Shown piece by piece: positions 1 to 64,000 of a stretch of DNA of 64,000 bases. The notes below the pieces were generated by a model. It saw only the letters and a program-made list of their open reading frames with translations. It was not told where the DNA came from and searched no databases. The position numbers and the translations under genes were made by a program. Origin of the DNA: Schizochytrium sp. TIO01 (lineage: Eukaryota; Protista; Bigyra: Labyrinthulomycetes); contig SMSO01000031.1 of the NCBI GenBank assembly GCA_004764695.1, positions 4,130,436 through 4,194,435 on the forward strand. The letters are read 5' to 3'. Within the stretch, counting starts at the first letter, position 1; each line of letters starts with the position of its first letter.

Positions 1-3000
1 AACATAGTTTACACATGTATGATTGTGGGATTCATTTCTATGCACCCGAAAAATTGTCTAGCTGGTCCTGCCATAGCTCCAGTTGCAATTCTATAATATA
101 GTATGAATGAATTGAATGCAGAGAATCAATCATTGTCATGACCAAATGCACATTCTTCGTCATCAGGTCAGGTCAATTCATTGCTTCTCTCCGCCTGAAC
201 ATTTCTCCGTGTGGAGTGTTACAAACCAGGGCGTCACATATATTTGCTTCCAAAGACCTTCTTGTTATGGTGACCCAAGTAATAGAATCTTTATCGTGAA
301 GACAACGTCAAAGGCAAACTATGTATTTGTGAAAACAAAATACAGCAGATGTAAAACGAGAAATATCGTGCACATTGATCTGCGAGCCAAGCCTTTGTAA
401 CGTATATGCGGAATTGTCTGGAGATATACACCTAAACTTCAGGATGTTGAAGAACATGCGGTCAGATCTCCTTCGTCAAAGTAAAATAGAAAGCTCAATT
501 AAATAAAAATAAAGTATTATTTTTATTACAGAATATTTTTCTTTTTTGCACGTGGTAATAGAAGGTACCTAGTGTCTATATAGCAACTAGTAGGAAGATA
601 ACACTAAGGCACGTGTGCTTGCTTGACCGCACAAATATGCTTCAGTGTATACACCTCCTGTGCCACTGGAATAAAATAAAACATCCTCCTTGTTCACCAC
701 TAAGATTGTTTTACAGGTTAATTGAATTACGTAAGGACTAAAAGTTTGTTAAAAACAGACTCTTACTCACTACAAACACTAGAAAACTTTGTGACTGCAC
801 ACAAAATTTTGTAATCAGTGGAGAAGAGTGTATAAATTAAACTTTTAATTTAGATTCTACTCACAAACTCCACTGCTTTATGCCTTTAAGACAAGCACGC
901 GCGTGCACAGTCTCGAATTCACAATAGATTTTGACAAGAACAGAACAGAATGAACGAACCTTGCCAAGGGAAGGAAAGCCTCCGAAAACCGGCCCAGGGC
1001 AAGACCTCGCGAGACTGATTGCAGCACGAAGGCCTTTCCTTATTCTCAGCCACTATACGGTCCAAGATCGAGGATTATACAGTCGTCGTTCATTTCCTGC
1101 GCGCGTCGTTGCTGTATCCTCTATCAACCAGTTGTGCGCCGACCGTGACAATATAACGTCTCCAGTAGGTCCGTCGAGCTGGAGTCCAGTTGTGCACAGC
1201 CCGCACTTAAAGAAAAAAAGTTTGAGTGATTTAAAAAAAAAGTTGGTGATTCTAGGCTATGGCCTGTATCCACCATTCAACTCTTTCTGAAAGGCTTCTT
1301 TATTTTGTTTATTATTTATCATAAATTGAGCATCATGGTCATTACGTTTTTTTCGTGAAACATGTTTAGCTTTAAAATTAAAACTGAAGATAATGATTAA
1401 TAATAGTAATAGCAGTAATAGTAGTAATAGAAAATAAAAGAGGCTTAGTTCGAATGTAAGTAGGTACGTACGTACGCGCCTAGGTAGATCCTAATTGCTA
1501 TGTTAATTTAAAAGTTTTAAAATATAGAAAGAAAAAAACGGAGGTGGACAAGGAGAATCTCGTTCCCCGGATGTTGTAGAAATTGAGAGGATAAGGAATA
1601 CTGATTGATGATCAGGAGGCTGCTAAATTTGAGTGACTTGGCCATTTGTTCCATTAATATGTTCAATATTTTCTACAACATGGGCAAGAAATGCAGATAA
1701 TCCCTAGTTGTGAAAAACCATCAGAACATTTTCACGAAAATTGCAATTGTAGCTAGAGCGCTTACTCTACTAGAAAGTAAATGAATCTCAGGAACACGTG
1801 CAGTACCTATCCTCAAACCTATCGAAGGACTCTGTAAGTCAGATTTATCATTGCTGTTCCTTGAAATCGTGCTTAAAACTAGTGTCATACGCGAGATACC
1901 CCAACCCTTACTCCCGCATGTTTGTAAATCGACAGTATATGCAAGTCCAGCAAGAACGCTGGGGTCCTTGATTTACTAATATGAAACTCCAGATTGTTCT
2001 TAAAAGGAGCAACGACAAAGGAAGTACTACATACTAGCAAGAGAAGGTTTGTTTTGGGTGCCAGCTCTACAGTGTGCACTAAAGTAGTTTTGATGATCAT
2101 CTCTCCGACGTCGCGCCTCAAGCCGATGTGAGCAAGCAATCTAAAAGCAATTCGAAACGTTCTTGCTGCTACAATCAATATGGGTATGTCACTTTATAAT
2201 TCTCAAACGAGGAACACCAAAATTCCAAAAAGTACTCCCACCTTTGAGTTTTTTGTTGTTAGCATCCCTCAAACAGGTGATTAAAATTACGATTGTCATC
2301 GAAGTTGCAGCTTATCAGGACTTCTTTCTAATTTTTTATTTTTTTTTCCCTCAAAGAGCATTTGATTTCAATTCGAGCTTTTCGAGGTTTATTCTGACGC
2401 CAGTGTGGTAGGACCTTCCAGTAACCAACAGCGGTTTTCCCTCCCTGGGATTAGTAGTAGAGATCTGTTATAGCTTGAAGATGTGCGCACGCACATCATA
2501 CGCGCGCGACCAGAAAATGTGACGACTCGGAGCTTAAGGCCTATCTAATCATAATCATGGCAAGACTCGTGGCCAGATTTGCGCACATTGAAAGTCAAAA
2601 TACCTTCAATTTACAACACTCCTTTCCACTCAAAAGCGGATAAGTACCCACGCTCACTCAAGCAAGTTCGTTCACTCTCTCAATGAGGATTCCCTAGTAA
2701 ACGATTGCCTTCCGTACGTAGAGTCCCCTGCGCACAGACAAATGCTACGAGTCGATCAATTGAAGTTCAAGATGTTGAACTCGTTTGCACCTCGTCTCGT
2801 TTGCACTGTATACTGGATCTGAATGACTATTATGGACAACAAACACACTCTGGTGATATCGTAGCTAAATCGAACCCACTCCAGTTTGAAGGCAAGCAGT
2901 ATATTCAATGCCAGCGAAATCCTGATAAACTAGCACGCACGAGCTCGCATCCTTTGTTAGTCCGAATCTCAATATTATGCAAAGCTGTAGTGGTCTTAGC

Positions 3001-3940
3001 ACATTGACTTCAAAGTTCTGCTATTGCCTAAAGCCAAGCTGCATTTATTTTAAATACTCTACAAGCTTGTTCATTGAAGTATAATATCAAGTCATCTGCT
3101 ATCTGGTCTTGAATGCTCATATCGCATAGAAGCCTTCGACAGTGCGCCATTTTTATTGATGTTAGGTTGAACGCACCCCCCAATACTGATACGAATACAA
3201 CACGGGATCGTGCAGTGTGCTGAGAAAGAGATATCTCTCCACCTTGATTCTTTCACTTATACAGAAGTGTTAGAGCTCATGTTGCACTTGGCGTACTGGG
3301 AGCGTCTTCAGTTGCCACTTAATAATATTTTCTCCCTTTCACATCTTCTCAAGAAATTACAAAGCATCATTTTCAAGCGACTTGTGACCTAGCTGATCAT
3401 GAATTTTTCTCAAATGGTAAAAGCTCATATTCTGTTTTCGTATTACCTGAAATGCCTGGCAATGCAGCCAGGAGTTCCTCTCAATTGACACCTGACAAAG
3501 TTTGTAATATCTTTCCATCTTTGATCTAGACACTTTAATTCTAAACTTTATATCTTAAGAAAATTACGAACCAGCATCAAAACGCTCACAAGTATTGTCT
3601 TTCGCTTTTCGAGGCTTCTTACATCACTACTAATAGCCTCAACTCAAATCCGCACTTCTACAGAAATTACAACTCAAATTAAAACTCCATTATAATTCAT
3701 GATATCCTGTAAAATCAACCCGCGAGTTGATATTCCAACCTTTGTTGTATCCTTCATGTTAAGCAATTAAAACGTAGAAAAAAGAGTGGCGAAGGAAGCA
3801 CTCACGAGTAGACCTTTCGGCAAATCCTTGCGCGACTCAGCAAGATCGTGCGACGTTCACGCCCTCAACGCCGCTACAAAAACCTCTATTTGAGTCTACA
3901 CGAGAGCTCTCTCCCACACACTAGCTGAAGGCTATCAACA

Positions 3941-4285
3941 ATGGCGGCCATGGTGAGCAATGGCAACGGCGCTGCGGCTGCCGGCGGCGACGAAAAGGAT
4001 ATGATGACCACAGGCCCGTTGAGCGTGCTCATGCATAGCGTGAAGAGCGGAACTCAGGTTCTGATTAGTCTTCGCAACAACCACAAATTGCTCGCCCGCG
4101 TGAAGGCCTTCGACAGACATTGCAATATGGTTTTGGAGGACGTGCTCGAGATGTGGACTGAGGCTGGCAAGGCTGGCAAAGGTGTCGAGCGCGCAAAGTC
4201 GGTGGAGAAGGACCGCAAGATTAGTAAACTCTTCCTCCGTGGGGACTGCGTCATCATGGTTGTTAAGAATCCGCAGGCAGCATGA
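3941..4285 (+). CDS. SNRPD2: Small nuclear ribonucleoprotein Sm D2
   Basis: 114-aa ORF with SmD2-specific segments [46 protein letters not shown] and [17 protein letters not shown]. Confidence 0.96.
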
Positions 4286-5003
4286 TCACGTAAACGACCC
4301 TCCCTGCTTGCTTGCTTGCTTGCTTGCTTGACCTATCTTGTTCCTTTTCGAATTCGAAGTCAATTCAGTTCTCTTGCTAACACTGCACCTTCCACTCTCG
4401 CATATAGGGTTGCGAGAATACGCATCGTGTGGCTGTCGCGATACTTCCGCCATCATATGACCTATTGTTTCTCTATTTACGTGGCCAAGTTGTGTCTCTT
4501 ATGCTTAAATTTTGAAGTGCTTGTTATTGCTGTTGCTACGTCGTATGGACGAGCTTCTGGTAATAAGGAATATGCGTGGCGAATCCGTTTGAAACAGCTA
4601 GCTCGCTGGTCTGCATTCTCTACCCATAATTTAAGCTTATGCCTCCTAGCAATGGCTAAACTTGGTACATTTCAAGTTATATGAATAAAGGCTCTGCCGT
4701 CGGTACTTCTCGGTATTTTCGATTACTTATAGACAATAAATAACAACTGTATTGCATCTCAAACAATTTTATGATGTTTCTTCTCATAAAATAATTCCAA
4801 GGCGTGACATTCAGAAATGCTGTTGCCCATTGTTTAATTTTAAAATATACTTAAGCTCATAATGCCGAAATTCAGAAACAAATTAAAGGCAACATTGGGC
4901 CGCAACGAGAAGTTGAGAAGTTATGAAAAGAAGGCGTAATATGCTTGGTCGAAATAGAGTGAGTTCTATTGTTAAAATGAAGGGAAGAGACTAAGAGTGC
5001 AAC

Positions 5004-6686
5004 TTATTTCCGAGCTCGCGGATGAGCTCTGACGAAAAGTCCGTCTTTAGGACCCAGCGTTCCAACGTTTACACTGATTTCAGACAAACTTTTTCCTGCC
5101 GAGGCCTCTGCAAGCTCAAATGTGAAACGACTCAGGAAGCTAATCAAAATTGTACGGGCTTCCAACAAAGCAAATGCCTTTCCAATGCAGTCTCGCGGAG
5201 CAAAGGTGAATGGGCAGAATCGGTATGATGAAGGGTTATAAGCTTTAAATTCGTTTTCGCTGCCCCATATCTCTTCAGGCAACCATTCGCGGTCTGGGTT
5301 GAATTCATTGCAATCAGCTCCCCAGAGGTTAGGGTTGTAATGTAGACTCCATACGGGAAGTACAAAAGATATACCTCTAGGGACATGTACTTCTTCACCA
5401 TCAACGCCATGAATTGTATCATCAAACATGGTCTCTCGAAAGGTACCATTAGGCACAGATGGTGCTATTCTTAATGTCTCAAGAATCACTTTCTTCATCA
5501 CAACAAGATCTGAGAGATCTCTGTATTCAGGTCCTTGGGGATGCCGCACCAGGAACTCGTCAACTTCTTTTTGCATTCGGACTTGCCACTCAGGATTTTG
5601 ACATATATAATAGATAATGTGGGTCAAAAGGTTCGCTGTGGTATCATGCCCAGCAAAGCTTAAAGTACTGGCGTTATCACGAGCAATCTTGTCTTGTTGA
5701 AATTCTTTATTCATGGGACAAAAGTCAGCAATGCGAGCTGCTAGCGGGCCAATGATACATTTGCCTGGGTCTTCCATGGCTTCTGACGCACCGACACGTC
5801 CCTGCTCCCGACTACGTGCCACGAGGGTGTTGGAGTAATCTTGCACAACTCGTCGCGCTTGGCTACGCTTACGAGCCGCTTCAAGGGGGTCACCACCAAG
5901 GGTAAGCGCTTCTTTAAATGCAGCGCGCAGCGGCACGTTTGTTTTTTCCATGTGTTCTTCAGATTCGCCAAAAAGTGCCAACTGAAGTTGAGCCATAGTT
6001 TCAAACAAGAAGAGCTCGTTAATATTGAAGACGCCGCGGCCTAGCTCTGATAAGCCCTTAAGCTTATGCTCAGCTGCATATTCGGCTCTAGATAACGATA
6101 CAGGAAATATCTTGCCTAGCGACGCTTCAGGCAAGAACGCCTCGATCAGATGTTCACGCTGTTCACGCCAGTGGTCTACATCGCGGGTGGCCAGAACACC
6201 ATCCCCAAGGAATGCAATGCCATATGTTTCTGCCTTGCGCACGTGTAGTCGAGCCATTCGAGCACAGTCGTCTGGATGTGAGATGACGAGCATGTAATCA
6301 ATGTATGGCAAAGATCCCTTTGGAATCACAGCTGTTGGGAACAAAATGTTGGTACCCGGATTGCCATTGCCAGCTCGTTTGCTCCAGTTCAACCAGAATT
6401 CATGCAAGTGGCCATTTCGTGCAGCGCGTTGCACTGCCAGTATAGCCCCATCATCACCCAGCTCTCGTACAGGTCCCGGTATAGCATTTGCCAAAGCTTG
6501 ACGCTCCGGTTCACTGATTCTGTTCTCTAGCATTTCCAGTAAGCCCATAACACCTTGCACACCAGGCAAAGAAGAGGAATTTACCGTATCGTTTCCAGAA
6601 GTACTCTCGACCTGAATGTTGACAAAACGTTCCGAGCTAGCGCTGCAAGCTGCGAGATGCTGTGACAGTTTTTGTAATCGCTCCAT
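5004..6686 (-). CDS. Cytochrome P450 with PTS2-like N-terminus
   Basis: I-helix AGHDTT, K-helix ETLR, meander FNPDRE and heme-binding PFTFAPRDCIG. The N-terminus is MERLQKLSQHL, with no hydrophobic anchor. Confidence 0.93.
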   Translation of the reverse strand: MERLQKLSQHLAACSASSERFVNIQVESTSGNDTVNSSSLPGVQGVMGLLEMLENRISEPERQALANAIPGPVRELGDDGAILAVQRAARNGHLHEFWLNWSKRAGNGNPGTNILFPTAVIPKGSLPYIDYMLVISHPDDCARMARLHVRKAETYGIAFLGDGVLATRDVDHWREQREHLIEAFLPEASLGKIFPVSLSRAEYAAEHKLKGLSELGRGVFNINELFLFETMAQLQLALFGESEEHMEKTNVPLRAAFKEALTLGGDPLEAARKRSQARRVVQDYSNTLVARSREQGRVGASEAMEDPGKCIIGPLAARIADFCPMNKEFQQDKIARDNASTLSFAGHDTTANLLTHIIYYICQNPEWQVRMQKEVDEFLVRHPQGPEYRDLSDLVVMKKVILETLRIAPSVPNGTFRETMFDDTIHGVDGEEVHVPRGISFVLPVWSLHYNPNLWGADCNEFNPDREWLPEEIWGSENEFKAYNPSSYRFCPFTFAPRDCIGKAFALLEARTILISFLSRFTFELAEASAGKSLSEISVNVGTLGPKDGLFVRAHPRARK

Positions 6687-7452
6687 GATTCACAATTATC
6701 AGCGTAACCGCAATAGACGGCGATGAGCTATATGTACCAACGAACAGTAATGTCTCGTAGTGACAATACTAAATATACTCCTTACTTTCTGTAATTCAAA
6801 CCCTAGTCTCTATGGTATAGGTTTATATATATTGGGTCTCTGGACTCTGGCTTCAACGTTTCTGTTCTGCTATGGTTTGTTTTGGAAACACAAGTCAATG
6901 CACGTGTTCACTGTGGGGTGGTAGGTACTGGTACATAACACTGTGCCTAGGTAGAATTATAATAATGCATTATACCCAGCCTAGCCTAGGCTAAAATTTA
7001 TGATTAATGTACCCTGGGATTGCGAATGTATTCGCCAAACTTTCAGTTTGGCGAGAAATTTGGCTACAACAGATTAAAACTTAGATAGAGAAGGAAGCAA
7101 GAGCGCTGATAGGCATACTAAGAATATGGTGATGGTTTTTTTCTCCTTTTTTCTTTTTTAATATCCAAGCATGACGACATCTGACGCACCAATCCACCCG
7201 CTCACAAGAGAAGAACTTTCAAAGACACCCCAACGGACTGAGGAAAAGAGATTTACTTTCTACCTCAATAATGCGATATTAAGCTCAATCTTGAACCCAC
7301 ATGTTGTAGCCGTGCACAGTCACACCTGTCCATGAAATGAATGAGTCAATATGTGCTCTTATATCCTCCTGCATGTGGTCGACATGTTTCCAGAGGAGAA
7401 GACAATATCGAAATGGAAAAAAATGAATACACCACGTAAATGAAAAATTAAA

Positions 7453-10020
7453 TTAGAGCTCATCTACTTCATCCATATCATCAGAGTCTAGTTTGTCAAT
7501 TGCAAGCTTGATCAGGTTAGCATCCTTAGGGTCAAGGTCTAGTGCTGTTGTAAAGTGTATCATGGCTTCGTCCCGGCAGTCGAGCTGTTTGCAAAGCTTG
7601 CCCATGAGAAAGTGCACACTAGATTCATGAGGAGCAAAATCGCGAACTGCCTCCAGCTCGTTGAGGGCAGCCTCATAGCATTCCATAGTGCGGAGCACTA
7701 ATGCTCGCTGAAAACGGGCTTGTGGGTTACCTGGCTCCAGGCGGCTTGCACGCAACAAGACATCAAGAGCTTCTTCGCAGCGGTCGCTCGCATGCAAAAC
7801 CATGCCCAAATAGCAGTACAGAACCGAAGAGCGCGGATTAATCGCGACTGCGCGGCGAAAGTGAAATTCAGCCACAGAGTACTTTTCCTGACGGTAGTAG
7901 ATAGTACCTAAACCATACCATGCCGGGTAATGACGTGCATCGCTAGAAATTGCTGCTCTGTAACAAGAGGTAGCCTTTTCAAAGTCCTCATTTGACACAT
8001 ACTCATGCCCTGACAGAGTTGATGCATATGTGAATGTTGGATCAAGCATCAGAGCTCGTTTGAAAAACTTGATAGCGAGATCGTGCTCCTTTTGCAACGA
8101 AAAGCAATTGCCGAGCACACACCACACCTCTGGTGAACGCTTGTCAATCTCTACAGCTTGTTGAGCCAAATAGCACAATTCCACTTCCTCCTTGAGATGC
8201 CAAAGATTTGTGCTATAAATTTCCAAGCCTGCCGTACGATCAGGCGCGTAGGCTCGCATGTTCTCGAAATAGGCTTTGGCTCGTCGATAGTCAGCCATCT
8301 CAAAACAAGCCCTTCCTTGCTGGTGCGCAACCCAGCCTGTAGCTTGCTGGGTAAGCGGAAGCCGTCCAAACGCTTGCAAGGCCTTGTCACATTTGTACTG
8401 GTTCAGAAAGCGAAATCCCTGACCCATAGCACGGAAAAGATCAAGCACACGCAAAGATCCAATAAGCGCGTCCACATTAACTCCACCTCGTCCGAGGCCA
8501 TCAAATCTACCAGAACCAAATGGATCTCCTGAGCCACCACCATCGTCACCGGGATTACCGTGGTCAGCAGGCTTTTCCGCATTCTCAGCATCCTCGTTGC
8601 TGCGAACATTAGCGTAACCCATCTGCTGGTTTTCGGTATCCACATCTGTGCCACGACCTCTTGCGACAGCTCCAGTGTTACCTGCTGCGACAGTTCGGCG
8701 AGAACTGCGGCGAGTTACTGGTCGGTTGCTTGCTGGATTAGAATCTGGACCAGGAGCTCCGCCGTCTGGACCTGGAGTGTTAGTTGTCCCACCAGACACC
8801 GGTTCAACAGGCTCCCCGTCTTTGCAGAATCGAAGGTAATTGAGATCTTCAGAAGAGTTTATGCAAAGCTCCTGACCATCGGCGAGAGTTGGATTCGGGT
8901 GCCATGGAAACCTTGTTGTTCGGCGCAAGCTAAAACCAGTACCAACTAAGGCTGACTGGATTCCTCGTACTACGCCTGGTACCGTCCTACTCCGTGAGCG
9001 TGAACGAGTGCGTGCCCCAAATCCTGCTGCATTGTTTGTACCCGAATCATCCGTGGATGCAGACCCGTCACTTGAAGATAGACGCAAAGATGACACATAT
9101 GAGATTCCTGATAAAAGCTCGTTAGTAGAGCTTTCGAGAGGAACAGGAATTGGCGCTGGGTCATCAAAACCTTGATCATTCAATGTCTCCACTTGTCTAC
9201 GTGACGGTTCTCTTCGCCCCCTCCGATGGGGCGTTGGGGTGTGACCACCCGCATTTTCCTCATCTACAAGATCCATATCCTTGTTATCTCCATCCTCATC
9301 TTCACTTCCTGATAGTAGCTCAAGGTCATCCTCGTCAGAAAATGCCTCCTCGTCTTTAACAGCCTGTGGGTTAGTTTCCCAGGTCAAGACATTACGACTC
9401 GAATCAAATTGTAATGGAGTACGTCCAAAGAAACTTTCTGGCGGTACATCCACACCGAGCTTGCATAAATGTTCATAGGCGTCCCACAGAAATGGATCGA
9501 GTCTAAGGGCCAGTGCGAAGTATGAGATAGCATGCTCTCTACGATTATCCCTCTCGCAAATTAATCCAAGAAGATAAAGACCAGCTGCACCGTTGGGAAT
9601 TTGTACCTTGCCCCGCAAAATATCATCTTCCATTCGTTGTGGACCTTGCTGCGCCAGCAGAGTACCTTTTATCAAAGCTGACTCTGCTTCTCGAGTGTGA
9701 CCTAACATCAGACAAGCCTTCGCAAGCAGGTATCGGTTTTGCATAAGCATAGGGTCATCAAGACCCATAGCCTCGACAACATCCATACTCCGTGTAAGAG
9801 CACCGTATGCTCTCTGCGGGGCATTGGATCGCAGGTAGCATGTGGCTAGCAGATTCAGGTTCACAGAGCTCTCAGACTGCGCATAAAGCCTCTCAGCAAG
9901 AAACGTAGCATTTTCATACAGATATTGCTGCAGGTACTTTGTCACTAATTTGCGTAGTGTGTTCTCCAATGCCGAGTCCCAGCGGCCTTCCGACATCATT
10001 GCCAAGCTTTCCATAACCAT
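7453..10020 (-). CDS. CDC27: Anaphase-promoting complex subunit 3 / CDC27
   Basis: N-terminal APC3 domain (YENATFLAERLYA), disordered middle, then a C-terminal TPR array with CDC27 motifs GLEIYSTNLWHLK, PEVWCVLGNCFSLQKEHD, DPTFTYASTLSGHE and RHYPAWYGLG. Confidence 0.95.
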   Translation of the reverse strand: MVMESLAMMSEGRWDSALENTLRKLVTKYLQQYLYENATFLAERLYAQSESSVNLNLLATCYLRSNAPQRAYGALTRSMDVVEAMGLDDPMLMQNRYLLAKACLMLGHTREAESALIKGTLLAQQGPQRMEDDILRGKVQIPNGAAGLYLLGLICERDNRREHAISYFALALRLDPFLWDAYEHLCKLGVDVPPESFFGRTPLQFDSSRNVLTWETNPQAVKDEEAFSDEDDLELLSGSEDEDGDNKDMDLVDEENAGGHTPTPHRRGRREPSRRQVETLNDQGFDDPAPIPVPLESSTNELLSGISYVSSLRLSSSDGSASTDDSGTNNAAGFGARTRSRSRSRTVPGVVRGIQSALVGTGFSLRRTTRFPWHPNPTLADGQELCINSSEDLNYLRFCKDGEPVEPVSGGTTNTPGPDGGAPGPDSNPASNRPVTRRSSRRTVAAGNTGAVARGRGTDVDTENQQMGYANVRSNEDAENAEKPADHGNPGDDGGGSGDPFGSGRFDGLGRGGVNVDALIGSLRVLDLFRAMGQGFRFLNQYKCDKALQAFGRLPLTQQATGWVAHQQGRACFEMADYRRAKAYFENMRAYAPDRTAGLEIYSTNLWHLKEEVELCYLAQQAVEIDKRSPEVWCVLGNCFSLQKEHDLAIKFFKRALMLDPTFTYASTLSGHEYVSNEDFEKATSCYRAAISSDARHYPAWYGLGTIYYRQEKYSVAEFHFRRAVAINPRSSVLYCYLGMVLHASDRCEEALDVLLRASRLEPGNPQARFQRALVLRTMECYEAALNELEAVRDFAPHESSVHFLMGKLCKQLDCRDEAMIHFTTALDLDPKDANLIKLAIDKLDSDDMDEVDEL

Positions 10021-11066
10021 GATCTCCTCAGTAAATGATTAGTCTATTCAATTTTTGCTGTCTTGAAACGGGTCCCAAGTCACCTAGGGGTCCTGCAACT
10101 TCACACGACAATTTCCAGTTACAGATTCAAGAGAGTCACCCAATTACTTTGGAAAGCCTGCGTCAATAATCCAAACAAGAGGCACTTGAGTTTGCTTTTT
10201 GCCTGCGCTTTGGAAGAGCGGTTGCAAAGGCAGCAGGGCTCGCTGCAGGAAAGTCGATGCACCAAGCCCACCTCTGACCAGCCTCAAGAGCCGTCGAGGT
10301 CCGACCTACGAGCAGGCAGATAAGATTGGTCTCCAAACAGACCACAAACCGCAAGCGGACTGGGGCGGTCTGTTGTGAGATAAAGTATTGTGCTTCGTCA
10401 GCGAGCTTCTCCCCGTCGTTGTGCTTTTCCTTTTAGTAGCGTATATTTGCATAGTATTTACTAGTAGTATGTGATAGGCGTAGCATGAGAAAGCGTTATA
10501 CATTTTAAAAATACTTGTAATATGCCTTTTATAGCTATTAGCACGAGAAATGGAAAAAAATCGAGAGAGCAGGTACCTCTATACTATTCTGACAGGTACA
10601 TTCGGAGGAACTACATCTAGCTCCTTATAGTGCGAATGAAGAAGACGAAAGCAAAGAAAGGCGACCTATCTAATGTAGTTTTCAAATTTGAGTTGCTTCC
10701 AATGGCTCATATACTCAGGTTAAAGATTATAATGATTTTGCAGAAGTAGCTTGCCTACCTCAGAAAAGCCAGGTAGTCTAGCGTTACTTTAATTAAGAAT
10801 TATTAAATGAAAGAGAGAATGAAAATGAGAAGTTTATATTGAGAGTGTTGTAACTTTAAGCATGAAGAATAATTTGTGACAAACAAAAATTCATCTGTTC
10901 ACCATAGTTTGTTTTTATACATGAATATAATTTTCAAGTACCGTATTTTAAAATTTACAATCAGTAGCCGAATCATTGAAGCAAAGCAATGTCTCAATAG
11001 CAGTTTAGCAAAACTTAAATACGCCAATCCTTGTTGGATGCAAATAATTATGCTTGAGTTTACAAC

Positions 11067-14000
11067 CTAGCAGTCATCTGTAAACACAATCTTGCTAGAG
11101 TACAGTGGAGGTATTTTGGGAGGTGTCGGTTGAGCCGCAGATTTAGGCAATCCCTTTTGAGAAGTTTCTGTCTTTGCTTTGTGGACCTTTCGGCCAACTT
11201 TGGCAGGATCGTGAGCTTGATGCTCCCGGCGTTGTTGTAAAACACGCAAAAGTTTCGTCTCACGAGCCTCTTTGATCAGTCGCTCTCGTTCTTTTACATA
11301 TTCTCGCCAAGCTTGTTTCTGTCTTTGAAGCACGTCCCGCATTTCACGAATAAGGGGGATCTGCAAATGATCATTTGCAACATTGAATTGCTTAGGTGTA
11401 TATGGCACTTCAGGTACAGGAGGCGGCAGTTGGTCCGGTCGAAAAAGTAACTCGAATTTGATCGCTTTAAGCATTTCGGCATTTAGTCGTGGAATCTTCT
11501 TTTGGGCCCCAGGCCCCCCAGCAAGAATATCATTAGCCTCTTTTGCGTTTGAGATTCGCATGGCATTGATTCGGGTTTTGATAGAAACGCTCGATGTTTT
11601 GTCCTCCTCGAATTTGCTTTTCCGTACTCGAGTTGGTACTTCACTCTCTTGGCGCTCAGAATCTTCCATACTTTCGAAATCAAGCTTCCGTGCAAGGTTT
11701 ACATTTGCAGCAATGTAATTAAACACAATTCCCCCCGCAGCAGGGTAGTACAGATCTTTGATTTGAAAGAGGCAGATCTCACCATCTTTTTTATTCATAC
11801 CATACTGTTCTAGCGTTAACGTGCCAGGTTCAAAAGCGCAATTCATTTCATCTTGTATTTGCCTAGTATCATCTAGGCACATAAGGCCACTCATGAGAGG
11901 CATAAGGAGCCAAAAGTCAGGCAGGCAAGCAACTTCGCGTCGAGCGTTGGATCGATATAAAAAGTACAAATCTCGGACTGTTCTAGACGTCTCCATTTGA
12001 AGACGAGTCACTTCACCTGTGGGAAGGCTCTTTATGTAAATTGTAGTGTAAGTGGCTTTGGTCCTCCTGTATAAATCGATATCAGCACAAGAAATCAAGC
12101 GAACGTTTGCCATTAGAGCTTCACGAGCTGCCATCTTCAGCTTAAATCGTTTCGCTCGCTTCTCTTTACTTGCCTTGCCATCTATTAACCCCTTCTTTCT
12201 GTTCGCGCCTTCTGCGTTTCGCTTGGGACTATGGGCTGGGGAGCGCTGCAATCTGCTCCGATTGAGGATTGGATCTTTCATTATTGCCTGCGTAATCTCA
12301 CCAGCAGCATCATCAATCTTCGATTGACCTCCCGAAGCTTCCCACTTATCTGGTACCCAACATCGAGGACAACCTTCGGAATTTTCCCCAAAACAAACCA
12401 CACATAGGGGTACATACTTCTTTACCGGATTTGATGTAAGGCTTTCAAGAAAGAGTTTACGCTTTGCCATTAGATCGTTACCTTCGATTGGAGGTTCATA
12501 GCGCGGTCCTTTATGAAGTGAGAGCCCATGAAAGATCGGGTTGAGAACTTTGGAAGCACTATTAGTGAATAGATTTGGTTCTTGTGAAGCAAGTTCATAA
12601 CCCACACATGCAGGATGAACGACATGAGTTACAGGATAATCCTCAAGGATTTGCTCACTCCCTGTCGAGTATCCAAAGCAACTTGGGTGGATTCGCTGAG
12701 CGGCATCAGATGCAAAAATTGGAACTTTACGATTTTTGTAGCCGCGTATTGCAGGGTGTAAATTACGCTTTTTGGTAGCCTCCACCCATTTTCGAATTCT
12801 TTCTTCTTCATCATCGTCTTTTTTCACTCGAGAAGACCTTTGATTTCTTCTAGCGAGCATTCGCACAAATGCTTCGTCTGCATCCGCCTCGGCCTCTTCA
12901 GAAGCTAAGCGCCGAAGTTCAGATTCATGGTCAAGTTGATTATAGTCTCCTCCACATCGATAGTAGCCTAGGAACATTGGGTTTGCAACTTTTGGATTAC
13001 TATTGATGGGTGGCGCATGCGGTTGAATTTCGGCATGGAGAACGTCAGATTCCTTCACATAGTCTCGTTCATCTGCAGAAAATGCCAAATGATGTATTTT
13101 GCCTTTTAGTTTTGACAGTTCTGGAGTGAAAGACTGAACCGTAGGGCACGACCATTGTCCCCAGAAAATTGGGTTTACCTTGCGTACGTCTGGACGTAAG
13201 TGCTCAATTCTTCGGTCCCAAAATGCTGGATGAATGAATCTGCTTTTGTGACTGTCAACGCCTTCAAAATCTTGGCGGTGGTTCACAAGGTTCACATCAT
13301 TGTCTTGCAGCGTGGTTCCCGTAGCAATAAGTTTACAAGACTGGAATAAGAGGCGTCGTGCATATGACCGACGCCCTCGAGGGGTATCAGATACGAGGGC
13401 ATAATTTTCTGTATTCTTTTCTTTGTGTGGGCTGGGGATGTGATTGTGGGTCAAAGAGAATGCCTTTTTGCAGTTGTGAGTATCTCGCACACGCATTTGT
13501 AAGGTTCCACCTAGTAGAGAATGGCTTAGAGCCTTGGCTACTCTCTGTGCCTTTTCTGCTTCTTTATGCGTTATATCTAAAGTGATAAGTCTTCTGACTG
13601 ACGAGGTTTCTGGTGGTGGATAAGGTTGCAAATACCGTCCTTTTATTTCTGCAGCTTCCGCCGTTGCTGGTGTGAATATCTTTGTTTTTACATTAATGAC
13701 ACCGCCATCTTCCCGAACCAGATTTTCAAGGTGCTCTCGAAAAGTGCTTACCATCTTTGCGCGGCGGTCTACTTTCTCTGCAACCCGTCGGAGATTTTCA
13801 CCTGAAATTTCCTGAACCTGGACAACCGAAACTGCACATCTTGGGACAGCACACCCAGAGGGAATTTCAGCCCATACGGCTTGTTCAAATTTTTCGCAGA
13901 GGGCTTCGGACCAATCCTCCTCTAATAGACCAAAGATTTTTATATCAAGAATAACACTGTAGAAGGTGTTTTTCTGTCAGTAATTTGTTTCCTGAATTCA

Positions 14001-14775
14001 TTGTCACAATAATATAGGAATTATTAGAAAACATTCCACAATTGCAAAGCAGGAGATCTGCATATACTTACCACGTGCTGTTTGCTTTTTGCTGAGCAGC
14101 TAGCCCAAAGAAACTGTTGTTGAAAATCAAAGGCAATAAAAAATAAAAAGATAAAAAAAATAGTCAGCTTCGTAGTCTCTCCAAGATACAACGACCTTCA
14201 ACGAGTAAAGCACAATTGATCTATTTGGCTAATCCTCGGTGATGCTTTCTCTCGTTCGTCAGTTGAGGCTAAAGGGTATATCTTAGTAAAACTTACATGG
14301 GGTTTTCAACTTTCGGGTTCCATTGGCGAGGGACAGGCTGCAAAGCGTATCCACTGACTGCGGGGTGTTCAATACGTTCCGAGGATCCTTTCGCACGATC
14401 AGGATTTAAATCCTCCCAAATAACCTTACGTTCTTCAATGAAAGACTTCATTTCTAGTGCCTTTATTGTTTTTATTGAAGGGGTTTTATCTAGCGCAGTT
14501 AATGTCTGGCGACGTTCGCGGAGCGATTTCCTCTGTGCACGAGTAATACGGCGATCCTTTTTACGTTGCTTGTTGCCTCCACTGCTCGACTCAGATATTC
14601 TAGATGACATGAAGGAAGACTTCGTTCTTGCTGCTACAGCAAAAGACTCTGGAACCCCTCTTCGTAAAAATTTTAGTGCCTGAGAGCCGCGGCTAATCCG
14701 CGTGGTCTTCTGAAGCTGGACCGCCGGGAGGTCATCATCTTCCTCGAACACTCTCGTGGATGGAGCTTTCAACAT
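11067..14775 (-). CDS. Multi-exon uncharacterised protein with (H/N)PxFxG repeats, a CxxC-x6-CxxC motif and a ubiquitin-like segment
   Basis: Hand-built model. Exon 1 is 14775-14297 (donor GTAAGT). Exon 2 is 14113-14072 (CAG acceptor, GTAAGT donor). Exon 3 is 13956-13752 (CTGAC branch, CTACAG acceptor, GTAAGC donor). Exon 4 runs from a phase-1 CAG near 13667 or 13649 to 11067. Phases are consistent, and the exon 1/2 join creates ENPIFFG, matching the internal repeat. Confidence 0.7.
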
Positions 14776-15200
14776 AACGCAACAGGCTTGCTAGTCTGTA
14801 CTGGTCTTTTTTTGCTTTTCGCTTTAGCGCTTCCACAGCACGACCAGGGGCTTTCTGGTCATCACCAAGGCCCCGGTTTCTTGCAGCAAGTGCTCTATCA
14901 ACTTTTCTTATATGGGTCCAACTTTATTTCATGTATAAGCGAACAAAATGTATTATTATACTCTCTCACCCAGCTGAGAAGAGCGGCATTGTCTCAGGTC
15001 ATCTTGGCTAGACCCTTCTCAAAGACCACCTCTCTCAGCAGCTGTATGAGTGTCCGTTTCGTCAGGTGTCCCCGCGCTGCGCACCCTTCTCTCTAGTAGT
15101 ACTAATAATGAATAGAAAGGTCATAAGTGACTTTTCTCACTTCTGCCTTGTTGTGTTTTTACTTTTTGCCTGAGTATTTGTGTAGTTTATATTTTTTTCT

Positions 15201-16325
15201 TTACTTGTTTCCTTCTTGAATTTTTGCGAGGGCACGCTGAATGCTCTTCTTCTCGCCAAGTCTAACACGTACAGCATCAACACACTCACGGGGAGGGTTG
15301 GGGGCACTGGCAAGGAATTTTTCATCATCACTAGCTGATGTTCCATAGGCATTGAGAGCTTCCATCAGGGTTCGCTGCAAGGTCAGGGAATCGATTCGGG
15401 GAGAATCATCTGCAAACTCAATGGAGCCATCAACTGAACAATGCACACGCGTAGGACCTGTAGGACCTGGCGCGAAAACATCCACACTGTCATTAGGGTT
15501 GTTTTCAATGGTAAAGCCATAGAGACGTAAGAGATCAGCGTTTGGGAGGTTTCCGTAAGAAATAAAAAGCTGGGTTCCAGGCTCTACATCTTGCTTTGGG
15601 GCTACAATGAAGGACGCATTAGGGTGGTCGAACCAGTGCTGGCACATGCCGTGGTTCTCTTCGCGAGGTGCGACAATTGTGTGGTTCATCATGTCAAGAA
15701 CAGGCGGGAGTGCGAAAGGCATTCGCGACTTGAGGTCAGAGAGTGCGCGGGAAAGTAGCAGAGACCAAGCAAAGCTAAAGTTTGACGGAGTCAAGTTTGC
15801 CTCGGGCATGTTCTTTTGGTGTGGAGCAATGGCATTCTCGTAAATGCTGTCAATGAGCTGCCTCCTTTCCGTGATTTTATGTATCAAAGGCGAAGATTGC
15901 AAGAACTCCATTTGCTGATTGCCCCAAAACAGTGGCACTGATACCGATTTGGGCATGGACTCGAGATGTAAAGCGGCCATTTCTGAAGGGTTTGCAAACT
16001 CTTTGAGCAAATGCACCACAAAGCTTACAGATCCAACAAGGAGCAGCCGAGCCTGCATTGAGATGTCCTGTCGCTGTGCAAAGTACATAATCTCCTCCAA
16101 AAATGCCGGGTGTTTGTCACGGAGCTGGACATACGCCTCATCTGCAGAGAGAGGGCGCCACACCTTTTCCGGGATCGTCAGAAAGGGTCTTCCCGCCTGG
16201 AGCTTTTTCGTGGCAACCAGACCAAGGCCCATCTCACCCATGCTCTCGATCGCCACAGGGCCTATCTGCGCGCCATGTTTGCGAGCATGCTCTATGAGCT
16301 TTTTCCCTACCAGAGCTGTCGCCAT
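15201..16325 (-). CDS. SET-domain lysine methyltransferase (Rubisco-LSMT/SETD3/SETD6-like)
   Basis: GLGLVAT, FSFAWSLLLSRA, LPPVLDMMNH and QLFISYGNLPNADLLRLYGF..NPND motifs. First ATG at 16325. Confidence 0.9.
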   Translation of the reverse strand: MATALVGKKLIEHARKHGAQIGPVAIESMGEMGLGLVATKKLQAGRPFLTIPEKVWRPLSADEAYVQLRDKHPAFLEEIMYFAQRQDISMQARLLLVGSVSFVVHLLKEFANPSEMAALHLESMPKSVSVPLFWGNQQMEFLQSSPLIHKITERRQLIDSIYENAIAPHQKNMPEANLTPSNFSFAWSLLLSRALSDLKSRMPFALPPVLDMMNHTIVAPREENHGMCQHWFDHPNASFIVAPKQDVEPGTQLFISYGNLPNADLLRLYGFTIENNPNDSVDVFAPGPTGPTRVHCSVDGSIEFADDSPRIDSLTLQRTLMEALNAYGTSASDDEKFLASAPNPPRECVDAVRVRLGEKKSIQRALAKIQEGNK

Positions 16326-17091
16326 TGTAAGCTTCCCACGAAATGAGTTCTTGTTTGCCAATCAAACCTCGCGCACTCACGTGTTTGATTGATCGATGAA
16401 AAATATATACATCTGTGGCAGCAGTGATGCAAGCAAGCTATCAGTAGCAAAAAGTCTTATTGTTTTAGATAGAAGAAACAATACAGTTGGCCAGCACTAA
16501 ATATAAAGATAGGCAGCATGAGCTTTCGTCCAAGCTCAAGTGCAAAAGAACGTATGACATTTTGCAAATAGTACTATCTAATATCTAAGCAATTTGTTAT
16601 TGTGTTTTCTTGACTTCGTGATCTCTGAGTCTCGGAGCACTGGGAGAATACTCTCCATGTGCCCCATGGGAAGTAATAATAATTGATAATAATTGATATT
16701 GTGAGAGACAAATCGTCAAATCATGCATGTTTGTAGGCGGCGATTAGATGAGACAAAAAAAAAAAGGTAAAGAAAGAGGGAGCAAGGAAGGGGTAGAGCT
16801 TGTGTCTGTTGGATTGAGCCTTCAAGTTACAGTATAGATTAGGTGAATATAATATTTCTTTAAAATCTATAGATTACTTTGACTTTATTATTAAACAATT
16901 TTCACACAAGGATTGTTGAACTGTGAAGTGATAAAAAGATGGTACATGGCGCAGCCAATCGAACGAGTGTAGTTGGTACTGAGCTAACATTTTGACTCCT
17001 CGGCAAATAGGAGTTGCTTGGAAAATACAGTGAGACGAATCGAGGCATATCTTGCTTGCGCCACTTAAGAAGTTGAGACTGGGTTAAAACT

Positions 17092-18129
17092 CTAAGACGA
17101 GAAGAACTCTCGCGTGTGTGTTTCTGGCTGTGCATAAGGTGAATATAATAGATAACCATCTTCTTCGGGTGACAAATTCATGCCTGACGAGCGCCAGGTA
17201 GTATGCCAAATAACAGATTTCAATACATTGAGAAGCTCACGTCCCCAGAGAAGGAGATCATGCCAGTGAAAGAAAAGCATGATAACATTAAGAATAAGTG
17301 CAATTGTGCCAATGATTACAACCGTACCCAAGAGTAGACGCATTGCCCATGCTCGATGGAGTTGTGACTCGATAAGGGTCACAAAAGCAAGGCTTGCACC
17401 AGCTACAAAGGCAAGCAAAATGGGATGTCTACGAAAGCAGCAAATAGATTCTTGGTCTCGGGTGTTAACCTTGAGGATCAAAGTTATGATAGTTCCTGCA
17501 ATTGCACTAAGGACGAGTTGCATGGAGAAGCACGCCCAGGAGTGTATTTGGGATCCAGGGTCGTAGCCTCGTGTTTCTGCCAGTCTTTCACCTGTAATAA
17601 GCTGCGTCACAGCCACTAGAACAGATGCCAGGCTCGCAGGGTATGCTATAACGGCGCATATTTGAAGGGTAGCCCACCAGTTATTTTGCTTAAATCGCAA
17701 CCCTCCGTCAGGCATATCTAGCAGTCTTGACCTCCTTGTAGCCAAGTTTGTGGGCACTTCTGGAACAGTGTCAAGTTTGAGCGACTTGAATCTCGAAGGC
17801 ATGATCTTCGAGGGGGAGGTCTGTAGAGGTTTTGGTTTCCTCGTTTGTACTTCTGAGCAATCGTCTCGCTTTCCTTCTCGATGCGGATCTTGAATGCATA
17901 AACTTTTGGTTTTCAACGCCTTCAAGGAGTGGGGACTTTGCACTGAGGTCCTCGCATCTCCCAACCCTCTCGCGTCCACACTCTCCGCCAGAGTTCTCCA
18001 GCCCGCACGCCCAGGTCTTTCCTCGACGCAGGACCGGGCGCTCAAAACCGCGATCCTCTGTGCGCTCGGCGTCGTCTCGAAGCTCGTTCTCCGCAAAGAA
18101 GGCGAGCAGTGCATTTGTTGATGCTCCAT
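17092..18129 (-). CDS. Uncharacterised membrane protein (about 4 transmembrane helices, disordered N-terminus)
   Basis: 345-aa ATG ORF with four hydrophobic segments in its C-terminal half. Confidence 0.65.
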   Translation of the reverse strand: MEHQQMHCSPSLRRTSFETTPSAQRIAVLSARSCVEERPGRAGWRTLAESVDARGLGDARTSVQSPHSLKALKTKSLCIQDPHREGKRDDCSEVQTRKPKPLQTSPSKIMPSRFKSLKLDTVPEVPTNLATRRSRLLDMPDGGLRFKQNNWWATLQICAVIAYPASLASVLVAVTQLITGERLAETRGYDPGSQIHSWACFSMQLVLSAIAGTIITLILKVNTRDQESICCFRRHPILLAFVAGASLAFVTLIESQLHRAWAMRLLLGTVVIIGTIALILNVIMLFFHWHDLLLWGRELLNVLKSVIWHTTWRSSGMNLSPEEDGYLLYSPYAQPETHTREFFSS

Positions 18130-19243
18130 TGAGTTCTGTCTTCGTGCTTTCCTTCGTCTGTTTCTCTTCCTCTCCTTTCTTTCCTTTTCCGTAGCTTAGG
18201 GATATTATTAAAAAATATATATAATAAAATATAAAATAAAATAACAATAAAACTCTGTAGGAAGAAAACACCTGCTGCCTAATACTAGTACCCACACTAG
18301 TACCAGATTCTAAAAAGAAACAAATGAAGAAGAAAGAGTAATGAAAACGATATTAATACTAACACTGCTTTTACAGTGGATTGATTGCCAAATAAGTAAA
18401 TAAATAAAATTGAAACAAAAATGTTAATTTAAAAGAGAAAACAGCTCAGGCATTATTTAGTTTAGGCCTCTCCACGAATCCATAAAATGCGTATCTCATA
18501 AGTCGAGACCCCGCTTGGACTGGAGTCGTAGGCAGGAGGTTCTCGATTCCGGTTTCCCAAATTGACTTGCGGCCCTTCCGCGACCAAGTTCCATCAGCTT
18601 TCCTTCGCCTTGGACCTCCCACGCCAACGCGGAAGCTGGCCAGAGAGAGATAGATGTGCTGCAGCGCTCGACCGATCAATCGCTGATCGCCGTCACTCCT
18701 TTGCAAAGGGAGGAAACCGGAACGAAGCCAAAAGGAAAGCACTGAGAACCCAGGACAAGCCAAGCCGAGCCGAGCCGAGCCGAGCCGAGCCGAAGCCATG
18801 GCAGCAGGCAGCAGCAGCGGCAGCGCTTGGCGCTGGCCGCGAGCCTCCTCCGGTGGCGCCATCTCGCGTCTCCGCCCTGGCTTTGGTTGAGGTGCAGGCA
18901 GGCATTGACTGCATTGCAATCGCTGCGGAGGACCGGGAAGAACCCTGGTTCTCGATCCAAGCCAGCCAACTTGCAATTCCATACCGTCAGGGCCTCCGCC
19001 GATTCCGCGTTCAGGCCGCCAGCTGCGCAAGAACGAGCTGTTCAAGTCCACTGCCGCGCAGCCACCCACGGCGTGCGAAGCATCGTGGCGCTTCTGCCTC
19101 CTCCCCGATGCGGGCTTCGTGGCTGCGGCTGTTTCTGGTGCTTTTCGCCTTCGTTTTGGGCTTCTTTTCTGTACGAACTGCGTGAATCTCGAGTACTTAG
19201 TTGCGCCTGCTTGGGCTTGGTTTTGGGCTTATTCAGAGCTTGG

Positions 19244-19575
19244 TCTTGATCTTGATCTTGATCTTAATCTTGGTCTTGATCTTGATGTTGATCTTGATCT
19301 TGATCTTGATATTGATCTTGATATTGATCTTGAGCTCCGATCATCTCAAGTGAGCGGGTTTGAGAAAGGAAAGCGACGAAGAAACAAGAACGAAGAGAAA
19401 CAAAGAAACAAAGAGACAAAGAAACAAAGAGAGAAACAAAGAGAGAAACAAAGAAACAAAGAGAGAAACAAAGAGAGAAACAAAGAGAGAAACAAAGAGA
19501 GAAACAAAGAGAGAAACAAAGAGAGAAACAAAGAGAGAAACAAACAAACAAAGAGAGAAACAAAGAAAGAAAGAG
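19244..19575. repeat. Compound tandem repeats (GATCTT)n and (AGAGAAACAAAG)n
   Basis: Directly visible. Generates the spurious LDLDLD and NKER ORFs. Confidence 0.95.
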
Positions 19576-19865
19576 AGAAGCAAATAAAGAAAGTAAGTGC
19601 GCTCCATCGCCCTCGTGGCTGCTCGCTCTCTCACGGTAGAGCGTCCGCGAGGAAGCGGGTTCCCCCGACGCCGCAGAGTGTGGTTTCCGCTACCTTTTAC
19701 ACTATCTGCGCCCGCTAAAGGAGGACTCTGCCGGTCGGTCTCCACTGGGAGGGCGCGCAGTCCCTTTCGAGGTGACCAACTGGAGACGTCCAGTGCCGGC
19801 AGATGAGACTTTGTGCTAGTGCCTGGTTGGCCAAGAAATTCTTTTCGTTCATTGGTCCCTTCTTT

Positions 19866-19877
19866 CTGTCTGTCTGC

Positions 19878-19921
<44 letters not shown>
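19866..19921. repeat. (TCTG)n microsatellite
   Basis: Directly visible. Confidence 0.95.
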
Positions 19922-19924
<3 letters not shown>

Positions 19925-20236
19925 AGCAGGAGCTGGTTTCTGGCCACCCACCTCTTCGCTCATTGCCCGCGAGGTATTATGGATGGACGCGCTTGAACGC
20001 CCGCAGTGCCTGTCTGTCATCAGCATATATATCTTACCATTTATTCAAGTTATCATCGTCCCAGTAAATGAATAACCGAAAAACTGGAAAACCGAAAGAC
20101 TTCTCTTCCTTTTTATCTTTACTATTATTCTTATCTTTATCTTTATCTTTATTTTATAATATTTTTATTTTTTTAATTTAAAAAATAAAAATTAAGTTTC
20201 ATAAAATAGTAGCTTTCTACATACAGTAGTGAAGCG

Positions 20237-20414
20237 AAAGTAAAGTAAAGTAAAGTAAAGTAAAGTAAAGTAAAGTAAAGTAAAGTAAAGTAAAGTAAAG
20301 TAAAGTAAAGTAAAGTAAAGTAAAGTAAAGTAAAGTAAAGTAAAGTAAAGTAAAGTAAAGTAAAGTAAAGTAAAGTAAAGTAAAGTAAAGTAAAGTAAAG
20401 TAAAGTAAAGTAAA
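20237..20414. repeat. Perfect (TAAAG)n pentanucleotide array, about 35 units
   Basis: Directly visible. Confidence 0.98.
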
Positions 20415-20583
20415 CACCTGACCTTCTCCACTCCTAGCAACTGCTACGCCTCTCGCTAACCGCCAGAGGGGGTGAGTGAGAAGAAAGAAGTTAGAAGAAG
20501 AGAGCGCCAGGCCTCGTGGAAGCCGAGGAGAACAGCGACTCAGCTCCTTCGTGGCCACAGAAAACCAACCGCCTCACTGCGGT

Positions 20584-20627
<44 letters not shown>

Positions 20628-22389
20628 TGCCGCGCGGCCGCTGCGCTGACTCCTCGAACGGAGCGCATTACGTTCGTGACTGACTGAGGTCGATGCAGCT
20701 GTCTGCATGCCTAAGTGTCTGTCTGCTTGAGCTTGCTTGCTTGCTTGTAAAATTACCATACCCGGCCATATTAGGCATAATAAATGGGTACACACCTTAT
20801 GTTTTCCGCCTTTTTAGTCTAAGCGAAGAAGGCCTGCGTCGAAAGAGGCTGTAATAGATGCGTGAGAGCACAGCAGAACTCGCGAGACCTGGGCTCCCGT
20901 TCGAGCGAGATCGACGCCATTCTGCACGAGTCGCCCGCGAAACCGCCTCTTGCTGCATGCAGCTGGCTTTAGTTCCATTGTCGTTGTCATTGTCGCTGCC
21001 ATTGTCATTGTTATTGAGATAGATGGCCATCCCTGATGCCCCTCGACCTAGCAGAAGCGATGAGTCAGGTATCAACAGCTGAAGAACCGCCGGTTCTGCG
21101 CTCTGAGCTGCTTACATGCATGCGTACACACATATCCACACGCTCCCAAAGGAATCAATCAACAAATCAATCAACAAATCAATCAACAAAAAAATCAACA
21201 CATAAATCAACAAATTAACAAATCAACAACAAATCAATAAATCAATAAATAAATCAATGCAAACGGGCTCGCTTACAGCACGAAGCGCGCCTGAATCGTG
21301 TCGGTCGGGCCTCTTCCCAAGACCTTGAGGTTTCTCCAGCTTCGCCTGGGCCCGGCCCGCGTGTCTTCAGGGTACGGGGGAAGATGGCAAAGGCGCTGGC
21401 TTGGCGCGAGGGAGCAGCAGTACTTCGTTTGCCTCGCTCGCTCCGTAGCTCTTCCGCGGAATCTCGGGCACCTCCTTGAACCCGACGAGCGTCCCTCAGT
21501 GCACGGAACCCCAACAGAACGTTTGGGGCACTGGGCCTGAAAATGCGTTCTGCCGAAACCACCAAAACAAAAAAACAAAAACAAACAAATAAATAAAAGG
21601 CGCGTAGCGAAGCGACCGAGAAAGAGCAGAACCCTCTTTGAGGAGAACGATCCTCCAGCGCAGGTTTTTGCTCTCCGGGAAGAGGAAGCTCTCAGAAGTT
21701 GCGGCGAACTTGAGCCCGCGTCGAGACGAGTGAGTTCAAGCCGTTGTTCTCCAGGATATTATGTTATGTTATCCCTGAGGAAATGTGCAGCACTGATCTG
21801 GGTCAAAGCGGCCACGCACACGTACGCACACGAAATCCGATGTCCCAATTATCCACTTATCCCGGTGTCCATATCAACAACATTGGACTCGGAAAATGGA
21901 ACATGCCAAAGTTTGCCATCACTGTGGCTCACTGGAACTTTTGAGTGGCAGTATGGTGAGAGGGAAAAGAGGGTTTTATTGGTAATGGGCCTCAGAGTAC
22001 TCGAAGGAGTCTCCTCACACGAAAACACTCTATGCCATGCAAATTTATTTATATACACCCAGTGTTCTTTAAAGATAATGTCGGAATCCAGGAAATCAAA
22101 GAACGACGGGGGTACAAAAGAACTTTTACTGTTTAGAGGTTGACTCTGTGGCAAAAAGTTTGCTGTAGTGGAGAGGTTCTCAAGTTCTGGGTCTCGGCAT
22201 AGATGAACTTTGGCGAGAGAGTGTTATTGTCTTTTCCCAGCTTCGGAAAACGTAGTGCTAGAACTTCTTTGGCCCTGCGCTTTGTGTCAGACTTATCAGT
22301 AAAAATTGGTTGGCAAAGCCTTTGTCACTTGGCACAGGGATCTCACGTTGAACTCACGTTGGCACCCTTTGGCGTGCGAGGAAAGAAAC

Positions 22390-23445
22390 ATGGTCCTTGC
22401 GCAAACTGGTCTGCAACAGGCCATCATGAGATCTCTGAACGAGGTGCAGAGACAGATGCCGCTGCGCCAAAGGATTGCCTGGAAACTACGTATGCAGCGA
22501 TATAAATGCTCTAGGAAATGGAGAAATTTATTGCACAAGACCAAGCGTGCAAAACCTGTGAAGAGTAAGGAAGAAGAACTTCTACCTGATCAAGAAAGTG
22601 GAACTAAAAAGACAAGCAGGAAGCATTCTCTTACAAAGTATCTATGGCCAAGCCAGGACAATTCACAAGCTATTAAAAAAGAGAAAAGCGATAACGAAGC
22701 CTCTTCAGTTGGTGATAATCAATTCGGTCGTAAGCAACGCATTGGAGAATGCGATGGAGAAGATGAAAACACCAAAATCTGCAAGTTTTGTCACTCGGGC
22801 GAGGAGGATGTCAACTCAGCTGGCGACCTTATTGCGCCATGCAAATGCTCGGGTAGCTGCAAATGGGTTCATAGAAACTGCTTGGATGATTGGAGGAAGT
22901 TAGCCCGAAATCAAGATGCCATGACAACCTGTTCTGTTTGTAAAGAGGAATTTGTTATGGAAGGTGTTCTGGGACCCTCCTGGCTGCAGATAAAACTCGA
23001 GGTCTTCTTTGGCCGCACGTGCGCTCATCTTGGAGCGGATTCAAGTATTGTAGGGGTAATAGCTCTTATTGCTACATCGATAAATTGGTCGGCGCTGTTG
23101 CTGGGATTTTTCACGCTTTTAGTACAATTGGTAGGTATCATAGGAATGATATGCCTTGTTGCGGCATGGTGTCACCAATTTACTTATGAGCGAGATATGA
23201 TAATTATTCTTGCTATCCATGCCCTAACACTTCTTCGTATGGTCCAGCTTATTGGTGGAGGTAGTAGCCCGAGCGTCAGTATTGCAGTGTGGGCTAGCAT
23301 TGAGTCTCTTGGCTTTTGTTTACTATTCTTCCTTCTCATGAGCCAACGCAAGAATTTAATCAAGCTCTTTGCAAAATCATCCAAGCCTCGACCTAAGCCT
23401 ACTGAAGGCTTACCACGTATTAAATGTCTTGCAGCTGCTGCATAA
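22390..23445 (+). CDS. RING-CH (RINGv/MARCH-type) E3 ubiquitin ligase with transmembrane helices
   Basis: C4HC3 finger CKFC..LIAPCKCSGSCKWVHRNCLDDW..CSVC followed by hydrophobic segments. First ATG at 22390; true start uncertain. Confidence 0.88.
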   Translation: MVLAQTGLQQAIMRSLNEVQRQMPLRQRIAWKLRMQRYKCSRKWRNLLHKTKRAKPVKSKEEELLPDQESGTKKTSRKHSLTKYLWPSQDNSQAIKKEKSDNEASSVGDNQFGRKQRIGECDGEDENTKICKFCHSGEEDVNSAGDLIAPCKCSGSCKWVHRNCLDDWRKLARNQDAMTTCSVCKEEFVMEGVLGPSWLQIKLEVFFGRTCAHLGADSSIVGVIALIATSINWSALLLGFFTLLVQLVGIIGMICLVAAWCHQFTYERDMIIILAIHALTLLRMVQLIGGGSSPSVSIAVWASIESLGFCLLFFLLMSQRKNLIKLFAKSSKPRPKPTEGLPRIKCLAAAA

Positions 23446-26400
23446 GACCTCCTACTATCAGACAACAGCAATTTACTGGATCCTCCAAACCTTACTACAA
23501 AGTCCTATCGTTTAGCAAAACGGACATTCCGCCGGCGAGCTAAGCTTGCTTAACTGCATAAAGCCCTAGGCTATTGAATGGTAATCCACAAGCGTACATA
23601 GTTGCCCCATGGGACCATAGCCTCTGCAGAAATACCAATCTCAAAGGGATCGATTCTTTGGTTTCTTTAGATTTTCCTGATTCGTAATTCCAAAGGAATG
23701 ACGATATTTTCGCCCAAACCGGAGATTAAACAATCGGACAAGCAGAATGATCTCGTGTTGTGTGAAATCCAATGTTTTCAAATCTAGAATCGCTTGAAGG
23801 GCTGAGAGATACAGAACTTGGCTTCAAATTGAAGTGTTGTGGGGGCCTACATCTCTCAAACGTTGTTCAATTTTTGCGGGGCACATTCCCTCATTTAATA
23901 AGTACTATATCAATACACATTGATATTTACTGTTAAGGAGATGGGCGCGTCGCTGGCAAGCCCAATATGTACTTGTATACTCGACTGATAATCCAAGCTG
24001 CCACGCTCCAGGCGGACATTTTTTAAAATTGCGAAACGTTTAGTTCTTCAACTATCCATTCGCCCTTGAAGCTCTACTCTTTGGTCATGATAGTACAATG
24101 CAGATGTCTCTCAATGACACTGCTCGGTAAGACCGTTATAAACTCAATTCCCTTTGAGGAGGTAGGAGTGGAATCGGTTATCTGTCGATCCTGACTATGT
24201 GGTTTTTGCGAAGCCAGCGGCAATGTTGAGACAGACAGTGATGGCCTGTCTATGCTGCTTTCTAAAATGGTATGCTCCATTATTGCATGGGTCTAGCGCA
24301 TCCAACTGGGTCTCACGCATTGTTGCAAATATCGTCCTATGTGTCGAGAAGATGGCTGAAGGAAAAGTATACTATCTCGGAATGTCAGAACTCACATAAG
24401 AAGAAGGATGCATATACTTCTTCTGCTTGCTTGCAGGTTTGCAAGTTGTAGAGGAAGAAATGTCAAATTGTAGCCCTTTGAAGCTCCACCAGGTAAGTTA
24501 CACAAGGGACATAAAATATTTGAGGTGATAGACTATGTTTTCCATCCTTCGTTAAATAAAAGGAAAGGATCAACGATTTCTTCTCCTGAACCGTCCAAAA
24601 TGGTGACTAATAAAAAGGCTGCGGAGAAATCAATCAGTTAAGGTGAAACGCTGTTATTTGACCCCTGGTAATGTAAATTGCGTGGTCCACTAGCACGGAT
24701 TTGTGTTGGGGTATACCTATATGTGGTATGCCGTGACGCTGTTGATTTTGGTACCTAGAAACGCGGGTGTGTAATAATCTAAACGACACACAAAGCAAGC
24801 TCATTGCGATACACTCCGATGATTAACCATGCATTTGCATTCCAATGCTTCCCTCCTGCACTTTACTATTTAAAAAGAATAGACTGATAATTATACGTAC
24901 CCGTTTCCCTTGATTAGTTTTAATCTGCGTGTGTTGACCAAGAAAAATCAACTGACTCATCCTCTTTGTCGAAGTCCTCGACATGACCTCATAATAGCCT
25001 AATACCTACCGTCCACTCTCGTAAAAGACATTCGTCCCACGCGCACAAATGAAAGGTCAGTGAATAAAAACTATGGAATGCTTTGCACCAAGCAAAAGTA
25101 GTACAAAGCTGCTATCTAATCGAAGAGAAATATGTAAACTATGGTACTCCCAATCCACAATACAATGTCCATCAGGCTGAAATACGAACTTTCAATTGTC
25201 CAAGGCTTCTTTTTCAGCATGATCCTGAAGTTCCTCGTCAACTCCTTTATAATTTACATCGATTCTGCTGTTAGACTCGGGCGGACCTTGCAGCTGCAGA
25301 GCTACGATTAAAGCACATCTACCAAGTGAATGATGCTCCTGCCGCTTTTGTGTTGGGCTTCACATTGCAAACTGGCCACGATGAGCCCTCCAGGATCCAG
25401 GCTATCAAGATGACAGGCTGACGAGGCTCAGAAGAATCCCAAGCTTCCTTCTTTTCTCTCTCTCTTTTTTTTTTTTAATGCTACTTTACTACGATTTTGT
25501 AATGTTGCAGTCGGTCAATTCAATCTCTTGCGCAAGAACCATTTGCAAGCCTATCCTGTTGAGGCTACAACTCCGTGAAGTGGACAAGCTATCGTGGAGG
25601 ACAGGTACTAGCAAAAGGAGCTCAACGTGCGGACCGAAGACCGGCTAGCACCGATCTTCTTCAAGCGTTTGGATTTACAGTAATAGGTACATACGACCTG
25701 CTCGCAGTTGCGCCTCTTTCTTTAGCCACTGGAGGGCCGACTTGTTGCCGAAGATTGTTCACCTCTGCGCCGCCGATTGACTGATCGTAAGGACGGGCTG
25801 AACTGAGTTGAGTGCAGAGTTTGGCTATGGTTAGTACACTGGCAAGTGCCAACCAAGTGATTTTGGCCGACTGCATAACAGTTGTCATTCAAGTTGCCAA
25901 AGATGAGATGCACTAGGAGTTCCTACCTGGCAGGTAAGTATCGAGTTCTTTTCTTTCCTACTGTAATTCCTCCACTCTGTATGAGAAGTGGGGACAAGTG
26001 AAAGGTAGGCGAATAGGTCTTTGATTACAATGTCCAGGAGGCGCAGAACTGGCAACTCGATGACAACGAAGAAGCAATCTGAATTACCGCTGCTTGCTTG
26101 GCGGAGATCCCCAGAAAACGTTCTCGTAGCTGACAGCTTGGTTGAACATAAGAATATCAAGCGGGTGGGATCTGGTATAGTTTGGAGTGGTATAGCAAGG
26201 TGGGTAGTATTTGGTATGCATGCCACCAGGTTGATCTACAATTCCAAAGTGGCTAGAGTTCCGGCCGGATCATAGTTTCTATGGATTTTCGTAACGAAGG
26301 CTTATAGCAAACCCAGTGGGAAGCTCCACGTTCTTCCATCTTTCTTTGAATACTAAGACGAAGTCAAGATGAGCGCTCCATACTCACCGCCCCCAAGAGG

Positions 26401-26620
26401 GTAGCCAAATTCCTAGCTTCGAGTAAGCGCAAAGGCAAACGAAAAAAATTCTGATAACCTGCTTACGCAAATTGTTCTTAATGGTCAGTCAATAAACTAG
26501 GCAAGAAGTCAGCCAACCCAAACACTCGTCCAAGACGGTGAGCAAACTCGCAAGCCGCAGCACACCTGCAAACGCATTTCCAAAGCAAGTCGCTTGCGCT
26601 CCTATCCTTTGTTAAGCACA

Positions 26621-27970
26621 ATGAGTCGCTTCGTTCGCGCAAGTAAGGTCAGGCACGTCTACTGCGAGCCTGCCAAGCAGGAATTTCAATACCATGGTCT
26701 TCGTACCAGCTCGGCCACAGGTGATCACAACTACATCAAGGCCAACACTGTTTTTATGGCTTATGCCGTGACAACAGGAGGTGGCGCTCTTACTGTTGTT
26801 CCTCTCGAGGATTGCGGAAAGCTCAACCCATGCCTCCCGGTTCTTGATGGTCACAAGGGTGCGGTTCTCGACTTTGACTTTAACCCTTTCAATGAGTACA
26901 TGCTTGCCACGGGTGGTGATGACTGCACTGTCAAGGTTTGGGGAATTCCTCCCGGAGGGCTTAAGGATAACATTGTGGACCCTTTGGTGAATTTGGCTGA
27001 GCACCAGAAGAAGGTAACCGTTGTGCGCTATCATCCGAGTGCTGAAAACGTACTCGCTACAGGATCTGCCGATGCCACTGTAAAGATTTGGGATGTTCAA
27101 CGTGGAGAGTGTGCCGCGACAAATGCTGACAGCACCCAACTTCTTCAAGATGTGGTTTGGAGCTACGATGGCTCGATGCTTGCTACTTCGGCGAAGGATA
27201 AGTACCTTCGCATTGTCGACCCGCGCAACGGAGAGACAACCGCCAAAGTCATCGCTCATGACGGAGCTAAAACCTCTAAGCTCACCTTCCTCGGTAAGGA
27301 TGGTCGTTTGTGTAGTGTAGGCTTCACTCGTAGCAGCAAGCGTCAGTTTAAGATCTGGGACCCTCGTCAGCTCTCTGCACCTATTGCTACTTGTGACATT
27401 GATCAAGCTGCTGGTGTAATCATGCCGTTTTACGACGAAGGCACCAACTTGCTCTACCTAGCCGGTAAAGGTGATGGCAACATTCGCTACTACGAAGTCA
27501 CCGACGAGGCACCGTACCAATACCACGTTGGGGACTACCGTGCCTCCTCGCCAGCCAAGGGTATGGCCATGGTCCCTAAACGTAGCTGCGATGTCGTCAA
27601 ATGCGAGGTTGCGCGTTTCCTTAAGCTCACCAAGGACTCTGTTGAGCCCCTCTCATTTATTTGCCCGCGTAAGTCAGACGTCTTTCAGCCTGACCTTTAT
27701 CCGGATGATTACGCTGGCAAGGCTGCGATTTCTTCAGAGGAGTTTTTCGCTGGCAAGAACGCTGAGCCCATTCTTGCTTCTCTTGACCCTAAGGACCGCG
27801 CCACTCAGGAGGGAGTTGAGCCTGTTGCCACAACCTTTAAACCGCTCAAGTCTGCACGCGAGCTCGAGGCCGAGCTTACCTCTGCCAAGGAGTACATTGA
27901 CACTCTCAAGGATTGCCTCCAGAAACACGCCATTGACGTTCCGCATGCGCCTTCCACGCTCATGGCATAA
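26621..27970 (+). CDS. Coronin (actin-binding WD40 protein)
   Basis: MSRFVRASKVRHVY start, WD40 repeats, LAGKGDGNIRYYE, PRKSDVFQPDLYPD and a C-terminal coiled coil. Confidence 0.96.
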   Translation: MSRFVRASKVRHVYCEPAKQEFQYHGLRTSSATGDHNYIKANTVFMAYAVTTGGGALTVVPLEDCGKLNPCLPVLDGHKGAVLDFDFNPFNEYMLATGGDDCTVKVWGIPPGGLKDNIVDPLVNLAEHQKKVTVVRYHPSAENVLATGSADATVKIWDVQRGECAATNADSTQLLQDVVWSYDGSMLATSAKDKYLRIVDPRNGETTAKVIAHDGAKTSKLTFLGKDGRLCSVGFTRSSKRQFKIWDPRQLSAPIATCDIDQAAGVIMPFYDEGTNLLYLAGKGDGNIRYYEVTDEAPYQYHVGDYRASSPAKGMAMVPKRSCDVVKCEVARFLKLTKDSVEPLSFICPRKSDVFQPDLYPDDYAGKAAISSEEFFAGKNAEPILASLDPKDRATQEGVEPVATTFKPLKSARELEAELTSAKEYIDTLKDCLQKHAIDVPHAPSTLMA

Positions 27971-28691
27971 GCAAGCCAGCTTGTGCATGGTTTATAACCT
28001 TTGTTTTTACACCATCAGATTCACTTCAGTAAGCGGATCAAAGCACATTGCTTGACCTTCTGCTCGAATTCTCGACGTTGTCATGCCAATTCCAGATCAT
28101 TTTGCCCATACCTAAATCAAATGAATAGTCATTTTCCCCATCGTTTTAAGATTTAGAACCACGCATCATCTCATTCCACAGCAATTTCCTATCATCGGAA
28201 TAAACTTGAACTAGCAATAAATCCTTCGAAATTCGTCCGAGTAAAGTTCTTTGTGAAACCAACTTAGGTCTCGCATATGGTTCTCCTCTGCTCGAATTCC
28301 GGTGCCTAATCACATAACAGATGTATTTATTCCTTGCCTAGGACCAATATTTATCCTCTCCATTGTTTTATTTACTACCAAGTGTGGTCTTATTTAAGAC
28401 ATCAATTCCCGAATTACTTCTGCTAAAAGCACAGAGAGGCAGAGGCAGCGCCGCAACCTAAATCGCTTGTAGCAATTTAACATCTCGAGCAATTCGGACT
28501 TGGTTCTAGCTCTGTCTAGCATAACGCTATACCATGAGTAAAGCAATTGAAGCAATTCATCTGATATTACCTAGGTATCCTATTAAGCCTATAGGTACTA
28601 GAGAGTGCCTCCTCTTCTCCTTCCTTTGTTCTTCGGCAGATCTCGAACTTGGACGGCCGAGACGGACGCTCTTCTTCAACGCGAGCAAATA

Positions 28692-30549
28692 ATGGAGGTT
28701 TCTAGCGCGGACCAGCTCCGCGAGGCGCTGACTGCTAACACGGTACGTGGGTTCTTTTTGTCGACTTCCTTCGCGGCACCGACGAACTCTAGGGCCTGAG
28801 TCGAGGTGGGGTTGGATGGCTGCGGAGCCAGACTCCCTTTAGATGGAGTGGTGCCTGGGTAGTGCAAAGCATGCATTGTTGTTATTTGAGCAGGGAATGA
28901 AGGAAGTCTGCATTGTTCAAAAGTGAAATGTGTTCTGGGTTTCAAGACGACGCTGGGGTTGTCCGGGTAATGCCTGGTGTTGATCGGACTACTTGGTGGT
29001 TGCGCTGACAATATCTTGTTGACAATTTATATGATCTTTAGATGATGGGTTGGTGACGTAGACTTGTAGACCTGTCAGCATTTGAGGAGCTGGTATGTGT
29101 ATATGATGTAGTAGACAAAGACTGACCGTGTTATATATGAATTGGTAACTTGCAAATTACATGCATTATAATTTATGGATTCAATGTTCATAGAGCGCTT
29201 TGGTGGTGGTTTACTTTTGGGCTGACTTCCATGAGGCCTGCAAGCCTGGTGGCCAGATGGACCAGGTGATTTCTCTGCTCCAAGGCCGCCACGGATCTGC
29301 AGTCAAGTTTCTCAAGGCCGAGGCCGAGAATGTTTACGAGGTTGCTGAGGGGCTTGGTGTCTCCATGGTCCCGTCATTTGTTCTCCTCGCAAAGGGCAAG
29401 AAAGTTGACATGGTTGAGGGCGCCAACCCGCAGAAGCTCCAAATGGCTATTGAGAAGAACTTGAGCCTTGCTAGCAAGCCTGCCGCTGGTGGCCCGGCTG
29501 CTGCTTCTCCTGGTTCTGGGAATGCGCCTGCTGGACTTCCCGCTGGTGCTGCAGCCCCGGCTGCCCCAGTTGGTGCTAATGAGGAGCTTGAGGCCCGCCT
29601 TCGTCGCCTTACACAGTCTGGCCCTGTGGTACTCTTCATGAAGGGTTCCCCGGCTGAACCGCGTTGTAAGTTTAGCCGCGCAATCGTGGAGCTTCTTAAT
29701 GAGAAGCAGGTTCGCTTTGTATCCTTCGATATTCTTCAGGACCCGGCAGTTCGCGAGGGCCTCAAGGCTTTTGCCAACCACCAGACTTATCCCCAACTTT
29801 GGGTTGCTGGCAAGCTTGTTGGCGGTCTCGATGTCGTAAAGGAAATCGCTGCCAAGGACGATGGCAAGGGCCTCCAGGCACTCCTCGTGGAAGCTGCTAA
29901 CGCTGAGGCTCCAAAGCGTAAGCCCGCCGCTCCGGCCCCTGTTGTTGATGACGAGTACCTTCGTAAGCTTACTTCATCTGCGCCGGTTCTTCTCTTCATG
30001 AAGGGTTCTCCGGACACTCCTCGTTGTGGTTTCAGTGCAAAGATCGTTGGTCTTTTGCAAGAACATGGCATCAAGTTTGATACTTTTGATATCCTGGAAA
30101 ACGAGGATGTTCGTCAAAACCTCAAGACTTTTGCTAACTGGCGCACTTACCCGCAGCTCTGGGTGAATGGTTCTCTTGTTGGTGGCCTCGACATTGTTCA
30201 GGAAATGGCCGAGTCTACTGACGATCTTGCCGACGAGCTTGGCATTGTGCCTCTCGAGAAGCGCCTGGAGGCTCTTGTGAACCAGTCACCCAACATGCTC
30301 TTTATGAAGGGTGTTCCTGACGAGCCTCGCTGCGGTTTCTCTCGAAAGATTGTTGAGATCCTGAGAAACGAGGGTATTGCTTTTGAATCTTTTGATATTC
30401 TTGAGGATGAGGAGGTTCGCCAAGGTCTCAAGGACTTTGCCAACTGGCGCACCTTCCCCATGCTTTTTAGTAATGGCAAGCTTGTTGGCGGCCTTGACGT
30501 TGTGCGTGAGCTCCAGGAGGAGGGCGAGCTCAAGGACTCTGTCGCATAA
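28692..30549 (+). CDS. Multidomain monothiol glutaredoxin (PICOT/GLRX3/GRXS17-like): thioredoxin-like domain plus three Grx domains
   Basis: Exon 1 is 28692-28742, a phase-0 intron spans 28743-29193 (GTACGT...CATAG), and exon 2 is 29194-30549. WADFHEAC Trx-like site; Grx sites CKFS, CGFS and CGFS, each with T(Y/F)P and GG motifs. Confidence 0.93.
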
Positions 30550-31502
30550 AGGGATCCATTAATGCGATACACTCTTGTATGTTGGGAGGCTAGATGCAAT
30601 TTCGCTCTTAACCAAGCTCAGTCTCTTGAATAGATCTAAATTTTTGACACGCATGTTTCATTTTTCTTTTGCTTTTATATAATATATCGATTGTTGAATA
30701 TTCTCAATGCAGGTTTTTTTTGCTCAACCATATTTGATAGCGCAAACCTTGGGGCATCATTCCTATAAAATTGTTTCTTCTTAACCAAAAAACATAATTT
30801 CTTAAATTCCTATCATATTACACGGTATATCACAGCGGTTCCTTGGCACTTCAAGTCTTCCATTATGAAATTCGCGAGATGTCCTCTTCTTTCCTTGTGA
30901 ACATGTTGCAAGATGGCATCTCAGACAATCTCATATATGGTGAGCAAAGTCAGTGCTACCCTTTTGTATGTCAGTGCTATCATTTTGAAACATCACAGTG
31001 CAAGCCTGAACAGGCTATGATGACGTACTTACCCGTTGTGTTTCAATTGTTTTGTTGTGATTTCACTCTGCAATTATTAACAACACCTCCTAGTAGATCT
31101 TTGGGTTTACCTTTTATCGCCCTCGAGCTGCCTTTGCGCAATTCCGTGCAAAGGTGGCGAGCAACAAAGGTGGCATGGTTACGCTTGCAGGGGATCAACT
31201 AGCTTACTGGAATTCCTAGAAGAGAACTGCTAACATTAGTACTAACTCAACTACTACACACCCACTCTTGACAAGAGAAAGATAATTGTTGAGGATTTCC
31301 TCAATCTTGGATAACTTTTAAACAGGCAAGCAGCAATCACATAAAAACAAGTCTTCGGTAAATCGAAAAAAGACTCGAAGATTTGATCCAAAGCGACAAA
31401 GCGAGTTCGTAAAACGGCAACAACGAAACGTGTGAGACCTTTGCAAGCGCTTTTCAGGTTTAGCCTCGATCTGTGAGAACTTGAAAAGCAGAAGATACAA
31501 CA

Positions 31503-33059
31503 ATGATGCACGCTAGTGTGCAGAGAGTTCGGGCTGCTACTGCCAGAGCTCCGGCGCGTTTGGTTGCTGCACAGTATGGAAATTGGAAACATGGTTATGC
31601 TGCCCCTGGTCGCTGCCTTAGCAGCTCACCTTCCTCAGTTCTTGAAGTTGATGATCCGTACACAGGTAAAACCTACTGCAAGGTGAACATGATGGGGGAT
31701 GCTGCGGTGTCCAAGCTCATCGACAATGCTTCTTTGGCGCAAACAGAGTGGAAGCATTCTAGTCTCGAGGACCGCATTGCGATTATAAAGAAGTTCCTTG
31801 ATTACTTTGAGAAGCATGAGGATGAAATTGTACAGGATATCACAGGGCAAATGGGCAAGCCCCTCGCTCATTCCAAAGGTGAAATTCGTGGCTTACGAGA
31901 GCGCACGATCGCCATGATGGACCTCGCGCCAAAAGCCTTAAACCCGTATATTCTCGGGGAGACCACAAACAATAAAGACACTGAGCACTTTAAGCGCTCA
32001 ATTCATCGCGAGCCCGTTGGTATCGTCCTCACCTTAGCCCCGTACAACTACCCTCTGCTAACAGCTGTGAACTCCATCGTTCCGGCTGTTCTAGCTGGTA
32101 ATGCAGTTGTTGTTAATCATGGTTTCCGCACGCCGCTAATCTCCGAGCACTTTGAACGGGCATTTGCTCACGCAGGCGCCCCTAAAGGCCTTGTAGCATC
32201 TCAAAAGTGCGAATACGACGTACTTCACAAAAGTATCCGTGCCGGCCTGTACGATTTTGTAAGCTTCACAGGGTCTGTTGAAGGTGGCACGCTTGTACAA
32301 GCAAGTGTAGCTGCCTGCGCTCCCAAAAAGTTCATTGACTGCACCCTTGAGCTTGGAGGTAATGACGGTGCTTACGTCGCTGAGGATGCCGATCTCAATA
32401 TCGCGGCTGCTACTATTGTAGATGGTGGCCTCTTCAATGCTGGCCAGTCGTGTTGTGGTATGGAACGTGCTTTTGTGCATGAGAAGGTCTATGACAAGTT
32501 CATTGAGCTTGCTCGTGAAGAATACAAAACCGCTTACGGCAATGTTGGTGATCCTCGTGATGCGAGTACCGCGATGGGCCCAATGGCTCAGCCGCAGGCC
32601 ATCCCACAACTTGCCAATCTTGTGGCAGATGCCAAAGCGAAGGGTGCAACTGTTGTTCTTGGTGGAAAGACTGACGAGTTTGCTGGGAAGTCTTCTCCAC
32701 GGATTTTCAGCCCGACCCTCCTTGCGGATTGTGATGCGAGCATGAAGATCATGTTTGAAGAATCCTTTGGACCTGTCATTGCAGTTCAAAAGGTCAGCTC
32801 TATGGACGAGGCCATTGCGGGAGTGAATGCTTCAAAGTATGGACTCACCTCAGCCATCTTCACCAACAAGGAGTCAAAGGCTGAGCAGTATGCTAACGCA
32901 GTGGACGTTGGCACGGTGTTCATGAATCGTGCGGACTACCTTGACCCCTACATGCCCTGGCAGGGTCGCAAAGCTACTGGTAAGGGCCTGTCGCTTTCTC
33001 ATCTCGGATTCAATGCGTTTACTCGTCTTAAAAACCACCACTTTAAACTCTTAAAGTAG
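31503..33059 (+). CDS. Aldehyde dehydrogenase, probably mitochondrial
   Basis: PYNYP, FTGSVEGG, catalytic LELGG and FNAGQSC, EESFGP. Arg/Ala/Ser-rich N-terminal presequence. Confidence 0.94.
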   Translation: MMHASVQRVRAATARAPARLVAAQYGNWKHGYAAPGRCLSSSPSSVLEVDDPYTGKTYCKVNMMGDAAVSKLIDNASLAQTEWKHSSLEDRIAIIKKFLDYFEKHEDEIVQDITGQMGKPLAHSKGEIRGLRERTIAMMDLAPKALNPYILGETTNNKDTEHFKRSIHREPVGIVLTLAPYNYPLLTAVNSIVPAVLAGNAVVVNHGFRTPLISEHFERAFAHAGAPKGLVASQKCEYDVLHKSIRAGLYDFVSFTGSVEGGTLVQASVAACAPKKFIDCTLELGGNDGAYVAEDADLNIAAATIVDGGLFNAGQSCCGMERAFVHEKVYDKFIELAREEYKTAYGNVGDPRDASTAMGPMAQPQAIPQLANLVADAKAKGATVVLGGKTDEFAGKSSPRIFSPTLLADCDASMKIMFEESFGPVIAVQKVSSMDEAIAGVNASKYGLTSAIFTNKESKAEQYANAVDVGTVFMNRADYLDPYMPWQGRKATGKGLSLSHLGFNAFTRLKNHHFKLLK

Positions 33060-35073
33060 ATTTAGCTGAAAGCCGCTGTAACGAACAAGGGGCAAACCCG
33101 GTTTTCTTTCTCTTGTGTGTGATACGGTTTGAATCTCTTTTCTTGTGTGCGAGGTCTTGCGTTGACAGAAGTAGTCTTACATTGCTCACTACAGTAGTCC
33201 AAGAGTGCGGTGAAAGAAAGTGCAAGGAGTCTTCGGCGACGTCCCGAGTAAGTATCTTGCGTTTCTTGTTTGTTGATGTATGTCGCAGAAAGAGACCCTC
33301 AGGGCTTGCTCTATGTGTAGGTTGAACTATATCGTAATTCATGTGAATACTATGAGCTTTACTTAAATGAGTTGTCTCTTGTGTGTCAGAGGGATATATC
33401 TCGACATCCTCACGTTCCTTTTCGTCGTTGTCCTCAGGCAAGGTAGCACAGTCATCCAACTCTTCCCCGTTCTCATTTTCATTTTTGGCGGTTCCATGTA
33501 CTGAATGATTCTCATCAGCATTCAGTGATGTATGAGCAGCAGGTATATCTTCACCGGCACCTCTGCTTACCCTACTTTCTTGATCTTGAACGAGTATTGC
33601 AGCACTTGTTACCTCTGCGTAAAACTCGTCACCTTCTCCATTCAAATCATGCATTTGCTTTAGCGAATCAAGTGCAGAAACTTTAAACCTGATCGGAGAT
33701 TCTTTATTAAAGCTTGGCGATAGAGTGAGTACTATGGAGGTGTTCTTTCTAGTAGGATCTATAGAGTCTTCTTTTACTTCGGTTGGGACAGATTTTCCGA
33801 ATAGTGCCATATCTGGCGAGTTTTTAGCCTCGAGTTGAACATTGCTGCGACTACTTACCTTACTTGTTTGCGCAGGCGCAGCAATGTTTTGACTTAATAG
33901 TGGGCATGACGTTGCTCCGATCTTGTCAGCAGCATCACTGTCCGAACTCCAAACGTCTGGATCATCGTCGTCTTCACTGCTGGTACTAATTAGTTCGACT
34001 TCGTTGTTCGTGATAGATGAGTTTGCCTGATTTGGCTGCGGAGTAACTGGTGGACGATTTCCCAACCTTGAACCTTGTTGTTGTTCAGAATAATTATGTT
34101 GTGGATGTCTAGGATATTCAACTCTTGCGATCGATATGGCGCTAGACGTTCTACCTCCGTGTAAAGTAGATTGGTTGGACAAAGTTTGAGATTTAAGTTC
34201 ACTATTTCTTTCATGCCGACCTTCTGAACCATGTATGAATTTCTTTCCTTCGTAATCACCAAGTTGAGTGCGCTTGCTATCGTATGGCAAGTTTGAGGCA
34301 GACTCTGCACTTTCATTCAACACCGAAACAATATGAGAAATCACTGCCCCTCGAACATGCTCGATTTCTTCAACTCCTATCTCATCATCGTCTTCCTCAA
34401 CCAAATCTTTGGACTCCTCCATTTTACTTTTCCCATTCTCGCTTAGGACTGTCATGGCATCCGCATCAACATCTTTTAGCCTTTCGTTTGCGAGCTCTCG
34501 AAGATTCTCGTTATTTTTCTGCAACAAATCTGTCGATGGGGAAACCAATGAAGAAGAAGAAGAAGATGTGCTGGAGTCTGAATCAGAACTGATGGAAAGG
34601 TCAGCAAATGACAGAAGTTCATCATCCTGGCGTTTAAACTCATCTACAAGAGATACTACTGGAGGGGTTGCTAAATTGAGCGTTTCATTACGCTCGTGAT
34701 GTATCTCATTGCTTGCACCAGTTTTGAAAAATGACGCAACTTGCAGCGATGCATTGAATCTCACAGATGGTGCACGAAGACTGCGGCCGTAGACGCGTTC
34801 TCCCGATTTCCGATGAACCGTCCCAGCAAGCCTTGGAGCCACAAAGTCCTCATCTAGGTCACCTCGAGGCCTCCTTGCAGCATTGTGTAGACGAAGACTT
34901 TTGCGAGCAAGCTGTCGTCTCTGGCCTGACCCATGGCCTTGACTGTGGCGAAAGTGGGTAGAGGTGGCGGATGCATGCGCCTCTGCACGAGCCTGTAGGT
35001 CGGCTCCACGAGGTACCAAGCTTTCAATAAGTCTGGTTTTCTTTTGAAACCGTGACCCTTGAATCTTGCGCAT
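33043..35073 (-). CDS. Uncharacterised low-complexity/disordered protein
   Basis: Long open frame (about 676 aa from the first ATG at 35073), rich in S/E/D. No recognised domain. Confidence 0.6.
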   Translation of the reverse strand: MRKIQGSRFQKKTRLIESLVPRGADLQARAEAHASATSTHFRHSQGHGSGQRRQLARKSLRLHNAARRPRGDLDEDFVAPRLAGTVHRKSGERVYGRSLRAPSVRFNASLQVASFFKTGASNEIHHERNETLNLATPPVVSLVDEFKRQDDELLSFADLSISSDSDSSTSSSSSSLVSPSTDLLQKNNENLRELANERLKDVDADAMTVLSENGKSKMEESKDLVEEDDDEIGVEEIEHVRGAVISHIVSVLNESAESASNLPYDSKRTQLGDYEGKKFIHGSEGRHERNSELKSQTLSNQSTLHGGRTSSAISIARVEYPRHPQHNYSEQQQGSRLGNRPPVTPQPNQANSSITNNEVELISTSSEDDDDPDVWSSDSDAADKIGATSCPLLSQNIAAPAQTSKVSSRSNVQLEAKNSPDMALFGKSVPTEVKEDSIDPTRKNTSIVLTLSPSFNKESPIRFKVSALDSLKQMHDLNGEGDEFYAEVTSAAILVQDQESRVSRGAGEDIPAAHTSLNADENHSVHGTAKNENENGEELDDCATLPEDNDEKEREDVEIYPSDTQETTHLSKAHSIHMNYDIVQPTHRASPEGLFLRHTSTNKKRKILTRDVAEDSLHFLSPHSWTTVVSNVRLLLSTQDLAHKKRDSNRITHKRKKTGFAPCSLQRLSAKSTLRV

Positions 35074-35539
35074 GATATTTTCAGTTTTAGATTTGAAATC
35101 CTCAGTTCTTCTACTAAATTTGAAGAATTTCAAATTTCAAACTCCAAACTTGATCTTGGGAATTTGAAAACGGATTGCGCAATTTAGGCTCTAAATTCTA
35201 AAAGTAAAAGTAACTTTGATAATGCAGCTTCATGAGTTTCTTAATTGCTAGATACTTAAGTATGATAGTCCGAATTTGTTGATTAGTCAAAGCGAACTGG
35301 GGATACCTACGTGCGTAGTGCTGAGAATATGATCGCAGGAGTAATCCTCCTAGCTAAACTGAATCTAAATTATCTTACACGGATGATTGATAAATTGTTA
35401 TAAGAAAGGTCGAGTAAAGTGGCCACAAGAAGAAAGTCTTTCGTTCGCGCATGTTTTCCGGGAGATTTGTTCTGTTCTACTCTGCAGGGCATATTAAAAG
35501 TAAAAGTCATTATAAGGGGGTCATTTCTTCTAAGAAGGC

Positions 35540-37066
35540 TCATTCGTTTGCAATTAAGAGACCTGAGGTAGACCCATCCGGTTCTCTAGTTTCGGGCGCA
35601 TGTACAATTGATTGACCTGCAAGCCCTGCCTGAGTAGCATCTCGAATAACGTCCCCGCTCTTGGCTTCAACAGCATTGATTTTTGCGAATAATAATCTGA
35701 GTACACGCTCTCGATCTGCCCAACTAAGATCACGAAGCTCAATATTAAAGCCATTGGGTATTGAGGAGTTTTGGTTGTCTAATACTGGAATAGAATTTAG
35801 CAAAGAGCGTTGGTTGTCAGAACGAATGGAAGGGAGCCGGGTGGATTTAGCTCTGGCTGAACTTGGAGGCGCGTTTGCTGCCATGCGAACTTGTTTTCTA
35901 TACTCGGCATTCATTCTTTGGTGTTCTTCTTCTCGTGCCCGTCTTGTTTCTCGCTTCACCTGCTCAAGTGCCTCAAGGAAAAATTGCTCAGTTTCTGTTC
36001 GTTGGTCTAAGATAACTTGAGCCAGTTTTCTAATATTCTTGAGTTCCTTGTTCTTCAATTTAACCAGCTGCTTAAGACCAGCAACCTCAAGGTTCAAATC
36101 TTCTGTTTCTTTCGCAAATTTCGCTTCTAATTTGGCCTGGCGAAGCTCAGCATCTCGTACAGCTTGTGAAAGTGTCCTTTCGAGAGCTTTAATTTTTTGT
36201 CGTGCATTGTGCAATTCATTTTCTTTATAGTATCCCCGTGCAGCGTACTCCTCTTCTTTACCATTTGCGAGCTCAAGATTTCGTTTGAGTCGCTTGTTTT
36301 CGTCTACAAGGTCCTTTGCTTGGACTTGAAGCTCATCGCATGTTTGTAGTTGAAACTTGAGCTCCTCTCCCATACGCTTGTTGTCTGCGATAATCTTTCG
36401 AGTATCTGCATCGAGTCCCTGTTGAGCATCTTCTCGTGCCTTTTCCTTGATACTCTCAATCTGCATCTCCATTTCACGTTGCTTACGTGCGTTTTTCTCA
36501 ATAAACTCGCGCTCCATTGCATGAACTGCGTCTTGATGCTCGCGGGCTTGGTCTGCAAACTGCCTTTCGGCAACTTCAAGGCGGGAGTTGAGCACGTCAC
36601 GTTTATGCTTGTACTCTGAGAGAAGTCCTAGCTCATCTTCGAGAACCAAAACTTTTGCTTCGAGAGCTGCTTTTGTTTCTTCAAGCTCTTTTTGTGCCTT
36701 TGATACGGCAATATCGCTGGCCTCCTTAGTTTCTTTAATTTCCTTTTCTGCTTCTGATTCTCGTCTTGAGAGTTCTTCAGAAAGCCTAGCAATGGTCGTG
36801 TCTTTTTTCTCAATCTCTGTTTGAAAGTATGCCACAAATTCATGTGTATCCTTTTCACTCTTGGCAGCCCTATCCTTCAAGCTTAAATTTTCCTCACGCA
36901 AAGCCTCCACACGAAGTTTCAGACCTTCCACCCTTGATTCAAGCGATTGTTGGTAAAGTGCATCTTCTGTGCTTCCACCTGGCAGCGCCGGTGTTGTAGA
37001 TGCTGCTGCAGAGTCTGTCGCCATTTTCGCCGCTGATTTACCGCCGGCCTTCTTCTTTTTGGCCAT
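35540..37066 (-). CDS. BBOF1: Basal body orientation factor 1 (CCDC176)-like coiled-coil protein
   Basis: MAKKKK start, long coiled coil, and family motifs ILDQRTETEQFFLEALEQVK and LRDLSWADRERVLRLLFAKIN. Confidence 0.85.
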   Translation of the reverse strand: MAKKKKAGGKSAAKMATDSAAASTTPALPGGSTEDALYQQSLESRVEGLKLRVEALREENLSLKDRAAKSEKDTHEFVAYFQTEIEKKDTTIARLSEELSRRESEAEKEIKETKEASDIAVSKAQKELEETKAALEAKVLVLEDELGLLSEYKHKRDVLNSRLEVAERQFADQAREHQDAVHAMEREFIEKNARKQREMEMQIESIKEKAREDAQQGLDADTRKIIADNKRMGEELKFQLQTCDELQVQAKDLVDENKRLKRNLELANGKEEEYAARGYYKENELHNARQKIKALERTLSQAVRDAELRQAKLEAKFAKETEDLNLEVAGLKQLVKLKNKELKNIRKLAQVILDQRTETEQFFLEALEQVKRETRRAREEEHQRMNAEYRKQVRMAANAPPSSARAKSTRLPSIRSDNQRSLLNSIPVLDNQNSSIPNGFNIELRDLSWADRERVLRLLFAKINAVEAKSGDVIRDATQAGLAGQSIVHAPETREPDGSTSGLLIANE

Positions 37067-37519
37067 TGTTGTTTATGCAGGGCCAAGTTGTTAAAGCTCC
37101 TGGTTGCTTGCTTCTGTAAAGAGTATCACAATTACCACCAACCCAACTTGATGCTAGGCTTCCCCTTCTCGTTCGAGCTTGCACCCTCGCAAGCTGCAAC
37201 AAGGGAGAGCCGTCTCTTGGCAAACTTTTGCCTCAAGCTTTTGCAAAATTCCACGGCGCGGTGCTACACGTAGCTTCTCGTATGCCATAATGCTCAATGC
37301 ATTTTGTGTGATTGCCTGTTCCAATTGAACGGATAGAAATGTATAATGGAGGTGTGTACCTTAATATTTATTAGTGTACCAACATCATTAAAAAGCGTAA
37401 CTAGGGACTAGTAGTACATGGTTTCCTTTCACTTTGAGTTTAACCTATAAAACTCGTAAAGCTTGCATTTCCTATGTCATGTGTGGCAAATGCCCAATTG
37501 CGGGTTAAATAACTAATCT

Positions 37520-37884
37520 GGGACTCAAAGTCAATTTTAAAATCATTTCCTTGGAAAAGTATCGCAAAAGGATGCGGATATTGATATCAGGATCGGCTAC
37601 GTATCTGCATTCTGGGCATTGTAAAATTTTGGTTGTTCCGAGCTTGTCGTGGATGGTACCACATTGATTGCATGTTTTTGAAGTGTAATTCCCTCAGCAA
37701 AGAACCTGATTACTCCAAAGGAAAGCTTAGTTCTGGGAATGAGCGCTTGGCGGAAGCCAATAACTCATCATTCGAGCTGTTTTACTACGGATCTGTCTTG
37801 ATAACTCGTTGACCATCTAGGAGGTTTCAAATTTCGGCAAAACGATAACACGGTAGTTTTCACAAAGCCAAAGTGCAAATCTGA
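37520..37884 (-). pseudogene. Fanzor2/TnpB C-terminal fragment (copy A)
   Basis: FALWLCENYRVIVLPKFETS*MV, RQIRSKTARMMSYW, FRQALI, then E..YTSKTCNQCGTIHDKLGTTKILQCPECRYVADPDIN.RILLRYFSK (zinc finger plus RuvC-III). Confidence 0.92.
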
Positions 37885-38208
37885 GTAGTCCACCCAATCG
37901 CGGCCTATTGAAGTTGACGCAGCAACCGATGTCTTTGTAGAGGACGGAGGCATCTGGACAGCCATGCCGGAGATTGCCAATCTGGCATTTGAAATTCTCT
38001 TTTGGCTAGGGGGAGGATTCTGGTGTAGATAAATATGGATGGTCTGTGCTGCGGGTACGCTCAACGTCGTCACTTTCGTACATCCGCTTGCTTCTGGGAA
38101 AGCGCCTGCAGTGCACTTGCTGAGACGCCAAACTTCTGGTTGAGGTACTTTGCTGGCTTGTACCGTAGGTTTGTTATACTTGTAGAATTTGGAGCTTAGT
38201 CATGCCAT
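37885..38208 (-). pseudogene. tnpA: IS607 TnpA serine recombinase fragment (copy A)
   Basis: Frame-broken translation: KPAKYLNQKFGVSASALQ (MerR-type HTH), PRSKRMYESDDVER (wing), FIYTRI, and YKDIGCCVNFNRPRLGGLL (consensus KDIGSGLNFKRxGL). Confidence 0.88.
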
Positions 38209-38663
38209 TTTCTAACCTAAGCTTCACTTCCTAACAAAGACGAAATTATTTTAATGTATTATTTACATGAATTAGACACTAGGTACCTACCGTTTGGAGG
38301 TTGTATACGCTCTAACGTTTCTAGAAGTACAGAAGAGGAAGGAAAAGAAAAGAAAGTAGAACTGGCATTAGCAAACGATAATGAGGCGCAAAGCCAATCG
38401 TTAATAAGGTAGGTGCCTGATGTTATTCAATGCATGTGTTTGAGTCAAGAGAGGGGTGAAAGGCTAAATATTCCCATGATTTCTGGGAAAGTCTGTCACA
38501 GATGACATGATATGAGAAAAGTACCAAAATAATTTACTGCGAACATTTTTCATTTCCACATCGTGCAAAGGTTCAGATGATAAAGAGAAGGTGCAATACA
38601 GTCAGGCGTCGAGGATGTTCAATTCTATGTATGACGCATATCCAGTTGAATATATATCTAGAT

Positions 38664-40517
38664 TTATTGTTGCTGCTGCTGTTGATATTTTCGCTCCAGC
38701 CATTGGTGTAACGCTATGAGCTGCTCCCGCGCATTATCCTCGTTATTCTGGGCAGTCTGTAGCTGTTGCATGATTGCTGGGGGGATTTTCTGTGCCTGTG
38801 CAACAATGTTATGTCTAAGCTCAAGATCGTCTGTACGGCCTGCTTCGTTGAGAAGAAGGTTTTGATAGATGCTGAAGTTTTGTTGAGCTGCACTCTTTTG
38901 CATTTGCGCCTCTTGGATCTGCTGAAAGAGGTGGTCGCGAATCATGGCCTCGTCGGGTGTAAGCTCGAACCCCTTGTCCATGCCTGAGTGCATTGCAGCA
39001 CTGGATGACTCGTCTTCCATAGAACGTTGTTGCTGCTGCAATTGTTGTTGTTGTTGTTGCTGCTGCTGCTGCTGTTGTTGTTGCTGCTGAAGAAGCTGCA
39101 TCTGCTGTTGCATCTGTTGCAGCTGCTGCTGCTGCTGCCGGTGATGTTGCATTTGCAATTGCTGCTGTTGCTGCTGCTGCTGCAATTGTTGTTGTTGTTG
39201 CTGTAGTGTCATTGAGTTCATCTGAGCAGGCTTTACAGGCATAGCACCCTGTGGGCTTCCATTGGAGCTGCTACTGTTGCTACTGTTGTTGTTGCTACTG
39301 TTATTATTTGTAGTTGTACTCTCAGCTTTGACAATATCTTGCTGCGGCTTCTTATTCGGTTTGGCTTTGGCCTTGGGTTTTGCTGCCGTAGCTTTTGCGG
39401 CCGCGGTAGTTTTATTTGCGGACTTGCCTTTGTTTTCTTGGTTTTTAGTTTCAGGTGATTTATTTGGGGCGGCAGCAGCAGCCTTTGGCGCAGCTTTGGA
39501 AGTACCTTGAATGGTTGTCGAGGAAGGCTGTACAGGTGCTGATTGATTTGTTGTATTCATTTGAGGTTTTGTGGAAGCTGGTGCCGCTGCTGGAGCTGGA
39601 GCAGGGTTGCTGGTAGTAGCGTTCTGTGCAGGAGGTGCGGCCTTAGCCTTCTTGTTCTTGGCCGCTGCTTTGCTTGCCGTTCCCGCCGGTTTATTTGCTG
39701 TTCCTGCAGGTTTATTTGTAACAGTAGTGGTCGCAGCAGGTGTGTTCGCCTTAGCAGAACTGTTGTTGTTCGCCTTTGCATTGACACCATTTCCACTGGC
39801 GGTCCCGTTAGTATCAGCAGCATTTTTGGCTTTATCCTGCTTGGTGTTGGTGCGCTTTGTTGCCCTTTCCTTGGTGGCAGCACCCTGCTGAGCTTTGGTA
39901 CGCTTCCTTTTGGGGGCTTGTGCAGGCGCGTTGGGAGCATCTGCAGCCTTGCCTGCTTGCTGGTCCTGGGTCGAGAGGGCCTCGATGGAAACGGCTACAA
40001 GAGCATCAAAGTCAAGCTGCTGCGTTGGGTCAGGTGGTTTTTGTGTGAGGATATTAGTATTGACGGCGGCAGCAGGAGCCTCTTGTCTTAATTTCTCCTC
40101 GAATTCAGTCTCTTGTCTCAAAAGTTGCATACGCAGGTTCATGATGGTTGCTTCTTGAGCTTTGAGAGTATCTTTTGTCTTTTGATGAGCGCTGCGCTCA
40201 GCCTTGAGTTGGTTTAGCATGTCTTCAAGTTGCGCCTCCAATTCTTTCTGGCGCTCCTTTGCCCCAACGAGCTCTGGAAGATCCTTTGCGAACTTGGCCT
40301 GCATTTCTGGACTTGCAAGGTCGACCTGGGAGATGTCTTGGTTGGTGCCTTTGGTGGCTTTGGTCCTCTGAATAAAGTTCATAAAATCCTGCGCACTGGT
40401 GCTCTTGATATGGTTGCCATTTGCCTTGCTCGGGGTTTTGCCATTGCTGTACATTTCCTCGAAAGGCGCTTCTCCCGGATTTCTCGCATCCGCGAGTGGC
40501 GATGTAGTGTTCGACAT
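38664..40517 (-). CDS. Uncharacterised coiled-coil, A/K/P-rich and polyQ protein with a conserved C-terminal helical domain
   Basis: 617-aa ATG ORF. Its C-terminal ~85 aa are paralogous to the C-terminus of the 59021 ORF. Confidence 0.8.
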   Translation of the reverse strand: MSNTTSPLADARNPGEAPFEEMYSNGKTPSKANGNHIKSTSAQDFMNFIQRTKATKGTNQDISQVDLASPEMQAKFAKDLPELVGAKERQKELEAQLEDMLNQLKAERSAHQKTKDTLKAQEATIMNLRMQLLRQETEFEEKLRQEAPAAAVNTNILTQKPPDPTQQLDFDALVAVSIEALSTQDQQAGKAADAPNAPAQAPKRKRTKAQQGAATKERATKRTNTKQDKAKNAADTNGTASGNGVNAKANNNSSAKANTPAATTTVTNKPAGTANKPAGTASKAAAKNKKAKAAPPAQNATTSNPAPAPAAAPASTKPQMNTTNQSAPVQPSSTTIQGTSKAAPKAAAAAPNKSPETKNQENKGKSANKTTAAAKATAAKPKAKAKPNKKPQQDIVKAESTTTNNNSSNNNSSNSSSSNGSPQGAMPVKPAQMNSMTLQQQQQQLQQQQQQQQLQMQHHRQQQQQLQQMQQQMQLLQQQQQQQQQQQQQQQQLQQQQRSMEDESSSAAMHSGMDKGFELTPDEAMIRDHLFQQIQEAQMQKSAAQQNFSIYQNLLLNEAGRTDDLELRHNIVAQAQKIPPAIMQQLQTAQNNEDNAREQLIALHQWLERKYQQQQQQ

Positions 40518-41194
40518 GCTGATCGTCAGCTTTCCTTCTAGTTCTAATGCTCCCTTTTACAGGCCAAGCACCTCTCGCTCTCTGAAGCACGAAATCCACA
40601 ATGTACTGCTGTGACTACTGCACTAGGCGCACTTCTTCCACAACTCCTCTGTATTGACTACTCTAAGCAATTAGATAAGAATGACCACTTTAAAACGAAC
40701 ACAATTGTTCAAAGAACGAAATGAACGAATTGAGAAAGAAAAAAAAAAGGGAATAAGAAAAACTAAACAAACAAAGCGAAACGAGAGCAGAAAGGAGCTT
40801 GAAAGCAATCTATATAGCGCTGCAAGTCTGCTGATCCTTGCCGCTCTTTGTCCAGGCCACTGACGGTCTGTACTGCTTTGCCTCAACTCTAGCCTCGGAG
40901 CTAAGAAAGCAGGTCGCTAGTTTTCTTGTGCTCTCTTAATCCTTCTACTACTACTGCTTCTGTTTCTTTGTCTCGGGTAATACTGCCGTCGCTCACTATT
41001 GAATTAATAAGTGCTGTGTCGCGGTGACTACGAAACGAAACCACGCTCGCGGTTGCGAGTCTTGCGTGCGTCCTGGCGTTGGGCTTCGGTATCCTCTAAG
41101 GCCCAGTATGCAAGCGCCAAGATATCCAATGCAAAGCAGGCTAGACTGCTGCGCAGGCGTGTGGGTGCTGTAGTTCGTGATGGTATTGACGACC

Positions 41195-41232
<38 letters not shown>

Positions 41233-41977
41233 AGTAGCACGCGCGATGGATGGGCCAATGGCAGCGAATGAGTCCGTGCGAAGCGGGTGGCGGGAGCCGG
41301 GCTGGGCACTACGTGTCTTGCGAGGTTCTCGGTCCCAGCTGCGTGTGCGTACGAGCGACTGCAGAGAGCCCCTCGGCTCTTGCGCGTTGCTGTTTCCGGG
41401 CGAGCAGCGATTCTTGTCTGGTCTTCAGCCAGGACGCCCTCGCCCACAAACAGCGAAGAGAAAGAATAATAAGGAAAGTGAATAAAAGTAAACAGGAAAT
41501 TCAAAGACAGAGGAAAAGAAGAAAGACTCTATTGCGACGGTACCTATGGAAGGAAGAAACATATTCAAAGTGAGGCGCTGTTTACTTGCATGTTCAAAGA
41601 CCCTTCCAATTCAAATTAAATTTAATTAAATTTAATTAAAACTACAAATATCATCATCATTGTTCATGTATATATATATATATACATAATATATAATTAA
41701 ATACAATCAATTCTCGCGTCGAAAACTGCTGTACGTACGTACGTACCCAGCTTTAAAAAAATTAAAATTAAAAAACAAAAAACAAAAAACAAAAAAACAT
41801 TCTTTAAAAGTAGAGGTTGCTTGTATTTGAAGCATAATAGAGACACCACCCTTCGTAGTGAAACCTCAACTTGCGAGTTCTAAGAATTAGCATTACAAGA
41901 GGTCTAGCAGAAGCAAGTTGATCTCTGCCTGCACACCTCGCTCGTTTCCTTCAAGCTCACGCAAGCAAGCTAGCTAG

Positions 41978-42010
<33 letters not shown>

Positions 42011-42210
42011 AAGCCTTAAGCAGGAGCATCACTCGCTCTCAACCTCCTTGCGGGCACAGGCGCACAATCGAAAGCAGCGATTCCTCTGGATGCTCATGAG
42101 TGGTCCATCCAGAGTCTCTTCGCGCCATTACAATGAGGAGGCGAATCACAGGTAGGGAGCTATAGGCATCATCCATTCCTGCTTACTTAAAGGCTCCTTC
42201 TTTCTTTCTT

Positions 42211-42290
<80 letters not shown>

Positions 42291-43538
42291 TCGGGCGCTG
42301 CTCAGAAGAAAAGAAAGAGCGAAAGAGAGAGAGAAAGAAACCTTCTCGGTTAATCAACGAAGATGACCAATAGCCTGCTCCTCTGACTGGCCGTGGTCCC
42401 GTCGGCAGTAAAGGCTCCGGGCACATGGCTTATACGCAGCAGGCGAGCTTAAAGACAACGAATGGTCTGCCCATCAGGCAATCAGCAGGCAATCAGTCAA
42501 TCAATCAATCAATCGATCGCTTATTTAATTAAACAAGTACGCACTATTCCTCACCAAAGCTCCTGAAATGCTCGCTGCTTTTTCTTCAAAGTTTTCTCCT
42601 TTTTTCTTTCTTTCTGAATTAAAAAACAATAATTTTAAAAAGTCAGCCTGAGTTAGATTATTCTTTATCAAGTTTCGAGGAGTTGACTCTGAGTGTTAGA
42701 AAGAAAGGCACTTTGTTTCCTCCTCCCTGTGGGGCCTTTTTTCTTTTCTTTCTTTCTTTTCTCCTTCTCGTAACCATCGACAGACACTTGCTCCATGCTC
42801 ATCAGAAGGGCGGCCAAGGCGATTAAACACGCATATAAAGGTGCGCAGAAGCTGGCAAGCCCGCAGAAACAGGCGTGTGCTGCGATTTCTTTTCCTACTT
42901 AACTGGTGGGCGCAGCGTTTAGTATAGATAGGTAGGTTCTCTCTCCCTACCTGGATATTCGTTTAGCAGCCTTTTAAAAAATCCGAGTGCTATGCATTTG
43001 TTGTTAATACTACTAATAGTAGTATTTGCGTTCGTTCGTATCATAGCAATGATAAATATTTATGGATCTCTCCTATGATGGTTGGGTTTGAAAATTAAGA
43101 AAACAAACCCTTCTAAGGTCACGAACCTCTTTTTCATGCAAAAAGTAACACCATCCATACCTAAAGCTTAGTTTTTGACTTGCCAGCACAATCGATCCCT
43201 CACCAAAACAGGCGCGTACACATGTTAGGACTACCTCGGCACTACATACATACGTGGGCCCCTACCTTCGTCCAAGCAAAAGAAGGCAGCAAGAGCTCTC
43301 AGTCTTCGAATGCAATGAATCGCCCACCAATCCGCACCTCTGCACCGTAGTCCTTTTCCCTATGCGGCGAGGTCAGGTCAGCGCTTCAGGATGAGAACCG
43401 CTCAAGAACATGTGTTCAAACGATACTCAGTAAACCTAGCTAGCTATCTACCTATGTATGGCATGTATGTATGTTTTGTAGTTTATTATCTGGGATCGAA
43501 CATGCACAGAGGAGGTCAGAGAGAGAGAATGAGATAAT

Positions 43539-43577
<39 letters not shown>

Positions 43578-44248
43578 TGATAAAGAAGCGAAGAAGCAGA
43601 AAACTCTTTCTTTGCGTCATCAATAATTAGTTAGTTAGGAGGAGTTAGTTTGAAGAGCCTCTTCACAGAAAGAAAGCTGTTGCGATCGCTGGACGGAGAG
43701 GCGGCCGAGGAGAAGGAGGGCGAAGAAGAGGACCAACGTGAGAGGGGGCAGCGCGTACGCAGAAGCCGTCCTGTTTGTTCTCCTCTTCGGCCGCCTCAAA
43801 GCTCTGTGCTCCGCCTGAAGGTTCTACTTATTGCATGTGTTATCTGTGTTGCCTGTGTGTTGTATGTATTCTCTCTGTATCCATCAAAACTCGTGCTTCC
43901 TCCTCTTTTTGAACATTTGCCGCTCATTTTAACTCAACTCCTCCTTCCTTCCTTCCTTCCTTCCCTAAACAGTCTTCATTCCATTAAAAGATAAAATGGT
44001 ATTTATAACTAACTAAGCGCAAATAACTCGGCAAAATCTGTTTATTCGCTACTAGCTCAAAAAACAAAGGAGGAAAAAAGGAGGAAAAAGAGAGAAAAAA
44101 GGGAAAAACTTACTTATCTTGAAACTAAGACGCCGAGAAGAAAAAACCTAACTCCATAGTGATTGTTAGGAGGACTGACCAAAGACAAAGAAGCAAGCGA
44201 ACACTGCGATCGATGCCAAGGCCAACAGCGCAGCAGCACGCCGGATCA

Positions 44249-44280
<32 letters not shown>

Positions 44281-44350
44281 AAAGCCGCAGCTGATTGGGG
44301 TATTCGCTCAGGCTTAGCGGCCGTCCTTCTCGCCGGGTCAGACTTCGCAG

Positions 44351-44383
<33 letters not shown>

Positions 44384-47352
44384 GCCTTGCGAGGCCTGGC
44401 TGGAGCCCCTTGTTCGCGGCTGTCGATCTGGCTAGGTCATCCATCTTATTTCCCCTCTTTCACTCAATTCCACTAAACCCTTCTTTCTCCTCTGAAAACC
44501 TTGCTTTCACCACTTTGTTTCATTCCTTTTATCTGTTTATCTTTTTTTTTATCTTTTTTTTTTTTTTTTTAAATTAAAATTAAACTTGTAGCAAGCGAAT
44601 AACGAACTAGAGTTTTGTTTTTCTTAGTCGAGCTGAAATAAGAAGAACTAGGTAGCAGTAGTCGAAGTTTTAAAGAATGCATTTTCGAGAGAGTTCGAGT
44701 TCATTTATTGTGGTTGGTTCTATTGCCTAACGATTCGGAGAGAGAGCACACTCTGTTTTCATTGTTTCTCTTTTTAGCTATGTATCTAGGTAGGCCTGTT
44801 CCAATTCATTTCTGCCTGGGGTTTCACCAACGTTTTAGAAGGCAACCACATGATAAAACGTGGGCATACTGTGTATGTATGTATGTATGTATGTATGTAC
44901 GTACGCATGCATACATGCATGCATGCATGTATGTATGTGATTCTGTGCCGCCGCTCTCAGAGTTTCCTTCGCTCGCGCTTATTTGCCGTTTCTTTTTTCA
45001 CTTCTCTTTGATGGGTAGATTGGTTGGTCGGTCTGTTGCCCTTCACTCAGTATACATACATACATATACATTCATACATGCATGCATACATACATACATG
45101 CATGCATACTTAGCTGCTTACTTACAAACTTATGTATTTGCCTACCTATTATCATTGCGCCTCTCCGTGTTTTTGCGGATGTAGCTGAGAGAGAACCTGT
45201 AACAAACATCATTATCTGATTGTTTCGTTTATTTGTTTTGCTTGCTGTCCCCCGTTCTTCCAAATGGTGCCTTCTATTTCTCCATTTTCTTTTCTCATCC
45301 TTCACCCTTTCAGCGGTCAAAGGTGTCGATTTGTTAACCACTGTGGCGCCGCTCTCTTTCTTTCGCTCACTCTCTCCTTCTTTTTCCTCTTTTCCCTCTT
45401 CTCCTATTTCCCCTTCATTTCTTTTTTCTTTTCTTTTTTCTTTCTCTTCTACCGAGCGATCTCGATTGCGGAAAGCCGGGAGAGATCCCTCTGCCTTCTC
45501 TCCTTCCTTCCTTACGCGGGGCCGCCCTCTGCTCTGCTCCCACTGCTCTAAGCAGACCAAAGTCCTGTGATGCTGTCTGTCTGTCTGCCTGTCTGCCTGC
45601 CTTCTTTCTGTCTGCCTTCTCTGCCCGTGAGGTGAGGTGAGAGTGAGTATGGTTTCACTTCTCTGGTGACTGCGTTTTATTCATTCTCTTCGAGTCACTC
45701 ACTCACTCATTCGCCTTCCTTTAAATTAAAGAGGCGCCTGCCTGCTGGCCTTAATTAAAACTTTCATTCCTTCATCTCCTTTGCACAGCTTTGCATCGCT
45801 TCGCTTTCGTTTCGGCCTCCGTGGCTTGCGATTCGCTGTGTGCTCGCCCAGGCCCCTCCTGTCTGCTGCCGCACTGGCGGGCTTCGCTTCGGATGCCCGC
45901 GACGGTTCTGGCCTTTCTGCCTGTCTTTGAGCCCGAGGATCGAAGAATCGATCCAACCATGGAGATCTAATCTACATCACAGGCACAATAGAGTGAGGTG
46001 AGGTGAGTGTAGCGACACTGAGAGCATTAGGCGCCGCTACTGCGGTGGTAGTGAGTAGGGCTCTCTCTGTCACCCTTCTTATAAGTATCATTTCTTTCTT
46101 TTCTAACTTTGATGTATTGTAAAAGTCATCATGAAAAGAGTAGCGAAAACAATCTTAAATGGAGCTGCTGGTACTAGAAGCTGTTATCCAGGTAGGTAGG
46201 TAGGTAGGTAGGTAGGTGGGTGGGTCCTACCTACTACTGCTGTGCTAGCTAGCTGGCTCGCTTCGTTCCCAGGAACCCGCACTCGCCACGCTGTGCTCGA
46301 GCCTTCTTGGGAAAAGACGTTCAAGATGGCTTCCGGTCGAATCCCTTGGATCTTCGACACCGACGCAAGCTCCTTTGCAAAGAACCACCAGCCCTGATCG
46401 TGTTCTGGCTGATCCCGAGAAGATCGACTATCCTTCGCAGTCCCAGATCCTACTTCTTGAAACGACAAGAAAAGCACAGGAGCAATGATGGACAGACTTA
46501 AACACACACACACACACAGCAAACTAGACTTCTGACATCCATCTCATGATACGTATCTCATGACCAGCTTTTTCATCGCCATGCAATCAAGAAGAACCCA
46601 GTCGATGCCCAAGTCTCTCGCAGTTCCTCATTCCTACTCTGTTCCAGCTTATGCGATTGATTCCCTGTAATAACGTGTGTCTGCTTCTTTGGTGCTATCG
46701 TTTTTCTCCATGCGAGCCGCTCAAGCGCTGGGCCCGAAGAGCTTAGAATGGAGAGAAGAACCTCCTCCAGAACGAAGTTTGTTTCATGAATTATTTGCCC
46801 CTCGCTTGCGCGATGTACTTTCGCCTTGAAGTTTACCCGGTTAGAAAAATCTGTGCTTTGCACCATCATTTAGAATAAATAAAAAGTAAATATCAAAAAA
46901 ATAAAAATAAAGATAGATTGAGGGAGTGAGTGAAAGCAGAGGGGTTGCGGCGGGATACTGTGGAGGAAGAAAGAGGCGGGCAGGAAGGCCGAAGAAAGTC
47001 GGGTGCTCGTCCCTCATTGCCTCATTCTCTTTCTGGACGGACGGCTTTTCGTTCGAGGACGGCTTCGGGAACATCCTTCTATTCACCTCGAGGATCTCAC
47101 TTCGCTTTATGGTCTTTCTGTCGGGATTGAGCTATAGCATGTCTGAGAGGTTGCCGGGCCAGTTTTATGTTTTAAAGCTAAATTTTCAAAATCAAGTTTC
47201 CCAGAGCTTTTCTTTTCTCTTCTTTTCTCCTCTTTTCAGTTGCAACAATAATGCGCCTGCTAAATGACGAACTGTGTTTCAGCCTCTATGGGGAACAGCC
47301 ATTCCCACTTTTTTTTTCTCTTTCTTTTCTGTCGAAGTACTGAAGAAGCGGT

Positions 47353-47384
<32 letters not shown>

Positions 47385-47943
47385 TTTTCAGTTCTACCCG
47401 TATACCGTAAAATTAGATTTCTTTAATTTATAAAATTATCACAAGTAAAAACAAATGATTAAAAAATGAATAAACAACAAACAGTATATATTAGAAATCG
47501 TAAAGAACAGTGACTATTTTCTTGAGCCGCTTTTCTTTTACAAATATAAATATTGCAGTAGTCAAAAAGTACTCTCGAGCCTGGTTTGTCTTTTAATTAA
47601 ACCTGCGCTGATTGCAAAGCCCCGAAGTCCTCCTTACAGTGAATGAGTGTGAGTGAACGAGTGAACGAGTGAATGAGTGAATGAGTGAGTGAGAGAGTGG
47701 GCAGGCCTTCTCGAAGACCCCGCCCTTCTTTCGCCAGAGAGTTTCGGGTTTCCAAGGCTGCCTTATATGGCCCATGTGAAGCCGAAAGCCCTCGAGGCGT
47801 TCTCCTCAGTAAGTTAGTGAAGCGAGTGAGTGAGTGAGTGAGTGAGTAAGTCAGTCAGTAAGTCAGTCAGCCAGCTTTCTTTCTTTCTTTCTCTCCTTCT
47901 TTCCTTCTTTCCTTCTTTCCTTCTTTCTTTCTACGGAGTGAGT

Positions 47944-48005
<62 letters not shown>

Positions 48006-49671
48006 CCAATCAATCTCCCTCTCCTTTCTTGAGTCAAGCTCCTTGCTTCCTCGCTTTGCTTCCTTCTTTCGGTCTTCTGATACACCCTCTCCTGTTGACT
48101 TGAATGGGCAAGCGGGTCGCCGTTCTCCGTAGAGTCGCCTTTCTTTCCCCATGTCGCAAATCCCCAAAAGTCCCAGCTTCTCCATCTCATTAAGGAAAAG
48201 AAATGAAAAGACGTCTTTAATTCTTCCTCTGCTTCTTCTTCTTCTTATTGTTATCATTGATCTTGTTCTTGTTGTTCTTGTAAAGAAGCTGAAAGCTGTA
48301 TAAACATAATTGGATTGAGGGATCATTAGCGGCAGGACAACATGGAAGTGTGAAGAGCGCGCTGCATTCCCTCCTCCCTCGTTCTCGAGAAGCTGACTGG
48401 CCCCGCAGAGGTGGACTACCCACCGTGTACCCACAGCCTGTGCAAGCGTCATGGATGGGAACGGTAAAACAGACGCTCTTCTGCCCTACAAGTCGTTCTC
48501 TTTTGCCCTTCTTGTGCGCGAGAATTAAGTCAGTCTCGTCATCGAAGTCCTTATTCCTGCTATTTCCCCCCGTTGCTGCTGATGATGCCCACACACCGGA
48601 TTCTTATTGGTGCTGTTGTTGTCATCACAAAACCACAAACAAGCCATGAATGGACCACTCGTTGCGCTGGCAGAAGCCAGGAATGAAGGACCTTCGGCCC
48701 AGTTTCGTGCATGCATTAACCATCTATGGTCTTGATTATTGCTGTTTCTCTGTTTCTTTTTTCTTTTCTTTTTTAATAGGAGACTTATTGTACTTTAAAA
48801 GTGAATCGTTATTTTTAAAAGCAAGGGCAATAAATCATTAAAACTCTAATCAACTATACATATGGGGTTCTTCCAAGTATTTCTAAAACAACAAAGACTC
48901 TGTTTGAAGCACTTGCGTTAGTTAGATCTTGTTTAGATCTCGTCGTCTCCAAGTCCGCACGTATTACGCCACAACAAGCAGTTAGTCAGTAGCTAGTCAG
49001 TTAGCTAGTTAGTTCACTAGTCGGATAAATAAGAGAGAGAGAGAGATAGTCAAAGGTCATAGGGCTGTAGTGAATTAATTGGCTGTAATTTGTGAAACCG
49101 CTTCTCTGTCAACTTGGATATCCATGCGGATACTTATTTTGCTTGTCGAGACCTGCATCCACAAGCTGTGAGACTATTCTCGTTTTATCTCCTCCTCTTC
49201 TTCTTCTACTTCTCGTTGTTGGACGCGCCCATAATAATAAGTCCGCTAAACAGGCACTCTTGGCTAAACGAAGGACGGATGCCTCCGGTTTTCAAGAATA
49301 GACCACCTTCAACGTTTAAATGTGAAGAGGCGTTCTCTCACTCTCACGAGTCAGGTAACTAACACTAACTACTCCACTTTATCAGGAGCACAAAGGTGAG
49401 TGAGCGAGACAGGGCTGGGCTCGTTCTAACAGGAAGATAGATACCTAGTGTCGTTAGGAATTTTAACTTATTAATAATTAATATAATATATAAATAAGTG
49501 CAAGCATAGCTTTCTTTCATTCCTTTCTCTTTTCTCTCTTTGTATTATTACTTCTGTTATTATTATTACATACGCATGTATTTAAGCTTTCGCGTCAAAG
49601 CCTGCCTTTCTTCTTCTATTCCAGCCATGAGGTCCTCTCTTAGTTACAAGGAAAGCATTCTCATTGGATCC

Positions 49672-49711
<40 letters not shown>

Positions 49712-52020
49712 CTTCCTTCCTTCCTTCCTTCACCCTTCCTTCCTCCCTTCCTTCCGTTAAAGCCTGCTATCCAGAACATTCACGAGAGCAGGCCCGAAGA
49801 ACAGGCAGCACGTGGCCTCTCTCTCAGCCAGCTGTCGCTCTCTCTCCCTTAACCCCTCATCGTAGAGCCCACCTAGCCACCCATTGGTTCAATCCAGTTA
49901 GTTGTATTGCGAATATTTCATACACGGTATTCATTCATCATACATGCATTCATGCATATAAACCATGCGGACGTACATATAAAGTTTGAGTGAGCACATA
50001 CACACATACAGGCAGATAATTTGCTTATAGTCCTCTATTTTTTTATTTATTTTTTAAACAAAGTTTTAATCTTAATTTTTAAGTTTAATTTTTAAGTGAG
50101 TAGGCCTACTCTGATGCTTTAAAAATATATATTACAAAATAACTCAATCGATTAAAAAATGAGAAACAGGACGAATCCACCCCGGCCAGAAAAGAACGAG
50201 GAGGCCGGCGAGTAGCTAGGAGGGAAGCTCGTCGCAGCTAGCTTAGTGTTCTCTGGCCTCACGAAGGCAGCGTTATTCGCTCCCAAGCAGAGAGACTGTG
50301 GCGCCGCTGCTGCTCGAGCTATTTTTATTTTTGTTTTTGAAGTGCCTGAGCCCCAGCTTTGCAGCCTCACTCTCGAAAATATGGTTCACCTCAAGTTCTC
50401 AATCCCCATTACCTAAAAGAAGCCTGAGCTGAGTTTTCTTACCCCGGCAGGTATCTATCTACCTAGCTAAAACCATAGAGGAAGCAAAGCAGCAAGCAAG
50501 CAGGCAAGCAATCATCAGTTTGTTTCCATTTCACCCCCACACCTCCCCGCAGCGGCAGTACATGGAAAGCTGAGCAGCGCAGAACAATCTCCGGAAGGGT
50601 AACAGCCCTTCCTTCCCTTGCTCTTGCTATTTCGCTTTTGCTCTTCCGCTTTTGCTCTTCTGCTCGCTTTCGCCTGCCTTTGCTTGCGGAGGCCTCCCTT
50701 GGAGCTGCTAAAGTCTCCTCCGGCCGGGTCAAAGGCCTTCCCCCCCGGCTCCGAGAAGGCAATCGACGCAACGCGCGATGGATGCGACGCGGCTGTCGAT
50801 CCGACGAGCCAGGCTCTAAAAGCACTAAGAAGGAGAAGAAAGAAAGGGGAACAGAGTGAGTGAACAAGTGAATAATAAGTGAGTGTGAGTGTGTGAGACT
50901 GAGTGGTGAGGGAGCGAATGAGTGAGGGAGCGAATGAGTGAGGGAGAGAATGAGTGAGTAAGAGTAAGTGGGTAACTAACTAGCTGAGTGGGGAGAGAAA
51001 TGAAGACGGATGAATGAATGAATGAATGAATGAATGAATGAATGAATGAATGAATGAATGAATGGAAACAACTTCAGGAACACCAGTGATGCGAGCCAGA
51101 CGGAATCACCGCTCAGGGTTAGTTAGCTAAAGTATGCAGGTACTCCTAGCTAGCTGTAGCTAAGCAAGCTAAAGGTATTTTTCCTTTTCTCTTTCTCGTT
51201 TTCTGGTTTTGAGTTCCTGTTCCAGTACCGGTCGCTTCCTTCTTTTGTTTCTTCTGCGGATAGACTCGTTTGATTAGAAAGCAAGTAAGCTAACAAGGAG
51301 GCAGGCAATAAAAGGAGGCAGGCAAACAGGCTGGCAGAACAAGCACGAGAACAGAACGGGGGGTAATCGTCTCTCCAAAAAGAGCAAGAAGGAGAGGAAG
51401 AAAGATAAAAGGCCTTTGCGTTCTCTCCCTTGATTCTATCAAGTGAGTCCCGTCGTTGCAAGTTTCCCACTGCGCTGCGCCTGTCGTCCATCTTTAAAGC
51501 ACTAAAAGTAAACAAAAACTGGTCTTCACGATAACATTAATCAATTAATTAATTAATTAATAATTTATTTATTTATTTATTATAGTTTATTATTATTATT
51601 ATTATTATTATTTAATAATGAACAAAGTTTTTCACCAGATGAGCCGGGTAGGTAGGTCCCGCTAATACCCTGATACCGCCTTGTAACCAAAGAAGATCAC
51701 GACATCGACGGCACAGAACTGTGTCTCCTATTGTCGTCAAGAAAAAGTGCGCAGGAGGTAGTAGGAAGAAAGACCGCACCAGAGGAAGCATCGTGGAGCT
51801 GGCGGAAAGAAAGCATGCATACCTTCTTTCGTCTAGGTTTAGCACAGGCGGGCGATCCGAGCAGAGCAGGGACGCTCGAGGCCTTTCATTACCGTGGCCC
51901 TCTCTTGCTTCCTGTCGTTAATACTCTTCTTCTTCTCCGTCTTCTGCTTCTCCGCGGCGGCTGCTGCTGCTGCCTGTGCTGGTTGAGCGAGGAAGTTCTT
52001 CTAATAAATCTGTTTTTCTC

Positions 52021-52075
<55 letters not shown>

Positions 52076-52894
52076 CTCTGCTTTTCTCTCTCCTTTTCTC
52101 TTGTTGTGATAGGTATGCTTGTTTTCCCACGCCTCCACAGTGCCTTCTCGCGGCTTGTTCTTTTTGGTCTCTCCGTGCCTACAGAGAGCCTCTGCCAGAC
52201 CTAGCCCGCCCTAACCCACATGACATACGTCCCCTCTCGCAGCTTTCACGGAAGTGAGGGGAGTGTGTTGCGGTCCGTCGTCGGCCTTTCTCCTGCAGGA
52301 GTGGCGGTCCTACGTATGGGTAACACTAACCGTAAGAGTGCCCGGAATGCCTGCCCTACTGCCAATTCCCCTTTGTTTTATTTTAAAATATTAACATTTT
52401 TCAAATTATATATACATAGCAAGAGTATAGTTTTTTTTTCTCTCTCTCTCTTAATCTCAGAAAAATAATCAGACAATAAATTGAAAAGACTGGGGCTAAA
52501 AAACAAAATGAAGCGCATTGAATAGAAAATTTTACATTTTTCTCTCTAAATAAAAGATTCTTCTGAGGATTTCAAAGGTTGTTTTGATTGCTGAGAAAAT
52601 AAGGTCCGCTTGACTGCTACAAACGTACTTTGGCCAGAAATTGTCTGCGCTGTGGCGGTCATTTTGAGTCTTTCCAGCTCCTCGCGAAGGCTTCGAGCTT
52701 TGCGTTCTTTCCTGCATTACCCATGAAAACGTTACAACTTCTATCATGATAACCTCAAATGGTAGTGACTGTTCCAGATAAATGGTATACATATGATAAT
52801 TCTATAAGAAGTATAGGTTTCGTAAGAAAATGGGATGGCCAGGGAACCTGGCCACCAAATCCAAACCCTACAATGAAGCAAACATTTAATTCAA

Positions 52895-53290
52895 GATTTC
52901 TTGCATTCGGCTCTGCGTAAAGTACAGGGTTATCTTTTGCCTAAATGTGAAAGCTCAGCAAGTTAACAAGAAGCTAATGAGTTGGATCAAAAATCAAGAC
53001 AGCTCGAATGATGTGTTGTTTGTTGGCTTCCGACAAGCGCTCATTAAGAAAGCCGAGGATTCCCCCCTGCGACTGGTGTAAACTAATTATCTTCTGAGAT
53101 GAGACGATTGCACTTCAAAGCCATGCAATTAATGTGGTACCACCCACGACAACCTCGGAACATCCAAGGTTCTCAAATGTCATACCAAAAAATGCCAATA
53201 CGTAGCCAATCTTGATATCTATATACGCTGCCAGAGGCATCAAGCTACGCTACCTATCCAAGGACATGGTTGAAGAGTTGTCTTTGAGTC
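52895..53290 (+). pseudogene. Fanzor2/TnpB C-terminal fragment (copy B)
   Basis: RLCVKYRVI/LPKCESS, KIKTARMMC, FRQALIKKAEDSP, WCKLII..DE, CTSKPCN*CGTTHDNLGTSKVLKCHTKKCQYVANLDI and YAARGIKLRYLSK. Collinear with copy A. Confidence 0.9.
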
Positions 53291-53387
53291 GCGGGCTAAA
53301 AGCTAAGCCGCGATTGGGCCTTCGACCTGCTTTGCAACCATATATGAAATGCAAGCTTTGCAATTTTTATAGGTTAAATTCAGAGTG
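53285..53387 (+). ncRNA. Putative omegaRNA scaffold / element right end (homologous tracts at about 37430-37530 minus and 56600-56649 plus)
   Basis: Tract downstream of the Fanzor C-terminal motifs, conserved between copies, with imperfect stem-loops. Its position matches TnpB/Fanzor right-end RNAs. Expression is not shown. Confidence 0.55.
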
Positions 53388-54422
53388 TTAAGTAGCAAAA
53401 TGCGCCTCGGTACTACCTTCCACTTTAAGATATGAGTTGTGTTACTCTCTACTTTATGTAGAAGAACGGTGCTTACAGCACATACGCTGAAAGTAGTTGT
53501 CTCGTTACAGTACTTTGCTTGTTTGATTGTTTGATTGTTTGATTGTTTGATTGTTGCTGCTGCTGCTACTGCTATCGTATTAAAGAGATCCATGGCGGAG
53601 AAGGCGCCTGTAGGAGTCCTGGCTTTCAGAGACGATGGCGGTGGCGCTTTCCGTAGTCTGCAGAGGAAGAAGCCGCAGACGAAGTAGCTGCAAATGGCTA
53701 TTGTGTAGCTGACGGGGGGAGAAAGTCAACAATCAAAACGATTAATTTAAAAAAAGCTTGTTTCTTTAATTAAGCTTTTTGGTTTAAAAAAATTATTTAT
53801 AATTAAAAAAAAAAAAAAAAACTCTCAACTACTGATCAATCTGCCTGTTGAAGAAAGTCAAGCAATTAACCACCTCGCCCAATCAGCCCAAGGACGAACG
53901 AAGGAACAGAGCGTACGAAAGGTGAAGAGAAGGTCAATTCGGACGAGTAAGAAAACTGAGGGATGCGATTTCCCGGCGGCGAGCTTCAACTTGGACCGCG
54001 CGAGCATCTTGCGGTGCCGATGTGCCATCATCGTAGAGATCTGTTTGTTGCTCTCCTTTCCTGCCTTCTTCTTACCTTCTTGACTTTATCTCGTTTCGAA
54101 AATTGGAAAATATCTTCATCTATTGTTACTTTAACTCTTTTCTTTCTTGGCAGGTACTCGTAGGTAGTAGGTATAGGGGCCTGATTAATCCATTTTGAAA
54201 TACGTTCTTGCTTACTTTCATTACGCAAAATGAACCCAACCTCGAGCACGTGCGCACAAAAACACTTTTGATTAATATTCTTAATTACCATTTAATATTT
54301 TTATAATCTATTTTTTTTAATACCCATATGATCATCGCGTTATCTCTCTCTCTCTTTTTATCCAAGGAAGCGATTTCATGAAAGTGGGTGGGTGGTAGGC
54401 AGCCCCTACATACTACTACTAG

Positions 54423-54453
<31 letters not shown>

Positions 54454-55570
54454 GCTACGACGCAAAAAGAAAAAGAAAAAAAAGACTTCGAGGGCCTCGA
54501 GGGAAAAAAACGCAACCGCTCTGTGGCTTCTGCCGGCTTTCCTTCGAGCGGGCGGCCGGCGTGCGCCCTTGCCAGCGCCGCTGCCGGCCACGCCTTGGCC
54601 TCACGGCGAGGCGTCGCTGGTGCCGGCTCCAGAGGGATATTCGCGCTCTCCGAACATCTGGCCTCCACTCCGCAAGTACCGGCCCAGCGGAGCACCGCAG
54701 AGAAGAGCAGAGCAGAGCAGAGCAGAGCGATAAAAGAATGCCGCGTGAATGAAACCACGATTTTTCAATTGTTCCTTTTTTTTTTTTTTTTTTTTTTCTC
54801 CTTTTTTTCTCTCCTTTTTTTCAAGATTAAAAAACTGCAGGAAGAAGTTTAAACACTTTCTTCTTTCATTTCTTTTAATACTGTAGAAAGAAAATGAAGA
54901 AGAGTGGGGTTTTATTTAAAGGTAATTTTGAGCCTTCGCTGACTGTGGCGATGCAGTATAAAGATAGATAGGCCTACGCAGGGATAATAAGAGGAAGGAA
55001 AGGATTGGAAACTTGAGGACAGATCGCAATAGGGAGGGCAACAAATAGGAGAAGAAGAGCTTTGCCGACTGACCGAACGGCGCTGCCTGCTGCCAGCGAG
55101 TAAGCCTTCGCGCAGACGGGGCGAGGAGTCTCAAGGCGAGAGCCTGAGGAGAAGAAGCCTCGAGGTCGCAGGTCCTCCTTAGCTAGCTAGCTAGCTAGCT
55201 AGCTAGCTTGATTGAGATAGTCGCAGCCGGAGCTAGCTAGCTACTTTTAAAGTCAGCTTCAGACAATCGTCCATTGAAAGCTCGCTCTGGCAAGCAGAAC
55301 GAAGAGGCCTTGGCAGTTCGTGCCGCATTGTAAGCGAGGCCCATTCTCTTCTTGCGTGCGTTTGTTGCTTGCTTGCTTACGTGCTTGCTTGCTTGCTTAG
55401 TTGGCATCTACTTTTCGTTGGGGCTGTCAAGCATGAGCGGATGAACCACGTGAGGTACCTATGAAAACGTTGGAACTTAACCTCCAAATGGGACGTATGT
55501 TTCATAAAGCCTAAGTGATATATTATAATGACTTAGGCCTTTTGTTGAGAAGTGAAGGCGAGGTAAGAAA

Positions 55571-56293
55571 ATGGCACGCCGAAGGAATCACCAAGCTCCA
55601 AACACTACAAGTGAAGCAAACCTTCAACGCAGGCTAGGAGCAGCTCGATAAAAGCGTCGGTGTCTCGGCAAATACACTTCAGGTGCCCCCGGCAGAGACA
55701 TGCGCATCACATGTATTCGGGGGCCGCAATCAACGCTGCACTCATCGTACAATCATCTATGCCAGAGTGCCCTCTGCCAAGCAACAAGAAGGCTTCGAAC
55801 GCCAGATTGATGATCTTCAGAGTGCATATGCAGACGCATCCGCCGCCTACAAAGATATCGGTATCAGAGGCAACTTCCTGTAAGAGCGGCGGAGTTGGCC
55901 AGGTTGTGGTCATGCACCGCAACCGACTTGCGCGAGTTGTCATCGACCTCCTTGAGCAGCTTGCCGAAGAAGAAAATGGCAAACTCGTGGTACACGGCCA
56001 AAATGTGTATGCCGACGACTCCGACACCTTTACAAGGGACCTCCTTGGAAATCACCACCGGCTTTCTGGCGTCGCAGCAGCATGGAAAACAAGCAGCGCA
56101 AACTATACGGCGTCAACGCAGCAAGGAAGAAGCGAGCGTGCGTGAAGGCACACAAGACGACCAAAAAGGAGTGCAATTTAGTTCGTGCATAGAGGATCCG
56201 CGTCTATCCAACGTAAGGCCAGTGCAACTCACTCAGAAAGTGGTTTGGCGTTTCCAAAAGAGCTTACAACGTCGACGTTGCCTTTCATTATGA
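55571..56293 (+). pseudogene. tnpA: IS607 TnpA serine recombinase pseudogene (copy C)
   Basis: Across frames: VGVSANTLQ (HTH), RTIIYARVPSAKQQEGFERQIDDLQSAY..KDIGIRGNF, GVGQVVVMHRNRLARVVIDLLEQL..GKLVV, RDLL/EITTGF..HGKQAA. These match the IS607 consensus YARVSS.KQ..DLERQ, DIGSG.N, VVV.H.DRL.R and EDLLAI...F....G. The catalytic Ser codon is CCC (Pro) at 55770. Confidence 0.92.
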
Positions 56294-56600
56294 TTTGCAA
56301 AGGTAAAAATAAAGTCGTGGCCCTGTATCAAGATACATGCGTTAGGAAGGATCCTAAAACGCTTCAAATGCTGATAGACGAGAAAGGTGATCCTAAAATC
56401 TTCGGCGATAGCTATGGAGAAGTGAAAGTAGTACGCCTTAAAGAAGCTGTGATCGCTCCTGATTGGGTCTTCGAAGTACCACAAGCTGTGCGCAATCCAG
56501 AGATCGTTAATATTTTTTCGAAGCTACCGATTTTGGTCAAGGCAAAAATGGGAATTTGATGTCCAAAAGGAAAGATGCCATTCGCTCTTCTCGCCCCACG
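56082..56600 (+). pseudogene. Fanzor2/TnpB N-terminal fragment (copy C)
   Basis: An ATG at 56082 inside the tnpA 3' end reads MENKQRKLYGVNAARKKRACVKAHKTTKKECNLVRA*RIRVYPT*GQCNSLRKWFGVSKRAYN, the TnpB N-terminal motif K.RLYPT..Q...L..WFG..R..YN. PDWVFEVPQAVR follows later. Confidence 0.88.
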
Positions 56601-59020
56601 TCAACATAGAAATCTCAAGCGTTACAACTTCTATAGGTTAGTTACTAGGCAATTTACCTAGTAGGTACCTACTGGTGCATATTTCTTTTCAAGCACTAGT
56701 AAATTATACATAAAGAACTCCAAATAAAATGGCTTTGTATACCTCCACCTCATTCGTTTCATGCGGGTCCTGATAGCGAGGCAGTGAGTCCTTCGATTTG
56801 GCTTCAAAAGCAGCGCAGGACCGACCTCTGCAAAGGCCTGTCTGGGATGGAGTCGCGCTGCGCAGCTGAACGCGGATGCCTCGCGTGGAGCCATCGCTGA
56901 TGATGTCTAGGATTGCGAGAGAAAGGCCTTTTCTTCGCCCTCCTTCTTTCTTTGCTTTCTTTCTTTCTGCTTCTTTGGGCCTCATAATGATCCTCCTATC
57001 AATTAATCTTAAATAAAGAAGTTGGCTTTTTGTTTTTGTTTTTGTTTGTTTTGCTTTTAACCTCTTCCTGTTTATTTTCATTATAAGTTAGTTTATAAAA
57101 CAGTTTTGAACAATAAATGGAAAGCTACACACCAACCACCTCCTTGATGAGTAGAACCAAAGCTTCAATTGACCAAGTTTTTTTATTTTAATAAATCAGC
57201 ATAACTTCTTGAGCTTTGATCTCCGTTTCGGTGCTGTGCCAACAAGATTTTTATTTCCGTTCTGCATGCTCTTTCTACAGAAAGAATGAAGACACCTAGA
57301 CCAAGATTCTATCTTCTTTCACCTGAAAGTCAAAAGTGTTTTCTCCTTCAGAGGAAATCCCGAAAGATGGATCAGCACTACTTTTTCACTTTTCTCTTTC
57401 TTTCAGCCGCCGCTTTCCTCATCTTTTCTAATTTCCGTATTTGTGAAAGAACTTCCACAAAGTGTGTCTACTTTGAACTGAGGGTCCCCACAGGAGTCGG
57501 CGTGTGTACTGCGAAGTCACGGCTGGTTGCGGACCCCAGTGGGAACTCTCGCTCGCGCTTTTATCATTACTTTTTTTCTTTTTTTTAAGTACTTTATCCC
57601 TCTTGTCTTAAAACAAAAATATAAAAAAAAAATATTAAAAAATCTGCTCTTTTCATTCCATAACTAACAATAATAACAACAACTGAAATAAATATTACGT
57701 GTTCACCACCTTGATAATTTACCAAATAAATAACAGAAACTATTTTTTTTGAAGTTAATTAAAATAATATCTACTGATAAAGTACTAAGAAGCATCAACG
57801 ACTTTCAGAACATTAGCGGCAGGCTCTCGACAGCCGAACGACGGTCTTTGTACAGAGCAGTGCGAGGAAATAGCAAATAGAAAGGGTCGAATGATAGGAG
57901 AGCCGTGGCGAGGAGAGTGCAGAGGCTCACATGATAGAGTAGAGAGTAATCTATCCTCTGTTTTCTTTCTTTTTTAGCCATCCATCCATCCATCCATCCA
58001 TCATGACTCTTCTGCATGGGTACCTTACCTACCTAATTAATACCTAGCAGTGCCTAGTGACAAATAGAGTGAGCTCTTTCTTGGTGTTGTTGTTGTTGTT
58101 GTTGTTGTTGTTGTCTTCTCTCAAGCTAGAAGAACACAAAAAAAGGTTGTAGATAGGTAGGTGGTTACTACCTGGCCTAGCTTATGCTAGTTCTGCTGCT
58201 TGGAATTACGCTTTTGCTTATTGCGCGTTCTCATCATGCGAACCAGATCACACAGCCACCGAGTATTACAGTTAGTCAAGTTGTGTTTGGAAGGTCCTGA
58301 ACCCTCGCATGGAGTGACTGTTTTGATCGACCACACTGTCATTGTCCTTTGGTCTTTGGACAATCAACAATTGCAAAATCAACCCTGTAAATCCCTTCAA
58401 AGTGATTGTTACTGGCAATCACATACACAAAACCAAGTTGACGCTAGAGTTGAGTGAGATACGAAAGTGACAGTGAGACATCGTCTTAGACTCATTAAGA
58501 TTCTCTTGGTCCATTTTCAGCATAACGTAGACAAAAAAAATAACACCAGCAGGCCACAGAAAATAAACAGGGTCGGCAATTCAACACAGAACAGTCTCCT
58601 GCAAGTTTGTATAATGAGTGCATTCAATTCTACAAGGTTCACCATCTTTAGATAATTTTTTTTTAAATTTGTTTATAATAGTAAGTTGTGTGACGTAAAT
58701 TCTGGAGTGCAGTCATTCGAGTATATATACTTTCTACTACGCAGCCGCACATACATACATATATGCATGGGCGAAATCGGAATTTGGAATTTGGAATTTG
58801 GCCTTTCAACTTTCGGCTTTCAGCAGAAGATAGAGTAAAAAGGAATTAGGTAACGATTCATAAAAGTCTTTGTTTACTGCAGCAAATATCTTTCCTTGTA
58901 CGCTGTCGCCCACGTTTACACACCCAAACAAACTTTTGTTCAGAATGGTAGGTTGCGCAATGGCTTTTCATGACGACAATCAATGGTATACATATATATA
59001 TTTGCCATTCTCAACATTAC

Positions 59021-61596
59021 TCATGAAAGGTGGAGTTGGCGCTGCTGCATAATCAGTAATGCCTGTTGAGCATGCTCTTCACTCTGCTGCGCATTGTGCA
59101 GCTGCTGCATCAAAGACGGTGGAAGTTTTTTTGCCTGCTCAAGGAGGTTATGACGCAACTCAGCATCGGAAGCACGGCTTGCCTCACTGATCAACAAGCT
59201 TTGATAAATGTTAAAGTGCTGCTGGACGTTCACTTTCTGAACTTGAGCCTCGTGAATTTGCTTCAACAGGTGCTCCCGAAGTGCATGGTCGTCCATTCCA
59301 GATGCAATATTGCGAGCCAGCAAGGCTGCATTTGTGGAAAGAGCTGTCTGACTGTTGGAAATTGCATCGCTGCTGCCTTCACCTTGTGCAGGAGAATCAG
59401 AAGACGAGCTGGATATCAAATTAGTGACACCACCCTGAAGCAACGGGCCATCCGGGGCACTTTCATTTTTGCCCTTGTCATCGCTCTTTTTCTTCCTTTT
59501 CTTGCCTGGGCTAGCACCTTGATCTTCATCGCCTGCCTCGCCTGACTCGCCTGCCGCCGCAGCCTTGCTAGGCTTTCTACCTCTCTTGCCCTTTGGCTTG
59601 GGCTTGCTGGCCTCATCTTCTCCACTTCCAATGCTGTCATCATTCTTCGCACTTGCTTCTTCTTTAGAAGCTGCTTTTTTGCCCTTTGCAGAGGACGACT
59701 GGAGTTCCGTCTGCATTGACTCGCTTCCGTGGCCTTCCTCGAGGATTTCCCGTTCCCCGCTGGCGCTTAGGCTTAGGCTTGGCAGTATCAGTGGCAGTGT
59801 CCTCTCCATTTGCCTCGGCATCAGCGGCTGTTGGATCCTCATCCTTCTCGCCATCAGAAGAAGACTTTGTATTTAGGTGACCCTCCATAATTGAAACCGA
59901 CTTGGCCGCAGATTTTCGGCGTGACTTACCAGCTTCGCGCTTACCATCTGAAGACTTTCGCCTCTCCTTGGCTGGCGACTTGCTCGAACCCGAGGCACGT
60001 CCACCTAAAGATGAACGCTTATCGGAGGAAGTTCCTGCCAAAACATCTTTCATGCACGGTTCACAATGTGTAGCACGCTCGTTTTTACCCACAGTTGGCC
60101 TTTACATTCTTGCAACGCATGCACATGCGGTAGCCAAGCTCCATGCCGCTTTCCTTATGTTTAGCACAATAATCGCGGCGCCCATTGTGGCCATACGAAG
60201 CTGTCCTCGAGCAACTCACGTGCTTACAAAGACGTTTCGCCACTGTAACCATACCTGGCTTTCGGCAATTGTGGCAGTGTGTTTTATTCTTGTTGTTTGG
60301 CCAGCCATATGTTGGGGTGACTTTGTGACAGACTTTGCACAACGAAGGGGAAATTGTGCCCATTGTGACCGGTCGACAAGAGTTACAGTGGGTCTTAATC
60401 GTGCCATTACCGTATTGCGCAGTTTTGCAAGCCTCGCCTTCTCCGCGGAACAGCAAGTTGGCGCATCCGACGCATGCACGCTTCCACTCAGTCGAGGTTT
60501 TGCTTTGAGGTGTTTCAAAGCAATCTAGAGACGGGTTCCAACGAATGTAGTCAACCATAACATCAGCACTCTGGGGCCACCACGGACATTTTTCTTTTTC
60601 GTGCGGTGCCATTACCGGTTGAAGTTCCTTCCTCTCACGATACAGGTCGTATTTACACATGATCTCAAAGCCATGTATTTTCAAGAAGACACCCAGATCT
60701 CGCATGATCACGCGTGAATCGGGGACGTGTTTTTTCGAGGATGATGAGACTTTGCCATCTTCGTTTAGTGCTAAGACAACAAAGTATGGGTCATCTTCAG
60801 TACCCCAGAGGCTATCCTCGGCATTTTCTTGCCCAGTTAGGGCTTCATCATCTGCATCAGCAGGAAGACCATCGATACTGTTAGACCCATCAGCCCCAGG
60901 TTCTTCCTCATCATCTTCCTCCTCATCGCCAATATTCAGGTCTTCTTCCTCGCCTTCTTCCTCGTCGTCATCATCCTCAGCAGCGGAACGGACCTCAATC
61001 GGATCTTCTCCTTCTTCATCATCATCTTCCTCTTCATCGACGTCATCACCGTTCGCGTCAGATCTCTCTACTGCGCCCTTTTTGGTTGTAGACGATTTAC
61101 TCGTTCCGTTCGACGATACCTTCTTGCTAGACTTTTGTCCAACACTTTTACGGCCAGTACCCTTTCCTCCTGCACGTGAAAGTTTGGCGAGAGATGGCAC
61201 AGAATCATCTGTTTTGCCTACTGCCTTCTTCCCGTTGCCATTTTCCTTCTTGTTTGCCTTGGCCTTCGATTTAGCTCTCGGGCCAACTTTCTTCGTCTTG
61301 GACTCTTTTTCAGTAGTGTTCTTTGCGGACGAAGAACCGTCTTCCCCAGCGGAGTCCAAGTTTACATCTTTGCTGTCAGATTCCTCGGCATTCTTGTCCT
61401 CGGTCTTCATTTTAGTCATAGCCTTGGGTTTGCCCCTGGCTCTACCTGTGGCTTTCACTTTGTCCTCAGCTTTGCTTTCTTCAACGTCATCACCAGCCTT
61501 ACTATCTTCGTCCTTTTTGCTGTCATCGACATCCTTGTGCTCAGCCATGTTACCCTCGGCCTTGGCCTTGCCCTCCGTTTCCGCGTCAACACCCAT
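59021..61596 (-). CDS. Putative nuclear/chromatin protein: acidic N-terminus, Cys-rich EsV-1-7-like repeats, AT-hook and conserved C-terminal helical domain; split by two +1 frameshifts
   Basis: Three consecutive overlapping ORFs (61596-60085, 60092-59664, ~59700-59021). Repeats such as CKHVSCSRTASYGHNGRRDYCAKHKESGM continue across the first shift (CMRCKNVKANCG|KNERATHCEPC). PRGRPRK AT-hook. C-terminus paralogous to the 38664 ORF. Confidence 0.75.
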
Positions 61597-62483
61597 CGCA
61601 AATAGTCTTCCTAAGTTCACTCACTACACGGAAAGATCGAGCTTTACTTCAACAAAGACTTGGTACCTTTGAATGTCGTCCAACAGACGTAAGAATCGAA
61701 CTGTTTGCTTATTATAGCCTGTTGCTACAAAAATAGACTCTGCACAAAGACGCTATACGAACCTGATGCAAAATATAGCTTAATTCAGGCTTCACCAAAT
61801 CGTAGAACTCGACCCCGTTGAGGGATGACACAACAGTTTTTCTTTGCCAGAGGAGAGGACTTTGCGAATACGAATCAACGACGAATGGATGAGTGTATAC
61901 GCTACTGTTCGTGAATATTCGCGTAGATCTGTGTATATTAAAGTAGAACGTACTACGTCAAAATGTCCAAAGGGGTTTGAGGGTGCACAAATGAGCGGGC
62001 AGAGCTCTTGCTGTCGGAGCTTAGGCCTACCTTTGGATGCGTGCAAGGAAACCTTGCAGTAAGATGACGTGTATAATATAATGTCTTTTGAAAACCAAAA
62101 GGCCGCTAGCTTATTTGAGAGGGAAGGAGCTCAAGCTAGCAAGAGGCGGCCGAAGCGGCGAATGCCGGTGCTGCCTGAAGTTGGGGGCGGTCTCTCCGGA
62201 CTACAGCAGCCGGCGGGACCGCAGGATCCTCGAAGGAGCAGGCTCTCAGGCGCTCAGGCGACGCTGCCTGTGCCTGCTGCCTGCGGCCTGTCTTCGTTTG
62301 CTCTTTGTGGATTGCTTGCCTCATTCATTCACTCTTATTGATTCCTTCCTTCATTCATTCAATCATTCATTCAATAATTCATTCATTCGTCCATCATTGC
62401 CGATGTTTTACATATTATAGGTAAATAAATACCCTTCAGAGTCACATAGTAGGTACATAATAAACGAATAATAACGATAGATA

Positions 62484-62563
62484 ACAACAAACAAACAAAC
62501 AAACAAACAAACAAACAAACAAACAAACAAACAAACAAACAAACAAACAACAAACAAACAAAC
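62484..62563. repeat. (AAAC)n microsatellite; an oppositely oriented (TTTG)n tract lies at about 63088-63127
   Basis: Directly visible. Confidence 0.95.
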
Positions 62564-64000
62564 ACATATAATCGATCAACAAATCAGAATCCATATTCGA
62601 ACATCATGCAATGAGTCAAGTCATGGTCATGACTGGCAGCCTCACGTTGATCTTCAGATGCATAGAGCATGTGGGGATGGTGCAAAAGCCTCTCGGACGA
62701 CTTGTTAACGCGAGGTCTCGTTATTGATGTGGCTGTTGGCGCTGTTATCAACATTTCTGACTCTTTCTGTTTCCTCTCTTTCCGTAATCTCGGCCAAGTG
62801 GGTCCATTCCCCGCTTGCTTGAGGGTGCAAGTGGGTTTTACAGGATATGTAAGTGAGTTATACGGGAGCTGCAAGTGAGTTATACACGTCACAAGTCAGG
62901 TACAGGAGAGGGCTTATTGGAGTGGGAGCTGCTGGTTGCTTTCGTAACTATTGCAACTCCTAATAGTACTGGTAAGGACTGTTTTTTTTAATTCAGAAAA
63001 AGATAAACTTGTTTAGTTTAGGTCCTACTTAAGCACTTACTGTACCTAGCGGTATCTGTACCTAGCTTGATTACCATTCCTGTTGAATTGTTTGTTTGTT
63101 TGTTTGTTTGTTTGTTTGTTTGTTTGTTCGTTTCTCAACAGGTATGAATAATACGTGTTATCATTTGCCATTTTTACTATTCTGTGTATGTGCCTGGAAA
63201 TACACATCAAGACCGCTCATGGTGGATTGCGAAGTGGTATAGACAGTGCAAGGCTGGAGTGACTAGCCAAGGGGGTCTCGCTTTGCTCAATTTCGCGCCT
63301 TCTGGCCTTGAGAAGGGGGTTTTCGCCAAGCTGTTGGCGTCAGCACTAGTGGCCTATTATGACTTACAGCTAACAATATCTGTTATCGATTGTTTCTATA
63401 AGGTAGTTCGTGTCAGCGATGTGTGAATAGGAAATAAATATAGAAATATAGGCCTACAAATCAATATGCTCAATTATTGTTCACTTGCTTAGACGTTGCA
63501 CCTTTGCCGCTTCTTTGACTCGCCAGTAATCATATAGACTCGATGACCTTCCATTCCGCATTGGCAGATAGAGCACCTACATCTGACTTTTGATCTTGCG
63601 AGCATAAACCGAGCTTCTGGTTTAAAGCATTCTAGGTAATTCTCCTTGCATATTTTCTTACTAGTCGCAAGTCAAGGCTTATTAATGTTGTCGAACAGGG
63701 CTGATTGGAGCGAGGGATAGGGGTGGGAACTGCTTAAGATAAGGGCTTCGCCCAGCTGTTATAGGCAACCTCGTGGAGCGAAGTAGAGAATGAAGCTAGT
63801 AAAACACCAGAATCTTGAGGTGGCCAAGGCACGAGCATCAGCAGCACGTACTTGATTCAGGGTCACAATGCCCTTTTTCTATCTCTTTCTTTTAGTTAAG
63901 AAAGGTATAGGATAGGCCCATTCCGAATTCGCCATTCTACCATTCCATCCATGGTGCTGCTGCTGATAAGGAGATGCGTATCTTTTAGACTATATAATTC

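What the first reader, a model, noticed from the sequence alone, without database searches (positions are those of the whole stretch)
37430..56649. Hidden family of IS607-Fanzor2 (eukaryotic RNA-guided nuclease) elements: three complementary decayed copies within 20 kb
Seen: three loci share a left end, a tnpA start (GT[A/T]AGAAAATGG...AC[C/T]AA.(C)TCCAAA..CTACAA) and a right end, but each has a different internal deletion. Copy A (37430-38330, minus) is the TnpA HTH plus catalytic start fused to the Fanzor C-terminus. Copy B (52718-53387) is a tnpA stub plus the Fanzor C-terminus. Copy C (55455-56649) is a near-complete tnpA plus the Fanzor N-terminus. None is an intact ORF, so annotation would miss them. 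Established: IS607 elements pair a MerR-HTH serine recombinase with TnpB, and their eukaryotic/giant-virus descendants are Fanzor2 OMEGA nucleases guided by a right-end RNA. Inference: three copies in 64 kb imply a past genome-wide burst of this family in a probable thraustochytrid. An intact, possibly uncharacterised Fanzor2 may survive elsewhere in the genome, in relatives or in an associated virus.
Basis: partly seen in the sequence, partly recalled or inferred. Interest (0 to 1): 0.93.

Follow-up and report, generated by a model that had tools for sequence, protein, structure and literature searches.

The report
Dead IS607-Fanzor2 transposon copies; live relatives
The three loci are dead, internally deleted copies of an IS607-type transposon carrying a Fanzor2 RNA-guided nuclease in a thraustochytrid genome, and intact, transcribed, near-identical copies of the same family sit elsewhere in that genome.

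Summary
All three loci keep the family's left end and right end, and each lacks a different internal stretch.

The interpretation also holds. The intact relatives encode a 232-aa IS607 transposase (NCBIfam 142.9 bits, cutoff 110). They also encode a TnpB-like nuclease whose best solved relative, by sequence and by fold, is mimivirus Fanzor2.

Refinements:
- **Copy A's deletion is not private.** Eleven other loci share the same junction. A therefore belongs to an old ~0.9-kb non-autonomous subfamily that spread after the deletion.
- **B and C carry private deletions.**
- **All three are dead.** They have stops and frameshifts, and they have lost the catalytic Ser, Glu and Asp.
The genome holds at least 23 young 2.2-kb copies. 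Fourteen have an open Fanzor ORF and nine have both ORFs open. There is transcript evidence.
- **The host is a thraustochytrid**.

This is a new member of a known kind. The scan noted this family many times elsewhere in this genome.

Side observation: the nuclease reading frame stays open across the whole of tnpA, in frame +1. This holds from cyanobacterial IS607 to giant viruses to this protist.

The parts
38220..38330 (-). Copy A, left end (non-coding, up to the tnpA start)
   Evidence: The left-end pattern hits 38309-38330. It aligns with the left ends of 11 sister copies and of the reference.
37883..38219 (-). Copy A, tnpA remnant (TnpA aa ~1-133: HTH and start of the catalytic domain). 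It has one frame change, and the catalytic-Ser motif RVSS now reads RILP.
   Evidence: tblastn maps TnpA aa 9-39 to 38195-38103 and aa 45-133 to 38119-37883. Translation.
37541..37882 (-). Copy A, Fanzor2 C-terminal remnant (aa 497-618: RuvC-II region, Zn ribbon, RuvC-III). It has three in-frame stops. The invariant Glu (E564) is now Gly, and RD is now PD.
   Evidence: tblastn 52% identity, E 6e-34. Pfam Cas12f1-like_TNB 4e-8. The deletion junction at ~37882/37883 is shared by L022-L032.
37430..37540 (-). Copy A, right end (non-coding; presumed omegaRNA scaffold 3' part; hairpins decayed)
   Evidence: Alignment A2. Ref 2154-2196 aligns to 37474-37432.
52717..52894 (+). Copy B, left end plus the first ~21 codons of tnpA
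   Evidence: Left-end pattern at 52717-52738. Ref 88-175 aligns to 52804-52894 at 77%.
52911..53271 (+). Copy B, Fanzor2 C-terminal remnant (aa 502-618). It has a frameshift near 53221 and stops. E564 is now Asp, and RD is now LD.
   Evidence: tblastn E 1e-17. BLASTN to copy A 68% over 494 nt. No other locus shares B's junction.
53272..53387 (+). Copy B, right end. Its hairpin 1 keeps pairing through a U-A to C-G change.
   Evidence: Alignment A2.
55455..55570 (+). Copy C, left end
   Evidence: Left-end pattern at 55455-55476 with 1 mismatch. Ref 62-166 aligns to 55518-55623 at 80%.
55571..56167 (+). Copy C, near-complete tnpA (aa 1-230) spread over three frames. The catalytic Ser is replaced (ARVPS).
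   Evidence: tblastn pieces aa 1-21, 73-124, 135-192 and 191-230 lie in frames 1, 2, 3 and 1. Pfam Resolvase 1.5e-4 on 55638-55880.
56168..56572 (+). Copy C, N-terminal part of the Fanzor2 core (IRVYPT... HTH/WED-REC, up to aa ~324). No RuvC part is left.
   Evidence: Ref 962-1209 aligns to 56324-56572. The translation shows IRVYPT*GQCNSLRKWFGVSKRAYN.
56575..56651 (+). Copy C, right-end remnant. It directly follows a private ~0.9-kb deletion (ref ~1210 to ~2125).
   Evidence: Read directly: the sequence CACGTCAACATAGAAATCTCAAGCGTTACAACTTCTATAGGTTAGTTACTAGGCA matches the family right end.

Best explanation
The three loci are dead relics of one family of IS607-type DNA transposons in the nuclear genome of a thraustochytrid.

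Structure of a complete element. It is 2.2 kb long. It has a ~110-nt left end. It encodes a 232-aa TnpA, made of an N-terminal MerR-type HTH and a serine-recombinase catalytic domain. It encodes a Fanzor2-type TnpB-like nuclease whose core starts where tnpA stops. It finishes with a ~100-nt right end that, together with the 3' end of the nuclease gene, should encode the guide (omega) RNA.

The three window copies:
- Copy A belongs to an old ~0.9-kb non-autonomous subfamily. One deletion joined tnpA codon ~134 to nuclease codon ~490. The product kept both ends and was then copied to many sites by TnpA supplied in trans.
- Copy B is either a further-deleted member of that subfamily or an independent deletion.
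- Copy C is an old autonomous copy with a private ~0.9-kb deletion.
- All three have since decayed. They are roughly 30% diverged from each other and from the live lineage, and they encode nothing functional.

The same family persists as at least 23 young copies, nine with both genes open. These are transcribed and look recently mobile.

Mechanism, inferred from bacterial IS607 and from characterised Fanzor2 and not shown here. TnpA excises the element and reinserts it by serine recombination across a 2-bp overlap, without inverted repeats or target duplications. The Fanzor2-omegaRNA complex, guided by the flank next to the right end, cuts empty donor sites so that repair from a sister copy restores the element.
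For: Shown here:
- Shared ends and mapping of the three copies.
- TnpA is an IS607 transposase.
- The nuclease is closest to ApmFz2/TnpB rather than Fanzor1. It satisfies the Bao-Jurka Fanzor/TnpB motif D416...T567-S568-x-x-C571/C574/C589/C594...R600-D601 (PMC3627910).
- Glu564 is invariant and aligns with the 'rearranged' catalytic E467 of ApmFNuc. The canonical RuvC-II Glu position varies across relatives (PMC10530073).
- Twelve loci share A's junction. They show uniform ~77% pairwise identity, with no excess conservation of the right end.
- Census: at least 23 copies at 80-100% identity to the reference. Six are at 98-100%, and the young copies fetched have unrelated flanks. Fourteen nuclease ORFs and 10-11 TnpA ORFs are open.
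- Five young copies share a 294-bp insertion that breaks tnpA yet lie at different sites. This indicates mobilisation in trans.
- Transcription: two MMETSP transcripts are 96-98% identical to copies here. In RNA-type contig sets X6 and X9, depth of 250-970 is confined to the element and is zero on both flanks. The flanks are covered in DNA run X1.
- In X1, one contig skips from just before the left end of L010 to beyond its right end. This is consistent with an unoccupied site in another strain.
- No terminal inverted repeat and no target duplication in 20 young copies.
Against: - No activity was tested: not transposition, not omegaRNA, not cleavage.
- The right-end hairpins are kept (85.7% of cells paired against 32-45% for slid controls), but covariation does not exceed the shuffles. 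There is no Rfam match.
- X6 and X9 are only guessed to be RNA, and they are contigs. Transcript ends and a discrete omegaRNA therefore cannot be seen.
- The X1 'empty site' joint lands 77 nt beyond the right end, so it is not a clean empty site.
- Whether B derives from the A-type subfamily cannot be decided, because its own deletion removed the diagnostic junction.
- The Fanzor hits to NCBIfam TnpB models fall below their curated cutoffs (93.3 against 100).
Confidence: 0.88

Rival explanations
1. All three copies are independent insertions of autonomous elements that each later suffered a private deletion and decayed in place.
For: C's junction and B's junction are not found in any other locus scored. 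All three are old and full of stops.
Against: A's junction (TnpA ...LLD joined to nuclease ...TEIHRKLALW) is present in 11 further loci on 6 contigs. Many TnpA-like fragments in the genome end at residue ~135-138. B's right breakpoint (ref 1736) lies about 25 nt from the A-type junction (about ref 1710).
Confidence: 0.1
2. The copies arrived as parts of an integrated giant-virus or mirusvirus genome rather than by transposition within the host genome.
For: Fanzor2/IS607 elements are common in giant-virus contigs: 66 IMG/VR loci. A protein with an EsV-1-7 cysteine-rich motif lies at 60085-61620 of the window.
Against: Each copy is bounded by its own left and right end. Ordinary cellular genes surround them: coronin-like WD40, aldehyde dehydrogenase, ANAPC3, P450. 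The best viral relative is only 35-37% identical. Young copies sit at many sites with unrelated flanks.
Confidence: 0.04
3. The short A/B-type copies are retained because they still work, for example as stand-alone omegaRNA genes served by Fanzor2 from intact copies, or as truncated TnpA regulators.
For: The A-type subfamily keeps exactly the part expected to hold the omegaRNA, namely the last ~390 nt of the nuclease gene plus the right end, together with the TnpA HTH. Hairpins 1-3 can still form in most copies. RNA-type contig depth rises over the last ~300 nt of the element.
Against: Pairwise identity among the 12 A-type copies is flat at 0.73-0.81 and is lowest (0.60) at the right terminus. 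There is thus no sign of purifying selection after insertion. Hairpin 1 is disrupted in copy A. Reading frames are broken. The depth rise can be explained by the larger number of genomic copies sharing that part.
Confidence: 0.05

Closest known systems
ISvMimi-type IS607 elements of Acanthamoeba polyphaga mimivirus with Fanzor2 (ApmFz2/ApmFNuc, protein L79; PDB 9b0l)
   Same: It is the best solved relative by sequence (E 2e-18) and by fold (Foldseek 1.7e-16, TM 0.63 on the target). It is associated with an IS607 TnpA. The catalytic Glu sits just before the TSKTC zinc-ribbon motif: E564 here, E467 there. The N-terminal region is disordered with a basic NLS-like stretch (PMC10530073).
   Different: Only about 19-20% identical. 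Here the element is chromosomal in a protist, with dozens of copies. tnpA and the nuclease lie on the same strand with overlapping frames. Only ~100 nt separate the stop codon from the right end, whereas ApmFNuc shows ~200 nt of conserved non-coding sequence past the ORF.
Cyanobacterial IS607 elements (ISArma1-like; e.g. Cylindrospermum stagnale TnpB P0036)
   Same: Same gene order and strand. The TnpA is an IS607 equivalog. The TnpB frame is +1 relative to tnpA and stays open across it.
   Different: About 30% identical. The prokaryotic TnpB is annotated as 409 aa starting at the end of tnpA. No nuclear-localisation requirement.
IS607-like sequences of eukaryotes described by Gilbert & Cordaux 2013 (Acanthamoeba Ac3/Ac4, Phytophthora, Ectocarpus) and by Bao & Jurka 2013 (ACa-1/2, CRv-1)
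   Same: A prokaryote-derived IS607 with ORFA plus ORFB in nuclear genomes, stramenopiles included. Most copies are fragments and a few are intact. There is an N-terminal extension of ORFB (100 aa in Ac3) (PMC3673617, PMC3627910).
   Different: The host group is Labyrinthulomycetes. No paper in the library pairs 'Fanzor' with 'thraustochytrid'. Copy number is far higher, with a young near-identical cohort and an amplified non-autonomous deletion subfamily.
Fanzor1 (e.g. SpuFz1, PDB 8gkh)
   Same: A eukaryotic TnpB-derived RNA-guided nuclease with a RuvC domain and a Zn ribbon.
   Different: Not detected by sequence at E up to 1, and rank 32 by fold. Fanzor1 rides on eukaryotic transposon superfamilies, not on IS607 TnpA.
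Non-autonomous deletion derivatives of DNA transposons (MITE-like families)
   Same: The A-type subfamily keeps both ends, has lost coding capacity, shares one deletion junction, and is present in many copies.
   Different: Mobilisation would be by a serine recombinase, without inverted repeats or target duplications. The retained internal part coincides with the presumed guide-RNA region.

Membership tests
IS607-family transposon | TnpA is a serine recombinase with an N-terminal MerR-type HTH (DNA-binding domain before the catalytic domain) | tested here: met
   Intact relative L010:1285-1983. NCBIfam NF033518 transpos_IS607 scores 142.9 bits (cutoff 110) over model positions 3-187 of 187. 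Pfam Resolvase 1.5e-19 at aa 83-216 and MerR_1 at aa 28-66. PDB matches are ISC1926, ISC1904 and IS1535 TnpA. Window copies keep recognisable pieces only.
IS607-family transposon | No terminal inverted repeats and no target-site duplication | tested here: met
   The 20 young copies with both ends defined show no duplicated flank. The two termini are not inverted repeats of each other. Only a subterminal 23-nt, 78% imperfect inverted pair is present.
IS607-family transposon | tnpB-type gene downstream of tnpA on the same strand, frames overlapping | tested here: met
   'Two orfs, which often overlap' is stated for IS607 in PMC6188088.
IS607-family transposon | Recombination across an identical dinucleotide at the element ends and the target (GG in H. 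pylori IS607) | tested here: inconclusive
   The right end finishes ...CTAAG-AG, and 16 of 20 left flanks carry CAG within 7 nt of the left end. The old family shows ...CTAAG-TG and CTG-TAC.... This fits an AG/TG overlap, but the first 1-4 nt of the left end vary and no clean empty site is available.
Fanzor2 (eukaryotic/viral TnpB clade) | TnpB/Fanzor motif D-X(125,275)-[TS][TS]-X-X-C4 zinc finger-X(5,50)-RD (Bao & Jurka 2013) | tested here: met
   Intact ORF: D416; T567-S568-K-T; C571, C574, C589, C594; R600-D601. These columns are invariant among 16 relatives. In window copies A and B the RD Asp context and E564 are mutated.
Fanzor2 (eukaryotic/viral TnpB clade) | Closer to Fanzor2/IS607 TnpB than to Fanzor1; N-terminal HTH_OrfB_IS605 | tested here: met
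   PDB sequence search: 9b0l (ApmFz2) at 2e-18, no Fanzor1 hit. Foldseek: 9b0l rank 1, ISDra2 TnpB rank 2, SpuFz1 rank 32. Pfam PF12323 at 4e-9. No full phylogeny with Fanzor1 references was built.
Fanzor2 (eukaryotic/viral TnpB clade) | Encoded in a eukaryotic or eukaryotic-virus genome, within an IS607-type element | tested here: met
   The window carries ordinary eukaryotic genes. Its aldehyde dehydrogenase is 80% identical to that of Hondaea fermentalgiana. tnpA is adjacent.
Fanzor2 (eukaryotic/viral TnpB clade) | Right-end omegaRNA and RNA-guided DNA cleavage next to a TAM | not testable with these tools
   Indirect evidence only. RNA-type contigs cover the right end. Three hairpins are retained without significant covariation. 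No Rfam family matches.
Functional element (for the three window copies) | Open reading frames and catalytic residues intact | tested here: not met
   All three show stops and frame changes. TnpA catalytic Ser: RVSS reads RILP in A and RVPS in C. Nuclease E564 reads Gly in A and Asp in B. RD reads PD in A and LD in B. C lacks the whole RuvC part.

The most novel reading that the evidence does not exclude
The nuclease of this family may be translated from a start near the 5' end of tnpA. Its first ~190 residues would then be encoded entirely in the +1 frame of the transposase gene (dual coding). This arrangement appears to be under selection from cyanobacterial IS607 through giant-virus elements to this protist. 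In a eukaryote it would let one capped mRNA yield both proteins by leaky scanning, and it would supply the nuclease with its basic NLS-like stretch (aa 176-189).

Support:
- The +1 frame of tnpA holds 55 stops against 446 in frame +2 across 30 viral and thraustochytrid genes. It holds 12 against 479 across 40 cyanobacterial genes.
- Synonymous-codon shuffles give 3-10 stops per gene where 0-1 are seen.
- tnpA third positions diverge 0.30 against 0.49 in the non-overlapped tnpB part.
- Six of the nine internal ATGs of tnpA are in the nuclease frame.

Against:
- The tnpA AUG has a strong context (aaaATGg).
- Residues 1-87 are predicted disordered.
- Bacterial annotation starts TnpB at the end of tnpA.
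- There are no protein data.
- 'Overlapping ORFs' in IS607 are already mentioned in the literature, without the extent being given.
Probability: 0.35. Interest if true: 0.65.

Novelty: new member of a known kind. Interest (0 to 1): 0.5.

Why it matters
The three window copies are ordinary transposon fossils. Their value is that they led to a family that looks alive: an autonomous IS607 element carrying both TnpA and Fanzor2 in a eukaryotic nuclear genome, alongside tnpA-broken copies mobilised in trans and an older non-autonomous subfamily.

What Fanzor2 does for its transposon in a eukaryote is still open, whether homing, retention or something else. Whether prokaryote-derived IS607 truly transposes in eukaryotic nuclei was also raised as an open point (PMC3673617).

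From my own knowledge, thraustochytrids can be cultured and some can be transformed. If so, this family offers a natural system in which to test both questions. It also offers natural, uncharacterised Fanzor2 orthologues, about 425 aa of core plus an N-terminal extension, for biochemical study.

Tried and rejected
The contigs of the metagenomic and dinoflagellate homologues could not be fetched. I used IMG/VR and genome-contig loci instead.
- **RNAalifold** on 17 right ends gave no convincing consensus, -2.4 kcal/mol. My hand-drawn three-hairpin structure is well paired, but its covariation does not exceed shuffles. I therefore do not claim structural selection.
- **Rfam:** no match on the intact element.
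- **In-frame chimera rejected.** I considered that copy A encodes an in-frame TnpA::Fanzor chimera. In the 11 sister copies the junction is out of frame. A's fused frame comes from a further 19-nt private deletion.
- **Eukaryote-specific overlap rejected.** I considered that the long tnpA/nuclease overlap is an innovation of eukaryotes. Cyanobacterial IS607 shows the same open +1 frame.
- **A-type right end.** I looked for excess conservation of the right end in the A-type subfamily, as a sign of stand-alone guide-RNA function. None was found.
- **Reads.** Transcription of A, B and C themselves is untested.

Full report
**1. Observation**

The window is G000:C30:4130436-4194435 of a 64-Mb, 37-contig eukaryotic assembly.

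A left-end pattern taken from the family hits the window three times only: 38309-38330 (-), 52717-52738 (+) and 55455-55476 (+). The right ends finish at 37430, 53387 and 56649-56651.

BLASTN of each locus against the window gives A versus B 68% over 494 nt (E 2e-40). A versus C gives two pieces (E 2e-8 and 3e-7). No locus has an intact ORF.

**2. What the sequences are**

Pieces were searched without reading through stops. C 55638-55880 hits Pfam Resolvase (1.5e-4). A 37508-37693(-) hits Cas12f1-like_TNB (4e-8).

A DNA search of the host genome with copy C found dozens of related places, including intact elements. I used L010:1172-3369 as the reference. It is 2,198 bp long. tnpA lies at ref 114-812 (232 aa). 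A long nuclease ORF lies at ref 238-2094 (618 aa).

- **TnpA.** It matches NCBIfam IS607 transposase above the curated cutoff (142.9 against 110), Pfam Resolvase plus MerR, and solved IS607-family TnpA structures.
- **Nuclease domains.** It has HTH_OrfB_IS605 and the TNB zinc-ribbon domain.
- **Nuclease relatives.** The best PDB sequence hit is mimivirus L79, which is Fanzor2 (9b0l, 2e-18). An AlphaFold model (pLDDT 70; core 80-94) has 9b0l as top Foldseek hit (1.7e-16). ISDra2 TnpB is second and Fanzor1 SpuFz ranks 32.
- **Nuclease motif.** The Bao-Jurka motif is complete: D416, TSKT, four Cys, R600-D601 (PMC3627910).
- **Catalytic Glu.** The canonical RuvC-II Glu position (PKFETS) varies among 16 relatives. 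E564, just before YTSKTC, is invariant and aligns with E467 of ApmFNuc. That residue is the 'rearranged' glutamate described for Fanzors (PMC10530073).

**3. Anatomy of the three copies**

| Copy | Reference parts kept | Protein content |
|---|---|---|
| A | ref 50-487 + 1732-2196 | TnpA aa ~1-133 joined to nuclease aa 497-618 |
| B | ref 88-175 + 1736-2192 | about 21 tnpA codons joined to nuclease aa 502-618 |
| C | ref 62-1209 + last ~75 nt | TnpA aa 1-230 in three frames, nuclease up to aa ~324 |

All three are dead. The catalytic-Ser motif RVSS reads RILP in A and RVPS in C. E564 is Gly in A and Asp in B. RD is PD in A and LD in B. C has no RuvC part at all.

**4. Copy A is a member of an amplified non-autonomous subfamily**

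Searching the genome with A returned many loci that align contiguously across A's deletion junction. I aligned 11 of them (L022-L032, on six contigs).

All share the same junction...CTACTGGAC | TACCGAGATTCACCGCAAG... This is TnpA ...LLD joined to nuclease ...TEIHRKLALW. Many TnpA-like fragments in the genome likewise stop at residue ~135-138. The deletion therefore happened once, and the ~0.9-kb product was copied afterwards.

In the sister copies the junction is out of frame. A's apparent in-frame fusion comes from an extra 19-nt deletion.

Pairwise identity among the 12 copies is 0.73-0.81 along the body and 0.60-0.68 at the termini. This indicates an old burst followed by neutral decay, with no sign that the guide-RNA part was preserved.

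B's junction and C's junction are not seen elsewhere. B's right breakpoint lies ~25 nt from the A-type junction, so descent from that subfamily is possible but not provable.

**5. The family in the genome**

With the intact element as query, at least 23 places are 80-100% identical over most of its length. Six are at 98-100%. Dozens more are at 66-73%.

Protein searches show 14 full-length nuclease frames without stops and 10-11 full TnpA frames. Nine elements have both open.

The young copies fetched have unrelated flanks, no target duplication and no terminal inverted repeats. Five young copies share a 294-bp insertion that breaks tnpA but sit at different loci. They were therefore moved in trans.

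**6. Expression and polymorphism**

Two MMETSP transcripts encode 601- and 617-aa proteins that are 96-98% identical to copies here.

In two contig sets guessed to be RNA (X6, X9), depth of 250-970 covers only the element, from about nt 1259 to 3369 of L010. Depth is zero on both flanks. In DNA run X1 the flanks are covered. An oligo-dT RNA run of another organism code holds two short contigs.

In X1, one contig joins position 1170, just before the left end, to 3446. This suggests a site without this copy in another strain. The joint lies 77 nt beyond the right end, so it is not a clean empty site.

These are contigs. Transcript ends and a discrete omegaRNA cannot be read from them.

**7. Ends and RNA**

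The right end finishes ...CTAAGAG in young copies and ...CTAAGTG in old ones. CAG lies within 7 nt upstream of the left end in 16 of 20 young copies. The old copies mostly show CTG-TAC....

This fits a 2-bp crossover (AG or TG) like the GG of H. pylori IS607 (PMC6188088), a TAM-like target preference, or both. It is unresolved.

A motif TGCAAGT-N4-GCAAA occurs in direct orientation near both ends (D1). It is a candidate TnpA site by inference only.

The last 210 nt fold with z = -2.45. Three hairpins are kept in 17 copies: 85.7% paired against 32-45% for slid controls. Covariation does not exceed shuffles. Rfam has no match.

**8. Host and relatives**

A window aldehyde dehydrogenase is 80% identical to that of the thraustochytrid Hondaea fermentalgiana, the closest named hit.

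The nearest nuclease homologues outside the genus are 44-48% identical. They are metagenomic proteins and one from the dinoflagellate Durusdinium trenchii. The best of 66 giant-virus loci is 35-37% identical. No close viral donor was found.

No paper in the library pairs 'Fanzor' with 'thraustochytrid'. IS607-like elements in other stramenopiles and in Acanthamoeba are known (PMC3673617, PMC3627910).

**9. Side observation: the nuclease frame is open across all of tnpA**

In L010 the nuclease frame is open for 662 codons. It starts about where tnpA starts, and no Met lies between aa 138 and 232. All 15 homologues of 601-697 aa aligned with it carry the extension, with invariant positions inside it.

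- **Giant-virus loci.** In the 42 giant-virus loci (38 distinct sequences) where a tnpA match lies on the same strand as the nuclease gene, the nuclease frame is always +1 relative to tnpA. In 36 of them it overlaps tnpA by 344-722 nt.
- **Stop counts.** tnpA has 55 stops in frame +1 against 446 in frame +2 across 30 genes. Synonymous shuffles expect 3-10 per gene.
- **Cyanobacterial IS607.** The same pattern appears: 12 against 479 stops in 40 genes.
- **Third positions.** tnpA third positions diverge less than those of the non-overlapped tnpB part: 0.30 against 0.49.
- **Internal ATGs.** Six of nine internal ATGs of tnpA are in the nuclease frame.

The literature says only that IS607 ORFs 'often overlap' (PMC6188088, PMC3673617).

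Whether the extension is translated is untested. The first 87 residues are predicted disordered, and residues ~90-190 are partly ordered.

**10. Verdict**

The window copies are fossils. The family is a new member of the known IS607-Fanzor2 kind, with a live-looking lineage and an old non-autonomous subfamily.

The scan had already noted this family at many other places in this genome: 134 notes fitted the words searched. Those notes were not used as evidence.

Noticed in passing
L010:1280-1983 (intact copy); L039-L104 (giant-virus loci); L105-L159 (cyanobacterial IS607): The TnpB/Fanzor2 reading frame is open across essentially the whole tnpA gene, always in frame +1. Stops are strongly depleted: 55 against 446, and 12 against 479, relative to frame +2. 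tnpA third-position divergence is also reduced. This suggests a long dual-coding overlap conserved from cyanobacteria to eukaryotes.
   Followed up: partly
L009, L016, L194 and two further copies (G000:C5:1372762, C36:1883486, C31:5077233, C13:2774988, C13:5456259): Five young copies share a 294-bp insertion at ref 195/196, inside tnpA codon ~27. It contains (CTAAC)n repeats and a short palindrome. tnpA is broken, the nuclease ORF is still open in three of these copies, and the copies lie at different loci. This implies mobilisation in trans.
   Followed up: partly
G000:C13:3962467-3965396 and G000:C13:5818725-5822243 (L017, L019): Two young copies sit head-to-head against, or inside, the left end of old decayed copies. 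Old copies also cluster, for example three within 19 kb in this window and many between 8.7 and 9.35 Mb of contig C30. This may reflect insertion preference for resident ends, or local hopping.
   Followed up: no
L010:1308-1334 and 3320-3346; same motif in window copies, e.g. 53340-53360: The motif TGCAAGT-N4-GCAAA occurs in direct orientation just inside tnpA near the left end and again in the right end. It is highly conserved in young and old copies. It is a candidate TnpA binding site.
   Followed up: no
Left flanks of 20 young copies (L006-L020, L184-L194): CAG lies within 7 nt upstream of the conserved left-end block in 16 of 20 copies. The 1-4 nt between CAG and the block vary between otherwise 95-100% identical copies. 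This could be a target or TAM-like motif, or a hypervariable terminus.
   Followed up: partly
window:60085-61620 (-): A 511-aa ORF carries an EsV-1-7 cysteine-rich motif (Pfam PF19114, 6e-8). This motif is known from a brown-alga virus and from stramenopiles.
   Followed up: no
window:38664-40517 (-): A 617-aa ORF next to copy A has very long poly-Q/poly-N and Ala/Lys/Pro-rich low-complexity tracts. No domain search was run on it.
   Followed up: no
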